DNA of 64,000 bases from an uncultured Elusimicrobia bacterium (lineage in GTDB: Bacteria > Elusimicrobiota > Elusimicrobia > 2-01-FULL-59-12): NCBI GenBank assembly GCA_963702895.1, contig OY969767.1, positions 1,408,001 to 1,472,000 of the forward strand. Direction: 5' to 3'. The position numbers were made by a program, and so were the translations under genes. This document shows positions 1 through 64,000 of this stretch, in pieces. The notes below the pieces were generated by a model. That model was not told the origin of the DNA. It saw only the letters and a program-made list of their open reading frames with translations, and searched no databases. Numbering within the stretch: the first letter of the stretch is position 1; every line of letters begins with the position of its first letter.

Positions 1-972
1 GGGTCTGTCAAGCTGGGCGGCACTAAATTCTATGTTTACAGCAGTCTTTTTCTTGACCGATATTCCGAAGTGGTCTACCACCACCGGAGGGCTGGTCTCT
101 TTCAAAGTAGCCCGGGAGCGTTTCTAGCAACATCCTCGCAGCCACCCCAAACGGTGAGGCTGACCCCCTACGACGCAGCGCGAGTTCTTTCCAAAATTGT
201 CGCCGTCCTGGTTCATTTTTATGATCCGGAAAAACGCACCATGCTGGGCGGAGTTGATGTGCCTGCCGGAGATTTCAACTTCCCGGATTCCGCGTTCCTG
301 GATTTCGAGCCGCGAACAGCCACCGTCATTGACACAGACCAACCGGTGAAACTGATCGCCTGGCGGTCCATCGCCCATGGGGTCGACCCAGCAGCATTTA
401 TTGATTACGTCCTGAGCCTGCGCTATTTGAATTCCAATCCCAGGCTCATTGATTTTGACAGCAACCTCAAAATCGGTGTCCTTGCAGGATTGCGAAGCGG
501 GCTGATTGCGCGGTACGGATACGAGGAAGGCCAGCGAATACTAACACGCTGGTTCCAGGCGTATGCTGATGCCGTTGATCAGGACCGGTTTATAGAAAAT
601 GGATTTTTCCAACTTGATGCGCTGCACGGATTCCTGGAGCAGCTCACGGCTCCCAACTCCGGGAAAGCCGGCCCTCGACCCGAGCCGGCGGTTCGCTCTT
701 CCCGCGCCGGCAAGCTTATCGGCATCCTCTTGATCGCTGGTGCCGCGGCTGCCGCACGTCACGCTGTCCCGGGAATCATCGACATCGGCGCGGGTTCCGA
801 TTTGATCGGCCGGATTGCCGGGACAGACCTGTTCGCTGGCTCGGCAGTTACTCAGGCCGGCGGCTTGGGCGTGGCGTTGGGCTTGCTCATGGCTTATGGC
901 CTGGGCGCGCTGAGCCGCCGCTTGGCAAAGAACCATCCCGCTCGTCAACGGGCCTTGGGGCGGGCGGCATGA
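1..972 (+). CDS. 3' end of a probably giant membrane-anchored multidomain protein (5' partial; runs off window start)
   Basis: Frame is open from base 1 (GSVKLGG...) to TGA at 970-972. It ends in a hydrophobic hairpin (GKLIGILLIAGAAAAA...AVTQAGGLGVALGLLMAYGLG) and a basic tail RRLAKNHPARQRALGRAA, like the two downstream giants. Confidence 0.8.
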   Translation, partial: GSVKLGGTKFYVYSSLFLDRYSEVVYHHRRAGLFQSSPGAFLATSSQPPQTVRLTPYDAARVLSKIVAVLVHFYDPEKRTMLGGVDVPAGDFNFPDSAFLDFEPRTATVIDTDQPVKLIAWRSIAHGVDPAAFIDYVLSLRYLNSNPRLIDFDSNLKIGVLAGLRSGLIARYGYEEGQRILTRWFQAYADAVDQDRFIENGFFQLDALHGFLEQLTAPNSGKAGPRPEPAVRSSRAGKLIGILLIAGAAAAARHAVPGIIDIGAGSDLIGRIAGTDLFAGSAVTQAGGLGVALGLLMAYGLGALSRRLAKNHPARQRALGRAA

Positions 973-1023
973 TCCAACTCCTTGCCCGGACCCTTCGCAG
1001 AGATGCAGAAAATCCAGGTTTTT

Positions 1024-1182
1024 ATGCATAGGACCATCCGAAGATCCGCTGCCGTCCTTTTGATTGTCTGCTTGGTGGTCGATCCGGCAACGGCGGCCGC
1101 TTTTTCGAGCAGCCCCCCCCTCTTGCCGCGGCCGTTGGCCAAAAGGTGCCCTCCCATTCCGCGTTTGAAACCCAAGCCCTGA
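1024..1182 (+). CDS. Out-of-frame N-terminal signal-peptide fragment of the following giant gene
   Basis: ATG at 1024 is preceded by CAGGT. MHRTIRRSAAVLLIVCLVVDPATAAAF resembles the N-terminus of the 3506-aa protein (MPKSLIRIVALILVPCMLLDPSSAFA). One extra base in the C8 run at 1113-1120 fuses it to 1146..8426. Confidence 0.7.
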   Translation: MHRTIRRSAAVLLIVCLVVDPATAAAFSSSPPLLPRPLAKRCPPIPRLKPKP

Positions 1183-4100
1183 CTTTGGTCCTGGCGGCCA
1201 GCATCTTCTTCGGCGCGGCGCTCCATTCTCCCGGGCATCCGCCGGTGGCCAAGACCGTCGCGATGCTTCCGGCGGAAGATCGGACCCGCTCCCTGGGCGC
1301 CAGGCGAAAACGCAGGCCCCGGGGTCCGCGTTCTGCGGACGATGTTGCGAGGGCTCGTCCCCAACGGGTCAGATCAACAGCGGCAGATTTTGTGAGGCAA
1401 CAAGCCGCTGCCGGTCGCCTCGCCGAACTCCCCTATCGTCACAAGCTGATACTGACGGAACGATTCATCAAAGGGACATCTACGAAGAGGTTTGCTGTTC
1501 TTCATGACATGACAGTAACGGCGGTCATAAGCGCAACCAGAACAGCCTTATTGGAATTGCGTCGATTGGTCAAGCCCGCCGCAGTTGAGCCCGCAGGATC
1601 TGGAGATAACGGTCGCGCCGCACCCGCGCCTTCGGTCACGCACGCAGCAGACGCTGGAAACGCTGCCGGAACATCTCTTCCGGCAATTTCTCAGGATCAG
1701 CAATCCATCCTCGTCATATACCCTAACCTGAAACTCCTCCGCATCATGCATCCACCTGTCAAATCTGCATTGGATGATAACGGGCAGGACAGCCTGAGCC
1801 AGTTGACCGTACCTCAAGACCCTGAGCTTTTGGACAAATTGGGCATCGATCCTACAGAGCTTCACATCGTCATTGCCGGATCAACAGTGGATGTGCTGAA
1901 GATCCCCTCCAGCGATTGGTGGGTTTCTCACGACCCTCAAGTAGAGCAAGTCAAATTTCTTTGGATTCTGGTGCGCTCCTTGACCAACGAAAAGGGTTTG
2001 GTCGTGATCTCCCCGTGGAGTGATATCACCGATGCTCGCACGCAACTTCAAGCACTGAAAAAGGCTTATTCCTTGACGGGGCGAATAGAACGCTCCCCGC
2101 AAAATGACTATCCGACGCGCGACAAAGACGTCATCGTACGGCGGCGGGTGCGAGTCCTGGCCGTTGGGCCTGACTCGGACGCACCGTCGGAAACCGCGTT
2201 TCAACTCTTGAGAGTCAACACGAATCCAAAGTTGAAAGAAAAGGCAGATTTGGACTGGAAAGTCATCCAAACCCTCCAGACCTTCCAGGGAGACAGGCTC
2301 TCAGAGTTATGGGATGTGCTGAAGGCTCAAAAGATCCAATGCGATCTGGACAGCTTAAGGGCCAGCTTAAAGCGTATCACGACTCTCACAAATGCTGCAC
2401 CTAATGAGATTCAAAGGAGCAGGGAGTTTGATCGGGGCCCAAAGAGGCAGAGGACCCGCTTGCCCGCACAGAAACCGCTGATCTTTAAATCGGACTTGTC
2501 GGAAGAAGCCCTTGCTGCCTACACCGAAAAGGTTCCGGTTTTCGAGCGTCAGATTACGTACCAAGAGTTTGTGACACAGAACTATGACCCCGATCGCCGC
2601 TTGGAGGAGATTACACGTCAACTTCCTGGGTGGAACTCCCCTGATCGTGTTTCCATCCCGATACTTGTTAACCATCTTCTGAAGAATGCATTTTTCCCGT
2701 TTCCGGACCGGTCCAATGACCGGCAAGCTCACGTGTCCATGGAAATCAGCATGCTTGAGCCGTCGGATCCAGAAGAGCCCAGGGTCGTGAATATCCGCAT
2801 CCGTCAACCTTCGAGCACGCAGGCGGATTGGAATCGGTTGGAAGTCAATCATCGTGGATGGGTGAATCATGATCTCTTTTATTTCGCTCGCCCCGAATTG
2901 CGCGGCGACGAAGGCGCTCTGAGACCCGCTGGTCCTTCAAATCCAGCCGGAACAGGTCATGGGCTTTTGTTAGTCGCCCGGGTCTTGGCTGAGACACCTG
3001 CCTTATTGAAATTCACGCGCAGTTCCGATCCTCCATACTCCTTACAAACCGATCTGTACATCGCGTTAAGGGACCGCGGGACGCCCCGCCCGAACGTCTC
3101 GGCCGGCAGACTGGCGATCTGGCTCCCCTTCCTGCTTGTCGCGGCCGCCGCAGCACAGATCGTGCTAGGCCACTTCTTGCCGGAAGCCGGTCAGCCGGCC
3201 TTGCCTGTCCTGCAGGCCGGCTTCTCGAGCATTCTCGGGCTGGGAGCATTGCTGACAGCGGCCTTTCAGCCGCGATACGCCCCGGAAGGCGGCGGGTCAG
3301 GCTCCGGAGATAGCGCACCGGCCAGCGGTGTTGCCGCAACGGACGTCGTGAGCAAGCTGCAAATATATGGCGTCCCGGTTGAAACGGATTCGCGCGGTAC
3401 TTACGTGTCCCCGTCGCAAATGCCCCAGGCACCCTGGGTGATGGACCGCATGCGGGATCCGGAACAAGGAGCCCTCTATCCCATCCATGATATCCCCTCC
3501 CTGACGCTGAGTTTTCCACTGCATGAGCTCCCGGCACTTTCCAGGGACAGCCTTTCGATAAACTCAAGCGGTGTGTTCCTCGGCTTCGTAAATGAACTGG
3601 ATCATCCTGTGGCCATTAAAGTTTTGAACCGAGATCAGGGAGATACGGAACTCATGAACGCTCAAATCCTTGGCCGGATTGGGGGCAACCCCGCTTTCTA
3701 CGGCGTGATTCGCCTCTCCGACGGAGGGCTGGCCTATGCCATGCAGGCGGTTCGCTGCCTCCCCCTGGCCGAAAGCCTCGATTCGCAAGACAAGCAGTAC
3801 TTGGCTGAACGTGAGCTCCTGAAAAAACGCGCGATGACCCTGGCCGGCATATCGCTGATCGCATTTCGCAGAACACCGGAAGGCCACGCCATCGGCATCG
3901 ACGCGGGGGATGCCGGCGTCGTCGATGCAATAACCTACGGCCGTTACATCGCTGAACGGACCGCGGCCGCCCCCAAACGGAACGTCTGGATGCCGATCCT
4001 GATCGCCGTGAGCGCGGCCGCGCACATGGCGCTGGAGCACCTTCAATCTTCGATTCTTGGGTTTGGTCTGCTCAACGGACCGATCGACATGGCCGGGTTA

Positions 4101-7100
4101 GATTGGTTCGCCGAAGCGATGGTCTCTCAGGCGGGCGGGCCGGCGATCGCGCTGGGCTTTCTCGCTTGTGCTTTGTTTCAGAGGCTATGGGCGCCGGCTG
4201 ATCGCGGGTACGGCTCGGGCGACACCAGCCCTACCACTACACCAGCCGAGAATGCCACTTCGCCTGCCCCGACCTTCCGGTCGGCCGGGGAATTGTTCGG
4301 AAGCACTGTTCTCGACAGGCACCCGGGTGCCGCGTTGGGTGATCCGGCGCCGGAAGCAACCCCCTCGCCAGGATACACCCGGCCTTTGGACCAAGCCACG
4401 TTGGATCGGGTGGCCGCTCTTTTGGAACGCCGGGGACTTGGTTTTCTGCGACGCGTTGTGGGCATCACCAGGGTCCAAGTGACGGAAAAGCACGCTGCTC
4501 TTTATCTGATTAGGTCCACCATCCAACACCTTCTATTCACGAAGTCGATTTTCCAGGAAATTATCGTTCCGGATTTCGAGACCAACAAGATGCTCACGAG
4601 GATCCTCGCCCGCCTCCATGAACTGTTCGACCCTGTGACTCTGCTCAACAGCTTGTCGCAAACGGATGTCTATCAGGACTTGCCCGAACCGATCCGCCAG
4701 CGCTTGGCGGAGGCGCGCAAGCAGTTACCGCCTTCAAGAACGATGTCGGAGTCGAATCAAGACACGCTCCGGCTCATCGTCACAATCGGACTCTTGCACG
4801 AGCTCGGCAGGGTCATCTGGGATTGGATGCGACAGCTGGGGGATGATCCGCCAGGCATTGACGAGGAGGAACTGGCTGCCGACAAGCTGAACGAGTGGAG
4901 ACGACTGGCAGACGCGGCGGACCCGGACCTCTTGTGGGTCCGCGCCGCACTCAACGCGTACGGGCCGGGCCGACGCGAAGATGGCAGCAACACTTTTCCC
5001 GCCCAGCTCTTTGCCGAAAAGTTCGCCGTGTGGGCGTATCCGCCATTGTCCCGTTACTTTGGCGTGAAGCTTTCCGAAAAAGAGACCCAATTCTTTGACG
5101 AGCTTGCCATTTTCCTTCAAGCCACGACGGCGCAGCCCGGCCCCATTGTGCCGGCCGGCGTGTCAGACTTCTCGGTTGACATATTCATCGCCGGCGTGGT
5201 GCTGGATTCCCCCGAGGGGGAGAAGGTCGCAGCGGCGAGCAAGGCGTATCATGCGGCCAAGGAGGTCGTGACGCGATTACAGAATCAACACCGTTCCAAA
5301 GGTCACTCACCTATTCACGGGGACAGAGACCTCGAGGAAAGGACTCTTGTCGCCCGTACCCGGGACATGCAAACACGAGAGCGTGAACTGCGCGAGGCTT
5401 TGGCCGCTGCCGCCCATTCGGAGCAACCGCATTACTTCAATGGCGTGCTGAACGCGCTGGTGAGGTTGTTTGTCGCCGGCCAATTGCCCGCGGACGACCA
5501 CACGTTCGAAGACTTTCTGCGGCAGAACCGGGAGGTCAAAGAGAGCCAGGATGCGTGGATCCAGGATCACCGGGACAGCGAAGAGGGCGTCTTCAGCCTT
5601 AAGACATTACGGTTCGTTGCGTGGAAAGCCGTTCATGCAGCTCTATTGACGAAACTGCATCGGGATAATGGAGAGGCCATGTGGCACGCCCTGCAAAGAG
5701 TCGAGCAAAGGCTTAAGGCGTTACCGAAAAAGGAACGAAGCGAGCTCATCAAAGACAAAGCATTCATTGAAGGTGTGAAGAGCTATGCCCGCAAGGCTGG
5801 CGCCGATGTGCACGCAGAGTGGAACAGTACCTCTCAGGAAGGCATCGCCGGCGTGGTCATAGGACCCTCCCAGACCAACCGATCAGCTGTCGCGAGGAGC
5901 GACGCGGCCCCCGCCGCTGGCGATACGGCAGGCGATGAGAAGGTCAGCATCTCTCTGGATGGGGCCGCCACCCTAAGGACCCGCTCTAGCGCGCTCGCCA
6001 TTCAAGATCTGTTGCACCCTGCCATTCCCATCCGTGTGATGAACGACGAAGCGGGACGGCTGGTCTCCGGTCGAACACAACTCTGGACGGTCTGGGACAC
6101 TCCATTGGATAAGTTTGAGACCGATCTCGACTTTCATATTTTGACGTATCTCAAGACTCTTTTGGAACGTTATCCGGGCCGCCGGATCACGGTCGTGGAT
6201 TGGGGGTGCGGATCGGGGAAGGCGATCAGCGAACTTGCCCGCCTAGCCAAAGAGTTGAGCCCCAACCTCCGACTCATCGGTTATTCGGACCAGATTTACC
6301 GTGATTGGAATGAGGCTCCGGAGAATGTCACTTTCATTCTGGACACAGCAGACCAGCTGCCTGGTTATTTCAATGATGGAGACATTGACCTCGTCGTCAG
6401 TCATCACGGATTCTCCAAGCTCGGGGCGGACTATATTGGGCACCTGCGCCAGATGCACGGCCGAATGGCACCCCATGGAATCATTCGCCATCACAATGCG
6501 GGCTGGAGCATCAGAATCCATCAGGCACTTCCCGAGTACAGCATCCGATACTTTCCCTCGAAATGGCGGCGTCATGTGATTGAATTTGCCCCACTCCTGG
6601 TTCATTTAGACCCCGCACTCGCGTTGGACCAAGAGGCCCGGAGAGGAGAAAAGCACGCTTCTCCTACCCCAAAGGCAAATGAGACTCAGACTCAGCCCGC
6701 GCCCTTTCTTCTGCAGGCGATTGAACACCATCAGCCAGACGACACGTTTCCCCTTATCCATCTTCGCTCCAGCAAGACGAAGGAACCTTTCCAAATACGA
6801 CTTCGGCAATGGAATCCTTTGGATTTTAGTATTGAAGCTTCGGGCCGCCCCATCGGGGAGCTCAGGCTGAAACGGCTGTCCAATGCATTGGAGCTCAGCA
6901 GGATTCAACTGTATGAAAGATATGAACGCCGCGGTATTTCGGACGCCGTCATCCAGTGGCTTTCCGGTCAATTGGATGAGCGGCACCCCGCGCTCGAGCT
7001 CTCCACCCGCAAAGCGAATGTGCGGTCCAGTCTCGTGCGCCATTTCAGCGACGTGCAAATACGAACCCACGCGGGATACGTGCCCTTATCAGATCTTACA

Positions 7101-8426
7101 GGCCGGCTCCAGTTCGGCTTCAAGCGCCTTCGACGCTTCCGCGCCATGCAGCCAAAACAGCCAATTGACGAACCATCGGTTGCCACGCCGACATCCGACA
7201 TCAGCCTCAAGACCACCAGCATTTTTGTCGCAGGGATCCTGCAGGCCCCCCTGTGGGGGTATGGTCTGAGCCATATTCTTAGCGGGACTCCGGGTCTTTC
7301 CATGGGACACCTGCTCATTGGCGCAGGGTGGTCTTCGCTTCCCATCGCGACAGCTCTTTTTCTGACTGGCGGCTTTCTGGCGGCCGTGATTCCACTATCC
7401 CCTCCGAATCCTGCGGACAAGGTCCGCCTGTTGGGCTCTCAAGGGAAATGGCCGGGGGATGCGCTCCTTGAGGAGCTGGTCCGACTCGTGCAAAAAAAGC
7501 CGTCTATGAAGCAGCAAGATATTCAGTGGAGGGGTTACCGGATCACCGAGATCCTTTGGCAAATTCTCGATCAGCACCTGGGTTTTGACGGCCACACCAT
7601 TATCTACCCGGCCGGCGGGGCTGATGGATTGCCATCACGCTTTGCGGACACGATTGTGCTCAATCGCGACAGACTGGAGAATCAAGCACGCGAGACTTTC
7701 AGTCTGCCCAAGCCTGGGACACACCGTCTCACCTATCTCACGCTGGACGCGGCCAGTCCTGCCAATTACAACCAAGTCCGCTCCGACATCAAAACCCCGC
7801 AAACAACGTTACTGCTCAAGGGTCTCGAATGGATGCTCCCAACATCGAAGTTCTTTGTTCGGCGTTTGCGCGCGATTTGTAATGTCTTGCAACCGAATCG
7901 GGTGATCATCCTGCGCCGTGAGGATGCCGCTGCCGTGGTGCCTGTTCTTGCCGGCCTGGGCTATCGAGAGCGGACGGATTGGATTGATCGGACGCGCAAG
8001 AGAGTTCTTGAAGCGATCTTTAACTATATGTCCATATCGGTGCTGGATGAGGTTCAAACGCCATCCGGCCCCACGTTCATGATCCCCAATACAATCAGAC
8101 TGTTTGAAAGGAATAAGGGTCAACAGACCATGGCCGATCGAACGCCGCGGCATCGGGCCAATCGAAAGACAATCGCGCTTTTGGCCGCGGCGACACTCGA
8201 CGGCGGGCTCTTGGCCTGGGGCTGGGGCCACGTTCTTGACGGAGCGCAAATGCCGCTCGTCACCCAGGCCGCGTTCCTGGCGATGCCTACGTTCTCGTTG
8301 AGCACCGCCGCAGCGCTCTTCCTGGCCGGCGGCGCGCTTGTGTCGATCATAACGAAACAGACTCGTATATCGAGAGAATTTAACCGCCCATCTCGCACAC
8401 CCAGCCCGTTTCGCCAAGCCGCTTAA
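1146..8426 (+). CDS. Giant multidomain membrane protein A (sigma70-r4-like HTH, GHKL-like, kinase-like, zincin-like, SAM-methyltransferase, GNAT domains separated by TM hairpins); true start probably 1024
   Basis: 2426-aa ORF. Motifs: LAELPYRHKLILTERF..G.S (HTH); NHLLKNA and GTGHGL (GHKL); VAIKVL and IGIDAGDA (kinase-like); HELGR and LFAEKF; VVDWGCGSG (SAM); ERYERRGIS (GNAT). Four hydrophobic hairpins lie at about 3105-3267, 3981-4190, 7212-7393 and 8166-8351. Confidence 0.85.
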   Translation: MPSHSAFETQALTLVLAASIFFGAALHSPGHPPVAKTVAMLPAEDRTRSLGARRKRRPRGPRSADDVARARPQRVRSTAADFVRQQAAAGRLAELPYRHKLILTERFIKGTSTKRFAVLHDMTVTAVISATRTALLELRRLVKPAAVEPAGSGDNGRAAPAPSVTHAADAGNAAGTSLPAISQDQQSILVIYPNLKLLRIMHPPVKSALDDNGQDSLSQLTVPQDPELLDKLGIDPTELHIVIAGSTVDVLKIPSSDWWVSHDPQVEQVKFLWILVRSLTNEKGLVVISPWSDITDARTQLQALKKAYSLTGRIERSPQNDYPTRDKDVIVRRRVRVLAVGPDSDAPSETAFQLLRVNTNPKLKEKADLDWKVIQTLQTFQGDRLSELWDVLKAQKIQCDLDSLRASLKRITTLTNAAPNEIQRSREFDRGPKRQRTRLPAQKPLIFKSDLSEEALAAYTEKVPVFERQITYQEFVTQNYDPDRRLEEITRQLPGWNSPDRVSIPILVNHLLKNAFFPFPDRSNDRQAHVSMEISMLEPSDPEEPRVVNIRIRQPSSTQADWNRLEVNHRGWVNHDLFYFARPELRGDEGALRPAGPSNPAGTGHGLLLVARVLAETPALLKFTRSSDPPYSLQTDLYIALRDRGTPRPNVSAGRLAIWLPFLLVAAAAAQIVLGHFLPEAGQPALPVLQAGFSSILGLGALLTAAFQPRYAPEGGGSGSGDSAPASGVAATDVVSKLQIYGVPVETDSRGTYVSPSQMPQAPWVMDRMRDPEQGALYPIHDIPSLTLSFPLHELPALSRDSLSINSSGVFLGFVNELDHPVAIKVLNRDQGDTELMNAQILGRIGGNPAFYGVIRLSDGGLAYAMQAVRCLPLAESLDSQDKQYLAERELLKKRAMTLAGISLIAFRRTPEGHAIGIDAGDAGVVDAITYGRYIAERTAAAPKRNVWMPILIAVSAAAHMALEHLQSSILGFGLLNGPIDMAGLDWFAEAMVSQAGGPAIALGFLACALFQRLWAPADRGYGSGDTSPTTTPAENATSPAPTFRSAGELFGSTVLDRHPGAALGDPAPEATPSPGYTRPLDQATLDRVAALLERRGLGFLRRVVGITRVQVTEKHAALYLIRSTIQHLLFTKSIFQEIIVPDFETNKMLTRILARLHELFDPVTLLNSLSQTDVYQDLPEPIRQRLAEARKQLPPSRTMSESNQDTLRLIVTIGLLHELGRVIWDWMRQLGDDPPGIDEEELAADKLNEWRRLADAADPDLLWVRAALNAYGPGRREDGSNTFPAQLFAEKFAVWAYPPLSRYFGVKLSEKETQFFDELAIFLQATTAQPGPIVPAGVSDFSVDIFIAGVVLDSPEGEKVAAASKAYHAAKEVVTRLQNQHRSKGHSPIHGDRDLEERTLVARTRDMQTRERELREALAAAAHSEQPHYFNGVLNALVRLFVAGQLPADDHTFEDFLRQNREVKESQDAWIQDHRDSEEGVFSLKTLRFVAWKAVHAALLTKLHRDNGEAMWHALQRVEQRLKALPKKERSELIKDKAFIEGVKSYARKAGADVHAEWNSTSQEGIAGVVIGPSQTNRSAVARSDAAPAAGDTAGDEKVSISLDGAATLRTRSSALAIQDLLHPAIPIRVMNDEAGRLVSGRTQLWTVWDTPLDKFETDLDFHILTYLKTLLERYPGRRITVVDWGCGSGKAISELARLAKELSPNLRLIGYSDQIYRDWNEAPENVTFILDTADQLPGYFNDGDIDLVVSHHGFSKLGADYIGHLRQMHGRMAPHGIIRHHNAGWSIRIHQALPEYSIRYFPSKWRRHVIEFAPLLVHLDPALALDQEARRGEKHASPTPKANETQTQPAPFLLQAIEHHQPDDTFPLIHLRSSKTKEPFQIRLRQWNPLDFSIEASGRPIGELRLKRLSNALELSRIQLYERYERRGISDAVIQWLSGQLDERHPALELSTRKANVRSSLVRHFSDVQIRTHAGYVPLSDLTGRLQFGFKRLRRFRAMQPKQPIDEPSVATPTSDISLKTTSIFVAGILQAPLWGYGLSHILSGTPGLSMGHLLIGAGWSSLPIATALFLTGGFLAAVIPLSPPNPADKVRLLGSQGKWPGDALLEELVRLVQKKPSMKQQDIQWRGYRITEILWQILDQHLGFDGHTIIYPAGGADGLPSRFADTIVLNRDRLENQARETFSLPKPGTHRLTYLTLDAASPANYNQVRSDIKTPQTTLLLKGLEWMLPTSKFFVRRLRAICNVLQPNRVIILRREDAAAVVPVLAGLGYRERTDWIDRTRKRVLEAIFNYMSISVLDEVQTPSGPTFMIPNTIRLFERNKGQQTMADRTPRHRANRKTIALLAAATLDGGLLAWGWGHVLDGAQMPLVTQAAFLAMPTFSLSTAAALFLAGGALVSIITKQTRISREFNRPSRTPSPFRQAA

Positions 8427-8491
8427 ATCACCCCCATCTTCGACTTCTCCGTAGCCGCACAGCCCGCACGAAACGCTTCAACAGGAAAAGA

Positions 8492-8522
8492 TATAATCTT
8501 ACTGATGCGACTTTTTGGAGGT
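8492..8522 (+). promoter_or_regulatory. Putative -10 box and RBS of the toxin-antitoxin operon
   Basis: TATAAT at 8492-8497 and GGAGGT at 8517-8522 lie before ATG 8527. No convincing -35 box was seen. Confidence 0.5.
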
Positions 8523-8526
8523 GTCT

Positions 8527-8742
8527 ATGTTTGATCGAATCACGTTTGACGCAAACATTATGGGCGGACGAGCCTGCATTCGCGGAATGCGGATTCCTGT
8601 TTCGGTGATCGTCGGGCAGGTGGCGCATGGAGCGACAGCCCGAGAAATCCTGAAAGGCTATCCTGACCTCAAAGAAGAAGACATCAAGCAGGCCATGGAA
8701 TATGCCGCCTGGCTGACTCAGGAAGAAGTGCACACGGCCTGA
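8527..8742 (+). CDS. DUF433-family antitoxin (VapB45-like)
   Basis: RITFDANIMGGRACIRGMRIPVSVIV...EILKGYPDL..EDI..A..YA is the DUF433 pattern. It has a strong RBS and is paired with a PIN-like gene. Confidence 0.9.
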   Translation: MFDRITFDANIMGGRACIRGMRIPVSVIVGQVAHGATAREILKGYPDLKEEDIKQAMEYAAWLTQEEVHTA

Positions 8743-8751
8743 GGACGAACC

Positions 8752-9111
8752 ATGCGGTTTCTGGCTGATATGTGCGTCTCCCTGGAAGTCGTCGAGTGGC
8801 TCCGACAGCAACAGCATGACACCAAGCATCTCCGAGAGGAAAACCTTCACAGGCTGCCGAATGGAGACATCTTCAAGAAGGCGGCCGCAGAAAATAGGAT
8901 CCTCCTCACCTTTGATTTGGACTTCGGAGAAATCGTAGCGCTGGCGAAAGGAAACCAAACGGGCGTTATTTTGTTCAGGCTCTACGACACGCGGCCCGTG
9001 CATGTGATCGAACGCCTAAAGGTCCTCCTAGCTGATGCTCCTCCCGCCCTCAACAACAGCATCATTACTGTTGAAGAAACCCGCTACCGAATCCGCCATT
9101 TCCCCACTTGA
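8752..9111 (+). CDS. DUF5615-family PIN-like toxin (VapC45/Mut7-C-like RNase)
   Basis: MRFLADMCVS...A..ENRILLTFDLDFGE...GVILFR is the typical DUF5615 pattern, directly after DUF433. Confidence 0.88.
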   Translation: MRFLADMCVSLEVVEWLRQQQHDTKHLREENLHRLPNGDIFKKAAAENRILLTFDLDFGEIVALAKGNQTGVILFRLYDTRPVHVIERLKVLLADAPPALNNSIITVEETRYRIRHFPT

Positions 9112-9181
9112 CATCGCACCCCATAGCCCAAGCCAGTCGCATCGCCTGAACAGCGCTATTCCAGACTATTCCGCAGTCTAT

Positions 9182-9207
9182 TGAAGAATAGTCATGACTA
9201 TTCTTCA
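9182..9207. promoter_or_regulatory. Perfect 26-bp palindrome (operator or hairpin) between the TA pair and giant gene B
   Basis: TGAAGAATAGTCA|TGACTATTCTTCA is an exact inverted repeat. Its function is not determinable from sequence. Confidence 0.5.
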
Positions 9208-9355
9208 GTGTTCCTCGCGGTCAATAAACGGCCCAACCAAAACCATGGGCCCTTTGGCCCGAAATTAATGGCCGTTCGCACCATTTATCCCCTTCTCAAA
9301 ACGCTTTAGAATCAAGTGATGGCTCGAACGCGCGCCCGCGCGGGTTCGAGCGCCT

Positions 9356-12300
9356 ATGCCCAAATCGCTGATCCGCATCGTCGCGCTGATACTCGTCCCG
9401 TGCATGCTCCTGGATCCGAGCTCCGCGTTCGCGGAGCTCGCCCGCCCCGCTGCGTGGCGGGCGCCATTCCCTGCAGGCGTTTCCCTTGCATCCCCACAGG
9501 CGACTCATGCCGCATTACGACTGGACTCTTTTCCGTTCGGTATCCAAGCCCTGGTTCCACCCAGCTGGCTGAGCCGTCCGATATCCTGGATCCAAAGAGC
9601 GAGTGAGCTGGCCCGCCAAGCAAGCAGGAATCGGTTCCAGGTGCGATGGACGTCTCTAGCAGGATCTCCATTCAGTTTCCCTGTTCTGGGTACGGACGAG
9701 CGACCCATTCGCCCGGTTCAATTCAGCGTATCCCAGAATGAGATCGGCGGCGGGCAGGACGGTACGGGCCAGATCGTAACGACACCAAGCGGCTCTCGCT
9801 TCCAGGTGTTCGACACCCCGCAAACCATGGCCGCCGCCCAGGCCGGTGAAATCGCGGAAATCATCCATGCCAATGATGCCGCCGGCCGGATCACCATCCT
9901 GATCCTGCCAACGGGCTCGACGCCAATCCCTGTCTACCACGAACTGGTCCGCCTGTACCAGGCGCGGCAGCTTTCCTTCCGAAACGTTCATACGTTTAAC
10001 ATGGATGAATACTACCCCGGACCGCAGGCTCCCTGCGCTTGGGCTCAGCACCCACAAAGCTACCGCCGATTTATGGATGAGCTCTTATTCTCAAAAGTGG
10101 ACATCCCTCGGGCAAATATTCATTTTCTTAACGGCCAGGCCGCCGACCCGGCAGCAGAGGCCGCTCGCTATGAACAGGAGTTTCGGGATCTCGCTCCAAA
10201 CGGCGCCGACCTGGAGTTGGGTGGTGTGGGAAGCCGGGGGCATGTGGCCTTCAACGAAGCGGTGGTTCACCTAACGGATGACTTTCTCCAGCGCCTCACG
10301 AGCAAGAATCGGGAAGCGCTAGGTCTGTCCAATGATTTCGCCTTAGAAGTAACGGCCGGCCACGAACTTGCTGCTTTGGCGATGATTCTACAAGGTCACT
10401 GGAATTTCCGGGAAGGCGAGACTTTCGTCCGCTGGCTTCGAGCAAGGATCAAGACGACGGGTCGCATCACGGAGGAAAGCCTCCAGAAATTGGCGGAAAG
10501 GCTTCGCCGCCAGCGCGTCACCATTGGCTGGAATCCCGATTCCCCTGATGCCAAGGACATCCAGGATTTCGTCAATCAAGCCAGTGCAAGATTCGGCTTT
10601 CCGATTGAACTGGCCGACCTCAGAAAACTTGATGATTCCCAGACACACCTACGGGAACTGGCTTTATCCACCGTGGTCGACAATTCCGTTCACTTCGCTG
10701 AGCCCGCCGACATTCCCACCCAGGCTCTCACGATGGGCCTGGGAACGCTGAGGCATTCGCAGCGGACCCGCATTCTCGCTTCGACACCCAACAAAATCCC
10801 GCCGCTGGAACAGGTTGCCGCCGGCCCTGTGTCTGAGCAAGTCCCTGTCACCGATGTCCTGCGCCATCCCGACACCCGGTTCCTGGTGACCCAGGCGGCC
10901 ATCCCGCCCACGGTGCGCACTGCCCTTGCAAGAACATCGGGTTTGGTATTGAACTCCCAACCCGAAACTCGAAACCCGAAAGCCGAATCCGGGACCCCTG
11001 CAGCGCGCGACACCAAGCTTTACACTCATCCCATCGCTGTTATGGCTCTCGCCTGGATGGCAAGTTCCCACTTTTATAGCTGGGACCCGGCCGGGACAGG
11101 CCTCCTTCTACTTCTGACAATCGCACCTTTAATGGCTTGGCAAGGAAGGATCTTCCGCGGCAAATCCGGCATGAATACGTTCCGGAGACTCGATGCATTG
11201 CTGAGGCATTTGAGGGGTCTTAGTTATGCTCGCTGTCGTGAACTCTTAGCAACCGGTCTCGACCGGTTCGTGCCGCCGCGCCGGAAACATAGACAGCGGG
11301 AGTTCCCGGCAATCGCCCTCCCCGCCGCCGCGCCAGGAAATCCGTTCCAATTGCGCCCCCCCACCGCCGTAGAGCTGGCGTTCCCCAGTCGGTATGAGAG
11401 CGCCGTTCACGCTAAGTTTGTGGGGAACGACCCCTACGATGATCGAACCAGAGCCATAGTCCAGGCCCACGCCACCGCGGCGTATGTGGACTTGATGAGA
11501 GAAATTTTCAAACGGACAGGCGGGACCTTGCGCGGAGTTTCGTTTCTTGAACTGGGCGCCGGGCTCGGTGCCATAGTGGACGTTCTGCGAACAAGAGCGG
11601 GTGTCGATGCTCAAGGCATCGAGGTCCGCCGGGAGTTTGTTCAATTCGCTAGGGATCATGGGGTGCCGCTTATTCAAGGGACACTGCTGGAAGTGCCCCT
11701 TGAACTGGCGGGAAAAACGTTCCAGATCACCTTTTCCAGGCAACTGCTGGATGCTATAGAGACGACTGATCGGGCCACCGAGGGCCCCATGCCCTCCCAA
11801 GTGACCCATGAAGAAGAACTCCGCGTCTTGGCCACGATCGCGGCGCTGACCGCCCCCGGAGGATGGAGCATCCATCAAACATATAGCTCCAACCCTATTC
11901 CCTTTACTGATGAAGAACTGACGCAGGCCGGGTTTCAGATTGTGTCGATGAACCCAAGGCGAACGATGATGGTGCTTCGCCGGTTGTCCGATCCGCCGCC
12001 TTCGAGCCCGGTACGGAGGCCTGAGGCCGCAGAAGAAACAATTAAACCTGAAGGAAAGAAGGGCCCCAGCCTTTACACTCATCCCATCGCTCTTATGGCT
12101 CTCGCCTGGATGGCAAGTTCCCACTTTTATGGCTGGGACCCGGCCGGGATTTTGCCGCTGCTCCTCTTGCTTGTGCCGCTGATGGCCTGGGGTCCGGGTC
12201 GTTATCGGCAATGGATGACCTCCCTTTCCGGGAGAGGGCCAAGATACAAGGCGAAGCAATGGGAACGGAAATTGGATGAAGATCTGAGGCGCCTGAGAGG

Positions 12301-15300
12301 AAAGGGAAGTAAAGCCGGAACCTTGCCATTTGAACTTTATCCCGGTGCCGATGCAGGGGCTCGGAAGCCTGCATCCCCTCGCCCGGCCCGGCCGGCCACC
12401 CAGCTGCCCGAAGCGGTCCCGGTCTCTGACCCCTCGGTGTCGCTCGACCTCGCCCCGGCTGCCGCGGTTTCCCTGGCACCGGCTGCCGCGACCGCCGTCT
12501 CGCCGCCTAGCCCTATCGCCGATTCGCCGCCTCCATCCACCGATGGCTCGCCGACCCGCCGGCCCGCCGACCCGCCGACTCGCCGCGTCGCCGCATTGGA
12601 CGTCGACCCCGCCGCGCCGGCGACAAGCCCGTTCCGGCCGTGGCGGTGGATCGCCGCCGGCATCGCAGTCGCCGCGGTCGTTGCCGCCCTGCATTTCGGC
12701 CCGACAACGTTCAGACAATTCCGGGACGGGTCTTCAACGCCGCGCCCGTCGTCGTCCGCGAGTCAGGACTACGTCTATGAGCCCGGGCCGGCGTCCGAAA
12801 CCACACACGACCGCGTCCGTACCATGATGGGACCGTACTACGGCATGGATCTTCAGGGACATCGGGCGGAATCCGGAGAACCCCGGGCCGATGCGGGAGC
12901 TCCCTCGCAGCCCCCCGCGCTGAACCCATTGGAGAACATTGCAGACATACAGCTGAGCGGTCATGCCGCGAATGAAATGCTGATGATGGCATTCGCGAAC
13001 ACGATGGAAGACGGCGGCGTTTTATCCCACGCGGGACGAATTGACTTCGTGCCCTCGGATAAACTCACGAAAGAACGCACCAAAGTCACGCTGATTTTGC
13101 CCGCATTGCGCCAGGGCCAGGCGATGCGCATGCCCATTCCCCTCAACCGCCGGGTCGATCCCCTGAGCATCTCGGACCCACGCCTCTGGGTTGACGCCCA
13201 GGGCTGGCTCACGGCCCGGGAGGATACCCCCCCGCTCACCGTGACCTTTGATTGGATCACGACCTTGGAAAACGGCTCCTTCCGGGCGAACTTCCCCGTG
13301 ACACCCTGGATGGAGCGGGAATTCCAAGATATTCCGCCGGAGGTTCGAAGGGACCTTGACCGCGCTCTAGGGCTCGATGAACATGGACGCGCGAGCGTCC
13401 TGGCCGGCGTGGTTGAGAAATACCTCGGCTACAACCAGCAACAGAGAGTTCAACTTCGTCGGGGGACGTGGAATCGTTTCATTGGAGAAGTTCTTGAGAC
13501 GGAAGGGCGGTTTAAGGGCGATTGCGACGTCTTGGCCACCGTCGGTTGGATCTGGGCCAGGTATCTTGGACTTGATGCTGTCATGGCAGCCGGCCGGAAC
13601 AACAGGGGCGGGGGCTCACGGTCCGGAACGAACATGTCCCACGCCGTCATGGTCATCCGGATCGGCGGCAAGTGGCTCGAATTCGACCCTTCCAAATGGG
13701 CGCCGCCCGTCGCCAGTGAAAGTCTTGCGCCTGACCAGCCCTCCGCCGACGGGAAACGGCTGGATGCCGGTCCCATGCCGACACCGCTCAAGCCCTCACC
13801 CCAGTTTGTCGCTACCTTTATCCCGAACCCCGAGCTTTTCCCGCCACCTCGAACGGGACCACCCGCCAGTGCAAAGCCTACCGCGGAGCGACCCGTTCCG
13901 CCCGGCGTGGGTCAGGAATCACCGAAGACCGAACCCGGCGCCAAAGTGGGGCCTGCCGAGAAGCCCGCGAGCGCCAAGAAACCCGCGAGCACCGAAACCC
14001 CCGCCAAGCGGCCCAGCACCTACCGCGTTCAGCCCGGCCAGAGTTTCAACGATATCGCGCGCTTGATATTCACGGATGAGAAATATCCCTACCCGGCGGC
14101 CTTGGATCTGATCGTGGACAACATCAACCACACGATCGGCGGCGACCCCGACCGCCTGATGGCAGGAGTCGACCTCATCGTACGGCCTACGAGCGCGTAT
14201 TCTAGTCCTGTAGCAGGGATGGATTGGGAATGGGGCCTCCATCGAAAATATGGACGGGCCTGGTATGAGCGGCGCCATGCCTTGCTGCAGCAGGCGCTGA
14301 CCCGGGAAAGTCAACGCCCGTCACCCTATACTTCGGAATACCAATCGGAACTGCGGGCGCGCGCGGGCGCCCGGTGGCGCTCGATCGAATTCGACATCCT
14401 TGCCATCAACGACATCCTGAATTGGATCGAACAACGCTTCGGGGTCAGATTCCAACGAGTTGACCTTATGCAGGCGATGGCTCAAACCATGGAGCGCAGT
14501 CAAATCATCTTGAAGCTGACGTCAACCGGCCGTTCAAAATCCGGAACGACCGCCGCCCCGAAGCAGACGGCCGACGGGGAATCGGCGAAACGGAGAAGCG
14601 GTGAACCGGCGGACTTGCCTCTGGGCCATTCCACGAAAACAAGTCCGGACGACCGACTCATCGCTCCGAAGAGCATCACTCCCCTCATGGCAGGCCTGCT
14701 CCAGGCTCCGCTGTGGTGGTGGGGGCTGAGCCACCTGCTGGGCGGGCCGCAGACACCGCTCCTGACCCAGGCCGCCTTCCTGGCCCTTCCGGCCATCCCG
14801 CTCGGCGCCGCCCTGGCCCTGTTCGCGGCGGGGGTCGTGGTGGCGGGGATGGCGGTTTTGGGGAGAAAGGTTCTGAAGCAAACCAGACCCGAGCGCATTG
14901 AAATACAACTGACCCCAATGGACAGACCCTATCAATTGGATCTCGTCAAGTCAGGTGGCAGCCATTCCCGGGGAGATTTGATTCGTCTCGATTTGGAGGA
15001 AATGCGGCTCGAAGCGCACAAGACCGGCGTACCCGGCCGTATGGCTGTTCGTCGAGTCTACCTCGAAGAGCTTGGACACGCTGTTGACGCGCGCCGCTTC
15101 GTCAGAGAAGGGCGGCCTCTTAGCGGCTTTGTAAGACCCAACTCACCTTTACAGACGTATTGGGACCACCACAATCCCAAAGACCCTGAGCATGACATGA
15201 AGGAGCTAGTGGCGGGTCTCAGGCACATCCTGTTTGCGCAAACCCCCTTTGAGGCGGAAAGAGCCCTCATAAAATTATCGCAGGTAGCCAATGATCCGAC

Positions 15301-18300
15301 CGACAGCCACTATTGGGGCGGACGCTTCGCCCTTGAGAGGATTCTCCAACGCATCGACGCAGGGCGAGGCGAGAGGGTGGATGATCTGACAAACTATTTG
15401 CCACGCCTCATCTATGGGTCAGGGGCGTTCCCGGACCTGCCTACGCTGCGTTTACTGGCGAAAGAATTATGTATCGAAAACCTGCGGGACTATCCGCCTG
15501 ACGGAGACGGTCTCCCTGCGCTGAGCGCGGATGGGTCCCGGATCGACGTTCCGGATGAGACCCAACAAGCTTTGGCAACGGTGTGGCGCGCATTCGAGAC
15601 TTACACGGGAAAATCATTGGCCGATGACGCGGTCCCCACGCCGGAACATGTCCGACATTCACAAGCGGCGAGGAGCGGGCTGCCTGGGTTTGACCGAACG
15701 GGCCATTCTATTCATGACCCTGGTCTTGCGCAAGGGAGAAAGATGGTTGGTATGGTCATCGCCGGCCTGCTCCAGGCTCCGCTGTGGTGGTGGGGGCTGA
15801 GCCACCTGCTGGGCGGGCCGCAGACACCGCTCCTGACCCAGGCCGCGTTCCTGACGATGCCGGCCATCCCGCTCGGCGACGCCCTGATCAGCTTCGCCGT
15901 GGGCGCGGCGTGGATCGTGGTGGCGGGGATGGCGGTTTTCGGGTCAGGGGCGCCCGCTCCGGGGCAGGAAGGGGTTTCCGGTCCTGTCTCGCCGGGACCG
16001 TCTTCCAATACCGCGGCCGCCGTCCGGAGGTCCTTCGAAGCGCAGGCTCGAGTACTGGCCGGTATCCCCACCGTGACCGAATTTGAAGCTAATTTCCCAG
16101 GCACGATACGTCGCGTCGATCTTGGACCAGGCTATTCGAATTCGTTACGAGCCGGAGAAGTTCCTAAGATCGATTTCACGCGTCGAATACAGGGAAGAGT
16201 CTACCAGCCACCACCGGCGTCGGAAAACGATTGGCCGAAATGGCTGGACCTGTACGTCGAAAAAGACGCCCAGGCGCTTGTCGTGAGGCTGATGAGAGCG
16301 GGCTTTCGCCCCGATTATTCCAACGCTTACGGAGATGGCCTGAAAGGAGTGTGGTGGACCCGAACCAGCCACCATACTGACACCGTCGGTTCCAACGCAA
16401 CAAATACGTTCTTTACTCCATTGACAGAGGAGGATTATCTCGCGCCGGACCAAGGCGAACATCCGGGCGAGACTCCTAACGACCCAGGAGCGCCTGTTAC
16501 ACCAACAGAACCTCCCTTGAATTGGATCGAAAAGAATGACGCAGCCCTCGAGCAACTGAGTCCCATCGACCGTCAGCTTGTCGATGCCATTCTCCAAGGC
16601 GCCTTACACGGCGATGCTGAACTGCTTGCCCAGTACCCAGAAAAAGTTTATATCGATCCTATTGAAGTTGGACGCTCGGATGAAGGCCGAACAATCTTTC
16701 TCAAGCTTGAAACGAGCATCCTAGTAGAAGGCCGCTACCTCACACACCTGCGATTCAAAGGCGCTCGCCCCCATAAAGGGCGCTACGGGCAGGGGAACCA
16801 AGTCGCCTATCTCGGACGTCGGGGCCATGTCGAGCGGCCTGTAACGGTCGATCAGGAAGGGCGATTGACGGTTTTTGCCGGTCAACTTGACCCCATGGGA
16901 GGTATGCGCCGTATCGGGGCTGCCAACGAATACGCTTTGATGCAAAGCGAAAACAGCCAAGGCGCCTATCGCACGGACGTGCCGATCGGCTGGGGCATCT
17001 TCCCTGGATTTGCATTTGAAAACGAACCTCTGGGCTGGGCGATCGCAGGGATGGAAGGGCCCGACGTTCGAATAAACGGGCGTCGTCAGAATCAGCTGAT
17101 CCTCCGGTCGCGCACGAACGACCCTTATGGGATGATTGAACTGTCTCAGGAACAGTCGCAACACCTCGCCAGGCTCATCGGTGAGAGCATCTGCGCTTAT
17201 CATCAAAAAGGCCGTTATCACCGCTACCCCCATTTTGGAAATATCGGCGTGGCCTACGATACTGTCACCCGTTCCATCCGTTCTGTTGTTCTGCGGGATT
17301 TGGAGACCTCCGTCCGGAAAGACAGCCTGAGCGGATCTCCGAAAGAAATTGAGAACCAAATCATTGCTTGGCGTTTCCGGGATGTGATTCGGTTGATCTA
17401 TCAGTTCTCCTTCAGACCACGGCCCAATGACCCGCTCATCGGCGCCCTCTTGCGCGGATACTTCCCGGAAGGGACTCTAAGAAATGATGATCTTCAGGCC
17501 CTGCTTGTGACCATTTGCCGTCCCAACTTTCTCGATGATTACGCATCCTTATTCTACGACGATGAGACGCAAGATCTCTCGAATTTGATCGACACTCTCG
17601 ACATCCAATCTCATCCTAATTATCAGCATCTTTGGAACGCGATCAGACAATCCATGGCGAGCCAGCCCGCCACTCCTGAAGGGAATGACGGTTCGGCGAC
17701 TCAAGAACATCCGGGTCGCATTGATCCGACGGGCTTGCGCCGCGTGCTCCCGGCAATCGCCCTCCTGGCCGCTCTTCCCTGGACCTACGGCTTCACTTCG
17801 ATCAGCGGCTCTCCCGGATCCGGCGCCGCGATCCCGCTCGGCGCCGCCCTGGCCCTGTTCGCGGCGGGGATCGCGGTCCTGATCTCAGGGAATTCCCCTC
17901 GAAAACGCAAAATACTAACTAAGGCGGCGAGCCATAAGGCAGGAAGGCAAAAGCCGGTGAGTGGCGATGCACCGGGTCCTTCGCGTCACGTTTACCCTGA
18001 CCCCGTCGTCATGGAGAAAAGTCGTTACGATCTTCCAAAGAGTTTGAAGTCCTGGTCTTGGCTCGCTCGCAACAAGGACCAACGTCAATGGCTGCGGGAC
18101 GTATTCCTGCCGAGACTCTTGGCGACTCAAAACCTCCGCGCTCCAGGACAAATCAAGGTCGTAGACCTTGGCGTAAGCACCGGAGAAGTCCTCGCCCGAA
18201 CTTACTATGAGATTTTCCAGCATCTCATAGAAAACACCTTGAAGGGAACATGGAAGGCCAGGATGGTAGGTGTTGATAGGGATGCGACCGTGCTGGCGGA

Positions 18301-19876
18301 AGCCCGTCTTCGGATAAGCGGCAAGCACCCTTTCAATGATATCTCGATCTCTGGCCCTACCATTGAAAAACCAACCCCCTACTCGGCGGCCGTGGTGGAT
18401 TTCTTAAACAGCGACCCGGCGGCCTTTCAATCCAGCGTGCAGCTGGAGCAGCTCGACATCACCGACCATGATTCGCTGGACCCCGTTTTAGACGGTGTCG
18501 ACCTGATCATGGTCAACCACGTCATGGAATATTTGCACCCGGCGGACGTAAAGCCCTTCTTGCAACACCTGTACCAGAAGGCCCCGCAAGCCTGGTTGGC
18601 CATGGAAAATGAATACAGTACTCCCGCCGAAGCTCACCACCGCCAATGGATACCTTATCAGCCGACGCATTTGCCGGGCTTTCGCCCAACGGATTCAGGA
18701 AGCAGCTCACTTCCCGGCGAGAACACACCCCGGTCAGCGGCTGTGGTCGGCATCTTCGCCAGCTGGCTCGCGCTCAGTCAGGCCGCATCCTCCGCTCACC
18801 TCCCCAGTAGGTTGGAATCCCTGCTTTCATTCTTCTATTCGATATCGCCGCTCTTTCCCTGGCTCATGCTCGCCGCGACAGCGGTCTGGCTGGCGGGCAC
18901 CTTTGTCGCGCTGAGAACTCTTTGGAGGCACCCCTCTCGGGTGCCGAGCATAAGACAGGGCGGTACGGCTTCGCCCAGCCCGGCCAGAGCGCTCACTTTT
19001 CGGTACTATTCCGAACTGACCCCCGGACAAAAAGCTGATGTAACGCTAGCTTCATTAATCAGAAGGTTAGGAGCAAGACGTGAGGTGCACGTCTACGATA
19101 CGAAACCATTGGGCAGCCGGTGGGGCCAATTGCCGATCCTCACCCGGTGGAGCCTGCGCCGTTTCACGCGTAACCTGACCCCTGATCCGACAACACTCAG
19201 ACTCGATGCTCTCGTCGCCTATCGTGGAGACATTCCCATGGGTGTTTACGCGTTCATCGATCTCGGTCCAGATCGTCAAATTGTTATGGACAACGGCATC
19301 TACATGGACGCCGACCAGAGGCAGAACGGATACGGTGGAAAACTCACGAAGGAACTCCTCAGCAGGCTGGCAGAGCGCGGGTACAGAATGTTCGTTTTGG
19401 GACCGCCTTTGGGAACGGCTGAAGCGGAGGGGCTCCGTCGGTGGCTGAGCGCTGCCCCAGGCGTTGAAACGCGGGGCAGAACAACCATCGTCCATCTCGC
19501 TAACTACCGAACAAACACCGCCAATTCCCAAGCCGCCGGCAAACCCAAAGGCAAAACAAACGATTCCGCCCCGGAAGCGGAGCCCGCTGACGCGCCGCGC
19601 GGCATAAAGCTTCGCAGTTCCGCGCTGGCCGGCGCTCTCGCCAGCGCGATCGCGCTCAGCCAGGCGCCGTTTGCCCCCCAACTGCCGGATTGGCTTTCTC
19701 CCCTCTTCAGCACGGCGAGTTCGCTGGCGCCGCTCGTTCCCTGGGTGGGGATGGCCGCCGTGATCGGTTGGCTTTTACGGCCAGCTCTGACTCGCATGCT
19801 GTTGAAGGCCCTTCCCCGCCTGCGCGGCAGTCGTTCATCCCGAGCCATCCATCATCACCTTCGAGCCGCGGCCTGA
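9356..19876 (+). CDS. Giant multidomain membrane protein B (NagB-like, SAM-MTase, transglutaminase-like, LysM, zincin-like, kinase-like, CheR-like MTase, GNAT; repeated TM hairpins)
   Basis: 3506-aa ORF with a signal-peptide-like start. Motifs: LPTGSTP, TFNMDEY, GHVAFNE and ALTMG (NagB); FLELGAGLG; GDCDVLA..SHA..W.EFDPS; YRVQPGQSF.DIA (LysM); EELGH; HFGNI and LRDLE; DLGVSTGE..NHVMEYL (CheR-like); DQRQNGYG (GNAT). Confidence 0.9.
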   Translation: MPKSLIRIVALILVPCMLLDPSSAFAELARPAAWRAPFPAGVSLASPQATHAALRLDSFPFGIQALVPPSWLSRPISWIQRASELARQASRNRFQVRWTSLAGSPFSFPVLGTDERPIRPVQFSVSQNEIGGGQDGTGQIVTTPSGSRFQVFDTPQTMAAAQAGEIAEIIHANDAAGRITILILPTGSTPIPVYHELVRLYQARQLSFRNVHTFNMDEYYPGPQAPCAWAQHPQSYRRFMDELLFSKVDIPRANIHFLNGQAADPAAEAARYEQEFRDLAPNGADLELGGVGSRGHVAFNEAVVHLTDDFLQRLTSKNREALGLSNDFALEVTAGHELAALAMILQGHWNFREGETFVRWLRARIKTTGRITEESLQKLAERLRRQRVTIGWNPDSPDAKDIQDFVNQASARFGFPIELADLRKLDDSQTHLRELALSTVVDNSVHFAEPADIPTQALTMGLGTLRHSQRTRILASTPNKIPPLEQVAAGPVSEQVPVTDVLRHPDTRFLVTQAAIPPTVRTALARTSGLVLNSQPETRNPKAESGTPAARDTKLYTHPIAVMALAWMASSHFYSWDPAGTGLLLLLTIAPLMAWQGRIFRGKSGMNTFRRLDALLRHLRGLSYARCRELLATGLDRFVPPRRKHRQREFPAIALPAAAPGNPFQLRPPTAVELAFPSRYESAVHAKFVGNDPYDDRTRAIVQAHATAAYVDLMREIFKRTGGTLRGVSFLELGAGLGAIVDVLRTRAGVDAQGIEVRREFVQFARDHGVPLIQGTLLEVPLELAGKTFQITFSRQLLDAIETTDRATEGPMPSQVTHEEELRVLATIAALTAPGGWSIHQTYSSNPIPFTDEELTQAGFQIVSMNPRRTMMVLRRLSDPPPSSPVRRPEAAEETIKPEGKKGPSLYTHPIALMALAWMASSHFYGWDPAGILPLLLLLVPLMAWGPGRYRQWMTSLSGRGPRYKAKQWERKLDEDLRRLRGKGSKAGTLPFELYPGADAGARKPASPRPARPATQLPEAVPVSDPSVSLDLAPAAAVSLAPAAATAVSPPSPIADSPPPSTDGSPTRRPADPPTRRVAALDVDPAAPATSPFRPWRWIAAGIAVAAVVAALHFGPTTFRQFRDGSSTPRPSSSASQDYVYEPGPASETTHDRVRTMMGPYYGMDLQGHRAESGEPRADAGAPSQPPALNPLENIADIQLSGHAANEMLMMAFANTMEDGGVLSHAGRIDFVPSDKLTKERTKVTLILPALRQGQAMRMPIPLNRRVDPLSISDPRLWVDAQGWLTAREDTPPLTVTFDWITTLENGSFRANFPVTPWMEREFQDIPPEVRRDLDRALGLDEHGRASVLAGVVEKYLGYNQQQRVQLRRGTWNRFIGEVLETEGRFKGDCDVLATVGWIWARYLGLDAVMAAGRNNRGGGSRSGTNMSHAVMVIRIGGKWLEFDPSKWAPPVASESLAPDQPSADGKRLDAGPMPTPLKPSPQFVATFIPNPELFPPPRTGPPASAKPTAERPVPPGVGQESPKTEPGAKVGPAEKPASAKKPASTETPAKRPSTYRVQPGQSFNDIARLIFTDEKYPYPAALDLIVDNINHTIGGDPDRLMAGVDLIVRPTSAYSSPVAGMDWEWGLHRKYGRAWYERRHALLQQALTRESQRPSPYTSEYQSELRARAGARWRSIEFDILAINDILNWIEQRFGVRFQRVDLMQAMAQTMERSQIILKLTSTGRSKSGTTAAPKQTADGESAKRRSGEPADLPLGHSTKTSPDDRLIAPKSITPLMAGLLQAPLWWWGLSHLLGGPQTPLLTQAAFLALPAIPLGAALALFAAGVVVAGMAVLGRKVLKQTRPERIEIQLTPMDRPYQLDLVKSGGSHSRGDLIRLDLEEMRLEAHKTGVPGRMAVRRVYLEELGHAVDARRFVREGRPLSGFVRPNSPLQTYWDHHNPKDPEHDMKELVAGLRHILFAQTPFEAERALIKLSQVANDPTDSHYWGGRFALERILQRIDAGRGERVDDLTNYLPRLIYGSGAFPDLPTLRLLAKELCIENLRDYPPDGDGLPALSADGSRIDVPDETQQALATVWRAFETYTGKSLADDAVPTPEHVRHSQAARSGLPGFDRTGHSIHDPGLAQGRKMVGMVIAGLLQAPLWWWGLSHLLGGPQTPLLTQAAFLTMPAIPLGDALISFAVGAAWIVVAGMAVFGSGAPAPGQEGVSGPVSPGPSSNTAAAVRRSFEAQARVLAGIPTVTEFEANFPGTIRRVDLGPGYSNSLRAGEVPKIDFTRRIQGRVYQPPPASENDWPKWLDLYVEKDAQALVVRLMRAGFRPDYSNAYGDGLKGVWWTRTSHHTDTVGSNATNTFFTPLTEEDYLAPDQGEHPGETPNDPGAPVTPTEPPLNWIEKNDAALEQLSPIDRQLVDAILQGALHGDAELLAQYPEKVYIDPIEVGRSDEGRTIFLKLETSILVEGRYLTHLRFKGARPHKGRYGQGNQVAYLGRRGHVERPVTVDQEGRLTVFAGQLDPMGGMRRIGAANEYALMQSENSQGAYRTDVPIGWGIFPGFAFENEPLGWAIAGMEGPDVRINGRRQNQLILRSRTNDPYGMIELSQEQSQHLARLIGESICAYHQKGRYHRYPHFGNIGVAYDTVTRSIRSVVLRDLETSVRKDSLSGSPKEIENQIIAWRFRDVIRLIYQFSFRPRPNDPLIGALLRGYFPEGTLRNDDLQALLVTICRPNFLDDYASLFYDDETQDLSNLIDTLDIQSHPNYQHLWNAIRQSMASQPATPEGNDGSATQEHPGRIDPTGLRRVLPAIALLAALPWTYGFTSISGSPGSGAAIPLGAALALFAAGIAVLISGNSPRKRKILTKAASHKAGRQKPVSGDAPGPSRHVYPDPVVMEKSRYDLPKSLKSWSWLARNKDQRQWLRDVFLPRLLATQNLRAPGQIKVVDLGVSTGEVLARTYYEIFQHLIENTLKGTWKARMVGVDRDATVLAEARLRISGKHPFNDISISGPTIEKPTPYSAAVVDFLNSDPAAFQSSVQLEQLDITDHDSLDPVLDGVDLIMVNHVMEYLHPADVKPFLQHLYQKAPQAWLAMENEYSTPAEAHHRQWIPYQPTHLPGFRPTDSGSSSLPGENTPRSAAVVGIFASWLALSQAASSAHLPSRLESLLSFFYSISPLFPWLMLAATAVWLAGTFVALRTLWRHPSRVPSIRQGGTASPSPARALTFRYYSELTPGQKADVTLASLIRRLGARREVHVYDTKPLGSRWGQLPILTRWSLRRFTRNLTPDPTTLRLDALVAYRGDIPMGVYAFIDLGPDRQIVMDNGIYMDADQRQNGYGGKLTKELLSRLAERGYRMFVLGPPLGTAEAEGLRRWLSAAPGVETRGRTTIVHLANYRTNTANSQAAGKPKGKTNDSAPEAEPADAPRGIKLRSSALAGALASAIALSQAPFAPQLPDWLSPLFSTASSLAPLVPWVGMAAVIGWLLRPALTRMLLKALPRLRGSRSSRAIHHHLRAAA
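11018..11096 (+). repeat. Intragenic direct repeat R1 copy 1 (encodes LYTHPIA.MALAWMASSHFY.WDPAG hairpin)
   Basis: 79 bp with 2 mismatches versus 12071-12149. Confidence 0.95.
12071..12149 (+). repeat. Intragenic direct repeat R1 copy 2
   Basis: 79 bp with 2 mismatches versus 11018-11096. Confidence 0.95.
14693..14859 (+). repeat. Intragenic direct repeat R2 copy 1 (encodes GLLQAPLWWWGLSHLLGGPQTPLLTQAAFL... hairpin)
   Basis: 14693-14775 is identical to 15764-15846 (83 bp), and similarity continues to about 14859. 14795-14833 is identical to 17831-17869. Confidence 0.95.
15764..15939 (+). repeat. Intragenic direct repeat R2 copy 2
   Basis: Matches 14693-14859. 15836-15861 also matches 8262-8287 in giant gene A with 1 mismatch. 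Confidence 0.95.
17831..17869 (+). repeat. Partial R2 copy 3 (IPLGAALALFAAG)
   Basis: 39 bp identical to 14795-14833. Confidence 0.9.
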
Positions 19877-19907
19877 CCCGAGAGATTAGCCGGGAAACTG
19901 CAGTTGC

Positions 19908-20040
19908 CGTCACCCCGGCGGATTGTTAGCCGGCCCTCCACACATCCGGCGGGCCGTCCGCCCTGCCGTGTGGCGGACGGGGTCTATCACCGTCGTAAAC
20001 GGAATGATGGATCCCCCCCTTACGACCGGGGGGGATGACG
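19908..20040 (+). repeat. Palindromic repeat element (CGTCACCCCGGCG...ATGGAT...GATGACG family), copy 1; possible terminator of giant gene B
   Basis: Shares ends and internal stems with 21265-21339 and 27395-27502. Confidence 0.8.
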
Positions 20041-20080
20041 GTACAAAAAAGTCCCGACGTCTCAGTCAATAAAGAACGTT

Positions 20081-20292
20081 CAACAGAACTTTTCCGGTTA
20101 GGTAAGCTCCTCGAAGATTAGGCAGGCCCCCCCCAGAAAGATTAGGTAGGTTGTCCGAAAGATTAAGCAGGATGACGGAAAGAATGATACGGCTCCTCGA
20201 AGAATGAGACGCTTGCTCCGGAAAGAATGAGACGGTTGGCAGAAAGAATGAGACGGTTCCTGGGAAAAGACGAACCGGGAAAAGTTCTATTG
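20081..20292. repeat. Degenerate ~21-bp tandem array bounded by imperfect inverted repeats
   Basis: About 8 units such as GAAAGATTAGGTAGGTTGTCC and GAAAGAATGAGACGGTTGGCA, flanked by CAACAGAACTTTTCCGG (20081-20097) and CCGGGAAAAGTTCTATTG (20275-20292). Confidence 0.8.
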
Positions 20293-20374
20293 AGCTTGTT
20301 GTATCGGCTCCGGGGTCTGAAACAAAGTTCTAAAAAGTGTTCCGCTGGGCCTGGCCCCAAGTTCAGACTTAGCG

Positions 20375-20839
20375 CTATGACGCGTCCGGGGTGATACCTT
20401 TGACGATGTCGCGGACTTCAGTCTTTCGGCGCTCCATTTCATCACCAAGCTTGTTGAGTCCCTCTGAATCCAGGACCCGCTCCGAAAGCGGGAATAGCCC
20501 CTCTTCTTCCTTCGAAAAATGCGTCTCAAGAAGCACTCTCACCTGGAGGGCATAAGACCGCCATTCCTTGCTTTTGGCCGCATGCCCCAAGCGGAGCTGG
20601 GTCAGGAGCTCGTTGATATCTTTGTGTTCCTGAGCGATTTCGTCGGAGAGACGCCGCAAGGACGACTCCTTCTGCAGCGCCGGCAGGAAAATAGCGTCTT
20701 CAAACCAGGCATGGCCGACTACGGTGCGGTGCAGCGTGCTGGCGATCTCCCCAAATCGCGGGTTTTCGGGATGAAAAGCTTCCATCACCTTGCGAATGAG
20801 CCGGTGGTCGGTGAGGAGTTTGTCGGTTGCTTTGGTCAT
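20375..20839 (-). CDS. Hemerythrin (HHE cation-binding) domain protein
   Basis: L..DH, H...ED.IFLP, EH..I and H..KEE..LFP motifs. Confidence 0.85.
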   Translation of the reverse strand: MTKATDKLLTDHRLIRKVMEAFHPENPRFGEIASTLHRTVVGHAWFEDAIFLPALQKESSLRRLSDEIAQEHKDINELLTQLRLGHAAKSKEWRSYALQVRVLLETHFSKEEEGLFPLSERVLDSEGLNKLGDEMERRKTEVRDIVKGITPDAS

Positions 20840-21192
20840 GACTTGGCAGGCGGCTCCCCCGGTTTCACCATGACGAGAAGCATTTTGAATCGTTTGACCG
20901 CCTTCAGGGCATGCGGGTGGTTGGCCGGCATCATGAAGATTTCCCCCTTACGCACCCGTACGGGCTTTCCGGAGATGGAGATCTCGGCCTCGCCGTCAAG
21001 AAGATACACCAGCGCGTCATAGGGCGCCGTATGCTCGCTTAACTCCTGAGCTTCGTCAAAGGCGAAGAACGTGACGCTGCCGGTCGGCTTCTGGATGAGT
21101 TTGCGGCTGACGATGCTTTCGGTTTGGTAGTCCGACCAATCGACGAGGGGCGCGGGCTGCGTACAAAGATCTTCGATGCGCTTGTTATCCAT
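20836..21192 (-). CDS. Cupin-domain protein
   Basis: FAFD..QELSEHTAP.DALV..LDGEA and MPANHPHALKA cupin motifs. Start trimmed to ATG 21192. Confidence 0.85.
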   Translation of the reverse strand: MDNKRIEDLCTQPAPLVDWSDYQTESIVSRKLIQKPTGSVTFFAFDEAQELSEHTAPYDALVYLLDGEAEISISGKPVRVRKGEIFMMPANHPHALKAVKRFKMLLVMVKPGEPPAKS

Positions 21193-21264
21193 AGGATATG
21201 CCTTGAATAATGAAGATTCCTTTCGTTCCTGATTGATGCAATTGATGACTGCGGTGTTTAGTGC

Positions 21265-21339
21265 CGTCACCCCGGCGAACGCCGGGGTCTATCGAATATC
21301 GAAGGAAAATAATGGATCCCGGCTTTCGCCGGGATGACG
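21265..21339 (+). repeat. Palindromic repeat element copy 2 (minimal form), just downstream of rpoD
   Basis: CGTCACCCCGGCGAACGCCGGGGTC...GATCCCGGCTTTCGCCGGGATGACG, two hairpins in inverted orientation. Confidence 0.85.
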
Positions 21340-21361
21340 TCAGCTGCAGTGCTCCGGCTGA

Positions 21362-23104
<1,743 letters not shown>

Positions 23105-23112
<8 letters not shown>

Positions 23113-24910
23113 GTAAGGAAGCCTCCCTCGAAATGTTCAAATCCGGTTTGGAACCTTTGAGTCGACGTGAGAGGCTGTTGTAGTGCTGTATCTTTTGGGC
23201 ATCTTGCGGCAGGCGCCCCTCAATCATCGCATCAATGTCCTGCTTTAAATCTTGCCATTCCTGATGCTCCTGGCTCTTGCGCCAGCTTTCCATCAGCTCC
23301 TGCATCAGCGCCGCGGGCTTTGTGTACTGGCGGTCCTGCATGAGCCTGGCTGAGAGCCAATCGCGCGTATTCTCAGGAAGCGCGCCGAGGAGATCCGCGA
23401 GAGGGAACGTCCCCTCCGCCGCTTGGGTCCGTGCCATCTTCCAGACTTCCGCGCACGGGGGAGTCCGCCAAGCTAAGGAGTCCAGCATCGTTCTCCCCTC
23501 GTCGGAGGGATGTCGCAGGAATAAAACGAGGAGCTCCTCCTCGAGGGGAACGATCCCGGGCAGCGCCTCCGAGGGAGCGCTCGCCGTCGTCGGTGTTGGG
23601 GGACGACGATCTGTTTCGAGCCGCATGCGCTTCATTTGCTGGCCAAGGACCGACTTTTCGACCCTCAAGACGTTGGCCAAGCGGCCCAGATATTCATCCT
23701 GCAGCAGGGGGTCCTTGATCTTATGGATGACCGGCAGGACGTCCTGCGCGATCGCGAGCTTGGTTTCCGGAGCGTAACCGGGATGCCGCTTTTGTGCGGC
23801 CGCGATAAAATAGTCCATAAACGGCATCGCCTTCTCGAGATACTGCATCAGAGACGCGTGTCCCTCCTTCACGAGAATCTCATCCGGGTCGAGCCCGCCG
23901 GGAAGCGTGACCGTATCGACGGTGAAGCCGTCTGCGACCAACAGCTCGCCGCCGCGAAGCGTCGCCTGGGCCCCCGCCGCATCGGGATCAAAGAGGAGGG
24001 TCACGCGGTCCGCATAGCGGCGCAATATTCTCACATGATCTTCGGTCAAGGCTGTTCCCAAGGTGGCCATGGTCTGGAGCAAGCCATATTGATGGCAGGT
24101 CACCACATCCATGTAGCCTTCCAGGATCACCGCATGGCGCTCCTTGCGCAAAGTCGCCAGGCCCTGAAAAAGACCGTACAAATGCCTGCTCTTCGAGTAG
24201 ACCGGCGTTTCCGAAGAGTTGATGTATTTGGGCATGGCGTCCCCCATGGCCCGGCCTCCAAAGGCCACGGTGCGTCCCTGGACATCGGTAATGGGAAAGA
24301 TGATGCGGTTCCAGAAAGCGTCGTAGATGCGGTCGCCGCCTTCTTTTCTTCGCACCAGGCCCGCCTTCTCGAGGCGATCGATGGGCCAGCCCTTGCGGGA
24401 AGCCGCGTCACGCAGCGCGCAGCCCGAAGCCGGCGCGAAGCCGATCAGAAAAGAACGAAGCGTCTCGGGGGTCAGGCCGCGCTTGGCCAAGTAGAGGCGC
24501 GCGGCCTCCGCCTCTTGAGACTCCATCAGGTGGCGATGGTAAAACGTGGCGGCGTCTTCGAGCAGCCCGTAGAGGTCCTGTTTTTGGCGGGCATCGGCGG
24601 AGAGGTCTTCGCGATGGTCGGTTTCAATCGTCACCCCCACGCGCGCCGCGAGTTTTCGGATGGCCTCCGGGTACGACAGGCCTTCGGTCAGCATCAGAAA
24701 TTTGAAAGCGTCGCCGCCCACGCCGCAGCCAAAGCATTTGAAGACGCCCATCTCGGGATTGACGTTGAACGAAGGCGTCCGCTCTTCATGAAAGGGGCAG
24801 CGGGCCATAAAATTACGGCCTCGCTTCTTGAGCGTGGGCACGTGCTCGCGCACAAGTTCAGCCAGATTCAAGCTCTCCCGGATCCGGGCGATGGTTTCTT
24901 CTGGAATCAT
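23105..24910 (-). CDS. dnaG: DNA primase
   Basis: CPFH.E.TPSF..CFGCG zinc finger, KYINSSET, EGYMDV and LLFDPD.AG TOPRIM motifs. Confidence 0.97.
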
Positions 24911-24917
24911 TTTTATA

Positions 24918-24981
24918 GAGGGGAGAAGGGGGAAGGGCGATGAGAGACGGGTCTCCTCTCACCCCTCGCCTCTCACTCCTC
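24918..24981. repeat. Purine/pyrimidine short-unit inverted repeat (stem-loop) between yqeY and dnaG
   Basis: GAGGGGAGAAGGGGGAAGGGCGATGAGAG is followed by CTCTCACCCCTCGCCTCTCACTCCTC. Confidence 0.55.
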
Positions 24982-24983
24982 GG

Positions 24984-25430
24984 TCAGCCTTTTAGTAATT
25001 GTTGAACGAACTGCTGGGCCAGTTTTCCATCGGCCCGCCCCTTGATTTGGGGCATGAGGGCCGACATCACTTTGCCCATGTCCTGCGGACCTTTGGCGCC
25101 CGCAGAAGCGATCGCCGCCTGCACCAGGCTCTTGAGCTCGTTTTCGCTCAGCGGCTCGGGAAGATAAGCTTTCAAGACGTGAAGCTCCGCCTCTTCCTTG
25201 GACACAAGGTCCTGGCGCCCTGCCTTTTCATACTCCGCCATGGACTCTTTGCGGCGCTTGGCTTCGGCCTGGACGACCTCGAGGATTTCCCCTTCCGGAA
25301 GGGTCTTCTTTTTTTCCACTTCCTTGTACCGGATCGCCGAGACGAGCATCCGCAAGGTGGACATGCGGACGCTGTCCTTTTTCTTCATGGCTTCGAGAAG
25401 TTCTTTGGAAATCTGATCCAAGCTCAGCAC
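24984..25430 (-). CDS. yqeY: GatB/YqeY domain protein
   Basis: AMKKKD..R.STLRML, KRRKES..EY..AGR.DL..KE..E..VL..YLP, DMGKVM and GRADG motifs; follows rpsU. Confidence 0.93.
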   Translation of the reverse strand: MLSLDQISKELLEAMKKKDSVRMSTLRMLVSAIRYKEVEKKKTLPEGEILEVVQAEAKRRKESMAEYEKAGRQDLVSKEEAELHVLKAYLPEPLSENELKSLVQAAIASAGAKGPQDMGKVMSALMPQIKGRADGKLAQQFVQQLLKG

Positions 25431-25439
25431 GCGGGCACC

Positions 25440-25631
25440 CTATCCCTTCATCATGCGGCGCCGCATCTTGCGACGCGCCTCAAGCGCCTTTTTCTTACGC
25501 CGGACGCTCGGCGGTTCGTAATATTCCCGCCGTTTGATTTCCTGCATGATCCCGTTGCGCTCGCATTCCTTTTTGAAACGACGAAGCGCTTCCTCAATCG
25601 ATTCATTCTCTCTTACTTTAATGACGACCAA
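25440..25631 (-). CDS. rpsU: 30S ribosomal protein S21
   Basis: [12 protein letters not shown]...G...[15 protein letters not shown]. Confidence 0.95.
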
Positions 25632-25731
25632 AGTCCCACCATCCTTTCATCACACCGATGACAGATAAAATCCCTGGGGCGAAAAGGAGGACGCCTTTGT
25701 TTCCCCTCGTCCCTACTGACGGATCCCGTAC

Positions 25732-26088
25732 TCAGCCCGGAGGCCAGCGGAGTGGACGACCCGCTAAAACGTGATAATGGAGATGTCCGACGGCTTGTCC
25801 GGAATCCTTCCCATGATTGACGACGGTCCGAAAACCTTTTTCTGCAATATTCTCTTGCCTGGCGACCCTTTGAATCGTGCGATGCAGGTCGAGCAAGCCG
25901 TCTTTGTGCGACGGCTCTAAAGCCATCAAATTATCGATATGCGCTTTCGGTATAACCAGAATGTGGACAGGCGCTCCGGGGTGGATATCGCGAAATGCCA
26001 GTGACTGATCGGTTTCCGCAACGATGGTGGCCGGAATTTTTCTAGCCACAATGCCACAAAACAAACACGCTTCTCCAGCTCCCGCCAT
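25732..26088 (-). CDS. hinT: Histidine triad (HIT) nucleotide-binding protein
   Basis: CLFC.I, AFRDI.P.AP.H.LVIPK.H and GQ.V.HLHYHVL.GR motifs. Confidence 0.93.
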   Translation of the reverse strand: MAGAGEACLFCGIVARKIPATIVAETDQSLAFRDIHPGAPVHILVIPKAHIDNLMALEPSHKDGLLDLHRTIQRVARQENIAEKGFRTVVNHGKDSGQAVGHLHYHVLAGRPLRWPPG

Positions 26089-26105
26089 TGGAAGCCGGTA
26101 TTATA

Positions 26106-26384
26106 TCAGGATTTCGTTGAAAAGATGCGCTGAAGCAGACGTTCTGCGAAGGGCATATGGCGCCGCAAAAGGAAGGGCGCCGCAAGCGGTATTCCGACTT
26201 CGAGAAACCTTCCCAGGATGCCGCCCCGAGTGACAAAACTGAGCGCCAGGCGCGCCCAGGCCGGCATCTTCATCCCGTACTCATCGAGCATCCGGAAGGG
26301 GTAGGAGGAAAGCCTCGTGGCCCTTCGGCCCCGAAGCCGGTCCAGGAGCGCCGAGCGGCTTAGGATAAAATTTTCTGAATCCAA
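26106..26384 (-). CDS. Small hypothetical protein (YqjK-like position)
   Basis: 92-aa ORF overlapping the end of the upstream holin-X-like gene. No clear motif; start uncertain. Confidence 0.5.
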   Translation of the reverse strand: MDSENFILSRSALLDRLRGRRATRLSSYPFRMLDEYGMKMPAWARLALSFVTRGGILGRFLEVGIPLAAPFLLRRHMPFAERLLQRIFSTKS

Positions 26385-26737
26385 TGGATGGTCTCCTGGA
26401 GTTCACGTTGGGTCGAAGCAAAGGGAGGCCCCACACGCTTATCGCGCCGTGCCAAGCGATAAATCACGAAGGCGATCACAAAATAGAGGGCCCCAAAGAT
26501 CAGCGCCGAAAGACTTAAAGGCAGGCCAAGCTTCATCAGACCGCCAATGAGCGCGACCTGCAGCACGATAAAGCCGGTCAGCACAAGGACCAAGATACAG
26601 GCGGCGCAAACGAGGCGCTTCGTGACCCGCTCCGTTTCGTAACGCAATTCGAGCGATGCCAGTTCCACATGATCGGAAAGCTGTCCCGCGACCTCTTTCC
26701 AGATGGTCTGGCGCTCGGGTGGACCGTTCTCAGTCAT
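26360..26737 (-). CDS. Phage-holin-X/YqjE-like two-TM membrane protein
   Basis: ELA.LEL..E is followed by two TM helices and T..EL.E..W. Confidence 0.7.
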   Translation of the reverse strand: MTENGPPERQTIWKEVAGQLSDHVELASLELRYETERVTKRLVCAACILVLVLTGFIVLQVALIGGLMKLGLPLSLSALIFGALYFVIAFVIYRLARRDKRVGPPFASTQRELQETIHWIQKILS

Positions 26738-28103
26738 AGATCAAATCTATCCCTTCAGGAGGGTAAATGCAATCGATAAATTCGCCTTCGCGCGCGCCCT
26801 CGGGCGCGCGGGCCCGGACATAGCGCTCCGTATAGCCCGTCCCATCGGATTCTACAAGAAGCCGAACGCTTCGACCCACAAACATCTCGGCATAGCGGCG
26901 ACGCAGCGTTCGGTCCAAGGCCACCATCGTCCGCGTTCTCTGCGCTTTGACTCGCGGATCCACATGACCCGACAGACGCTGGGCGGGCGTCCCGGGCCTC
27001 ACCGAATAGCGGAACGCATGGATGCGGCTCAACCCCTCTTCCTCGAGGAGCTGCAGGGTGCGCTGAAATTCTGTTTCCCCCTCCCCCGCAAAACCGACGA
27101 TGATGTCCGCTGAGAGCGCCACCTCCGGTATGCGGGACTTGATCCAGCGCACCCGGTCCCGGTAATCCTGAGAACTGTACCAACGTCCCATGCGCTTGAG
27201 CACGGCATCATCGCCGGATTGAAGCGGGATATGAAAGAAGGGGCAAAGTTTGGGGTGCCGCGCCGCGAGCATCACGAGCTCGTCCGGAATCTCGGTGACC
27301 TCAAGGGAGGACAGACGTATCCTGAAATCTCCAGGCAACTCAAGCAAAGCTTTAAGAAGTCTCTCAAATGTCCATTGTTGTTGGAGAAATTTTACGTCAT
27401 TCCGGCGAAAGCCGGAATCCATCATGATGGACCCCGGGTCTCCACAAGTCCGGCGACCCGGCCCGCCGGGTGTTTGGAGGGCCGGCGTCCGCCGGGGTGA
27501 CGAGATGGAATCATCAGTTCCACCATATTGATAGCGACCCAATCGAACTCCTGTCAGGACAATCTCACGAAAGCCTTTGTCAATCAAATTGCTGGCCTCT
27601 GCGCGGATTCGCTCTGGCGATCGACAAATGAGATTCGGCCTCACGGAGGGGATGATGCAGTACGTACACTTCGCATCACAACCGTCCTGGATCTTGATAT
27701 AGGCGCGCGTTCGATCAGCAAGGGCCGTCACGCCGCTCCTGGCGGCCTCCTGGACACAGGCCGTGGGCACGCCCAGGGCTATGGCGATCATGGGCTTCTC
27801 ATGGTTCCCATAGACTTCCACCCGGGGGGAGATCTGGCGCAGCTCTTCTGCCGCGCGCTCCGCGTAGCATCCGGTCACCACCACACGAGAGCCCTTTAGT
27901 TCACGCAAGAGTTTGCGGATGAGCTGCCGGCAGGAGCGATCGGCGCCCGAGGTGACGGTGCAGGAGTTCACGATCGCAATGTCGGCGGGCTGGCTCCCGG
28001 GGACGACACGGTATCCACCCAGGCGAAACTGCTCCCGGAGTTCTTCGGTTTCATACTGGTTGACCTTACACCCGAAGGTATGAAAAGCGATGGAGGGTGT
28101 CAT
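26730..28103 (-). CDS. mtaB: tRNA t6A37 methylthiotransferase MtaB, with an in-frame palindromic-repeat insertion
   Basis: TFGCKVNQYE, NSCTVT, VVTGCYA, KIQDGCDAKCTYCIIP (radical SAM) and HIPLQSG motifs, plus a C-terminal TRAM-like region. Confidence 0.93.
   Translation of the reverse strand: MTPSIAFHTFGCKVNQYETEELREQFRLGGYRVVPGSQPADIAIVNSCTVTSGADRSCRQLIRKLLRELKGSRVVVTGCYAERAAEELRQISPRVEVYGNHEKPMIAIALGVPTACVQEAARSGVTALADRTRAYIKIQDGCDAKCTYCIIPSVRPNLICRSPERIRAEASNLIDKGFREIVLTGVRLGRYQYGGTDDSISSPRRTPALQTPGGPGRRTCGDPGSIMMDSGFRRNDVKFLQQQWTFERLLKALLELPGDFRIRLSSLEVTEIPDELVMLAARHPKLCPFFHIPLQSGDDAVLKRMGRWYSSQDYRDRVRWIKSRIPEVALSADIIVGFAGEGETEFQRTLQLLEEEGLSRIHAFRYSVRPGTPAQRLSGHVDPRVKAQRTRTMVALDRTLRRRYAEMFVGRSVRLLVESDGTGYTERYVRARAPEGAREGEFIDCIYPPEGIDLIYD
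27395..27502 (-). repeat. Palindromic repeat element copy 3, inserted in frame in mtaB
   Basis: 108 bp. The reverse complement reads CGTCACCCCGGCGGACGCCGGCCCTCCA...ATGGATTCCGGCTTTCGCCGGAATGACG. Confidence 0.88.
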
Positions 28104-29038
28104 TCGCTTTCGTGATGGCTGGCTTGGTCTTTGATGGCAAGAGAAAACAAAATCGATATGGCCAAGACCAGTCCGACCACCCCCAACGATACACCAATCG
28201 GGATCTTATAGAGGTCTGCCAGAAGCATTTTGACGCCGATGAAGACGAGCACAATGGCGAGGCCAAAGCGCAGGAAACGAAAATAGCCGATGAGACCATG
28301 GATCAAGAAGTAGAGGGCGCGCAGACCCAGGATCGCCAGAATATTGGAGGAGAAGATGATAAAGGGGTCATTCGAAATCGCCAGGACTGCCGGTATGGAA
28401 TCAATCGCAAAAATCAGATCGGAAACTTCGACCACCACCAGCGCAGCGAACAAGGGCGTGGCATGCCACTTGCCTTCGAGCCGGGTGAGGAAGTGGTGCT
28501 CATCCAGTTGGGTCGTGACCGGCATGAAACGCCGCAAGAGCTTCAGGACCCCGTTGTGCTCCGGGTGGATGGCATCCGGGTTGTCCCGGAACATCTTGAG
28601 CGCCGTGATGATGAGCAGGCCGCCGAAGACATAGAGCATCCAGTGGAAGTAGTGCAAGAGGGTCACGCCCGCAAAGATGATCACGAAGCGCATCCCGATG
28701 GCTCCCAAGACGCCCCATTTGAGCACGCGGTGCTGGTAGCAGTCGGGGACGGAGAAGAATTTAAAGATCATCACGAAGACGAACATGTTGTCGACGCTGA
28801 GCGACTTCTCAATGAGGTAGGCGGCAAGAAACTCAAGAGCGCGCTCGTGCCCCATGGCCGCATCAATGATGCCGGCAAAAGACAGAGACAGGACAAGCCA
28901 GAGGAGACTCCACAAGGCCGCTTCTTTGAAGGAAACCACATGGGCGCCCCGGTGACTCTTGAGACCCATATCGACGATCAACGCCACGATGACCACCACC
29001 ACGAAGAGCGCCCAGAGCCAAACATGGACATCCATCAA
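28100..29038 (-). CDS. terC: TerC/Alx family membrane protein
   Basis: EKSLSVDNMFVF, QHRVL.WG..GA..MR, DLIFAIDSIPA and AILGLRALYF motifs. Confidence 0.93.
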   Translation of the reverse strand: MMDVHVWLWALFVVVVIVALIVDMGLKSHRGAHVVSFKEAALWSLLWLVLSLSFAGIIDAAMGHERALEFLAAYLIEKSLSVDNMFVFVMIFKFFSVPDCYQHRVLKWGVLGAIGMRFVIIFAGVTLLHYFHWMLYVFGGLLIITALKMFRDNPDAIHPEHNGVLKLLRRFMPVTTQLDEHHFLTRLEGKWHATPLFAALVVVEVSDLIFAIDSIPAVLAISNDPFIIFSSNILAILGLRALYFLIHGLIGYFRFLRFGLAIVLVFIGVKMLLADLYKIPIGVSLGVVGLVLAISILFSLAIKDQASHHESE

Positions 29039-29039
29039 A

Positions 29040-29759
29040 TTATTCCCCTCTTTCGGCCAAGAGTTGTGCCAGTGCGACGAGCCCGGCGGTTTCGGAACGG
29101 AGCAAGAGAGGCCCCAGGGTCACAGGCCGTACGCCATGGCGCTGGGCCAGCTCAACTTCAGCGGCCTCCCAGCCCCCTTCGGGCCCAATGAAGAGCGAAA
29201 TCCGATCACAAGGACGGTAGGCTTGACGAAGCGTCACGGTCGTTTCTTTTTCCCAGGGGATGAACGAGAGGCCCTCACGAGGCACCGTTTGAAGCGCCTC
29301 CTGCAAGGAAACAGGACGTCCAATCTCCATCACACTCGAACGTCCGCATTGCTTCGCCGCGGAAAGGGCAATGCGCTTCCAGCGCTCAAGTGCGCCTGCT
29401 CTTCCCGGTTTGATGAGGGTCCGCGCGGTGAGAAGCGGGACCAGTCGCGACGCTCCTACTTCACAGGATTTCTCGACCAGCCAGTCCCACCGGGGACCCT
29501 TCACCAACGCCTGATAAAGGACACAGGACGTCTTCGGAAGCGCGGCCGCGCGGCTTTCGGACAGAATCGCGCCTTCGATACGATCGGCGCTGATACTCTC
29601 AATGCGTCCGCGGTAGGAAAGATCTGCCCCGTCGAAGAAATCGATCACGTCCCCCACCTTGTGTCGAAGAACCTGTGCCGCGTGCCGGGCTTCCGAACCC
29701 AGCATCACAAAGCGTCGGTTTTTGATTTGTTCCGGCGGGACAAAAAAGCGAGAGCTCAT
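29040..29759 (-). CDS. rsmE: 16S rRNA m3U1498 methyltransferase
   Basis: RFFVP, H...VLR, K.CE.G, AAKQCGR, IGPEGG and LG..LLRSETA motifs. Start set at ATG 29759. Confidence 0.95.
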   Translation of the reverse strand: MSSRFFVPPEQIKNRRFVMLGSEARHAAQVLRHKVGDVIDFFDGADLSYRGRIESISADRIEGAILSESRAAALPKTSCVLYQALVKGPRWDWLVEKSCEVGASRLVPLLTARTLIKPGRAGALERWKRIALSAAKQCGRSSVMEIGRPVSLQEALQTVPREGLSFIPWEKETTVTLRQAYRPCDRISLFIGPEGGWEAAEVELAQRHGVRPVTLGPLLLRSETAGLVALAQLLAERGE

Positions 29760-30027
29760 AGGCGCGGGTTTCCCGCCCCCCACATTTCTGGCAGACCGTC
29801 CCTTCCGATCATAAATACGGTAGGGGACGCTAACCCGAAATCTTCAGCATAGGGGTTCCGTCCGTCTGATCCAGTTGCACTTATTAATCCCCTCTCCCGC
29901 CGCCAGGTGGGAGAGGGTGAAGGGTGAGGGCACAGCCTCATCTTCCGACGCAGACCTGCCCTCACCCCCGCCCTCTCCCGCGTTCCGCGGGCGAGGGGGT
30001 TACATAGAACCGAAGATTTCCGGCTAA
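29759..30027. repeat. Cluster of palindromic REP-like elements between dnaJ and rsmE
   Basis: GGCGCGGGTTTCCCGCCCC (29761-29779); GTAGGGGACG..AACCC...GGGTTCCGTCC (29820-29863); CCCCTCTCCC..GGGAGAGGG..GGGTGAGGG / CCCTCACCCC..CCCTCTCCC..GGGCGAGGGG (about 29889-29999). Confidence 0.65.
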
Positions 30028-30052
30028 CGGCCGCGGTGAATGACAATATGTA

Positions 30053-31189
30053 TTAGCCTCTTCCAAATATTTTGCGGAGGACACTTTCGTCGTACTGCTC
30101 CGGTTTTTCGCCGAGCGTCTTGGCGAACTCCCGCAAGAGTTCTCGCTGCTTGGAGCTTAGATCTTTCGGTACATCGACGATCACCTTGACGTATTGATCT
30201 CCCTGGCCTCGCCCTTCAAGACGCGGCATCCCGCGGTCCCGTAGTCGAAAAAGGGCGCCGTTCTGTGTCGCAGGCGGGATCTTCATCGTCACAGGCTCGT
30301 CCATGGTTTCCACATGGATCTCACAGCCCATCGCCGCTTGCGGGAAAGAGAGACGCTCTTCAACGTAGAGATCATCTCCATTGCGGACATAGCGCTTGTC
30401 GGTCGTCAGATGGATCACGACATAGAGGTCGCCGGAAGAACCGCCGCGAAAACCGGCATGGCCAGCCCCGGAAATACGAAGGGACGTCCCTTCCCTGACG
30501 CCCTGGGGAATTCTGACCGTCAGGGTCGCGTCCTTCTGCGCAGCGCCCATGCCGCGACAACTTGGGCAGGGAGAGGGATTCACCATCCCCTCACCGCGGC
30601 AGGTGGGACAGCTCTGCTGCATCATGAAAAAGCCGCGTTGGCTCCGGACCTGCCCTGTTCCATGACAAGACTTGCAGGTGACGGCCGAGGTGCCGGGTTT
30701 GGCGCCGCTGCCGCCGCAGTGCTCGCACTTTTCAAGGCGGGATAAACGGACAGGTTTCTTGGCGCCTTCGTAAGCCTCGCGAAGGGTGATATCGACTTCA
30801 AGCGCGACGTCCTCGCCGCGCGAGGTGCGGGAGCTTCGGCGTGAGCGGCCGCCAAAGGCATCGGCACCGCCGAAGATATTGCCGAGAATATCGCCCAGGT
30901 CGACGTCGCCGAAATCCGTGGAGAAGCCGCCAAAACCTCCGGGACCTCCCGCGCCGGCACCCGAGACGCCGGCGTGACCAAAGCGGTCATAGGCCGCCCG
31001 TTTATTCGCGTCCGAGAGGGCCTCGTAGGCCTCATTGATGGACTTGAACTGGGCTTCGGCGGTCTTATCCCCCGGGTTTTTGTCCGGGTGATATTTAATC
31101 GCCTGACGCCGATAGGCAGCCTTGATCTCGTCCTGGGAGGCGGATTTCGTGACGCCTAAGAGATCGTAATAGTCTCTTTTTTCCGCCAA
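30053..31189 (-). CDS. dnaJ: Chaperone DnaJ
   Basis: J-domain HPD, a G/F-rich region and four CxxCxGxG repeats. Confidence 0.97.
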   Translation of the reverse strand: MAEKRDYYDLLGVTKSASQDEIKAAYRRQAIKYHPDKNPGDKTAEAQFKSINEAYEALSDANKRAAYDRFGHAGVSGAGAGGPGGFGGFSTDFGDVDLGDILGNIFGGADAFGGRSRRSSRTSRGEDVALEVDITLREAYEGAKKPVRLSRLEKCEHCGGSGAKPGTSAVTCKSCHGTGQVRSQRGFFMMQQSCPTCRGEGMVNPSPCPSCRGMGAAQKDATLTVRIPQGVREGTSLRISGAGHAGFRGGSSGDLYVVIHLTTDKRYVRNGDDLYVEERLSFPQAAMGCEIHVETMDEPVTMKIPPATQNGALFRLRDRGMPRLEGRGQGDQYVKVIVDVPKDLSSKQRELLREFAKTLGEKPEQYDESVLRKIFGRG

Positions 31190-33082
31190 TTACTTCTTCC
31201 CTTCATCGACGACTTCTGCGTCCACCGCCTCGGGGCCGCCATTGGTCGGGCCCTGGGTGGCGCCACCGGAGGGAGCTTCCTGGCCGGCCTTGGCTTTGGC
31301 GGCCGCTTCCTTATAAACGACTTCGGCCAGCTTGTGAGACGCCTTCATGAGTGTCTCTTTGGCCTTCTTCAAGCTCTCCACGTTGCCGCTTTTGAGGGCC
31401 TCTTTGGCTTCCGACAAGGCCCTGTCGAGTTCCAGGCGCTCGTCCCCTGAGACTTTGTCGCCATGGTCTTTGACGGATTTTTCTGTGGCATAGACCAGAC
31501 CATCCAGCTCGTTCTTGGCCTCGATCTGATCACGGGTCTTTTTATCTTCCTCCGCGAACTGCTCCGCCTGCTTGACAAACTTATCCACCTCGTCCTTGGA
31601 AAGCTTGCTGGGGGAGGAGATGCGGATGGACTGCTCCTTGTTGGTGCCAAGGTCTTTGGCGGTGACGTGGAGGATGCCGTTGGCGTCGAGGTCAAAGGAA
31701 ACCTCAATCTGCGGCATGCCGCGGGGCGCGGGCGGAATCCCGTCCAGGATGAACTTGCCCAGAGAGACATTGTCTTTGGCCATCTGGCGCTCCCCCTGGA
31801 GCACGTGGATCTCCACAGACGACTGATTGTCCGCCGCCGTCGAGAAGACCTGAGATTTCTTGACGGGGATGGTCGTATTCCGATCGATGAGCGGCGTGCG
31901 CACGCTGCCCAGGGTCTCAATGCCCAGGGTGAGCGGTGTCACATCCAGGAGCAGCACGTCCTTCACTTCACCCGTTAAGACCGCCGCCTGGACCGCCGCG
32001 CCTAACGCGACGCACTCCATCGGGTCAATACCGTGTTCGACCTTACGGCCAACGTGCTCTTCGACAAACTTTTGAACGATCGGCATGCGTGTCGGACCGC
32101 CCACCAGAATGATCTTCGTGATTTCCTGAATCGATCCCCAGGAGTGCTTGGGGTTCTTGCGCGCGTCATCCAAGGCCCGCTCGACGGGACCGATGCATCG
32201 GTCAATGATCGGCTTCACGATGCCCTCGAGCTTGGCCCGCGTGAGTTTCTGCGTGAGATGCTTCGGTCCCGAAGCGTCAGCCGTAATGAACGGCAGGTTG
32301 ATTTCGGTTTCCAGCACCGTGGACAGCTCGATTTTGGCTTTTTCCACAGCTTCCTTGAGGCGGGTCATCGCGAGCCTGTCCTTGAGCAGGTCGATCCCGG
32401 TTTCCTTACGAAACTCACCGGCGACCGCCTCAATGAGGGCATTATCCATGTCGGTCCCGCCGAGCTGCGTGTCGCCGGAGGTGGCGACGACTTCAAAGGT
32501 GGCATCCGAGCCTGAGCTCGACATGTCCATGAGCGTGACGTCCAGCGTCCCGCCCCCCAGGTCAAAGACCATGATTTTTTGGCTCTGGCCGGACTTATCC
32601 AAACCGTAGGCGAGGCAGGCCGCTGTAGGCTCATTCACGAGTCGGACCACCTCAAGCCCTGCGATCGCACCCGCATCTTTGGTGGCCTGGCGTTGGTTGT
32701 CGTCGAAATAAGCCGGTACGGTGATGACGGCCTTTTCGATCTTTTCACCGAGGTAGGCCTCGGCATCTTTCTTGATCTTCTGGAGAATAAAGGCTGAGAG
32801 CTGCTGTGGGGTATATTCCTTGCCCCCCGCCTGATACTTGTGCGGCTGACCCATCTTCCGCTTGAAGGCATACATGGTGGATTCGGGGTTCGAGACCGCT
32901 TGCCGGCGCGCGGGCTCTCCTACGAGGAGCTGCCCGTCCTTCGTGATGGCGACATACGAGGGAAAAGCCTTGCCGCCGAGCGTCGTGCCCTCCGCGGAGG
33001 GAATGATGACAGGCTTGCCCGCCTCCATCACGGCCGCCGCTGAATTGGATGTTCCTAAGTCAATGCCAATGATTTTTGCCAT
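31190..33082 (-). CDS. dnaK: Chaperone DnaK (Hsp70)
   Basis: [37 protein letters not shown] and [14 protein letters not shown] motifs. Confidence 0.98.
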
Positions 33083-33099
33083 GATACAACCTCCTTAAA

Positions 33100-33612
33100 T
33101 TATGGTGTGGGGCTTTTCGCGACCCCAACTCTGACACGCGCGGGCCGGATGATCCGGCCTTGAAAACTGTAGGCCTTCTGCAGCTCCTCCACCACCTGGC
33201 CCACTTTCGATTCCTCGACTTCCGTTTGTTCCACCGCCTCCGCCGTATGGGGATCGAAAGGCTTGCCCATGAGCTCGACGACGGAAAGTCCCTCGGACTT
33301 TAAAAAGTTGGAAAAGCTCTTATGCAAGTAACCGAGGCCTTCCGTGACCTGCTTCATGTCCTTGGCATGCTCCGCTTGGCTGAGCGCCTGCTCAAAGACA
33401 TCGACGAGCGACAAGAGCGGCATGAGGACTTCTTGCTTGCCCCAGGCCCGAAGGTCCTGCTTTTCTTTTTCGACACGTTTCCGGTAATTCTCAAACTCGG
33501 CCTTGAGCCTCAAAAGCTGGTCGTAATAATCATCGGCTTTGGCCTTTTGCTCTTCCACGGACTGCTGCAGGATGGCCAGCTCCGAAAGTTTTTCCTCGAG
33601 TTCGTCACTCAT
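33100..33612 (-). CDS. grpE: Nucleotide exchange factor GrpE
   Basis: R.KAEFENYRKR, FDP..AEA and RIIRPARV.V motifs. Confidence 0.95.
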   Translation of the reverse strand: MSDELEEKLSELAILQQSVEEQKAKADDYYDQLLRLKAEFENYRKRVEKEKQDLRAWGKQEVLMPLLSLVDVFEQALSQAEHAKDMKQVTEGLGYLHKSFSNFLKSEGLSVVELMGKPFDPHTAEAVEQTEVEESKVGQVVEELQKAYSFQGRIIRPARVRVGVAKSPTP

Positions 33613-34666
33613 TCGGCACCATACGTTCCAGCATCTGGTTCACGATCTTCGCGACCCCTTCGACGAGCGCAATCATCCTGCCATACTCCATGCGCCGAGG
33701 ACCCATGATGCCCAGCACGCCTACCGTCTGGTCGTTCAGTTTGTACGTATTGGAAACAAGGGACACGTGGCGAAGTTCCGGACGCACGTTTTCTGCGCCG
33801 ATATTGACCAAAAGCCCCCCCTTCTTCATCGTCTTCTCGAGGACCGAAGAGAGAAGGTTCTTGTGTTCCATCACTCTCAAGATCCCGGAGATCTCATCGA
33901 AATCGCCCATGTCTGGAAAGGAGAAGATATTCTCCCTCCCTTCGACATAAAGATCCCCCTCGACGGCATTCAGGTCAAAGGCTTCTCGGGCCAGGTCACG
34001 GGCGAGCAAAAACGCATCGGACTGTTCCTGTTGAAGCGCCTCAATATGATGAAGGATCTGCGTCCTCGCTTCCGAAAGTGGCAGTCCGGCCAGGCGTTCA
34101 TTAAGCATGTCGCTGATGATGGACAGTCTCTGGGAGCTCATCGGGCTCTTCAAGTTCAGCACCTTATGGCGGATGAACCCTGACTGGGAAAGAATCACGA
34201 CCAAAATCTGACTTGGCGAAATCGAGATGAGCTGAAGGCGCCGAAGCAGGGACTTGTCCAGCCTCGGCGAAAGCACCATCCCGGTATAGCTCGAAAGCGA
34301 AGAGAGCATGCGCGAGGTCGAGATCAGCACGTCCTGGAGCTCTTTGGCGCGAGCGGCATACTCCCGGCGTATGCGTTCCTCTTCGGCGACCGCCAGCGAC
34401 TGCACCTCGAGAAGCGAATCCACATAGAGACGGTATCCTTTGTCGGAAGGGACGCGCCCGGCGCTCGTGTGGGGCTGGATGAGAAAACCCTCCTTTTCGA
34501 GATCGAGCAGCATATTTCGGACCGTCGCCGAAGACATCCCAAAGTTGTACTTGTCCACGATCACGTGCGACCCCACGGGCTTGCCCGTTTTCATGAAATG
34601 GTAAATGACCGCCTGCAGGAGGCGTCGCTTACGATCTTGTGACGTCTTGGGATCGAGGACTCTCAT
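33605..34666 (-). CDS. hrcA: Heat-inducible transcription repressor HrcA
   Basis: PVGS, SSATVRN...LE..G.L.QPHTSAGRVPSDKGYR.YVD and G.LGIMGP.RM.Y motifs. Confidence 0.96.
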   Translation of the reverse strand: MRVLDPKTSQDRKRRLLQAVIYHFMKTGKPVGSHVIVDKYNFGMSSATVRNMLLDLEKEGFLIQPHTSAGRVPSDKGYRLYVDSLLEVQSLAVAEEERIRREYAARAKELQDVLISTSRMLSSLSSYTGMVLSPRLDKSLLRRLQLISISPSQILVVILSQSGFIRHKVLNLKSPMSSQRLSIISDMLNERLAGLPLSEARTQILHHIEALQQEQSDAFLLARDLAREAFDLNAVEGDLYVEGRENIFSFPDMGDFDEISGILRVMEHKNLLSSVLEKTMKKGGLLVNIGAENVRPELRHVSLVSNTYKLNDQTVGVLGIMGPRRMEYGRMIALVEGVAKIVNQMLERMVPNE

Positions 34667-34687
34667 AAGTTCTGTCTTGTCTGTAAA

Positions 34688-34714
34688 GTAGCAGTCTGGA
34701 GAACTGAGTGCTAA
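34688..34714 (-). promoter_or_regulatory. CIRCE operator (HrcA binding site)
   Basis: The minus strand reads TTAGCACTC-N9-GACTGCTAC versus the consensus TTAGCACTC-N9-GAGTGCTAA, directly upstream of hrcA. Confidence 0.9.
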
Positions 34715-34715
34715 G

Positions 34716-34745
34716 ACTATATCAGCTTTGAAATTATAATGTCAA
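34716..34745 (-). promoter_or_regulatory. Sigma70 promoter of the hrcA-grpE-dnaK-dnaJ operon
   Basis: Minus strand TTGACA (34745-34740), 18-nt spacer, TATAGT (34721-34716) with a TG extended -10, immediately before CIRCE. Confidence 0.8.
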
Positions 34746-34819
34746 TAGATTGTGGATTAATATCTAGATATAGATATGTTTTGAAGTGCCAATTTTCATC
34801 CGCGCAGCACGTCGAATCC

Positions 34820-35629
34820 TCATCCGACCGTTTCCGCACTATAGCGTGCAATCAGCCCCAAACGCGTCGCTTCCTTATAGATAGAGACAAAGGCCCTGTA
34901 GGAAACCCCGAGTAGAAGAGCGGCCAAAGCTGCACCGATCAGGAGTGATCCGGTTGAGAAAGAGCCTGTGAGCGAGATTTGGCGGAGATTCTCGAAGACG
35001 TAGGAGGGAGGCAGGCAGGCCCCGACATGCTGCATCCAGCGAGGGAGAATGGAGAGCGGGTAGAAGACGCCCACAAAAGGTGAGAGGAGCGCCGGGATGG
35101 GCCAGATGAACCATTCCGCGGCTGGACCCCAACGTAAGACCATGCCGCAAGACAAAATTCCAAGAGAAATCGCGAAAACGAATAAGATCAACAGAAAGGG
35201 CAAGACCATCGAGCCGTAAATCGCCATCGTCATACCAAAAACCAGGGACGCCACCAGCCACATCACCAAGAGTCCCACAAGACTCGTCAGGACACTGCAC
35301 AAGATAAGCCCCAAGAGGTATTCGCCAACCGTGATGGGGGAAGCAAAGACATTCAGAAAATTGCGGGACCAAACGTCTTCAAAGAACGTCATGGTCACCC
35401 CCTGCATCACGCGTATAAAGAAGTCCCAAAGCAGCACGGCCCCCAGCAACACCATGATCTTGTCTTGTCCTTGGACCATCATGCTTTGAAGATAACGTGT
35501 GAGAAATCCCCAAAGCACCATATCGATGGCCACCCAGATAAAGAGCGGCAAGACCCTGGAAAAACTCCCACGCATCAAATAGAGGTACCTCAGCGCGATG
35601 GCATAGACCCGATGGAGAGACCGTGTCAT
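34820..35629 (-). CDS. ABC-2 type transporter permease
   Basis: About 6 TM segments, with FED.WSRN..N.F.SP and GVFYP...LP.W...G..LP..YVFE motifs; follows an ATPase gene. Confidence 0.88.
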   Translation of the reverse strand: MTRSLHRVYAIALRYLYLMRGSFSRVLPLFIWVAIDMVLWGFLTRYLQSMMVQGQDKIMVLLGAVLLWDFFIRVMQGVTMTFFEDVWSRNFLNVFASPITVGEYLLGLILCSVLTSLVGLLVMWLVASLVFGMTMAIYGSMVLPFLLILFVFAISLGILSCGMVLRWGPAAEWFIWPIPALLSPFVGVFYPLSILPRWMQHVGACLPPSYVFENLRQISLTGSFSTGSLLIGAALAALLLGVSYRAFVSIYKEATRLGLIARYSAETVG

Positions 35630-36373
35630 CTAGTCCATCTCCTGGGCGAGAGGCTCACGCGCTAAATGGATAAAGAGCTCCTCGAGATTCGCCCTGCCAT
35701 GCTCTCGGGGCAGCCGTTTCGGATCGCCTTCAAGGAGGATTTTGCCATGGGATAAGAAAATGACGCGATCACAAACCGTTTCCACCTCGCGCATATTATG
35801 GGAGGTCCAAAGCACGCCGCACCGGCCTTCTTTGACCACCTCCAGGATCAGATCACGCGTCTGCCGGGCCGCCGACGGGTCAAGAGAAGCGGTCGGCTCG
35901 TCCAGCAAGAGGAGCTCGGGTTGGTTCAGCATGGCCTTGGCGAGGCTCACGCGCGTTTGTTCGCCGGAGGAGAGCAGGCCGCACTTCGTTTTCCGGAATT
36001 GTCCCAGCTGGAAGCGTTGCAGCATCCCGGGAAGGAGGTCCGAGAGATTCTGCACACCATAGAGCAACCCAAAGATCTTGAGATTTTCTTCGACGGTCAA
36101 GTTGCCTGGCAGAGGCGCGTAGACCGCGGCGAAATTGACGTCGCCCAGCGCCGCGCGGTCTTGCGTCGTAATCCGACGACCCTTGATCCAAATCTCCCCG
36201 CCGGAGGGTTCCAGCACGCCCAAGACCATACTGATCAAGGTCGTTTTCCCCGCCCCGTTGGGTCCGAGAAGCCCGACAATTTCGCCTGTCTTGACCGTGA
36301 AACTGATCTCTTGGACCGCGTTGAAATTCCCGTAAGTCTTATGAACATGCTGAACGTCTAATACGGTTTTCAT
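35630..36373 (-). CDS. ABC transporter ATP-binding protein
   Basis: Walker A GPNGAGKTT, LSSGE, LLLDEPTASLD and SH motifs. Start trimmed to MKTVLDV. Confidence 0.92.
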   Translation of the reverse strand: MKTVLDVQHVHKTYGNFNAVQEISFTVKTGEIVGLLGPNGAGKTTLISMVLGVLEPSGGEIWIKGRRITTQDRAALGDVNFAAVYAPLPGNLTVEENLKIFGLLYGVQNLSDLLPGMLQRFQLGQFRKTKCGLLSSGEQTRVSLAKAMLNQPELLLLDEPTASLDPSAARQTRDLILEVVKEGRCGVLWTSHNMREVETVCDRVIFLSHGKILLEGDPKRLPREHGRANLEELFIHLAREPLAQEMD

Positions 36374-36386
36374 CGAAGGTGTCCGG

Positions 36387-37499
36387 TCAGCTTGCGAAAG
36401 GGAGGAGCGCCTGATTGGTGAGCAGCACCGACTCATCCGGGACCCGCCAGCGGCCTTCCGGAGTCACTTCCAGCAAGCGCCGCTCCGCGAGGCGACGGCG
36501 TTTGCCTTGCCAATCGGGATCGGGTTCTTCCCATTCCAGCCCCTCGCGAAGTCTCAAGCCCAGCATCAGACGCTCAAAACGCCGCGTCTCTTCGCTCAAG
36601 AATTCTCTCGATGCCTGTGGAAGCTTCCCCCTCGCCAGATCATGTCCATAATCGTCAAGAGTTTTATGATTTTCCCACCGGACGCCTCCGACGCATCCCA
36701 CGGCACCGACGCCGGCACCGATGTAATCCTTTTGCCGCCAGTAGATGAGGTTATGCTCACATTCCTTCGAGGGAAGGGCGAAATTCGAGATTTCGTAATG
36801 GCCATAGCCTCTCTGCTTCAGATAAGCACGGGCCCAGTCGTACATGTCGGTCTGGCGATCTTCGTCGGTCCGGACGCCGCTGTCTCGAAAGGGAGTGTGC
36901 TCCTCCACCTTCAAAGCATAGAGGGAAAGGTGATCAGGATAGTAGGTGGTCGTCTTCTCCAGCGTGTCCTGCCAATCTTGGAGGGACTGGCTGGGAAGAC
37001 CATAGAGGAGGTCCACATTCAGATTACGGAAACCCGCTTCTCGAGAAGACCGAAAAGCATTCTCGAAGTCTTGCGCCGTATGCAGCCGATCTGCCATTTT
37101 CAGCAGTCGGTCATCGTAGCTCTGCAGGCCGAGGCTCAAGCGATTGACCCCCGCGCCGAACCAACCCGCTGCCTTATCGCCTGTCACGCTCTCGGGGTTG
37201 GCTTCCATCGTAATTTCGGCATTGGGATTTAAGGCAAAGGCCTTCCGGACCGTGCCCAGGATTTGGCCAACATGGTGCGGCCCCAAGAGCGAGGGCGTCC
37301 CACCGCCCAAGAACACCGTTGAAAGAAACGACGGGCGAGGCAGGGCAGACGCGTGAAGTTCAATCTCCTGGCAGAGATCCCGTACGTAGGCATCGATTCG
37401 GTCTTCGATACCGGCGAACGTGACGAAATCGCAGTACCCGCACCGGGCACGGCAAAACGGGATATGGAGATAGAGGCCCTTAGGACTTCTTTCCGTCAT
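36387..37499 (-). CDS. hemW: Radical SAM heme chaperone HemW (HemN-like)
   Basis: LYLHIPFC..RC.YCDF, GGGTPS, NRLSLGLQS, YEISNF and HNLIYW motifs. Confidence 0.92.
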   Translation of the reverse strand: MTERSPKGLYLHIPFCRARCGYCDFVTFAGIEDRIDAYVRDLCQEIELHASALPRPSFLSTVFLGGGTPSLLGPHHVGQILGTVRKAFALNPNAEITMEANPESVTGDKAAGWFGAGVNRLSLGLQSYDDRLLKMADRLHTAQDFENAFRSSREAGFRNLNVDLLYGLPSQSLQDWQDTLEKTTTYYPDHLSLYALKVEEHTPFRDSGVRTDEDRQTDMYDWARAYLKQRGYGHYEISNFALPSKECEHNLIYWRQKDYIGAGVGAVGCVGGVRWENHKTLDDYGHDLARGKLPQASREFLSEETRRFERLMLGLRLREGLEWEEPDPDWQGKRRRLAERRLLEVTPEGRWRVPDESVLLTNQALLPFAS

Positions 37500-38406
37500 T
37501 CTTGGAGTCTTTGAGGAGCTCAACCGCTCCTGCGACAGCTCCCGCAAGACCCGCTGTCTCCAGCGGTATAAGAATCTTGGTCGCGGGGCCTTCCGACATC
37601 TTCTCCAGGGTCTCCAGATACTTGATCGCGATCAAGTCTTTCGTCGGGTTGCCCGTGTGGATCGCTTGATAAACAACTTCAGTCTCATATTTCTGAGCGT
37701 CGGCCACGCGCTTGATCGCTTCAGCTTGACCTTCCGCTTTCAAGATCGCCGACTGCTTCTGGCCGGTGGCTTCGAGCACCACGGCTTCCTTCACCCCTTC
37801 GGCTTTCAAAATCGCGGACTGCTTCAGTCCTTCCGCTTCCAGGATCGCCGCGCGCTTTTCACGCTCGGCTTTCATTTGCTTGGACATCGACATCGTGATG
37901 TCCTGGGGCGGTTCGATCTTTTGGATTTCAACGCGTACGACTTTGACGCCCCACCGGTCGGTCGCTTCATCGAGCACCTGACGAAGCTGGCTGTTGATAC
38001 GCTCGCGGCTCGTGAGGGTTTGATCCAATTCCATTTCGCCCACAATGTTTCGAAGGTTCGTTTGGGCCAGTTTGATCGCGGCCAGGGCGAAATTGGCGAC
38101 GTTGTAGACCACTTTAACAGGATCGGTGACTTGAAAGTAGATCACGGCATCAACCGTCACCGAAGCGTTGTCTTTGGTGATCACTTCCTGCGGAGGCACG
38201 TCCATCACCTGCTCGCGCATATCCACCATGCGAATGGATTGCATGGGCGGGAATAAAAGGACCAACCCGGGACTGCAGGTTTTGCTGTATTGCCCGAACG
38301 TTTCCACGAGTCCTTTTTCGAATTGACGCACGATACGGAGCGCTCGCGATGCATAGATGACGGCCGCAACCGCTAATAAACCTGCAAAACTAAACGGAAA
38401 GTTCAT
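37480..38406 (-). CDS. SPFH/stomatin-like protein (QmcA-like)
   Basis: Q.VITKDN..V.VDAV, T.LRNI.G.MELD.TL.SR..IN and QMKAERE.RA.IL.AEG motifs. Confidence 0.92.
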   Translation of the reverse strand: MNFPFSFAGLLAVAAVIYASRALRIVRQFEKGLVETFGQYSKTCSPGLVLLFPPMQSIRMVDMREQVMDVPPQEVITKDNASVTVDAVIYFQVTDPVKVVYNVANFALAAIKLAQTNLRNIVGEMELDQTLTSRERINSQLRQVLDEATDRWGVKVVRVEIQKIEPPQDITMSMSKQMKAEREKRAAILEAEGLKQSAILKAEGVKEAVVLEATGQKQSAILKAEGQAEAIKRVADAQKYETEVVYQAIHTGNPTKDLIAIKYLETLEKMSEGPATKILIPLETAGLAGAVAGAVELLKDSKNDGKKS

Positions 38407-38834
38407 GATAGCCTCCTGACCACCAGTGATGTTCCTTCGACTTTTTCAACCAGGACCCAACTCTCTTTTTCGAGGCGATCCCCATACGTCACAGCCCGCC
38501 ACTCCTCGCCTCCCGCTTTGACCCTGCCTGCCTGCCGGGGGTCCACCGCCTCCAGGACGAGCACCTTCTGACCGAGGAGCGAGTCGACGTTCGACGCATG
38601 AGGCTTGGGCGTAAACAAAAACTTGGCGAGGGGGATGAGTAGCGGTGTCAGTGCCACCGTGACGACGGCAAAGACCACCCACGGAAGCCACGCGACGTTC
38701 GGCACAGAGAGCGCCGCGATCGAGCCCCCGAGCGCACCGATCGCCATACATACGAAGAAGAAATGGGTCGGCGGCGGCAGAATCTCGAGGATAATAAAGA
38801 CAACGCTTGCCATGAGCCAATGCTGATAATGCAT
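38403..38834 (-). CDS. NfeD-like C-terminal domain membrane protein
   Basis: N-terminal TMs, then G.VK.GGE.W.A and V.V..VEG..L.V; adjacent to the SPFH gene. Confidence 0.88.
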   Translation of the reverse strand: MHYQHWLMASVVFIILEILPPPTHFFFVCMAIGALGGSIAALSVPNVAWLPWVVFAVVTVALTPLLIPLAKFLFTPKPHASNVDSLLGQKVLVLEAVDPRQAGRVKAGGEEWRAVTYGDRLEKESWVLVEKVEGTSLVVRRLS

Positions 38835-38853
38835 AGTGCCTCCTCTGTCCCCT

Positions 38854-39813
38854 TTATCGTATCACCTTGATACGCCTGAGCGGCCAATAGACAACCCAGG
38901 CTCTGCCTTTGAGCAATCGCTCCGGAAGCGGCCCCCAGAAACGACCGTCAAACGATCCATCGCGATTATCCCCCATGACAAAATAGTGGCCCGCAGGAAC
39001 CTGGATCGGTCCAAAGTTGTCCCCGATCTGGGGACGCATCAGGGTGGCAAACCCGCCGCTTTCCCAGAGCCGCTGGTATTGCTCGGCGCCCAGGCGAAGT
39101 TTGGCGGCAGGGTAGGTCGAAAGGTCCTTGTAAACGGGAAAAGGGTTCGTGTCGAGCACGCCGTTGACATAAAGGCGTTTATTCTTGATCTCGATCGTAT
39201 CGCCAGGAAGCCCGACGGCGCGCTTAATGAAATCTTTTCGAACACGCCGCTCCTTTTCTCGAGCCGAGACCATGGCGCTCAGAGGAGCCTCGAAGACAAT
39301 CACGTCGCCATGCCGAATAGGACGGATTCTCAGAATTCGTTTCTCGGTGAACGGGATGCGAATGCCGTAAATAAATTTGTTGACGAATAGATGGTCGCCT
39401 TCCAGAAGCGTGTTTTGCATGGACCCTGAAGGGATTTTAAACGCCTGGAGGATGGCGTACATAATGACCGAGGCCAGCAGGATCGCGGAAAACGATGTTT
39501 CGATCCATTCCAGGTCTGAAGTGAGCAGTCGGGTGCCGTTGCCCGATTTCGACCTGCCCCAGAGCGCCTGGGTGATTCCCCACACCAGCCCCACCCCCGC
39601 GCCCAGGAGCGGCCACTCGGGCGAGGGCCCCTGGAGATCCGTCGAAGCGCTATAAACAAAACCGATGAGGGCGCCCACCGACACCGTAAAGAGCAGATGA
39701 AGCAGCGTGATCAGCGCTTGGTTTTGAATCCATCGCTCGCGCTGGAAGATCTTACGCAGCACCACACCGTATGCGCCAAGGCCGCAGCCAATCCAAAAAA
39801 GTGTGCTTTCCAA
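38854..39813 (-). CDS. lepB: Signal peptidase I
   Basis: AFKIPSGSM..TL..GD...VNKF, FIKR.VGLPGD and YFVMGDNRD.S.D.RFWG motifs; downstream of lepA. Confidence 0.96.
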   Translation of the reverse strand: MESTLFWIGCGLGAYGVVLRKIFQRERWIQNQALITLLHLLFTVSVGALIGFVYSASTDLQGPSPEWPLLGAGVGLVWGITQALWGRSKSGNGTRLLTSDLEWIETSFSAILLASVIMYAILQAFKIPSGSMQNTLLEGDHLFVNKFIYGIRIPFTEKRILRIRPIRHGDVIVFEAPLSAMVSAREKERRVRKDFIKRAVGLPGDTIEIKNKRLYVNGVLDTNPFPVYKDLSTYPAAKLRLGAEQYQRLWESGGFATLMRPQIGDNFGPIQVPAGHYFVMGDNRDGSFDGRFWGPLPERLLKGRAWVVYWPLRRIKVIR

Positions 39814-39822
39814 ATCTGTCTC

Positions 39823-41610
39823 CTAGGAACGCTTGAGAATCGCCATAAAGGCTTCTTGAGGAATTTCAACAGCCCCAAACTGCTTCATCTTCTTCTTGCC
39901 TTCCTTCTGCTTCTCCAGGAGTTTTCGCTTGCGCGTAATGTCACCGCCATAACATTTGGCCAGCACATCTTTGCGCATCGCAGGGATCGTTTCCCGCGCA
40001 ACAATCCGGCTTCCTATTTTCGCCTGGAGCGGTATTTCAAACATCTGGCGGGGAATGAGTTCCTTCAGTGATTCTACCAAGGTGCGGCCCTGCGCGTATG
40101 CTTTTTCCGTATGGACAATAAAGGAAAAAGCGTCGACCACCTCCGCGTTGACCAGAATCTCCATCTTCACCAGGTCCGCGGCCGAGTATCCCGCATGGTC
40201 ATAATCGAAGGAGGCATACCCCTTGGAGAGGGATTTCAGCTCGTTGTAGAAATCGCTGACGATCTCGGCGAGCGGCAAATCGTAATGCAGCGCCACGCGG
40301 GTCGCGGAAAGGTACTTCATGTCATGGAAGATGCCGCGGCGGTCCTGACAGAGCTGCATGATCGCCCCGACATAGTCGACCGGCACAAGAATGGTCGCCG
40401 TCACAAAAGGCTCCAGGATTTCCTTGACCACGCCGGGCTCGGGAAATTTCGCCGGGTTATCGACTTCGATCTTCTCGCCCTGCTGGGTCACGACCTCGTA
40501 TTCCACGTTGGGCGCCGTCGCAATGAGAGGAATTTCGAACTCCCTTTCAATACGTGTTTTCACAATATCCAAATGCAAGAGCCCCAGAAATCCGGCGCGG
40601 AAACCAAAACCTAAAGCGGTCGACGTCTCCGGGATAAAGGAAAAAGCGGAGTCTGTCAGGTGCAGCTTTTCCAGGGCCTTTTTCAAATTGTCGTAATCGC
40701 TTGGATTGACCGGATAAATGCCAGCGAAAACAAAGGGCTTGAGCTCTTTATAGCCAGGGTGGGGCTGAGACGTCGGGCGGTCGACGGCGGTGAGGGTATC
40801 GCCCATTCGCACATCCTGCAATTCCTTCAGCCCGAGGATCATGTAGCCGACTTCGCCTGCCTGCAGGCGATCGGCCTTGATGTATTTCAGTTGGAGCGTG
40901 CCAATCTCTTCGGCCAGGACCTCGCGTCCGGTCTGCATCATTTGAAGCTTCATCCCCGTACACACTTCCCCTTCGAGGATCCTCACGTAGACCACCACCC
41001 CCCGAAAGGTGTCAAAGACAGAGTCAAACACAAGCGCCTTAAAGGGGGCCTGTGTGTCGGTGGCGGGGGCCGGGATATCGTGAACGATGGTCGAGAGGAT
41101 ATCGTCGATTCCTTGGCCGACTTTCGCGCTGGCCAGCACAGGCTTTCGCGTGATGCCCAGAACCTCGCGAATCTGGTGCTGACAATTCTCCGGATCGGCC
41201 GCAGGGAGGTCGATCTTGTTGATGACGGGAATGATTTCGAGCCCCGCGTCTTTGGCGAGCGTCGCATTGGCCAAGGTCTGGGCTTCGACGCCTTGCGTCG
41301 CGTCGACCAGGAGGAGCGCCCCCTCGCAAGCCGCTAGCGCCCGCGACACTTCATAGGTAAAGTCCACGTGCCCCGGGGTATCGATGAGGTTTAAGACATA
41401 GCGTCTCGAAGAACCTGGCGGGGTGTACGACATCCGGATCGCCTTCGCCTTAATCGTAATGCCGCGTTCACGCTCGAGCTCCATGCCGTCCATGATTTGC
41501 TCACGCATTTCCCGCTTCGGGATGGTGCCGGTGGTCTCGAGCAGGCGGTCGGCAAGCGTCGATTTGCCATGATCAATATGCGCGATAATGCAGAAGTTAC
41601 GAATATCCAT
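39823..41610 (-). CDS. lepA: Elongation factor 4 (LepA)
   Basis: [27 protein letters not shown] and [22 protein letters not shown] motifs. Confidence 0.98.
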
Positions 41611-41618
41611 GAGGTGGC

Positions 41619-43367
41619 TTATGAAATTCTGGAAAAGACGTTGGGGTCGCCTGGATCGGCGCCCTTCGAGAAGATACGTTCGACGAGTTTATTCGCTTCC
41701 TCTTGCGACATTTCTCGGATCAAACGCTTGATTCGCGGCACCGCGGCCGCTGGGACGGAGAACTCATCCAGGCCCATACCCAGGAGGATGCGCGTAAACG
41801 AGGGATTCCCGGCCATTTCTCCGCACATGCCCACCCACTTGCCGGCGGCGTGGCCCGCCTCGATCACCATGCGGATGAGCCGCAAGACGCCCATATGCAG
41901 AGGGTTGTAGAGGTGCGCCACGTTTTCGTTCACACGATCAACAGCAAGCGTATATTGGATGAGATCGTTCGTGCCGATGGACAGGAAGTCGGCTTCTCGG
42001 GCCAGCCAGTCGGCGATCACGGCGGCTGAAGGCGTTTCCACCATGATGCCAACCTCCATCTTCGGATCGAAGGGGACACGCTTGGTCCGGAGCTCCTCCC
42101 GGACTTCTTGAAGCAGCTTGTTCGCCTCTCGTAATTCCTCAAGGCTTGTGATCATGGGATACATGACTTTGAGTTTGCCGCTGTCGGAAGCGCGCAGGAT
42201 GGCTCGGAGCTGCGTCTTGAAGATATCGGTAAATTTCAAACAAAGACGGATGCCCCTAAGACCCAAAAACGGGTTTTGCTCTTCCTTGAATCCCATGACA
42301 CCCAGGGACGTAAGCTTATCGCCGCCGATGTCCATCGTGCGGATAATCACACTGTACGGGAGCATCTGCCGGGCGACCGATGAATAGGCCTTGAATTGCT
42401 CCTCCTCGGTGGGAAGCTCTTTTCGGTTGAGGAAGAGAAATTCCGTCCTGTACAGACCGATTCCTTCAGCGCCATGGGCCAAAGACGTCTTGATCTCATC
42501 GGGAGACTCGATATTGGCTGCCAGGACGACCTGGCGACCATCGGTGGTTTTGGCCGGCAGATCCTTGTACTTTTCCAGGTCCCGCAATTCCGCCAGTTCA
42601 ATTTCCCGGACTTTGCGATAATTTTCGAGTGTCGCCATCGTCGGGTTGATGATGAGAAGACCGTCGTTGCCGTCGACAATCACGTGATCACCGGGCTGGA
42701 TATGGCTGAGCGCGTCCTTGAGCCCCACGACAGCAGGTATCTCGAGCCCCTGGGCGAGGATCGCGGTGTGGGACGTCCGGCCCCCGATATCGGTCGCGAA
42801 GCCTTCCACTAAATCGTCCCGCAGGGACAGGGTGTCGGAGGGACCCAAATCATGGGCGATAATCACACAACGTTCCTTGAGCTGTTGGAGCGGTCCTCCC
42901 TGACGACCCAGCAAGTACCGCATGACCCGCTTGCCCACATCCATGATGTCGTCTTTGCGTTGCCGAAAGAAGACGTCCGAGAGCCGATCAAAGCTGCGGC
43001 CAATGTCATCCAGGACCGCGACCAGTGAGGCCTCCGCGTTAATTTGGTCCTGGGTGATCTTTTTTTCGATGTCCTTCGTAAAAAGCGGATCTTCCAGAAT
43101 GAGAAGGTGCGCATCAATCAGAGACGCATGGGACTTTCCGAGGACCTGAAGGACTTTCTCGCGGGTTTGGATAAATTCACTCCGGGTCTTCAGGACAGCC
43201 GTACGAAAACGCTGGATTTCCCTCTTGGTCTCTTCCTTGTTGAGGGCCTTGAACACGTAGGAAAGGGCCTCCTCTTTCATGACAAAGACCTTCCCGATCC
43301 CGATGCCGGGCGAGGCGGCGATTCCGCGCAAGACGATGGGCGGCCTGCTGGGTCGGGTTTCACCCAT
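41619..43367 (-). CDS. ptsI: PTS enzyme I (PEP-protein phosphotransferase)
   Basis: [11 protein letters not shown] (phospho-His), [30 protein letters not shown] and GMCGEMAG motifs. Confidence 0.97.
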
Positions 43368-43372
43368 AAGCG

Positions 43373-43642
43373 TTAGTCCTTCTCCCCAAAGCGCTCGCTG
43401 AAGAGCTGTTCAAGGGTGACCAGGGCCTCTTGTTCATCGGGTCCGTCCGCGATGATGAGAAGCGACGACCCCTCCTCCGCCGCCAGCATCATCAGGCCCA
43501 TGATGGATTTGCCGTCCACTTCCTGATCTCCTTTTCGAACTTTGATGCTGGATACGAATTTATGGGTGGTCTGGACAAAAAGTGCCGCGGGCCTGGCGTG
43601 GAGGCCCAATCGGTTCTTGATGGTCAGTTGTTTTTCCATCAT
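43373..43642 (-). CDS. ptsH: Phosphocarrier protein HPr
   Basis: GLHARPAA and VDGKSIMG (Ser46 motif). The real start overlaps the IID stop codon (ATGA). Confidence 0.95.
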   Translation of the reverse strand: MMEKQLTIKNRLGLHARPAALFVQTTHKFVSSIKVRKGDQEVDGKSIMGLMMLAAEEGSSLLIIADGPDEQEALVTLEQLFSERFGEKD

Positions 43643-44448
43643 GAGGGCCAGTGGATCCCCAGCTGGGTCATCATCATGGCCAGGAGGCAGACGAGGTAAA
43701 AGATGACGACGATCGGGACGTTCCAGCGCTTGAGGATCGCGCTCCCTAGAAAGACCGCCATCAGCCAAATCAACATCTCCGAACCGGTCCACCGCGAAAA
43801 ATAGACGAGCACTACGGCGAAGAGAAAGAGCAGGCCGATTCGGCGAATCTCGGCGGACCACTTCTGGAGATGAAGCGACTCCACCCATTTCACGACCAGC
43901 GGCCCTTCGGAAGCGCCCTTGGAGAGGCCACGCCACCGGAGCCAGACATGGATGGAATTAAACATGGCCAGAAAGCCGACCACCCACCACTTGGCACACT
44001 GCAAGGCGCTCGCGGGGTTGTAGACGGCAGGCGCGTTCTCGCCTTGGCCAGCAGGAGAGCCGACTAAGAGCCCGACGCTGAGCGCCATGATGGCGCAAAA
44101 GGGCCGCCACGCCCCCCAGATGACATGATCCCCAACGGCACCGAACGCGCCGCCCATGGAGTTCTTGAGGACCGCGAGCGTCGCCTCGTCGTTTCGTTTG
44201 TTCTGGGCCGCGAAGAGTTCCCGGTTGAAAAGAACCCCCATCACGATGGGCGCAAAATAGGGATGCGTATTAAAATATTCGCTGTGACGCCGAAGCGCAG
44301 CGTAAAAATCGTGCTTGGCACGGTAGACGTGGCGCAAGAGAGGATCCATACTGAACGCAAAGCCGATGTTCTGCATCCGCTCAAAGTTCCAAAGCGACTG
44401 AAGCACAAACGACCGGACGAAACACCTCCACAGAGCCAGGGTCCTCAT
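43639..44448 (-). CDS. PTS mannose/fructose/sorbose family EIID component
   Basis: WNFERMQNIGF, RH.EYFNTHP and MG..G.VGD...W motifs. Confidence 0.92.
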   Translation of the reverse strand: MRTLALWRCFVRSFVLQSLWNFERMQNIGFAFSMDPLLRHVYRAKHDFYAALRRHSEYFNTHPYFAPIVMGVLFNRELFAAQNKRNDEATLAVLKNSMGGAFGAVGDHVIWGAWRPFCAIMALSVGLLVGSPAGQGENAPAVYNPASALQCAKWWVVGFLAMFNSIHVWLRWRGLSKGASEGPLVVKWVESLHLQKWSAEIRRIGLLFLFAVVLVYFSRWTGSEMLIWLMAVFLGSAILKRWNVPIVVIFYLVCLLAMMMTQLGIHWPS

Positions 44449-45128
44449 GAGGCGTCCTTCTTCGAATTCTGCACGGACTTTTTTGAGGACCAACGGCCCT
44501 CATCGTCTCCCGAAAGAAAAATCTCCAAGGTGATCCCCAGTCCTGCGACGGGCAAGAGAATGATCGCCAGGATGAGACCCTGATCCAACGGGCCCAATCG
44601 TGGCATATAGGCGAGTCGTTTCCAGAAGAGGTCCCCCAGGACAAAGACGATCGCGTAGAGCACGGTGTAGCGTACCCAACTCCAAACGACGCCCGTGCCA
44701 ATGCCCATCCATAACGCCAGGGGCAGCTGCTCATCACGAACGGCTTCCAGACGGTGCATGATCCGGGTGTTGACGCGCCGCGCTCGCTGGTCCGCCCAGC
44801 GAAAGAAATAGCCACAGGGTATCGCCAGCGCCATACACAGCACGATCTGGGAAAGGGAGCCTTGCCCGGGCGCGCTCGCCCAGTAAACGGCCAGAAGCGT
44901 CGAAGAGGTGGCGTCGTAAGGGATCCCCACACCGATCGGGCTTAAATCCATCCACATCAGCTGCATGATCCCTCCGACCACAACACCGACCGCCACATTC
45001 CCCATCAAATAACCAAACAGAGGTCCTGCCACGAGCGGCTGCGAAATCATGAAAGGGCCCAGCGCCGTAAAGTCGAGCGCTATGACGCCCGCCCACATGG
45101 CTCCCAGAAGAAATCGCTCCACGATCAT
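44445..45128 (-). CDS. PTS mannose/fructose/sorbose family EIIC component
   Basis: LD......MISQPLV.GP..G...G and L.W...P.G..P motifs; adjacent to IID. Confidence 0.85.
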   Translation of the reverse strand: MIVERFLLGAMWAGVIALDFTALGPFMISQPLVAGPLFGYLMGNVAVGVVVGGIMQLMWMDLSPIGVGIPYDATSSTLLAVYWASAPGQGSLSQIVLCMALAIPCGYFFRWADQRARRVNTRIMHRLEAVRDEQLPLALWMGIGTGVVWSWVRYTVLYAIVFVLGDLFWKRLAYMPRLGPLDQGLILAIILLPVAGLGITLEIFLSGDDEGRWSSKKSVQNSKKDAS

Positions 45129-47206
45129 GCGCGGCGCACCCCGACTTTCCAGGACCGGAGCCACACCTGCCCGGGCTGCAAGGGGATCTTGGCGTGCGCG
45201 AGAACGACCGTTCCCTGATAGGTCCGCTCAAAACCCTCTTCCGACAACGAAACGGTCTCCAGCGGAAATTCCCAGAGATCGACGGGCAGATCAAACTCCA
45301 TGTGGAGGGCAAGTCCATAGCCATGGTCTCTCCGGATCCACTCGGTCTGACTCAAATGCTCTTCGGGGTCCTGCTTGTCCTGGCTGGAAAAAGCGAAATT
45401 CAACTCACTGCCAAACCACAACTGACAGGCGGGGCCGTGGACATTTTGGATGCGATAGACGACTTGCCACCCCAGGGCATCGGTGAGGGTGATGGTTTTC
45501 TCGACCGCGATCATATTTTTCTGTTCTCCGGACCACACCGACCCCATTCGGGAGAGCCGAATCTGGGGATATTTGTCTTCCACGATATCGACCTGATAGC
45601 CCATCTTCACAAAATCGCCTTGCTCGCCATACTGGCATTGGTAGAAGTTTTCAAGCGTGGTGGTCGGATGGAAAAAGTGATCCAAAAGGCTCGTACGCCT
45701 GTACCAATCAACGAACAAGCGCTTCTCGAGTCCCGGCTCTTTGACACGAACGAGGTCATGGATCGTCTTGACCGGTCCGGCCGAGGCGTGGCCGTGAGGG
45801 TCCACATAATCCAGAAGCTGCCGGTGGTAGGCTTCGGACCGGCGAGTCAGGACATTCTGGAGATTGATCCCCTCCCGCCGGAGGTCCCATTCATAGAGCG
45901 TACCGCCAGAGCCCGGCGAGAGATAGAGATTCTGTGTCGGGGTCTCGATGAGCACCTCAGGGCGGCCGTCCTTGTCGAAATCCTCCTGGGTCACGCTGAT
46001 GCTTTCATCCTTCAGGATCTTGTCCGCTTGTCTTTCCGCGGAGAGCAGCTCCTGGTAGATCGCTTGGCGCAGGTGAGGAAGGTAGAGGCCTCCAAAGACG
46101 CCGTGCCAATAGGCGCAATTGCACTGGCCCGCCCACAGGGCGTCGAAGGCCTTCTGTGATTTGGGGTTGGCCTTATGGTCGGCCGCCTTGTGCACTTTCC
46201 TTGAGACCCAGAGCATCTTCTTATGCAGATTGTTGGCCTCTTCGTATTTGGTGAGAAAGTTCCTCCAGAAGCCGCCATGCATGAAACGCTTCGCGATCAG
46301 TCGGTCCTCGTCGGAAAGGTGTTTCCCAAAGTGATGGAAGGTGTCCTGCGCCTGAGGCGTCAGAGTCCACTCCCCCATCTCCGAATAGGACGCGGTCGGC
46401 AAATAGACGCGACCGTGCGGCACATGCGCCTTGAGGTAATCCGAAATACGCGTGGTGAGGACCCAGTCCTTGTTGCTCTCAAGGACCGTGAGAAATTTCT
46501 CCAGCCATCCTTGCTCATACACGTGGGCATAGGTGTCCGGCCAAAGGCCAAACTTTTCGCCATCATCAAACATGACGAGGGCTTTATGCCCGGACGGTGA
46601 GACATGCTGCCGCAAGAGGTTGAGGGTCTCGGCGGGTTCCTTGAAGGGGATGGCGTAACGCAGGTCCTGACGGATGGGCAGGACCAGGACTGTCGAGCCC
46701 TGTTCCTCGCTCATGAAAGCCCCGCACATTTCCTCGAGGGACAGACCCGTGGAAAGGAAGTGGGTGTCATCCACCAAGGTATAGTCCACCTCGTTGTCCG
46801 CGAGCGTCTTCACCAAGTGGGGCTCCCAGACGCGTTCGGCAAGCCACATGCCGCGGGGCTTGGTCTTGAATCGGGCCCGAATATAGCGAGAGAGTTTCTG
46901 AATTTGTCCTGACTTGTCGAGCTCCGGCAGTGCCGGGAGGATCGGCTCGTAGAACCCCCCCGTCAGGATTTCCAATCGTCCCTCTTTGACCTGCGCGGCG
47001 ACGCGGTCGATATAGTCCGGGTGGTGCTTTTCCAGCCACTCCCACAGAATGCCCGTTGTGTGGAGGTTCCAGTGAATCGCGGGATGACGTTCCATCGCCT
47101 CAAGGAAAGGGAGGTAGGCGTGGGTATAGGCCTTCTCAAAAACAAAATCAAAATTACCGATGGGCTGATGATTATGAACACCGAGGATGAAATGCACTTT
47201 GTTCAT
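45125..47206 (-). CDS. GH57 4-alpha-glucanotransferase / alpha-amylase
   Basis: HNHQP.GN, G.YEPIL, G.WLAERVWEP, DDGEKFG.WP, SY.EM.EW and QCNCAYWHGVFGG motifs. Confidence 0.92.
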   Translation of the reverse strand: MNKVHFILGVHNHQPIGNFDFVFEKAYTHAYLPFLEAMERHPAIHWNLHTTGILWEWLEKHHPDYIDRVAAQVKEGRLEILTGGFYEPILPALPELDKSGQIQKLSRYIRARFKTKPRGMWLAERVWEPHLVKTLADNEVDYTLVDDTHFLSTGLSLEEMCGAFMSEEQGSTVLVLPIRQDLRYAIPFKEPAETLNLLRQHVSPSGHKALVMFDDGEKFGLWPDTYAHVYEQGWLEKFLTVLESNKDWVLTTRISDYLKAHVPHGRVYLPTASYSEMGEWTLTPQAQDTFHHFGKHLSDEDRLIAKRFMHGGFWRNFLTKYEEANNLHKKMLWVSRKVHKAADHKANPKSQKAFDALWAGQCNCAYWHGVFGGLYLPHLRQAIYQELLSAERQADKILKDESISVTQEDFDKDGRPEVLIETPTQNLYLSPGSGGTLYEWDLRREGINLQNVLTRRSEAYHRQLLDYVDPHGHASAGPVKTIHDLVRVKEPGLEKRLFVDWYRRTSLLDHFFHPTTTLENFYQCQYGEQGDFVKMGYQVDIVEDKYPQIRLSRMGSVWSGEQKNMIAVEKTITLTDALGWQVVYRIQNVHGPACQLWFGSELNFAFSSQDKQDPEEHLSQTEWIRRDHGYGLALHMEFDLPVDLWEFPLETVSLSEEGFERTYQGTVVLAHAKIPLQPGQVWLRSWKVGVRRA

Positions 47207-47721
47207 TGGGGCTGTTCCCGGAGCGCTTCACGCTCTTCTTGCCAGCGCTGGAGATATCCCACCATATTCACCGGCTCATCGAGGGGAAGCGCCCGGGCCT
47301 CCAGGAGCACCCCCTTGGCCGTCAACGCTTTCAGGGCCCGCACATCGGCGTCATCGAGGCTAATCCCTTTTAGGATCTGGACGCGGCCTTGCCGAAAGTG
47401 CAGGCCGCCAAGGTTCACCGAGCTGATCGGCGCACCGAACTCGTAGAGGGAGAGGGCTTCGTCGGGCGTGGAGACAAGGACCAGCACGCGCTCGCTCTTC
47501 CAGGAATCATTTTTCCATAGGCGCGCCGTCTCCTCCAAGTTCAGGCAGGAGAGTCCCACGCCATGCGGTACGGCCAGCTGATAGAGGGCCTTCTGGGTAT
47601 CATCGGCCCCCACCTCGTCGGAGGCCACGACGACATGCTGGACGCGAAAGCTCTTCACCCAGCCTTCGACCACCTGGCCATGCACCAGACGGTCATCGAT
47701 GCGTAAAAGTTCAACTCCCAT
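47203..47721 (-). CDS. PTS mannose-family EIIB component
   Basis: RIDDRLVHGQV..W and NLGG motifs. Confidence 0.93.
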   Translation of the reverse strand: MGVELLRIDDRLVHGQVVEGWVKSFRVQHVVVASDEVGADDTQKALYQLAVPHGVGLSCLNLEETARLWKNDSWKSERVLVLVSTPDEALSLYEFGAPISSVNLGGLHFRQGRVQILKGISLDDADVRALKALTAKGVLLEARALPLDEPVNMVGYLQRWQEEREALREQPQ

Positions 47722-48128
47722 CAGCTCAGCCTCTTCAGTAAGAGGTCCTTGGCGGACACGATCGCGCGCCGGCCATCCTCCGCAACTTTGGCGGCAAGCG
47801 CCTTCAAATCCATTTTGTGCCGATTATTAATACCGGAGAGCAGCATGTAAAGGTTGACGCCGGTGAGGACTTCGGCGGGACGGTCCTTGGTTTTCAAGAG
47901 GGCGGTATTGCAGGGGGTGCCGCCCAGCATGTCCACGAGAATCAGGGCACCTTCCGGGGCATGGAGTTTCTCAAGCGTCTCGAGCAGCATCTGCCCGACG
48001 TCCTGCGGGCCCATGTCCGGTGTGACCGCAAGGGCGACCAGGCCCTCCTGTCGGCCCGCGATATCCTGCACCGTTCGAAGGAGTTCGTGGCCCAATTGGC
48101 CATGGGTCAGGACAATGATCGAAATCAT
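47721..48128 (-). CDS. PTS mannose-family EIIA component
   Basis: IIVLTHG, ILVDMLGGTPCN and GVNL.ML motifs. Start at ATG 48128. Confidence 0.92.
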   Translation of the reverse strand: MISIIVLTHGQLGHELLRTVQDIAGRQEGLVALAVTPDMGPQDVGQMLLETLEKLHAPEGALILVDMLGGTPCNTALLKTKDRPAEVLTGVNLYMLLSGINNRHKMDLKALAAKVAEDGRRAIVSAKDLLLKRLS

Positions 48129-48991
48129 CGTTCCATGTCCCGGTGAAGGACGCGGACTTTGCAACCACGCCTGGCCAGATAGGCCGAGAGGGCTTCGGTC
48201 ATCACGACAGACCGGTGGCGCCCTCCCGTGCAACCGATCGCGATGGTCAGGTAACTTTTCCCTTCCTTCACATAGTGGGGCATGGACGAAGAGACCAGCT
48301 CAAAGAACATTTTTGAAAAACGCTGGGCCTGTGTGGTGGCCATCACGAATTGGCGAACGGAGGGTTCACGTCCGGTTTTATGACGCAGGTGCTGGATATA
48401 GTTCGGGTTCGGCATAAAGCGCACGTCCCAGACCAGGTCCGCGTCCACCGGAAGGCCATACTTGTACCCAAAGGAGACCAGGCTCACCTGAATTTCGGAG
48501 CGCGAGTTCCGACGGCTATCAAAGAGATCCAAGATCCGCTGCTTCAGCTCCGCCAGCGTCAGATTGCTTGTATCGATGATTTTGTGCGCGAGTTCCTTGA
48601 TCTTGAGCAGTTGCCTGCGTTCCTCGCGAATCCCCAACGAAACGCTTTTCCCCAAGGGATGACGCCGTCGCGTTTCGGAGAAACGGCGAAGCAGGGCTTT
48701 ATCATCGGCGTCCAGAAAAACAATACGGCAATCCACACCCTGTCGTTTAAGCTTTTGGATCGTTTCGAGGAAATCTTGGAGGAACCCCCCCTCGCGCACA
48801 TCGATGCCCAGCGCGACGCGCTGCAGACGTTTCCCGGATTCGGAACATAACTTGGCCATCTTGGGCAAGAGCGCAACCGGCAGATTATCCACACAGAAAA
48901 ACCCCATGTCCTCTAAGCAGTTGAGGGTCTGGGACTTGCCCGCCCCCGACATGCCGGTCACGATCCAAAAGAGGACTTGATCTATTCTCAT
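48125..48991 (-). CDS. rapZ: RNase adaptor RapZ (YvcJ/YhbJ)
   Basis: TGMSGAGKS, FCVDNLP, RRFSETRRRHP, SFGYKYG, DVRF.PNP and GCTGG.HRSV motifs. Confidence 0.95.
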   Translation of the reverse strand: MRIDQVLFWIVTGMSGAGKSQTLNCLEDMGFFCVDNLPVALLPKMAKLCSESGKRLQRVALGIDVREGGFLQDFLETIQKLKRQGVDCRIVFLDADDKALLRRFSETRRRHPLGKSVSLGIREERRQLLKIKELAHKIIDTSNLTLAELKQRILDLFDSRRNSRSEIQVSLVSFGYKYGLPVDADLVWDVRFMPNPNYIQHLRHKTGREPSVRQFVMATTQAQRFSKMFFELVSSSMPHYVKEGKSYLTIAIGCTGGRHRSVVMTEALSAYLARRGCKVRVLHRDMER

Positions 48992-48994
48992 CGG

Positions 48995-49963
48995 TTATCT
49001 GGCCTTCGCTTTCTTGGCCGCCGAGGTTTTCCTCGCCATGAGCGAAATGAGCTTGTTGCTAAAGTCTTTGGCGGCAAATTCCCCACGGTACTTGAGACGC
49101 TCATTGAGCGTCGCGACTTCCACGAGCACCGCGAGGTTTCTTCCCTGACGAACAGGCATCACGACCTCGGGGACACGGACACTTAAGATCGAGGTCGTCC
49201 TCTCGGAAAGGCCAACGCGATCATACTCGACGGTTTGTTTCCATTCCTCCATGCGGATGACGAGCTCGATGCGCGTTTTATCGAGGACGCTGCCGACTCC
49301 AAAGATCTTCTGGACATCGATAATGCCGACGCCCCGAAGCTCCATGTGATGACGGATGAGCTCCGCACCCGTCCCGAAAAGCACACCCCCCAAGCGGTGT
49401 TTGACCTCGACCACATCATCGGCGACGAGCATATGGCCGCGCTTGAGGAGTTCCAGGGCGCATTCCGATTTTCCAATCCCCGAGTCCCCCACCAAAAGGA
49501 CGCCCAGCCCGTAGACATTCATGAGCACACCATGAATGGTGGTGGTCGGCGCCAGTTTTTCTTCCATGTAGACCGTCAGCTCACCAATGAGGTGCGCGGT
49601 CGTGAGCGCCGAACGCAGGAGCGGCACGTGCATGTCGTTGGCCAAATCGATGAGCTCACGGTGCGGCTTGATCCCTCGCGTGATCACCAGGCAGGGGAGT
49701 TTTTTGTCAAACGAAAAGACTTTCGCGATGGCCTCCTTGCGCTTGGCGCTGGCGAACGTTGAAAGATAGGTGTGCTCACCCAACCCCATGATTTGGACCC
49801 TTTCAGAAGGGAAGTAATCGAGGTAGCCCGACAGCGCCAGGCCTGGGCGGTTGATCTCCGAAACCGTGATCTCCCGGCGCAACCCCTTGGAGCCGCCCAG
49901 GAGCGTCAACTGCAGATCTCCTTCTTTGTCGCGCAACAGATCAGCAACGAGCAGGGATTTCAT
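48995..49963 (-). CDS. hprK: HPr kinase/phosphorylase
   Basis: NRPGL.L.G, HGV...YG.GVL..G.SGIGKSE.ALEL.KRGH.LVADD and E.RG.GII motifs. Confidence 0.96.
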   Translation of the reverse strand: MKSLLVADLLRDKEGDLQLTLLGGSKGLRREITVSEINRPGLALSGYLDYFPSERVQIMGLGEHTYLSTFASAKRKEAIAKVFSFDKKLPCLVITRGIKPHRELIDLANDMHVPLLRSALTTAHLIGELTVYMEEKLAPTTTIHGVLMNVYGLGVLLVGDSGIGKSECALELLKRGHMLVADDVVEVKHRLGGVLFGTGAELIRHHMELRGVGIIDVQKIFGVGSVLDKTRIELVIRMEEWKQTVEYDRVGLSERTTSILSVRVPEVVMPVRQGRNLAVLVEVATLNERLKYRGEFAAKDFSNKLISLMARKTSAAKKAKAR

Positions 49964-50446
49964 TTATAGTTGGTCCTCTTCTCGAATGAGTTTTAGGATA
50001 TCCGGAACCGTGCGGGCCTCACGCAGCGCTTGCCTGAAAAACTTGTCCTTGAGGAGCCTGGAGATGCGCGCGAGCGCTTTCAGATGAAGCACAGCCGCAT
50101 CCGGCGGCGCGACCAGGACGAACACGATATGGACGGGCTCGCCATCGAGCGCGTCAAACTGGACCCCCCGACGCGAAACACCGAAAGCGGCGGCCACGTG
50201 GGTGGCCTGATCCGACTTGGCGTGTGGAATCGCAATACCTTGTCCAATGCCTGTGGAACCCAATTTTTCCCGCTCGATCAGCACGTCGACGGTCGTGGCA
50301 GCATCTTTGACCTTGCCCTCATTTTTGAGGAGTGCGATCAGCTCCTCCAGGACGCCGCGTTTACTGGTTGCCGAGAGCTCCGGGATAATAGCGCTGGGGC
50401 TTAGAATGTCCATAATCTTTATTTTTTCATCTTGATTGGTTGGCAT
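49964..50446 (-). CDS. ptsN: PTS EIIA (Ntr/fructose family)
   Basis: RE.LGSTGIG.GIAIPH, FDALDG.PV and HL..LA..SR motifs. Confidence 0.9.
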   Translation of the reverse strand: MPTNQDEKIKIMDILSPSAIIPELSATSKRGVLEELIALLKNEGKVKDAATTVDVLIEREKLGSTGIGQGIAIPHAKSDQATHVAAAFGVSRRGVQFDALDGEPVHIVFVLVAPPDAAVLHLKALARISRLLKDKFFRQALREARTVPDILKLIREEDQL

Positions 50447-50467
50447 AGGGCCTCCTCAGGTTTCCCA

Positions 50468-51013
50468 TCATGAAATCGATTCGACAACACCGTAGGTTCG
50501 ATCGGGTTTGCGATAGAGAACGGTGACCCTCTGGCTGTCACGGTTCAGAAAAATCCAGTGGGCGCTGTCCGCCGCTTCCATGGCCGAAATCGCCTCGTTT
50601 AAGCTGAGCGCTGTGAGCTTCATCTGGCGCGCACTCGAAACACGATGGTCCGTGGGCTCCGGGGCAACGAGCGTGGCCGCCTTTTCCCACGATTTCGAGC
50701 GCGGGGAGCGACGCGGGTTGATCGCTCGGCGTTCACGATGACGCTCTTTGTAACGCCGGAGCTGTTCATCCAGATTGTCCGAAGCCAGATCGATCGCCGC
50801 GTAGAGATCGACAGACTCCTCTTTGGCAGCGAAGGTGTAGCCGGCGGCATGGAGGATGATTTCGGCCCGATGACGCTGCTTGGCCACTTCCAGGACGACC
50901 TGGGCCCAGATCAGATGATCATTAAAGCGACGCGCTTTTTCAAGTTTTTTTTCGACGTAATCCTTGATCGCAGGCGTCAGTTTGATGTGCCGAGCCGAAA
51001 TATTGACTTGCAT
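50468..51013 (-). CDS. hpf: Ribosome hibernation promoting factor (long HPF/RaiA)
   Basis: I.ARH..LT.A...Y...K and DLYAAID..L..QLRR.K, plus a C-terminal EA...M..F.N...V.YR..D..YG domain. Confidence 0.9.
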   Translation of the reverse strand: MQVNISARHIKLTPAIKDYVEKKLEKARRFNDHLIWAQVVLEVAKQRHRAEIILHAAGYTFAAKEESVDLYAAIDLASDNLDEQLRRYKERHRERRAINPRRSPRSKSWEKAATLVAPEPTDHRVSSARQMKLTALSLNEAISAMEAADSAHWIFLNRDSQRVTVLYRKPDRTYGVVESIS

Positions 51014-51022
51014 AAACGCCTC

Positions 51023-51742
51023 CTATAAACTGAATTTATCGCCAAGATAAAAGCGCCTGGCGTCGGGATGAGAGAGCACTTCATGGGCGCTCCCCTCGAC
51101 ACGGACCTGACCCTCATGCAAAATGTAGGCGCGGTCCACGATCTCCAGAGTCTCCCGGACGTTATGGTCCGTGATGAGCACTCCGATCCCGCGCGACTTG
51201 AGATTGACCACCACGCTCTGGAGATCCGCGACCGCCAAAGGATCAATCCCAACAAACGGCTCATCCAGCAAGAGATATTTGGGGTCCGTCACCAGGGCAC
51301 GCGCCACCTCGCATCGTCGTTTTTCCCCGCCCGAGAGGGTCTGCGCCATCTGGGAACGCAATTTCTCGAGGCCGAGCTCCGCGAGCAAACCGTTGATTTT
51401 TTCCCCCTTCTCCTGCCCGGGGAAGTCGCGCATTTGAAGGACGGCCATTAAATTCTCCTCAACGCTCAGACGCCGAAAGATCGAAGGCTCCTGCGCCAGG
51501 TATCCGATCCCGAGGCGCGCGCGCTCATACATCGGCTTGCGCGTGATGTTTTCCGTATTGAGCAGGATCGATCCGGCGTCAGGCCTGACCAAACCCATCA
51601 CCATCTGAAAACAGGTGGTCTTGCCCGCACCATTGGGTCCCAGGAGGCCCACCACTTCTCCCGGTCGCACATACACTTCGACGCCACGCACCACCTTGCG
51701 GCGACCATACGACTTTTCAAGACCTTGGGCGACCAGGTTCAT
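51023..51742 (-). CDS. lptB: LPS export ABC transporter ATPase LptB
   Basis: GLLGPNGAGKTT, RARLGIGYLAQE.SIFR, LSGGE.RR.E.ARAL and GVLITDHNVRETL motifs. Confidence 0.96.
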   Translation of the reverse strand: MNLVAQGLEKSYGRRKVVRGVEVYVRPGEVVGLLGPNGAGKTTCFQMVMGLVRPDAGSILLNTENITRKPMYERARLGIGYLAQEPSIFRRLSVEENLMAVLQMRDFPGQEKGEKINGLLAELGLEKLRSQMAQTLSGGEKRRCEVARALVTDPKYLLLDEPFVGIDPLAVADLQSVVVNLKSRGIGVLITDHNVRETLEIVDRAYILHEGQVRVEGSAHEVLSHPDARRFYLGDKFSL

Positions 51743-52230
51743 GAGGAGCCCGGCACCACATGACCACGGACCTGGCCGGTGAGCCGCGCCTTACCCGGGG
51801 TCTTCGTATCAATCCAACCGCGATCCGCACGAAACTGTGCCTGACCCGAAACGCTATGAAGATAAACAGCCACCTGAGTTTTGCCCCAGAGCTCCACCGT
51901 GTCTTTCGACGGATAATAGACCGCCTCTTCGCTCTCGATGCGGACCTTTTCCTTCTTGGGGGAAACCCAGCTGCCCACCACATGCCCCTGCGCCTCGACC
52001 CGCCCATCGGCTTTGACGCGGACCATCCGGTCGGATCTCACTTCATAGGGGCCCTGCGTCAGCACCACATGGCCTCGAAAGATGGTGAGCGCGCCGTTGT
52101 TTTGGAGCTCAAGCTCATCACTGGTGATGGTCGCGGGCGTCTCCGGCCCCTTCGCGAACGTCAGCCCTGCTGTGCCCAAAACCACCAGGGCCCTGATGAA
52201 GAACCGCTGCACCGATGCCCTTGCGTTCAT
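51739..52230 (-). CDS. lptA: LptA/OstA family periplasmic protein
   Basis: Signal peptide, ITSD...F.G.V...QG beta-jellyroll pattern, and position between lptC and lptB. Confidence 0.8.
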   Translation of the reverse strand: MNARASVQRFFIRALVVLGTAGLTFAKGPETPATITSDELELQNNGALTIFRGHVVLTQGPYEVRSDRMVRVKADGRVEAQGHVVGSWVSPKKEKVRIESEEAVYYPSKDTVELWGKTQVAVYLHSVSGQAQFRADRGWIDTKTPGKARLTGQVRGHVVPGSS

Positions 52231-52766
52231 GGTTGAAGGCCCTTCTTAAATCGCACTTTTTGACGCCCGATTTTAACACGTTGGAGCTCGGGATCGGTCT
52301 CCAGCCCAATGCCTTCTGTGATGGAATCCTGTTTCTCAAGCCGCACGGGGTCTTCCGAGCGAATTTTGCGAGTTTCCGGATCATAGCGCATCCGCTCCGT
52401 GGTGAGTGTGGAAGAATCCGAGCTCACCACGCTGACGCCCCCCCAGGCTTCCACCACGTGGGTCTCGGTTTGAACTTTGCCGGAAGGCGCGCTCATCTGC
52501 GAGGACACACGTCCTTCTTGATAAAAAAGGACGATGGGCTTCTCAAGCTCCGCGTACTTCTGTTCATCATAAATGCGCGCTTCGATCGAACGAAGCGTCA
52601 TCGTTTTGACGCTGTGGCGCAAATCGTTCATCTCAAAGTCTTTGAGAATCTGTGTGGGCGATGGCGAAACCACGGGCGTCGTGAGGGCCTCTTGAGCAGC
52701 CCGCCTGCACGCGAGGAAGGCGGGACATGCGCCGAGCAAAAGGATCACCAGCGCGGCCCTGCTCAA
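52227..52766 (-). CDS. lptC: LPS export protein LptC
   Basis: N-terminal anchor, L.TE...YD...I.S..PV..G.GL motif, and synteny after kdsD. Confidence 0.82.
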   Translation of the reverse strand: MSRAALVILLLGACPAFLACRRAAQEALTTPVVSPSPTQILKDFEMNDLRHSVKTMTLRSIEARIYDEQKYAELEKPIVLFYQEGRVSSQMSAPSGKVQTETHVVEAWGGVSVVSSDSSTLTTERMRYDPETRKIRSEDPVRLEKQDSITEGIGLETDPELQRVKIGRQKVRFKKGLQP

Positions 52767-53758
52767 AGAATACCCTCCGCCAGAAGATCCCGCTCATCGA
52801 GGACCCCGATGGGCCTCCCCTTCGCGTCAACGACCGGGAGATTATCGCAGCGATAGCGGCGTAACAGTTCCGCGGCTTCGCCGACCCGTGTATCCGGAGA
52901 GACCCGATGAGGCTTTTGCGTCATCACGCGCTTGACCCATTGTTGCAGAATGAGCGGCTGCCTGGGAGCAAGTCGCCTGAAATCGCCATCCGTAAAATAG
53001 CCGGTTAAGCGTCCCGAAGCGTCGACGACACTCGTGGCGCCGAGTCGGGTCCGGGTCATGACCTCCAGGGCCCGGCGGACGGAGTGGTCCTCGCGTACCA
53101 CGGGATTCTCCCGTCCCTTATGCATCACATCCTTGACCGTCCAGAGGAGGCGCTTGCCCAACACGCCGCCGGGATGAAGCCTGGCGAAATCTTCGGCCTG
53201 AAAACCACGCGCGTCCATGAGCGCCATCGCCAGGGCATCCCCCAGCGCGAGCATCGCCGTCGTCGAGGTCGTCGGCGTGAGATTGTAGCGGCAGGCCTCT
53301 CGACGAACCGTCACCGGCAGAAAGACTGTGGACGCTCGAGCCAGGCGCGAATGAGGCCGCCCGGTCAGGCCAATCAAGGGGACCTGCATCGCATGGATGG
53401 AGGGCAGCAAGCGCTTGAGCTCTTCGGTCTCTCCGGAGTAGGAAAGCGCCAGCACCACGTCCAGCGGTGTGATCATGCCTAAATCACCATGCATCCCTTC
53501 GGAAGGATGCACAAAGATGGCCGGCGTTCCCGTCGAAGCAAGGGTCGCGCTGATCTTTCGGCCGATGAGGCCGGATTTGCCGACACCCAGCACCACGACA
53601 CGTCCACGGCACTGTTTGAGGAGCCGGATCGCTTGGGCAAAGCGCGCGTCCACATGCCGCAGCTGCGCGCGCACGGTATCGGCCTCCAAACGAAGCACGT
53701 CTTTGACGCGCTTGATCAGGACAGAGTCTTGAATGTCCGATTTAGGATTTTTGGGCAT
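52763..53758 (-). CDS. kdsD: Arabinose-5-phosphate isomerase (KpsF/GutQ)
   Basis: G.GKSG.IG.KI.AT.ASTGTP, HGDLG, PTTSTT..LALGDALA and HPGG.LG motifs, plus a CBS pair. Confidence 0.95.
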   Translation of the reverse strand: MPKNPKSDIQDSVLIKRVKDVLRLEADTVRAQLRHVDARFAQAIRLLKQCRGRVVVLGVGKSGLIGRKISATLASTGTPAIFVHPSEGMHGDLGMITPLDVVLALSYSGETEELKRLLPSIHAMQVPLIGLTGRPHSRLARASTVFLPVTVRREACRYNLTPTTSTTAMLALGDALAMALMDARGFQAEDFARLHPGGVLGKRLLWTVKDVMHKGRENPVVREDHSVRRALEVMTRTRLGATSVVDASGRLTGYFTDGDFRRLAPRQPLILQQWVKRVMTQKPHRVSPDTRVGEAAELLRRYRCDNLPVVDAKGRPIGVLDERDLLAEGIL

Positions 53759-53995
53759 GGCTCGGGCTCTTCGGATGCAACCAGGGCGTCACCTCCGGTG
53801 GCAAGGCGCGCACATAGGGTTTCAAAAGGAACTTCGCCACAAAGAAAAAGACGATGATCAAGGCATAGACCATCCCAAGGGTGCGAGCGTGCCAGCGCCA
53901 CGTGGGTTGCCATAACGGCGGCAGCTTTAAGTTCATGCCGCATTTTCGGCAGGCGTTGGCGATGTCTTTATTGTCAGTTTGGCATTGAGGACATT

Positions 53996-53999
<4 letters not shown>
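53742..53999 (-). CDS. Small zinc-ribbon membrane protein
   Basis: CPQC..N...CRKCG followed by one TM helix; overlaps its neighbours in the operon. Confidence 0.7.
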
Positions 54000-57231
<3,232 letters not shown>

Positions 57232-57239
<8 letters not shown>

Positions 57240-58224
57240 GGGTCTTCACAGCCTTGGCGAGTTCTTCCACACTCACACTGGCTGTCCCCAGCTTGCCCAC
57301 GACAAGACCCGCGGCATGATTGGCGAGCTCCGCCGCTTCACGCAGGGTGGCACCCGCGGCCAGCGCCAGCGTGAGCGTGCTGATCACGGTATCCCCAGCT
57401 CCCGTCACATCAAAGACCTCCCGCGCTCGGGCGGGGATATGATAGACGGGCTTGCCCTTTTCAAAGAGACTCATGCCATGCTCCCCGCGCGTCACGAGGA
57501 CTGAGCGGGCCTGGATCATGCGCCGGAGCGTGTTGCCTAAATTCTCCACATCCTTCAGATCGCGCAGGGCGCGCACGCCAGCGCTTTCCATCGCCTCCTG
57601 AGTATTGGGCGTGACGCAGCTCACGCGCTGATAGAGTTTGAAGTTCTCCACTTTCGGATCGACCGTAATGGGAATATGGAGCTTGTGGGCCAAAGGGATG
57701 AGCCGCTTGATCAGGGAAGGCGTGACGACGCCCTTGTCATAGTCGGAAAGAATCACGGCCTGGACCTGGGGAAGAAGCCGCTCGACATGGGAAATGATTT
57801 CCTCGCGCAAGTGATCGGAAAACTCTCCGCGAACTTCGCGGTCTACCCGCACCACCTGCTGGTGCTGCGCTATGACGCGCGTTTTGACGATCGTGGGTCG
57901 CTCCGGTGTGCAAATCGCCGATTCAGTCCGGATGGGCCACCGCTCGAAAAGCGAGAGAAGCCGATCGGCGGCGGTGTCTGCGCCCAGGAGCCCCACGACA
58001 TGGACTTCCGCGCCCAAAGAAGCGAGGTTCACGGCGACATTGCCGGCCCCTCCCGGCATCTCGGTTTCACGGGTCACCTGGACCACGGGCACGGGCGCCT
58101 CCGGGGAGATTCTGGACACGGACCCCCAGACAAAATGGTCCAGCATCAAATCCCCGATCACAAGAGTTTTGAGGTGCTTAAAACGATCCAGGATTTTAAT
58201 GATTTTACGTCGGGGGTCGAGCAC
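57232..58224 (-). CDS. rfaE1: D-glycero-beta-D-manno-heptose-7-phosphate kinase (stand-alone RfaE domain I)
   Basis: GD.MLD...G.V.RISPEAPVPV, SDY.KG, TPN..E and DVTGAGDTV motifs. Confidence 0.93.
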
Positions 58225-58241
58225 GCAGAATCTTACAAAAT

Positions 58242-59153
58242 CTATCTGGCTCTGTCACTTGTAGCCTCCACGGACGGACCGCTTTCCTTCCCCCGCTGAT
58301 ACCGGGTGAGCTCAGCCGAGACGTGACCGATAAAGACTTCCGAGCGCATGCGGACGGGCATCCGGTGCGCGTCATCGGTCAACCAAACCTGGATCTTCTT
58401 TCCCTTGCTGATAAAGATGCCCGGACCTCGCAGCATCGGTTCCACGAGCAAACAGTCGAACTTTCCAGCAGGCACTTTGACTTTTTCGCGTTTGAGGACC
58501 CGCACCTCCAGAGGATAGACCTTCTCACCATTGTGAACGTCAAAGGTATAACTTTGACCTATCTCCAGCAGGAGCGTCCGAACGTAATATAAGCTCCCGA
58601 ACGAATCGAGGGCATGGGCGGGGAGATCCCCCTCTTTCTCTTCATAGCTGTCTTTATCGACCCGATAGGACCTTGTTTTCCATCGGTGATTCACTTGATC
58701 AAGGAGGCTTGTCTCTTCGATTTGAAATTTCCCTTCGCGGATGCGCTTTTCATAACGCACCGTCACAAGCGCATCCTGATCGAGCCACAAATCATTCTTA
58801 TCCTTAACCTTGTAAAAAGCACTCACCACACCCCCCGATCGGGCAGTGGAGAGGATGTGATAGGTGGGGCGCCCCTCGAGCGTCACGATTTCAGGGATGG
58901 ACAAACTGGCGTAACCCCCCACGATCACGCCCCATTTGAGCACAAATTGAAGATCTTCACCTTGCGCGAAAGCCGTATGGGGGACAGACCGCCAGGCGGA
59001 AGAAGACGCGGCAACCGTGGAAGTTTCGACAGACGCGGTGGACATACTGACCCCAGGCTCTTGCGCGCTGACCGAGGAAATCGAAAGACCCCCCAGCAGA
59101 CACCCACAAAGCCCCACGAAGCGGAAGCCCTGTATCCTCATGCTCAAGCCCAT
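58242..59153 (-). CDS. DUF3108-like secreted/outer-membrane-associated protein
   Basis: Signal peptide, GE.L...W, D..S..Y..R, E...VPAG.F.C and W.TDD...PV motifs. Start uncertain (59153 or 59141). Confidence 0.78.
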   Translation of the reverse strand: MGLSMRIQGFRFVGLCGCLLGGLSISSVSAQEPGVSMSTASVETSTVAASSSAWRSVPHTAFAQGEDLQFVLKWGVIVGGYASLSIPEIVTLEGRPTYHILSTARSGGVVSAFYKVKDKNDLWLDQDALVTVRYEKRIREGKFQIEETSLLDQVNHRWKTRSYRVDKDSYEEKEGDLPAHALDSFGSLYYVRTLLLEIGQSYTFDVHNGEKVYPLEVRVLKREKVKVPAGKFDCLLVEPMLRGPGIFISKGKKIQVWLTDDAHRMPVRMRSEVFIGHVSAELTRYQRGKESGPSVEATSDRAR

Positions 59154-59695
59154 AAGCCGGATTTCCAATAGAGATAAACGAGCAAGGCCAGGCCTCCCGC
59201 AAGGCACTCATATTCCCGGTTCCGCATGTAGAGTTCCCAACTAAAGCGCTGCTCGCCCAGCCCCCGGACCCGACCACGAAACGGTAAAAACGCTGGGACC
59301 TGTCGGGAATAGGACGCGTAAGCGTCACCTAAAGAAAAGAATAATTCTTTTTCTTCAGCCAGTGTTTTAGCGCGATACAGGACCCCAAACCCTACCAGAA
59401 ACGCCAGCCATAGGCCGCCCACAGAGAAGCTCGGGGGCCATTGCCAGAGCATAAGACTGAAGCCCGTCCCGATCAGAAAACTACCCACGTAGAGGGGGTT
59501 GCGGATCCAGGCGTAAGGACCTCCCACCGCAACGCGCTTTCCTTTCAAAAGGTAGCCCGCCGCCCAGGAACGCAAGAGACAGCCTGACAGAATCAGAGCC
59601 AAAGCCACGCCGATGGGTGTACGGACATCGGGGCGAGCGACCACGAGATACCAAGCGGCGAAAAGAAAGCCCAGGGGAACCCTCCACCGGGTCAT
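59144..59695 (-). CDS. Isoprenylcysteine carboxyl methyltransferase (ICMT/PEMT) family membrane protein
   Basis: G..LR.WA.G, GPYA..RNPLY.GS and EE..L...G..Y..Y...VP.F.P motifs. Confidence 0.88.
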   Translation of the reverse strand: MTRWRVPLGFLFAAWYLVVARPDVRTPIGVALALILSGCLLRSWAAGYLLKGKRVAVGGPYAWIRNPLYVGSFLIGTGFSLMLWQWPPSFSVGGLWLAFLVGFGVLYRAKTLAEEKELFFSLGDAYASYSRQVPAFLPFRGRVRGLGEQRFSWELYMRNREYECLAGGLALLVYLYWKSGLWA

Positions 59696-59698
59696 GGG

Positions 59699-59980
59699 TC
59701 AGCGGGAAGGCGCCGCGCGCTGCTGAAAGCGCGGGTCGTTGTACATCTTAAATTGACGATACACCTTGGGCTTCCACGCTCCTCGCGTCCAGGCGTCCCG
59801 GAGCGCGTCCAGCTCTGCCACCAGATCATCGCGTTGCCGCTTCATAATGGAAAGCCTCTCTCGGCTGAGCAGGCGGAGATCGTCTGCCAAGTCCTGGCGG
59901 TCGATCTGTTCCTGGATGTGATAGATCTTCAGCTCTGCGATGCATAGCTTGTCAATGAGACTGCCCATGGTTTCAGCCAT
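59699..59980 (-). CDS. DUF4254-like protein (C-terminal half type)
   Basis: ET.GSLIDKL.I..LKIYH..E and K.YRQFKMYNDP motifs; own SD (GAGGAG). Confidence 0.78.
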   Translation of the reverse strand: MAETMGSLIDKLCIAELKIYHIQEQIDRQDLADDLRLLSRERLSIMKRQRDDLVAELDALRDAWTRGAWKPKVYRQFKMYNDPRFQQRAAPSR

Positions 59981-59983
59981 CCT

Positions 59984-60196
59984 TCAGCTCCTCGGCTGCG
60001 CTTGGATGAAGCATTCGTCAATCTTCTCAATCAGGTCATTGCGGGTTTGATTGAGTTGATCAATGCGCCGTTTGGCCTGGGCCACGGCGTGATCATCCGG
60101 GAGGCGGGCCTTGTCTTCCTCATGCCAAAGGTCGACGTGGGTCGCTGCCAGTTGGCTAATGAAAGCACCCAGGCGATTGGAGGTTTTTTCACTCAT
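59984..60196 (-). CDS. DUF4254-like protein (N-terminal half type)
   Basis: LWHEED.AR...VA..KR.ID.LNQ.RNDLIE.ID motif. Confidence 0.78.
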   Translation of the reverse strand: MSEKTSNRLGAFISQLAATHVDLWHEEDKARLPDDHAVAQAKRRIDQLNQTRNDLIEKIDECFIQAQPRS

Positions 60197-60771
60197 CGTT
60201 TCAGTCCTTTCCTCATTTTGATGATCCAGTCTGCCGCGCGGGCGAAAGTCGCCGCCTGATGATCCGGTTGGACGCCCTTGTTATGGGAGGCGAAGTGACG
60301 TCCATAGCCCGTCAAGACGAGAACACCCGCGCCCCCCGTCCGTTGTCCCAAGCGAACATCGCTCCACCGGTCCCCGACACTGATACACCCCTTCCAAGAC
60401 GTCTGGAAATCACGAGCCGCACGGCGCGCCATACCCAACCGAGGTTTCCGGCAACGACATCGGTCTTTGGGCTGGTGCGGACACCAGTATAACCCATCCA
60501 CAGGAGCCTTGTTCTTCTTGAGCAAGTCCAGAAACCGCTTATTGACCGCATGCATCTGTCGGAGGGTGATGAAGCCGCGCGCAACGCCCGACTGGTTCGT
60601 GACGACCGCTATCTTAAACCCCGCGCGCCTCAGCCTGCGAAGCGCACGTGGCACACCGGACAAGAGCCGAACGCGGCGTGGGTCCGAAGGGTAATCCGCC
60701 TCTTCCACGAGCGTACCATCACGGTCCAGGAGGAGCAACGGAGCGCCCTTCTTACGCGGGCTCGTTTTCAT
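60193..60771 (-). CDS. gmhB: D-glycero-D-manno-heptose-1,7-bisphosphate phosphatase
   Basis: LDRDGT, VVTNQSG.ARG, CPH.P...C.CRKP and VGDR..D motifs. Confidence 0.93.
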   Translation of the reverse strand: MKTSPRKKGAPLLLLDRDGTLVEEADYPSDPRRVRLLSGVPRALRRLRRAGFKIAVVTNQSGVARGFITLRQMHAVNKRFLDLLKKNKAPVDGLYWCPHQPKDRCRCRKPRLGMARRAARDFQTSWKGCISVGDRWSDVRLGQRTGGAGVLVLTGYGRHFASHNKGVQPDHQAATFARAADWIIKMRKGLKR

Positions 60772-62002
60772 GTCCTGCCAGGGCCTTGGCCAGGCCGATC
60801 ACAAAATAGAACATCATCATCACCACCACCGCGTTATAGGAGGTTTCTGTCACTCCGCCGAGAAAAAAACCAAGCATGGCCAGCCCCGCGCCTCGATAGA
60901 GCAGGACGTCGTAAGCATGGCGGCTTCGCCGAAAGGCGTCCCACAACTCTTTGACGAGCGCCGCAAAAAAAGCGAGGAACATGAAGAGCCCGAGCCCCCC
61001 CCGTTCGGCCATAATGTTCACATAATTACTGTGCAGATGTCCCCAGGGCCCGGTGCGGCGATCCGCCTCGTCTTGGAAAGGCGGCGACACTTTTTTCACA
61101 TTGCCCGGCCCCACCCCGAAGAAAGGGTTTGATTGGAACAGCGAATAACCCGCCTTCCACATGTTGAGGCGATCACGATTGGAGTGGTGGGTGCTGTCCG
61201 TGATGCTGGCGGCACGCTTGTGCAGCGTCGGGACAGAAAGAAAAACGAGCGCAAAGATGCCGCCCAAGAGGACCAAGAGCATGGAACGTTTTCGACGCGA
61301 TGTCAGGATCGCCACGATCACCATGACCGCGGCGGCAAGCCAGGGTCCTCGGCTCTGAGAGACAAGCAGCGCGCCCCCCACACTTGCTAGATAGACAAAC
61401 CAGAGGAGAAGCCGCCGGCCGCTGGAGGAGAGCAGAAAACAGATCCCAAAAGCCCAGTGAAAAAGGAGGCACTCCGCGTACGTCAGTGGGTGGCTGCGGG
61501 TGCCGATCACGCGACCGTTGACCATGGAAAGATGATCCAGAATGGGCCTGGGCCATTGCGCGATGGCGCTGGGCAGGGTGTAAAAGACCCCTCCTGATTT
61601 GTCTGACTGATTCACACCGGTCGCAAATTGGATCAGGCCCCAGACGGCCACCAGCGCGCCAGCGGCCATAAAGATATGAAGCAATTTCTCATTTTGCCGA
61701 CGAGAGACGGTCACGGAGGCGATCAAGAGGGCGATCACCAGATAGAAATCTGTTTTCCATATCTCGCCGAGACTGCGTCGAACGTCCACCCCCGCAAAGG
61801 CTGAGACCACACTCACCCCCAGATAGAGAAGAAAGACTTTTTCTGCCAGTCCCCACCGGGGCGGCCAGCGCAGAAGGGTCGCCCTGCCCCCCAGGAGCCA
61901 GACGGCCAACAAAGGGAAAAAAACAAGATTGGTGGCCGCAATCGAAATCGGGGTGACGAAGGCCAAAGCGTTCATGCCGTAAATGAAGATCTGTTCAAAC
62001 AC
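60752..62002 (-). CDS. waaL: O-antigen ligase family protein
   Basis: Multi-TM protein with SQSRG.W, R...W......P.FGVG.G and H.HSNY....E.G..G motifs. Confidence 0.85.
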   Translation of the reverse strand: MFEQIFIYGMNALAFVTPISIAATNLVFFPLLAVWLLGGRATLLRWPPRWGLAEKVFLLYLGVSVVSAFAGVDVRRSLGEIWKTDFYLVIALLIASVTVSRRQNEKLLHIFMAAGALVAVWGLIQFATGVNQSDKSGGVFYTLPSAIAQWPRPILDHLSMVNGRVIGTRSHPLTYAECLLFHWAFGICFLLSSSGRRLLLWFVYLASVGGALLVSQSRGPWLAAAVMVIVAILTSRRKRSMLLVLLGGIFALVFLSVPTLHKRAASITDSTHHSNRDRLNMWKAGYSLFQSNPFFGVGPGNVKKVSPPFQDEADRRTGPWGHLHSNYVNIMAERGGLGLFMFLAFFAALVKELWDAFRRSRHAYDVLLYRGAGLAMLGFFLGGVTETSYNAVVVMMMFYFVIGLAKALAGHENEPA

Positions 62003-63138
62003 CGGAGAGTTTCCTCACCAGAACAATCAGTTTTTTCCAGTGTTCCTCGCCTTCCGTGAAGACGAGGTCCATGCGCAACGCGAAGGCTGGCAGCAGGAGA
62101 CTCCCGCCGGTGCCCCAGCGCATGGCGTCTTTTTCGGTCATGACAATCCACTCCGCCTCCCGTCGATTCTTGGCGACCCATGCGCGTATATCCTCCGTAC
62201 GGCCGGAATGGTCCGCCAAGCTCAGCGAAGCCACCACCTTGGCGCCGAGCTCTCGAAGCATATGCTCAAAGGCCTGCGGGTTGCCGATCGCCGAAACCGC
62301 CATGATTCGTTTGCCCCGCAGGTGCGACAAGGGGAGGATGGTCTGATGCTGCAACGCCGTCAAGAAGCGAGGTTGATGCTGACTCTCGAGCAGCACGGAC
62401 GAAGGCTGCATGTGACTCGTCACTTCCGCTCGGAGGACCGCCAGCCGATCGGGACCAATGAGGCCTGTTCGTGTTAAAACAACAGCATCCGCACGGCGAA
62501 GGGCCTGCGGCGGCTCACGGAGCAGTCCCGCGGGCAAAAGTCTTCCTCCACCCCAAGGATCGGTCACGTCCACGACCACAATGTTGATATCTTTCTGGAG
62601 GCGGTGATGCTGGAAACCATCATCCATCACAAAACAGTCGATCGAATGATTCTTAAGAATACTGATTCCCCACCTTGTAGCGGTCTGCTCCCACCCCGAC
62701 ACAGGCCCCTGGCAGGCGGTGTGAGAGCTCCATGGCTTCATCGCCAGCTTCCGCAACACCCGCCAGCATATGCTCCGCGTCCCGCACAACCACCAGGTCC
62801 CGCTTTTTCTTTTCGCGCTTATAGCCGCGTAGAAGAACGGCCGGCTTGAGGCCCGCCGCAAGAAGATCGTTCGTAAGCCTGATGACGAGTGGTGTCTTGC
62901 CAGTGCCGCCTACGGTAATATTACCAACACAAATCGTGGGGAGCGGCAGCCGTTTGACATGGAAGAGGCCATGCCGATAAGCAAGCTCCCGACCTTTGAC
63001 ACCCACCCCATAGCCCCAGCTGCCAAGGCGAGCAAAGCGCCTCACAGACTCCGACAGGAGGTCTTGTCGATGGCCACGCAAAACTTCCTCCCACCAGGGC
63101 AGGTTGTGACGCCGTCTTTCTTTCGCTGTGATTTCCAT
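61995..63138 (-). CDS. lpxK: Tetraacyldisaccharide 4'-kinase, with an apparent 1-nt frameshift near 62668-62671
   Basis: VGNITVGGTGKTP, L.RGY and GDE are in one frame. DDGFQH..L, LLPAG.LRE, AIGNP..F and MTEKDA are in the next frame. Confidence 0.92.
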
Positions 63139-63143
63139 GGAAC

Positions 63144-64000
63144 TCAGGCCCCTACCCCAGCCTGCCTCACCAGTTGCTCCGCTTCCTGAAAAACCGACTG
63201 CGGCGTGAGGGCCGCCATACATTCATGCCCAAATGAACATTCATTAAGATTGCAACCGAGGCACTGAAGACCTGGTGCTGAAAGTGCCCGATGTTTCGGG
63301 CCACCGGGATTCCAGGCGACGGGGTCGGTTGGCCCGTAAAGCGTGACCGTGGGAGTCCCCACGGCCACTGCCATGTGCATGGGACCATTATCGTTGGTCA
63401 CCACCAGGCGGCAATGCTCAAGCAAAGCAGCCATTTCCCTGAGCGTCGTTCTGGGGATCATCTGACTACCAGGACACTCCCGGGCGATGTCTAGCACATA
63501 GTCTTCCTCCCCAGGTCCCCAAAACAGCCACACCGGCGCTTGTTGGGCCGCGTACATCCCGGCAAGAACTCGAAAAGAAGAACTGGACCAACGCCTCGAT
63601 GGTCTTCGATGGGTCGGGATCAGGCCCACGATATGGCGAGAACCCGGGGGCTGTTTCAAAATACCCGCGGCCCAGCGCCGCTCAGAATCCGTAAGAAAGA
63701 ATGTTCGCTCCCCTGCTCCAGCGACAAGCGGGAAAAGAGACCTGAGAAGGCTCATCTTGCCTTCGGTGGCAGAGACCCCCTGGCCAGGGCGCCGGACCGT
63801 CCGGTCCAGAAGGTGTCCCCAGAACGTGACCTTGTAGCCTGCCCGCACCCCGGCGTTGCTAAACAAGCCACAAAGAATCGAACGCGGAGAACTTTGGAAA
63901 TCAAAAATAAGATCGTATCGCGCACGCCGCAGCTCGCGACAGGTGTTCCAGGGTGACGAACGGTGATAGACGCGCACCGCATGGAGAAAAGGGTTGTTCT
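63144..64000 (-). CDS. Glycosyltransferase family 9 (LPS heptosyltransferase), 5' partial
   Basis: YDL..D.Q, RRW, L.E.AALL..C...VTND.GPMHMA.A.G.PTV.LYGPT motifs; runs off the window end. Confidence 0.9.
   Translation of the reverse strand, partial: NNPFLHAVRVYHRSSPWNTCRELRRARYDLIFDFQSSPRSILCGLFSNAGVRAGYKVTFWGHLLDRTVRRPGQGVSATEGKMSLLRSLFPLVAGAGERTFFLTDSERRWAAGILKQPPGSRHIVGLIPTHRRPSRRWSSSSFRVLAGMYAAQQAPVWLFWGPGEEDYVLDIARECPGSQMIPRTTLREMAALLEHCRLVVTNDNGPMHMAVAVGTPTVTLYGPTDPVAWNPGGPKHRALSAPGLQCLGCNLNECSFGHECMAALTPQSVFQEAEQLVRQAGVGA

Follow-up and report, generated by a model that had tools for sequence, protein, structure and literature searches.

What are three neighbouring, co-oriented giant ORFs whose products alternate unrelated soluble domains with pairs of hydrophobic helices? 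These ORFs (g1, g2 and g3; 2314, about 2430 and 3506 aa, respectively) lie on the + strand at the start of the window, i.e., the whole 64,000-nucleotide stretch of an Elusimicrobiota genome analysed here, with most of g1 falling 5' of it. An earlier note on this DNA had read them as a modular, membrane-tethered polyprotein or effector array in which a hairpin serves as the standard connector. With roughly even confidence, we regard them as inner-membrane-anchored multi-domain proteins of a class confined to a single GTDB family within the Elusimicrobiota. The features concerned are as follows (window positions, except for the first line).

Genome C1:1402028-1408972, + strand: g1, 2314 aa, the last 323 codons being window 1-972
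1..972, + strand: 3' end of g1, with the last soluble segment, type-C hairpin, basic tail ...GRAA and stop
715..912, + strand: g1 terminal hairpin cassette, type C (cassette HMM, helix hydrophobicity)
1027..1120, + strand: g2 leader MHRTIRRSAAVLLIVCLVVDPATAAA..., in a frame different from that of the g2 body (leader HMM, E = 2.9e-6)
1146..8426, + strand: g2 body, 2426 aa, GTG start according to the ORF finder
3111..3254, + strand: g2 hairpin cassette, type B (cassette HMM, helix hydrophobicity)
3405..3977, + strand: orphan domain of g2 carrying a VAIK motif (the earlier note's 'kinase'), 39% identical to a same-genus domain
3981..4175, + strand: g2 hairpin cassette, type C (cassette HMM, helix hydrophobicity)
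6186..6488, + strand: g2 class I SAM-methyltransferase domain (PF08241, Methyltransf_11; VDWGCGSG motif)
7200..7397, + strand: g2 hairpin cassette, type A (cassette HMM, helix hydrophobicity)
8169..8351, + strand: g2 terminal hairpin cassette, type A, then basic tail 8352-8423 (...RQAA)
9356..19876, + strand: g3, 3506 aa, leader MPKSLIRIVALILVPCMLLDPSSAFA
9815..10945, + strand: g3 NagB/6-phosphogluconolactonase-like domain with insertion (PF01182, 5.5e-17; TIGR00502, 5e-46)
11030..11155, + strand: g3 hairpin cassette D1 (cassette HMM; 84-nt DNA repeat, 95% identical to D2)
11498..11893, + strand: g3 SAM-methyltransferase domain, weak (PF13489, 1.2e-5)
12068..12196, + strand: g3 hairpin cassette D2 (cassette HMM; DNA repeat with D1)
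12638..12712, + strand: g3 single TM helix, aa 1095-1119, absent from the earlier note's list
13481..13690, + strand: g3 transglutaminase-core-like segment (PF01841, below cut-off; Cys, His and Asp by eye)
14693..14860, + strand: g3 hairpin cassette A1 (cassette HMM; 171-nt DNA repeat, 85% identical to A2)
15746..15937, + strand: g3 hairpin cassette A2 (cassette HMM; DNA repeat with A1)
17744..17884, + strand: g3 hairpin cassette A3 (mosaic; over 50 nt, its helix 2 DNA matches that of A1 at 94% identity)
18068..18658, + strand: g3 methyltransferase-like domain, weak (PF08242, 3.9e-4; CheR, 1.3e-3)
18734..18913, + strand: g3 hairpin cassette E1 (cassette HMM, helix hydrophobicity)
19208..19396, + strand: g3 GNAT-like segment (PF00583, below cut-off)
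19622..19777, + strand: g3 terminal hairpin cassette E2, then basic tail 19778-19873 (...LRAAA)

The open frames of g1, g2 and g3 span 6.9, 7.3 and 10.5 kb, respectively, at 57% G+C. The database model of g2 starts at ATG 1746 and gives 2226 aa; its true leader starts at ATG 1027 and joins the body frame in an assembled run of eight C (1113-1120). A homopolymer frame break was also seen in rpoD of the same window; these breaks (1113-1120 and about 21975-21980) may be assembly errors or real, possibly phase-variable. An IS256-type transposase lies directly 5' of g1. One public run matched (contigs with 9% of the sampled words), which may stem from the source sample, and no RNA run did; of its 16 pieces aligned to window 1-20000, 14 were at least 99% alike, with neither insertions nor deletions. 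Promoter and terminator scans of the stretch between g2 and g3 (8300-9500) stayed near shuffle expectation, and no Rfam family reached its gathering score in the whole window. A LepA scan retrieved matches at 54-61% identity from many phyla, with Elusimicrobia and Endomicrobiales MAGs among those at 61%, in agreement with the phylum label though not deciding it.

All 12 places named in the earlier note proved to be pairs of hydrophobic helices, and two further cassettes of this kind were found in g1 5' of the window, giving 14 in total (3, 4 and 7 in g1, g2 and g3, respectively), alongside further TM segments. A cassette is ~60 aa in size, with bilobed hydrophobic segments of 40-65 aa and moderate hydrophobicity. 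One HMM of the 14 cassettes recovered every one of them (14/14, i-E 4e-8 to 4e-22), and the recurring connector is thus a homologous repeated unit. The HMM found no further match among the 22,192 stop-to-stop ORFs of at least 60 aa in the genome and none in the GTDB-family genomes (0/10); elsewhere in the phylum, 400 genomes gave one weak match, and a profile search of 1.84 billion (1.84e9) representative proteins returned g1, g2, g3 and one spurious ORF only. The last of these (P0005, 2912 aa) proved to be a tandem repeat in translation and was discarded. Judged from these searches, the cassette family appears nearly private, being confined to g1, g2 and g3, and the abundance of giant paralogues sharing these connectors, which the earlier note had set as a test, did not materialise. 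The Pro/Ser/Gly linkers described earlier are discernible as an enrichment in the 40-aa cassette flanks, but only a modest one (P+S+G, 27.7% vs 21.3% overall).

At the DNA level, cassette copies reach 95% nucleotide identity, while the intervening cargo is unrelated. All five direct-repeat families of at least 30 nt in window 1-20000 include cassette copies, and the four strongest consist of them exclusively; the 171-nt repeat shared by A1 and A2, 85% identical as a whole, has a near-identical core of ~100 nt. Recombination or gene conversion may copy and homogenise the cassettes within and between g1-g3. If the membrane-anchored reading holds, the near-identical DNA of adjacent cassettes beside unrelated cargo points to a way in which these architectures could expand.

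We further examined the charge distribution and found that K and R account for 78 of 420 residues in the cassette flanks (18.6%) vs 2 of 258 in the inter-helix loops (0.8%), the protein average being 10-12%. Given these K/R-rich flanks and nearly K/R-free loops, we infer that the soluble domains lie in the cytoplasm. Each cassette would insert as a helical hairpin, with its short uncharged loop on the far side and its K/R-rich flanks in the cytoplasm, both the insertion and the side being predicted from sequence. The charge bias is weaker in this genome's other members of the leader class described below (14.2% vs 4.3%, 8 pairs) and in relatives (16.1% vs 11.0%, 12 pairs). Mean Kyte-Doolittle values over 18 aa were 1.32-2.48 for the second helices and 0.89-2.32 for the first, several first helices being weakly hydrophobic (0.89-1.5); a re-entrant or interfacial placement is possible for some cassettes. 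AlphaFold2 drew helices at the cassettes, with pLDDT of only 50-66. The leader looks cleavable. In g3, no second TM segment precedes the NagB-like domain and one TM helix (aa 1095-1119) is unpaired; taken strictly, the TM count would put residues 1-1094 and the remainder of the protein on different sides of the membrane.

The leader shared by g1-g3 defines a class of 14 loci in this genome. Within the GTDB family, all but one of the 10 other genomes sampled carry leader loci (9/10, 1-27 each); genomes from other families of the class have none (0/30), and a phylum-wide sample gave a leader match in 3 of 300 other genomes. A comparison of the leader profile with 5.8e9 proteins (133-2000 aa; weak evidence) retrieved one protein of this genome only. 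Ten aligned leaders share a basic n-region, a hydrophobic core and small residues at -3/-1, a predicted Sec-type pattern. Such a leader, with a core like IALLLVPCLL followed by DP and an AxA-like site, would target the nascent chain to the membrane.

As the earlier note had observed, all three genes finish with a hairpin and a basic tail in AA (...RQRALGRAA, ...SPFRQAA and ...HHHLRAAA in g1, g2 and g3, respectively), the tail being 19-32 aa long. This leader-tail link extends through the class: of the 12 intact leader ORFs of this genome, nine have an AA terminus and all 12 an AA or SA one, against a background of 35 of 1508 ORFs of at least 300 aa (Fisher 1e-12, the paralogues not being independent). 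Complete leader ORFs of relatives, selected by size before their ends were seen, end in AA in 11 of 17 cases and in [A/S]A in 14 of 17. Because Ala codons and stop codons vary between genes, the [A/S]A tail signal lies at the protein level. The last hairpin would leave a basic Ala-Ala tail resembling the end of the organism's own tmRNA tag (GEPELALAA), possibly a ClpXP or FtsH handle for turnover; the genome encodes ClpX, two FtsH and an S41 protease. In the available text of an E. coli study, ClpXP C-terminal degrons depend critically on a terminal Ala-Ala, AA alone was insufficient in a screen, and polar residues before AA weaken the tag (PMC10862746). Several of the tails here are polar before AA (...RQAA or ...GRAA). 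The tail may act as a degron, a candidate role that rests on the E. coli rules.

To characterize the cargo, 21 soluble segments cut at the hairpins were compared with Pfam using per-family cut-offs, and for 11 of the 21, matches at E <= 1 were absent or chance-level. The cargo thus largely lacks family assignment. In g1, Response_reg and ICMT, both in its upstream part, exceeded the Pfam cut-off, and a transglutaminase-core-like segment with Cys, His and Asp was seen by eye. The g2 methyltransferase domain qualifies as class I by its PF08241 score (23.1-26.9 bits vs a cut-off of 21.2) and its glycine-rich SAM loop VDWGCGSG. In g3, the NagB-like domain scored 62.8-69 bits for PF01182 (Glucosamine_iso; cut-off 27) and 157 bits for TIGR00502, below the equivalog cut-off of 236.9, which marks it as a member of the NagB/6-phosphogluconolactonase family and not an equivalog. 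MetW was marginal in g3 (17.2 bits in the whole protein; 21.2 vs a cut-off of 21 as a cut segment), and the transglutaminase (Transglut_core, PF01841; 19.4 bits vs 23) and GNAT (PF00583; 18.7 bits vs 20.7) matches fell short. Hence, from the cargo list of the earlier note, the SAM-methyltransferase stands, GNAT and transglutaminase persist as weak, sub-cut-off matches, and the kinase, zincin and LysM find no support. The g2 'kinase' carries VAIK at aa 822, with neither the catalytic loop (H/YxDxxxxN) nor DFG in the domain and no match in Pfam or PDB; HExxH and HxxEH are absent from g1, g2 and g3, which gave no zincin match in Pfam; and LysM was absent at E <= 1 from g3 aa 1541-1775.

The 'kinase' segment had no match at E <= 0.01 among 5.8e9 proteins (longer class only), and its language-model look-alikes were unnamed viral clusters together with one weak kinase-named cluster at rank 28. 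Its same-genus relative occurs in a different context, and the alignment between them stops exactly at the hairpin junction. The modularity proposed earlier is supported. No search turned up a full-length homologue of fixed domain order; among 2254 scored candidates of 1928-6136 aa, g3 retrieved only itself. In phmmer searches, three orphan segments had nothing under E 0.1 among PDB sequences, and AlphaFold2 models without alignments were too poor for a fold search for two hairpin-domain-hairpin pieces, g2 aa 640-1030 and g3 aa 1765-2205 (mean pLDDT 37.2 and 45.2, respectively). Cytoplasmic-type cargo was present in 12 of 19 leader-bearing relatives scanned, including triosephosphate isomerase (2e-159) with phosphoglycerate kinase, ClpB-type AAA, HATPase_c, UDP-glucose dehydrogenase, PCMT and PrmA, while sigma-70 region 4 was detected in another protein of this genome. 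Stand-alone NagB and TIM genes are also carried by this genome besides the embedded copies. The cargo enzymes may share a function.

The same features can be read with the topology reversed, such that the leader is cleaved, the soluble domains are periplasmic or surface-exposed, and the hairpins dip briefly through the inner membrane, an arrangement that topology predictors frequently return for Omnitrophota giants. We consider this unlikely. The leader does show a basic n-region, a hydrophobic core and AxA-like sites, g3 is without a second TM segment after it, the transglutaminase-like segments could act on envelope substrates, and the available part of one preprint assigns SP+TM to 39% of the long proteins of Omnitrophota (10.64898/2026.06.07.730766). 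However, this topology predicts the reverse of K/R-rich flanks and K/R-free loops; the receiver, SAM-, acetyl-CoA- and sugar-phosphate-dependent domains, like the TIM/PGK, ClpB-AAA and sigma region 4 of other class members, need cytoplasmic partners; and extracellular calls for glycolytic domains were doubted by the authors of another preprint, as far as its accessible text goes (10.1101/2023.11.21.568195). A polyprotein, in which transglutaminase-like cysteine-protease folds of the chain itself or a host protease would cut at or near the connectors and release separate membrane-anchored enzymes, seems still less probable. Although Omnitrophota giants have been proposed to be cleaved into smaller polypeptides in the portion available of that work (10.1101/2023.11.21.568195), P/S/G is enriched in the cassette flanks, and a transglutaminase-core-like segment with Cys, His and Asp is present in g3, with another visible by eye in g1, no shared cleavage motif was seen by eye in the aligned cassettes and flanks, g2 is without a protease-like domain, and the transglutaminase match is under its cut-off. 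Signal-peptidase processing after helix 2 was also considered and dropped, as most second helices directly precede basic residues, which disfavours such cuts. None of these analyses supports processing, and with it the polyprotein part of the earlier proposal.

Enzyme types such as these also occur among effectors, and the proteins or pieces of them might be delivered into a host or prey cell, where the hairpins would insert into the target membrane. Chlamydial Inc proteins, which have one bilobed hydrophobic domain each and depend on type III secretion, offer a likeness, since both they and g1-g3 have two hydrophobic helices with a short loop within 40-65 aa and attached soluble domains. Unlike Inc proteins, g1-g3 have 3-7 bilobed units per protein, and the FHIPEP gene (T3SS) was not found in the 98%-complete, single-contig genome, nor were VipB (T6SS) and VirB4 (T4SS); PADLOC gave zero matches, and the cargo resembles duplicated housekeeping enzymes. 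Delivery of this kind is very improbable, and nothing in these results supports the effector-array claim. We attach equally little weight to evolutionary debris or an assembly artefact, i.e., functionless fused gene fragments or chimeric ORFs. The domains are highly diverged, homopolymer frame breaks affect both g2 and rpoD, and the transposase sits directly upstream of g1, whereas frames of 6.9, 7.3 and 10.5 kb remain open at 57% G+C, the leader, tail and cassette charge pattern are conserved, and the public-run contigs match the region. Within the preferred reading of inner-membrane-anchored proteins, we tentatively suggest, as a rather doubtful extension, a code of the family's own by which large membrane-stapled enzyme arrays would be made and disposed of. 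A private leader (with an FxxQAL motif nearby) and an ssrA-like Ala-Ala end would form the code, and the in-frame two-helix cassette, spread by recombination and copied between fused domains, would 'staple' duplicated cytoplasmic enzymes to the membrane.

C-terminal tripartite sorting signals (LPXTG, PEP-CTERM etc.) consist of a motif, a TM helix and a basic cluster. Similarly, g1-g3 have a C-terminal TM element followed by basic residues and an N-terminal signal-like leader; in contrast, their tails of 19-32 aa are longer than is usual for such signals, and what is conserved is the terminal AA rather than a pre-helix motif. The C-termini of g1-g3 (P0001-P0003, P0001 being the last 323 residues of g1) matched zero NCBIfam models at E <= 0.1.

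A closer likeness is found in the 'Archaeovorins' and the SP+TM or TM-only long proteins of Omnitrophota, described in the available text as giants in which many TM regions separate divergent methyltransferase, GNAT and sugar-phosphate-isomerase domains (10.1101/2023.11.21.568195; 10.64898/2026.06.07.730766). Numerous putative TM regions along a multi-enzyme chain are likewise found in g1-g3. As far as these sources could be consulted, both groups share a signal-peptide-like start, scattered TM segments, diverged enzyme domains including the triosephosphate-isomerase type, large unannotated stretches and uncertain topology, with cleavage proposed for Archaeovorins. They differ in size (2314-3506 aa vs >30,000 aa in Omnitrophota, per the part available of 10.1101/2023.11.21.568195), and g1-g3 have, unlike Archaeovorins as described there, a homologous two-helix cassette repeated as DNA and their own conserved leader and [A/S]A end; the word 'hairpin' is absent from both texts as available (10.1101/2023.11.21.568195; 10.64898/2026.06.07.730766). 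A divergent SecA DEAD helicase domain is reported in 'most' Archaeovorins in the accessible text (10.1101/2023.11.21.568195), and SecA_DEAD was absent from the Pfam results for g2 and g3 (E <= 0.1) and for full-length g1 (E <= 0.05). Elusimicrobiota proteins of at least 10,000 aa were also noted by West-Roberts et al. in the text available (10.1101/2023.11.21.568195). The claim that no named family has this design thus stands in part: the cassette, leader and [A/S]A end set g1-g3 apart, but TM-studded giants were already described for Omnitrophota, and g1-g3 are a smaller relative of these, not new in kind.

If this reading is true, these mid-sized genes would provide a workable model for a question posed by the Omnitrophota giants, namely how very long multi-enzyme chains are threaded through a bacterial membrane, and why. 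At 2-3.5 kaa, single genes or bead-plus-hairpin units are clonable for topology mapping. Together, the leader and the Ala-Ala end offer two short signals through which biogenesis and turnover can be tested; neither signal was seen in the available text of the two giant-protein preprints (10.1101/2023.11.21.568195; 10.64898/2026.06.07.730766). Membrane-associated anti-sigma factors of M. tuberculosis carry an ssrA-like degron, according to the accessible part of one report (10.1101/491043). Like the ssrA tag and ssrA-like degrons (ClpXP, FtsH), the g1-g3 tails have an Ala-Ala end, often after L/F/V and R; unlike the ssrA tag, tails of the g1-g3 type are genome-encoded on intact giants, and the residues before AA are often Q, R, S or T. 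By the charge rule, the g1-g3 tail would be cytoplasmic, and the organism's own tmRNA tag likewise ends in ...LALAA.

The window covers positions 1408001-1472000 of the source genome, a single contig (C1) of 2.72 Mb, and its first 19.9 kb contain the 3' end of one giant gene and two entire ones, all on the + strand. These adjacent genes for multi-domain proteins are surrounded by housekeeping genes, with mraW and a PBP upstream and rpoD, dnaG, dnaK/dnaJ, lepA and others downstream. Endomicrobiales and Elusimicrobia MAGs are among the best LepA matches, at 61%, in keeping with an Elusimicrobiota label without proving it.

g1, + strand: begins 6 kb before the window; 2314 aa
g2, + strand: 2426 aa by ORF finder; the public gene model has 2226 aa
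g3, + strand: 3506 aa
Genome C1:1400608-1401855: IS256/Mutator-type transposase, directly upstream of g1

The transposase has about 11 copies genome-wide, each of 420-422 aa and ending in ...LEVAA.

The earlier note had described membrane hairpins as connector cassettes between unrelated soluble domains in these genes. A hydropathy scan placed a pair of hydrophobic helices at all 12 locations that it listed. The scan also revealed two hairpins in g1 ahead of the window, along with an unpaired TM helix at aa 1095-1119 of g3. In alignment, the 14 cassettes follow one plan: basic residues lead into helix 1, which often ends in S/G-H or S-Q, and an uncharged turn rich in P/G connects it to helix 2, after which come basic or proline-rich residues. 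We grouped them into five subtypes, labeled A-E in this analysis, and the closest similarity was found between neighbors inside one gene. An HMM of the 14 cassettes recovered every one (i-E 4e-8 to 4e-22). The observation is confirmed: the hairpins are genuine and form a single family, and the connector idea holds for g1, g2 and g3. No further match was detected among 22,192 ORFs of the genome, nor did 10 additional genomes from its GTDB family contain one, and 400 other genomes of the phylum yielded one weak match (1.8e-4; at most 13 candidates scored per genome). Among 1.84 billion representative proteins, the profile retrieved only g1, g2, g3 and one translated tandem repeat, which we regard as spurious. 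Since a diverged A-like cassette is visible in one family relative (i-E 0.005, small search), the cassette family evolves fast and is not strictly unique.

Window positions 1-20000 contain five direct-repeat families of at least 30 nt. Each of them has copies at cassettes, and in the four strongest every copy is a cassette copy; these four include the following pairs.

14685/15756: direct repeat, 171 nt, 85%, near-identical over a core of about 100 nt
11013/12066: direct repeat, 84 nt, 95%
14792/17828: direct repeat, 50 nt, 94%, with the second helix alone in common

Because cassette DNA is near-identical while no similarity was found in the cargo between repeated copies, the pattern points to recent duplication or gene conversion of the connectors alone.

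Above the Pfam cut-off, g3 has a Glucosamine_iso/NagB-like domain (5.5e-17; 5e-46 against TIGR00502, below the equivalog cut-off) and g2 has a class I methyltransferase; g1 contains both a receiver domain and a membrane methyltransferase of ICMT-like type. A MetW-type methyltransferase in g3 was marginal, passing only when its segment was scanned alone, and a third g3 methyltransferase, a transglutaminase core and a GNAT domain fell below the cut-off. The cargo proposed earlier was therefore borne out for the SAM-methyltransferase of g2, with transglutaminase and GNAT below threshold, and not for kinase (a VAIK motif alone, with catalytic loop and DFG absent), zincin (HExxH nowhere in the proteins) or LysM (no match in domain searches). 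Eleven of the 21 soluble segments had no Pfam match, or chance-level ones only, at E<=1, and single-sequence AlphaFold2 models were of poor quality. Outside the window, at about aa 117-145 of g1 and about 115 residues past its leader, an internal twin-arginine-like motif (MSRRDLLK) is followed by a hydrophobic stretch and AQA; by sequence, this region resembles the N-terminus of a captured Tat-exported protein.

No full-length relative of g3 was present among candidates scored in 5.8 billion proteins, and matches of g2 to foreign DNA, seen in 4 of the 40 relatives compared, each spanned a single domain. The best match (g2 aa 754-944, 39% identical, 8e-34) lies in a same-genus genome, where it follows 500 unrelated residues and lacks a preceding hairpin; the alignment ends at TAAAPK, the exact start of the g2 hairpin. 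Given these different surroundings and this boundary, the soluble domains are mobile units found in varying contexts, in no fixed order.

The conserved, signal-like leader of g1 and g3, [K/R]-x-[LIV]-[IV]-[AS]-L-L-L-V-P-C-L-L-x-D-P-x-x-A-x-A, is followed after 20-60 residues by an FxxQAL motif. A profile built from ten such N-termini identified 14 loci in the source genome and 1-27 loci each in 9 of 10 other family genomes, none in 30 genomes from other families of the class, and, in a phylum-wide sample of 300 other genomes, hits in only 3. Pfam matches at E<=1e-4 occurred in 12 of 19 scanned leader proteins of relatives, whose cargo includes triosephosphate isomerase (TIM) with phosphoglycerate kinase, ClpB-type AAA, NagB with a receiver domain, UDP-glucose dehydrogenase, PCMT, PrmA, HAD, HATPase_c and a metallo-beta-lactamase fold. 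Two more source-genome proteins carry histidine phosphatase, sigma-70 region 4, aldo-keto reductase and an HTH.

G008:C96:2556-9501: family-relative leader protein, 2115 aa, with TM pairs and a ...LRSA end; TIM (2e-159, two stretches) and phosphoglycerate kinase
Genome C1:2378266-2378991: normal stand-alone tpiA

As the source genome has stand-alone TIM and NagB genes in addition to the domains embedded in giants, the embedded domains are extra, diverged copies. A second TIM domain (3.3e-60) lies in a 1972-aa TM-bearing ORF (genome C1:1725844-1731762, - strand) ending in ...FNAAA.

Intact leader-bearing ORFs of the source genome end in AA in 9 of 12 cases and in AA or SA in all 12, against a background of 35 AA ends in 1508 ORFs of at least 300 aa, the paralogues of the leader set not being independent. 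An AA end was also found in 12 of 45 ORFs of at least 1200 aa, for example:

Genome C1:93151-100263
Genome C1:222873-228947
Genome C1:749878-788685
Genome C1:1099279-1107171

A 12,935-aa ORF carries both the leader and a ...RSAA end. From 20 large leader-bearing ORFs of relatives, chosen by size, 3 ran off contigs; among the 17 left, the end is AA in 11 and [A/S]A in 14. Codons of the AA end and stop codons vary from gene to gene. The tmRNA tag of the organism is GEPELALAA, and the genome encodes ClpX, two FtsH and one S41 protease. For E. coli ClpXP C-terminal degrons, terminal Ala-Ala has been described as critical, though not sufficient (PMC10862746), and we infer that the Ala-Ala tails may act as degrons. 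About a dozen ORFs of 1000-1650 aa at genome C1:2189054-2232109 share the C-terminus ...GGAKKTGKVVVIK, a class distinct from the AA tails.

Flanks of TM helices that are rich in K/R lie on the cytoplasmic side (positive-inside rule). K+R accounts for 78 of 420 residues in the 15 positions on each side of cassettes and 2 of 258 in the loops between the two helices, the average of the giant proteins being 10-12%. This bias suggests cytoplasmic flanks, and hence cytoplasmic soluble domains, which agrees with the cofactors that the recognized domains need and with the occurrence of a receiver domain. The placement is not settled, because hydrophobicity is weak in several first helices, the leader has a cleavable look, g3 has its unpaired TM helix and the charge bias is weaker in other leader-class members.

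Proteins of this kind are already known from a neighboring phylum, which tempers the earlier remark that no named family with this connector design was known. Published Omnitrophota giants have 'numerous transmembrane regions' that lie between diverged domains of methyltransferase, GNAT, glycolytic and other types, and signal peptides, uncertain topology and a proposed cleavage are described for them as well; very large genes are noted in Elusimicrobiota too (10.1101/2023.11.21.568195). Among 916 long proteins, 39% were SP+TM and 46% TM-only (10.64898/2026.06.07.730766). The word 'hairpin' appears in neither preprint, and our impression from these texts is that leader-tail pairing and cassette gene conversion are unreported. 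The polyprotein and effector readings of the earlier note found no support, and T3SS, T4SS and T6SS markers were not found in the genome.

The g2 leader, one of the 14 leader loci (window 1027-1120), is one frame apart from the g2 body, with the junction at a run of eight C (1113-1120). This tract is either an assembly error or prone to slippage that could switch g2 on and off. In the same window, two ORFs make up rpoD (21362-23136, - strand); near 21975-21980 their frames join at a run of G, where one added base would restore a conserved region, and the most likely cause of this break is a homopolymer error in the assembly. Because rpoD is broken likewise, we think that the g2 break is also such an error, and other frame breaks in this genome call for careful reading. 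Between g2 and g3 lies a 930-bp gap (window 8427-9355), whose sole long ORF (8428-9003, - strand, 191 aa) had no Pfam match. Between g3 and rpoD (window 20136-20258), a 21-nt tandem repeat array comprises about 6 copies with 77-81% matches.

Follow-up and report, generated by a model that had tools for sequence, protein, structure and literature searches.

Recent recombination, probably gene conversion, in the hairpin-coding DNA of a giant patchwork gene from an uncultured Elusimicrobia bacterium

The window, that is, the whole stretch of 64,000 nt that was analyzed, contains a giant gene, P0001, in which unrelated cargo domains alternate with predicted membrane hairpins (Table 1). Several of the hairpin-coding segments share short, nearly identical patches, and comparison of the copies supports recent recombination on this DNA, probably in the form of ordinary homologous gene conversion between old duplicated hairpin segments. 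Conversion among the repeats of modular genes is in itself well known, so that this case is of interest chiefly for its setting and for the protein family involved.

Table 1. Features of the giant gene and of its upstream neighborhood (positions in the window)
Feature	Position	Strand	Remarks
Upstream paralogous patchwork ORF, 2,426 aa	1146..8426	+	Contains, besides a diverged hairpin pair of its own, two diverged B-type hairpins (~7209-7424, ~8166-8360)
DUF433 + DUF5615 gene pair	8527..9111	+	Between the two giant genes
Giant patchwork ORF P0001, 3,506 aa	9356..19876	+	Leader, then cargo domains alternating with predicted membrane hairpins
Family leader	9356..9571	+	Hydrophobic stretch ending Asp-Pro, then downstream F-x-x-Q-A-L motif; no Pfam family
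NagB/glucosamine-6-phosphate deaminase-like cargo, insertion-split	9800..10900	+	PF01182 E 5.5e-17; TIGR00502 below cut-off
Hairpin connector A1	11018..11152	+	Near-identical patch 11018-11096; older homology 11097-11152
SAM-dependent methyltransferase-like cargo	11273..11995	+	Between A1 and A2; weak Pfam MetW/Methyltransf_23
Hairpin connector A2	12071..12202	+	Near-identical patch 12071-12149
Single hydrophobic segment	12647-12703	+	Precedes the transglutaminase-like cargo
Transglutaminase-like cargo (weak)	13343..13705	+	PF01841 E 9e-4, below cut-off
Hairpin connector B1, mosaic	14669..14863	+	B2-like, B3-like and B2-like patches
Unnamed alpha/beta cargo	14888..15655	+	Between B1 and B2; conserved E-E-x-G-H motif; no Pfam
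Hairpin connector B2	15740..15943	+	Patches 15764-15846 and 15917-15939 common with B1; 15836-15861 matches upstream gene at 25/26
Unnamed ~400-aa cargo	16487..17695	+	Homologues in G005 (E 6e-33) and G002; no Pfam
Hairpin connector B3	17744..17884	+	Patch 17831-17869 identical to B1; remainder old, diverged
CheR-like methyltransferase cargo (weak)	17975..18649	+	PF01739 E 0.001; homologues in G001 and G009 family genes
Hairpin connector C1	18737..18919	+	Paralogue of C2 without recent patch
GNAT-like cargo (weak)	18992..19474	+	PF00583 E 0.0014; homologue in G003 family gene
Hairpin connector C2	19613..19795	+	Paralogue of connector C1

The four repeat pairs described in the sequence-only reading of this DNA were reproduced exactly, in coordinates as well as in match counts. 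Positions 11018-11096 match 12071-12149 at 77 of 79 nt (offset 1053 bp), both differences being non-synonymous; 14693-14775 match 15764-15846 at 83 of 83 nt (offset 1071 bp), and 14795-14833 match 17831-17869 at 39 of 39 nt (offset 3036 bp). Each offset is divisible by 3, and both copies of these three pairs are in frame within the ORF, whereas the fourth pair (15836-15861 and 8262-8287, 25/26) links the giant ORF with the upstream gene. BLASTN searches of the tracts against their own genome yielded E-values of 1e-30, 5e-62 and 4e-13, and no extra copies elsewhere in its 2.72 Mb. The domains enclosed by the A and B connectors are unrelated (best BLASTP E = 2.0), in agreement with the earlier description. 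That the connectors are near-identical, as it also stated, holds at the patches; the homology itself is longer and older, and each patch is a near-identical island in a much older paralogous hairpin. In the window, the patches span 39-83 bp, inside repeats of at most 188 bp, and judged by their sequences the hairpin copies are old paralogues. The match to the upstream gene appears to be true homology, but it comprises about eight GC-rich codons and is weak evidence of recent exchange.

The case for conversion is carried by the synonymous differences among identical residues, which were compared inside and outside of each patch by Fisher tests. With p-values that are optimistic, given that the patch limits were set by eye on the same data, these differences numbered 0/20 inside vs 9/9 outside for A1/A2 (p 1e-7), 0/13 vs 6/8 for B1/B3 (p 5e-4) and 0/24 vs 4/23 for B1/B2 (p 0.05), and in two further genes of the same family and genome 4/39 vs 21/34 (C1:788779; p 5e-6) and 0/88 vs 28/141 (C1:101783; p 5e-7). 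The low synonymous divergence that the sequence-only reading had proposed as a check was thus found inside the patches, while the flanking hairpin had diverged. For the 83-nt run of B1/B2, codon permutation gave a p-value of 1e-4. B1 is a mosaic: beyond this run it is identical to B3 over 14795-14833, where it has nine differences from B2, and over 14837-14859 it is again identical to B2. Its closest relative is B2, then B3, then B2, which is the mosaic ancestry by which gene conversion is recognized. Altogether, sharply bounded near-identity inside older paralogous sequence was seen in five pairs from three genes. Patches free or nearly free of synonymous change in otherwise diverged hairpins, together with the mosaic B1, point to gene conversion.

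An internal control is provided by the gene C1:101783-106267, which contains a duplicated 402-codon hairpin-plus-cargo unit. Its copies are identical over 283 nt of the hairpin, whereas the cargo copies, with dN 0.40 and dS 0.38, are only about 50% identical as paralogues and about 30% diverged at the nucleotide level. The patchwork genes contain five exact repeats with a length of 30 nt or more and a spacing of 300 nt or more, and every one of them falls on hydrophobic segments, which make up about 8% of the residues. Patches are lacking in three pairs at the locus, namely connectors C1/C2 (23/59 aa, 54% nt), the D pair of the upstream gene and its B pair, in which the longest identical runs are 10, 6 and 6 nt, respectively.

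P0001 forms a single-member cluster in the protein collection. Its leader recurs in nine of the ten other genomes of the family (3-29 matches per genome having it) and is absent from every other family among 401 genomes. The closest relatives of the A-enclosed methyltransferase-like cargo are other giant ORFs, in G015 and G025. The B-enclosed cargo has seven homologues, in other architectures; its structure model (pLDDT 73.5) had no PDB match at E <= 0.001 in Foldseek, and in the ESM Atlas the region B1-cargo-B2 has matches only at 0.83 or lower. The unnamed cargo upstream of B3 presumably bears kinase-like motifs, judged by eye. At the C-terminus there is an Arg-rich tail with Ala-Ala-Ala as the last residues.

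B1 is modeled as a helix-loop-helix with low confidence (pLDDT 65, pTM 0.32). In 51 of the 60 two-helix clusters that were predicted, the flanks are richer in lysine and arginine (0.17/0.18) than the loop is (0.06). From hydropathy windows and the low-confidence model, each hairpin is predicted to span the membrane two times, its outer flanks both bearing Lys/Arg. All cargo would then face the cytoplasm, and gain or removal of a cargo-plus-hairpin unit would leave the orientation of the remaining chain unchanged. Crossovers between hairpin copies would be in frame and are predicted to be topology-neutral.

Cargo moves among the members of the family. Five P0001 cargos match other giant ORFs, at different positions, and among 78 proteins 11 pairs share cargo, none of them with more than 60% mutual coverage; no architecture is shared, the only common part being the leader of about 60 aa. 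Judging by these comparisons, cargo has indeed been shuffled across the family. No whole-protein orthologue of P0001 other than itself was found among 2,251 candidates, no A1-cargo-A2 region among 7,997 shorter proteins, and no orthologue or close strain in the genome and metagenome contigs searched, and therefore the direction and age of the conversion cannot be polarized. Among 71 ORFs of 11 other genomes, whose assemblies are fragmented, no near-identical hairpin repeat (>=88% over >=36 nt) was detected; either this fragmentation or a sporadic process may account for the lack of patches. The hairpins shared there are older (52% aa identity in G001, 37% in G008).

The sequence-only reading held that domain-plus-hairpin units are gained, lost or swapped by recombination in the hairpin DNA, acting as an att-like site. 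In such a scheme, cargo-plus-hairpin units would be integrated (Campbell-type), excised or swapped at a working exchange point, the patches being crossover footprints. Hairpins of the same type do adjoin (A-A, B-B-B, C-C), each pair around an unrelated domain, every offset is in frame, and B-type and 788-type hairpins are common to adjacent genes. The GC content of the cargos at four-fold sites (0.59-0.72) is also lower than in five housekeeping genes (0.78-0.84) and in hairpins B and C (0.80-0.93), as might be the case for imported DNA; however, hairpin A is low as well (0.54), and relaxed codon selection could equally lower the cargo values. Against an exchange point, connector B is private to one locus, occurring in none of the ten other family genomes, so that no donor pool of matching hairpins was found, and homologous cargos in relatives have different hairpins alongside, or none. 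Both visible gain/loss events broke in polar linkers outside of the hairpins: the tandem duplication in C1:101783-106267 starts in the linker ahead of the hairpin, and the breakpoint of a module indel between P0005 and P0006 is again in a linker. The B2-B3-B2 mosaic, moreover, requires a tract-limited, double-ended exchange. We consider this scheme unlikely. What stands of the earlier claim is recent recombination at the hairpins, where crossovers would be in frame, and the movement of cargo between members; gain and loss at the repeats is not supported. The att-like site was rejected as unsupported, given the same distribution of connector B, the linker breakpoint of the indel and two further results: no att-type core or dyad is common to the junctions, with no inverted repeat in the patches among the 25 longest listed, and no recombinase is encoded within about 90 kb of the giant gene, the nearest of four tyrosine recombinases in the genome being about 90 kb and the sole serine match about 1 Mb off.

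That the patches are merely young, having arisen in a single accident of local duplication or insertion, is improbable. The family does contain short in-frame tandem duplications (24 codons at 98.7% in C1:450829 and 42 codons at 88.6% in G008), but every patch lies in exact register within longer, synonymously diverged homology, B1 shares patches with two different partners, and the diverged C1:101783 cargos lie beside the identical 283 nt; the in-register old homology largely refutes a one-off event. Selection on the DNA or RNA itself, whether for site-specific recombination, for an RNA element or for use as a retroelement template, would explain the lack of synonymous change across up to 88 codons. 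It is very improbable nevertheless: the five patches share GC-rich 7-mers alone, they fold no better than mononucleotide shuffles (z -1.2 to +0.3), on which the RNA-structure reading was rejected, and no recombinase is near the locus. A diversity-generating retroelement was likewise rejected, since changes in the C1:101783 pair affect each of the four bases (0.27-0.38 per base), without adenine bias in the diverged cargo, and the three reverse transcriptases of the genome are dispersed, 1.9-kb group II intron-like copies. Homogenization of the copies by assembly or polishing is, if anything, less probable still. The assembly does have indel errors, with rpoD frameshifted at a G-run, and no independent record covers a whole repeat. 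Yet the genome was assembled into a single 2.72-Mb contig free of N, the homopolymer errors suggest long reads, which would easily span 39-283 nt, the ORF is open across 3,506 codons, and the copies still differ from each other internally as well as in their flanks. A short-read contig from run X1, which may not be an independent sample, equals 15642-15792 with no difference and includes 29 nt of the B2 patch plus unique upstream flank. One public run has the organism at low depth (29 contigs matched, 14 of them at >=99%), with no joints and no repeat-spanning piece among the 8 of 29 contigs listed, which leaves room for deletion forms.

Gene conversion thus remains the preferred reading. RecA-type repair would use a neighboring hairpin copy as the template, since the gene is otherwise non-repetitive and usually offers no other homologous DNA; recA is encoded in the genome. 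Non-reciprocal conversion fits the signal and by itself moves no cargo. It would permit domain gain and loss. Occasionally, the hairpin homology would also lead to a crossover in frame, by which a unit of 1053, 1071 or 3036 bp is deleted or duplicated. For new, unrelated cargo, entry by illegitimate joining within the polar, low-complexity linkers would be more likely than entry through the hairpins. A far-reaching extension, to which we give only a small chance, is a combinatorial membrane polyprotein system: the hairpins would be topology-neutral, self-maintaining recombination hubs by which cytoplasm-facing enzyme domains are added, dropped or reassorted anywhere along the chain, both inside one gene and from one gene to its neighbor, with no need for cassettes or a recombinase; the chain might be cut at the signal-peptide-like first helix of each hairpin into separately anchored effectors, and the tmRNA-tag-like Ala-Ala tail might hand it to an unfoldase, either to be turned over or to be delivered into a host or prey cell.

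Several known systems resemble the locus in part. As in GRINS, outlined in PMC8256042 (2021) as duplicated regions of >500 bp at >80% identity, the signal is one of intragenic non-reciprocal homogenization of paralogous segments in a giant modular gene, with DNA identity exceeding protein conservation. Unlike GRINS so described, the patches measure 39-283 bp, are without GC skew (-0.16 to +0.09; four of five copies under 0.15) and lie on spacers instead of catalytic domains, between modules that are unrelated folds and not homologous; membership was rejected on length/identity and on skew, the C1:101783 duplication attaining 80.7% over 1089 bp only when the cargo is averaged in. The TA skew of the patches (0.26-0.51) is as expected from hydrophobic codons. 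Polymorphic toxins, in the outline of Zhang et al. (2012, PMC3482391), likewise vary in domain content among relatives, with recombination implicated. The analogy drawn earlier with their C-terminal swapping breaks down, however: variation here is internal and extends over the whole protein, with no pattern of a constant N-terminal trafficking body and a variable C-terminal tip, the genome has no stand-alone cassettes with junction DNA, no immunity genes were seen among the neighbors, and the cargos are not recognized toxin domains. Polyvalent proteins, as outlined by Iyer et al. (2017, PMC5512222), similarly combine many biochemically unrelated domains per polypeptide in extremely varied architectures. 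Those are proteins of phages and conjugative elements, whereas P0001 is chromosomal and lies beside housekeeping genes (neighbors include hemerythrin, cupin, rpoD and dnaG); B1-cargo-B2, the one region searched, has no relative in viral contigs, and membrane hairpins separate the domains here, while the word 'transmembrane' does not occur in the main text of PMC5512222.

Elusimicrobiota are named among the phyla with very large genes by West-Roberts et al. (2023, bioRxiv 10.1101/2023.11.21.568195), whose account, in the portion relevant here, leaves the origin of these genes open and whose main text does not contain the string 'recombin'. Their Omnitrophota Archaeovorins resemble P0001 in their great length, their multiple TM segments and their divergent methyltransferase, GNAT and sugar-metabolism domains. 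In contrast, P0001 is ten times shorter (3,506 vs >=30,000 aa), its leader is confined to one family, and Pfam and NCBIfam scans detected neither the SecA DEAD domain nor the N-terminal C39/S8 peptidase of the outlined Archaeovorins. In the open-access literature without supplements (that of the bioRxiv paper may bear on the matter), we found no description of this protein family or of conversion in such genes. By what route the giant patchwork proteins of Omnitrophota, Elusimicrobiota and comparable uncultured lineages come by their domains is, in that same portion of the 2023 account, stated to be open. The present locus offers a concrete, testable handle on this question: recombination of its spacer DNA is demonstrable, deletions of exactly 1053, 1071 and 3036 bp, all in frame, are predicted as products, and the sister gene C1:101783, with an identical spacer beside cargo diverging at dN/dS ~1, is a built-in control. 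The DUF433/DUF5615 pair occupies the interval that a crossover between the B hairpins of the two giant genes would delete; as the genome has seven copies of DUF433, this position carries no weight here.

P0001 comprises, in this order, a leader, a NagB-like domain, hairpin connector A1, a methyltransferase, A2, a Pro-rich linker, a single hydrophobic helix, a transglutaminase-like region, B1, an unnamed domain, B2, another unnamed domain, B3, a CheR-like methyltransferase, C1, a GNAT domain, C2 and an Arg-rich tail. Only the NagB label clearly passes its Pfam cut-off; MetW is just at its own cut-off, and the remaining cargo labels are weak. The four DNA matches claimed in the sequence-only reading were re-measured at 77/79, 83/83, 39/39 and 25/26. 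The first three pairs are in-frame repeats within the P0001 ORF, with spacings of 1053, 1071 and 3036 bp, and the fourth joins this ORF to the upstream ORF. A BLASTN search of the complete genome (a single contig of 2,724,539 bp, no N) with window positions 1-21000 detected no further copies of these patches. The cargo domains enclosed by the A and B pairs are unrelated; that reading had seen no similarity between them.

Coordinates of the features discussed (W, window; G000:C1, contig of this genome, distinct from hairpin C1)
Feature	Coordinates	Strand	Remark
P0001 ORF	W 9356-19876		3,506 aa
Upstream ORF	W 1146-8426
B1 tract identical to B2	W 14693-14775
B1 tract identical to B3	W 14795-14833		9 positions unlike B2
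B1 tract again identical to B2	W 14837-14859
B1-B2 cargo	W 14888-15655		core pLDDT 85-95
P0001 C-terminal end	W 19850-19876
Out-of-frame leader, upstream paralogue	W about 1024-1146
DUF433/DUF5615 pair	W 8527-9111		between two giant genes
Exact agreement with X1 contig	W 15642-15792
Composite intergenic repeat	W 19875-20100		just downstream of giant gene
Degenerate tandem array	W 20098-20270		~21-bp unit
rpoD, split	W about 21841-21980		frameshift at G-run
Tandem-duplicate gene (L017)	G000:C1:101783-106267	minus
Gene with 126-nt patch	G000:C1:788779-797835
Adjacent 12,935-aa gene	G000:C1:749878-788685		third copy at its end
Broken family gene	G000:C1 about 1604215-1608900	minus	single in-frame TGA
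1.9-kb RT element	G000:C1:229818-231341
1.9-kb RT element	G000:C1:463401-464924
1.9-kb RT element	G000:C1:1962081-1963604

Codon alignment of the hairpin copies showed the patches to be islands within older homologous sequence; identical residues other than Met and Trp were scored for codon identity. For A1/A2, the homology continues about 18 codons past the patch, and the codons differ at 9/9 identical residues outside the patch and at 0/20 inside. The corresponding values are 6/8 outside and 0/13 inside for B1/B3, and 4/23 outside and 0/24 inside for B1/B2, for which the 83-nt identical run has a permutation p of 1e-4. Low synonymous divergence between the copies, which had been proposed as a check, is seen inside the patches, with zero synonymous differences in all three. 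B1 itself is a mosaic, identical to B2, then to B3 and then to B2 again. C1/C2 and two hairpin pairs of the upstream gene share 50-54% identity and have no patch; the presence of such pairs at the same locus indicates that homogenisation is episodic.

The cleanest case of the phenomenon is the L017 gene, in which a 402-codon hairpin-plus-cargo unit is present in tandem duplicate, with 283 identical nt over the hairpin. The cargo copies, without stop or frameshift, have about 50% protein identity (dN 0.40, dS 0.38, dN/dS about 1.0), a ratio that hints at relaxed or diversifying selection acting on the cargo. This is the sole case in which homologous cargo was available as well, yet was not converted. 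The gene at G000:C1:788779-797835 has two copies of a hairpin segment, separated by 3.9 kb. They share a 126-nt patch of 95% identity, with synonymous differences at 4/39 inside it and 21/34 outside, and a third copy (92-94%) lies in the tail of the adjacent gene. The repeated hydrophobic segment bears a W-H-E-x-x-x-H motif. A survey of 1,188 ORFs (300 aa or longer) sought exact repeats that measure 30 nt or more and are separated by 300 nt or more. The patchwork genes contain five such repeats, in three genes, all on hydrophobic segments; exact repeats of this kind are also present in several conventional repetitive surface proteins.

The connector patches are genuine, and the process, though the setting is new, is a known one: old duplicated hairpin spacers have probably been homogenised intermittently through homologous gene conversion. 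In-frame crossovers between hairpin copies, none of which was observed, could also occur; each would remove or double an entire unit. The sequence-only reading had gone further, proposing that the hairpin DNA serves as the exchange point for cargo. The arrangement of same-type hairpins in pairs favors this model, as does the four-fold GC of the cargo (0.59-0.72), which is lower than that of five housekeeping genes (0.78-0.84). The hairpins are the only homologous DNA in P0001, so that their role as exchange site needs no special explanation. Homologous cargos in relatives have different flanking hairpins or none. We consider cargo exchange at the hairpins improbable; new cargo would more likely enter via low-complexity linkers. 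P0005 and P0006, two other proteins compared, differ by a membrane module of ~270 aa with limits, at the protein level, in a polar linker.

An assembly artefact is an unlikely source of the patches because the assembly has homopolymer indels typical of long reads, as in rpoD, and because a contig from X1, a public sequencing run in which the organism occurs at low depth, matches exactly within the B region, although none of the records found covers a whole repeat. In the upstream paralogue, the family leader is out of frame with the rest of the gene. The frame switches at a stretch of eight C residues, which is likely an assembly error of this kind, with phase variation as a possible alternative. 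The broken family gene apparently has one earlier frame change, too. No motif or unusual fold is shared among the patches, no adenine bias was detected in the diverged cargo pair, and no recombinase was found near the locus; recA is present in the genome.

Relatives were sampled as 60 regions, most of them selected because a leader match fell in an ORF of at least about 850 aa (a subset of all leader matches), and 71 ORFs from 11 other genomes (assemblies of 20-410 contigs) were examined; 11 leader-bearing ORFs ran past a contig or region end. None of the 71 ORFs contained hairpin repeats at 88% or above, and connector B was found in 0/10 family genomes. There were, however, near-identical tracts between paralogous leaders in two genomes (G001, G006), one near-identical tandem duplication, and older shared hairpins in G001 and G008. 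Sequence comparison clearly points to cargo mobility across the family. The NagB, methyltransferase, ~400-aa, CheR-like and GNAT cargos each match other giant ORFs at different positions, the B-enclosed cargo has seven homologues set in different architectures, such as a C-terminal position after a glycosyltransferase-like domain, and no pair among 78 proteins shares more than 60% of its length. The B1-B2 cargo, which is confidently modelled, carries a conserved E-E-x-G-H motif, has no Pfam or PDB match, and was also found behind a different leader type, in P0004.

The connectors are 40-65 residues long and consist of two helices, the first hydrophobic, joined by a short loop, and the AlphaFold model is likewise helix-loop-helix, at low confidence. 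Lys and Arg were counted only in predicted clusters of exactly two helices, with loops of at least 6 residues. In 60 such clusters from 78 family proteins, the Lys+Arg fraction was 0.17 and 0.18 in the two flanks, against 0.06 within the loop, the flanks exceeding the loop in 51/60. Single hydrophobic segments are the commonest class (105/194 clusters), partly because weak first helices score under the threshold. Under the established positive-inside rule, both neighbors of a hairpin are predicted to be cytoplasmic, which would make cargo plus hairpin a topology-neutral unit.

The connector patches behave like conversion between PKS modules (PMC8256042); they do not qualify as GRINS on either of the two criteria. 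The family proteins resemble, in spirit, small Archaeovorins (bioRxiv 10.1101/2023.11.21.568195) as well as polyvalent proteins (PMC5512222), but fall outside both definitions, and outside that of polymorphic toxins (PMC3482391). Searches of open-access literature turned up neither a published description of the leader family nor an account of conversion in genes of this type.

The leader is the defining mark of this protein family. This genome contains 13 leader matches, and 9/10 other genomes of the same taxonomic family contain 3-29 apiece; a 61-sequence profile, applied to 401 genomes from the phylum, gave none outside that taxonomic family, and the leader has no Pfam match. Among the leader-bearing ORFs with a real stop, the last two residues are both small (AA, SA, AS or SS) in 62/66, against a genome-wide background of 86/1,159 ORFs (7%). 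These ends come after an Arg-rich stretch. The tmRNA tag of this genome terminates in Leu-Ala-Ala, and the tag-like Ala/Ser ends may act as an intrinsic degron or as a signal for export.

The reverse transcriptases of the genome are intron-like. Three 1.9-kb elements, 94% identical, each encode one of group II intron type, and two of them are no more than about 3 kb away from family genes. The composite intergenic repeat has more than 100 partial BLAST matches genome-wide, and the tandem array has copies at a few other loci. The DUF433/DUF5615 pair is presumably toxin-antitoxin-like, and DUF433 is present in seven copies in the genome.
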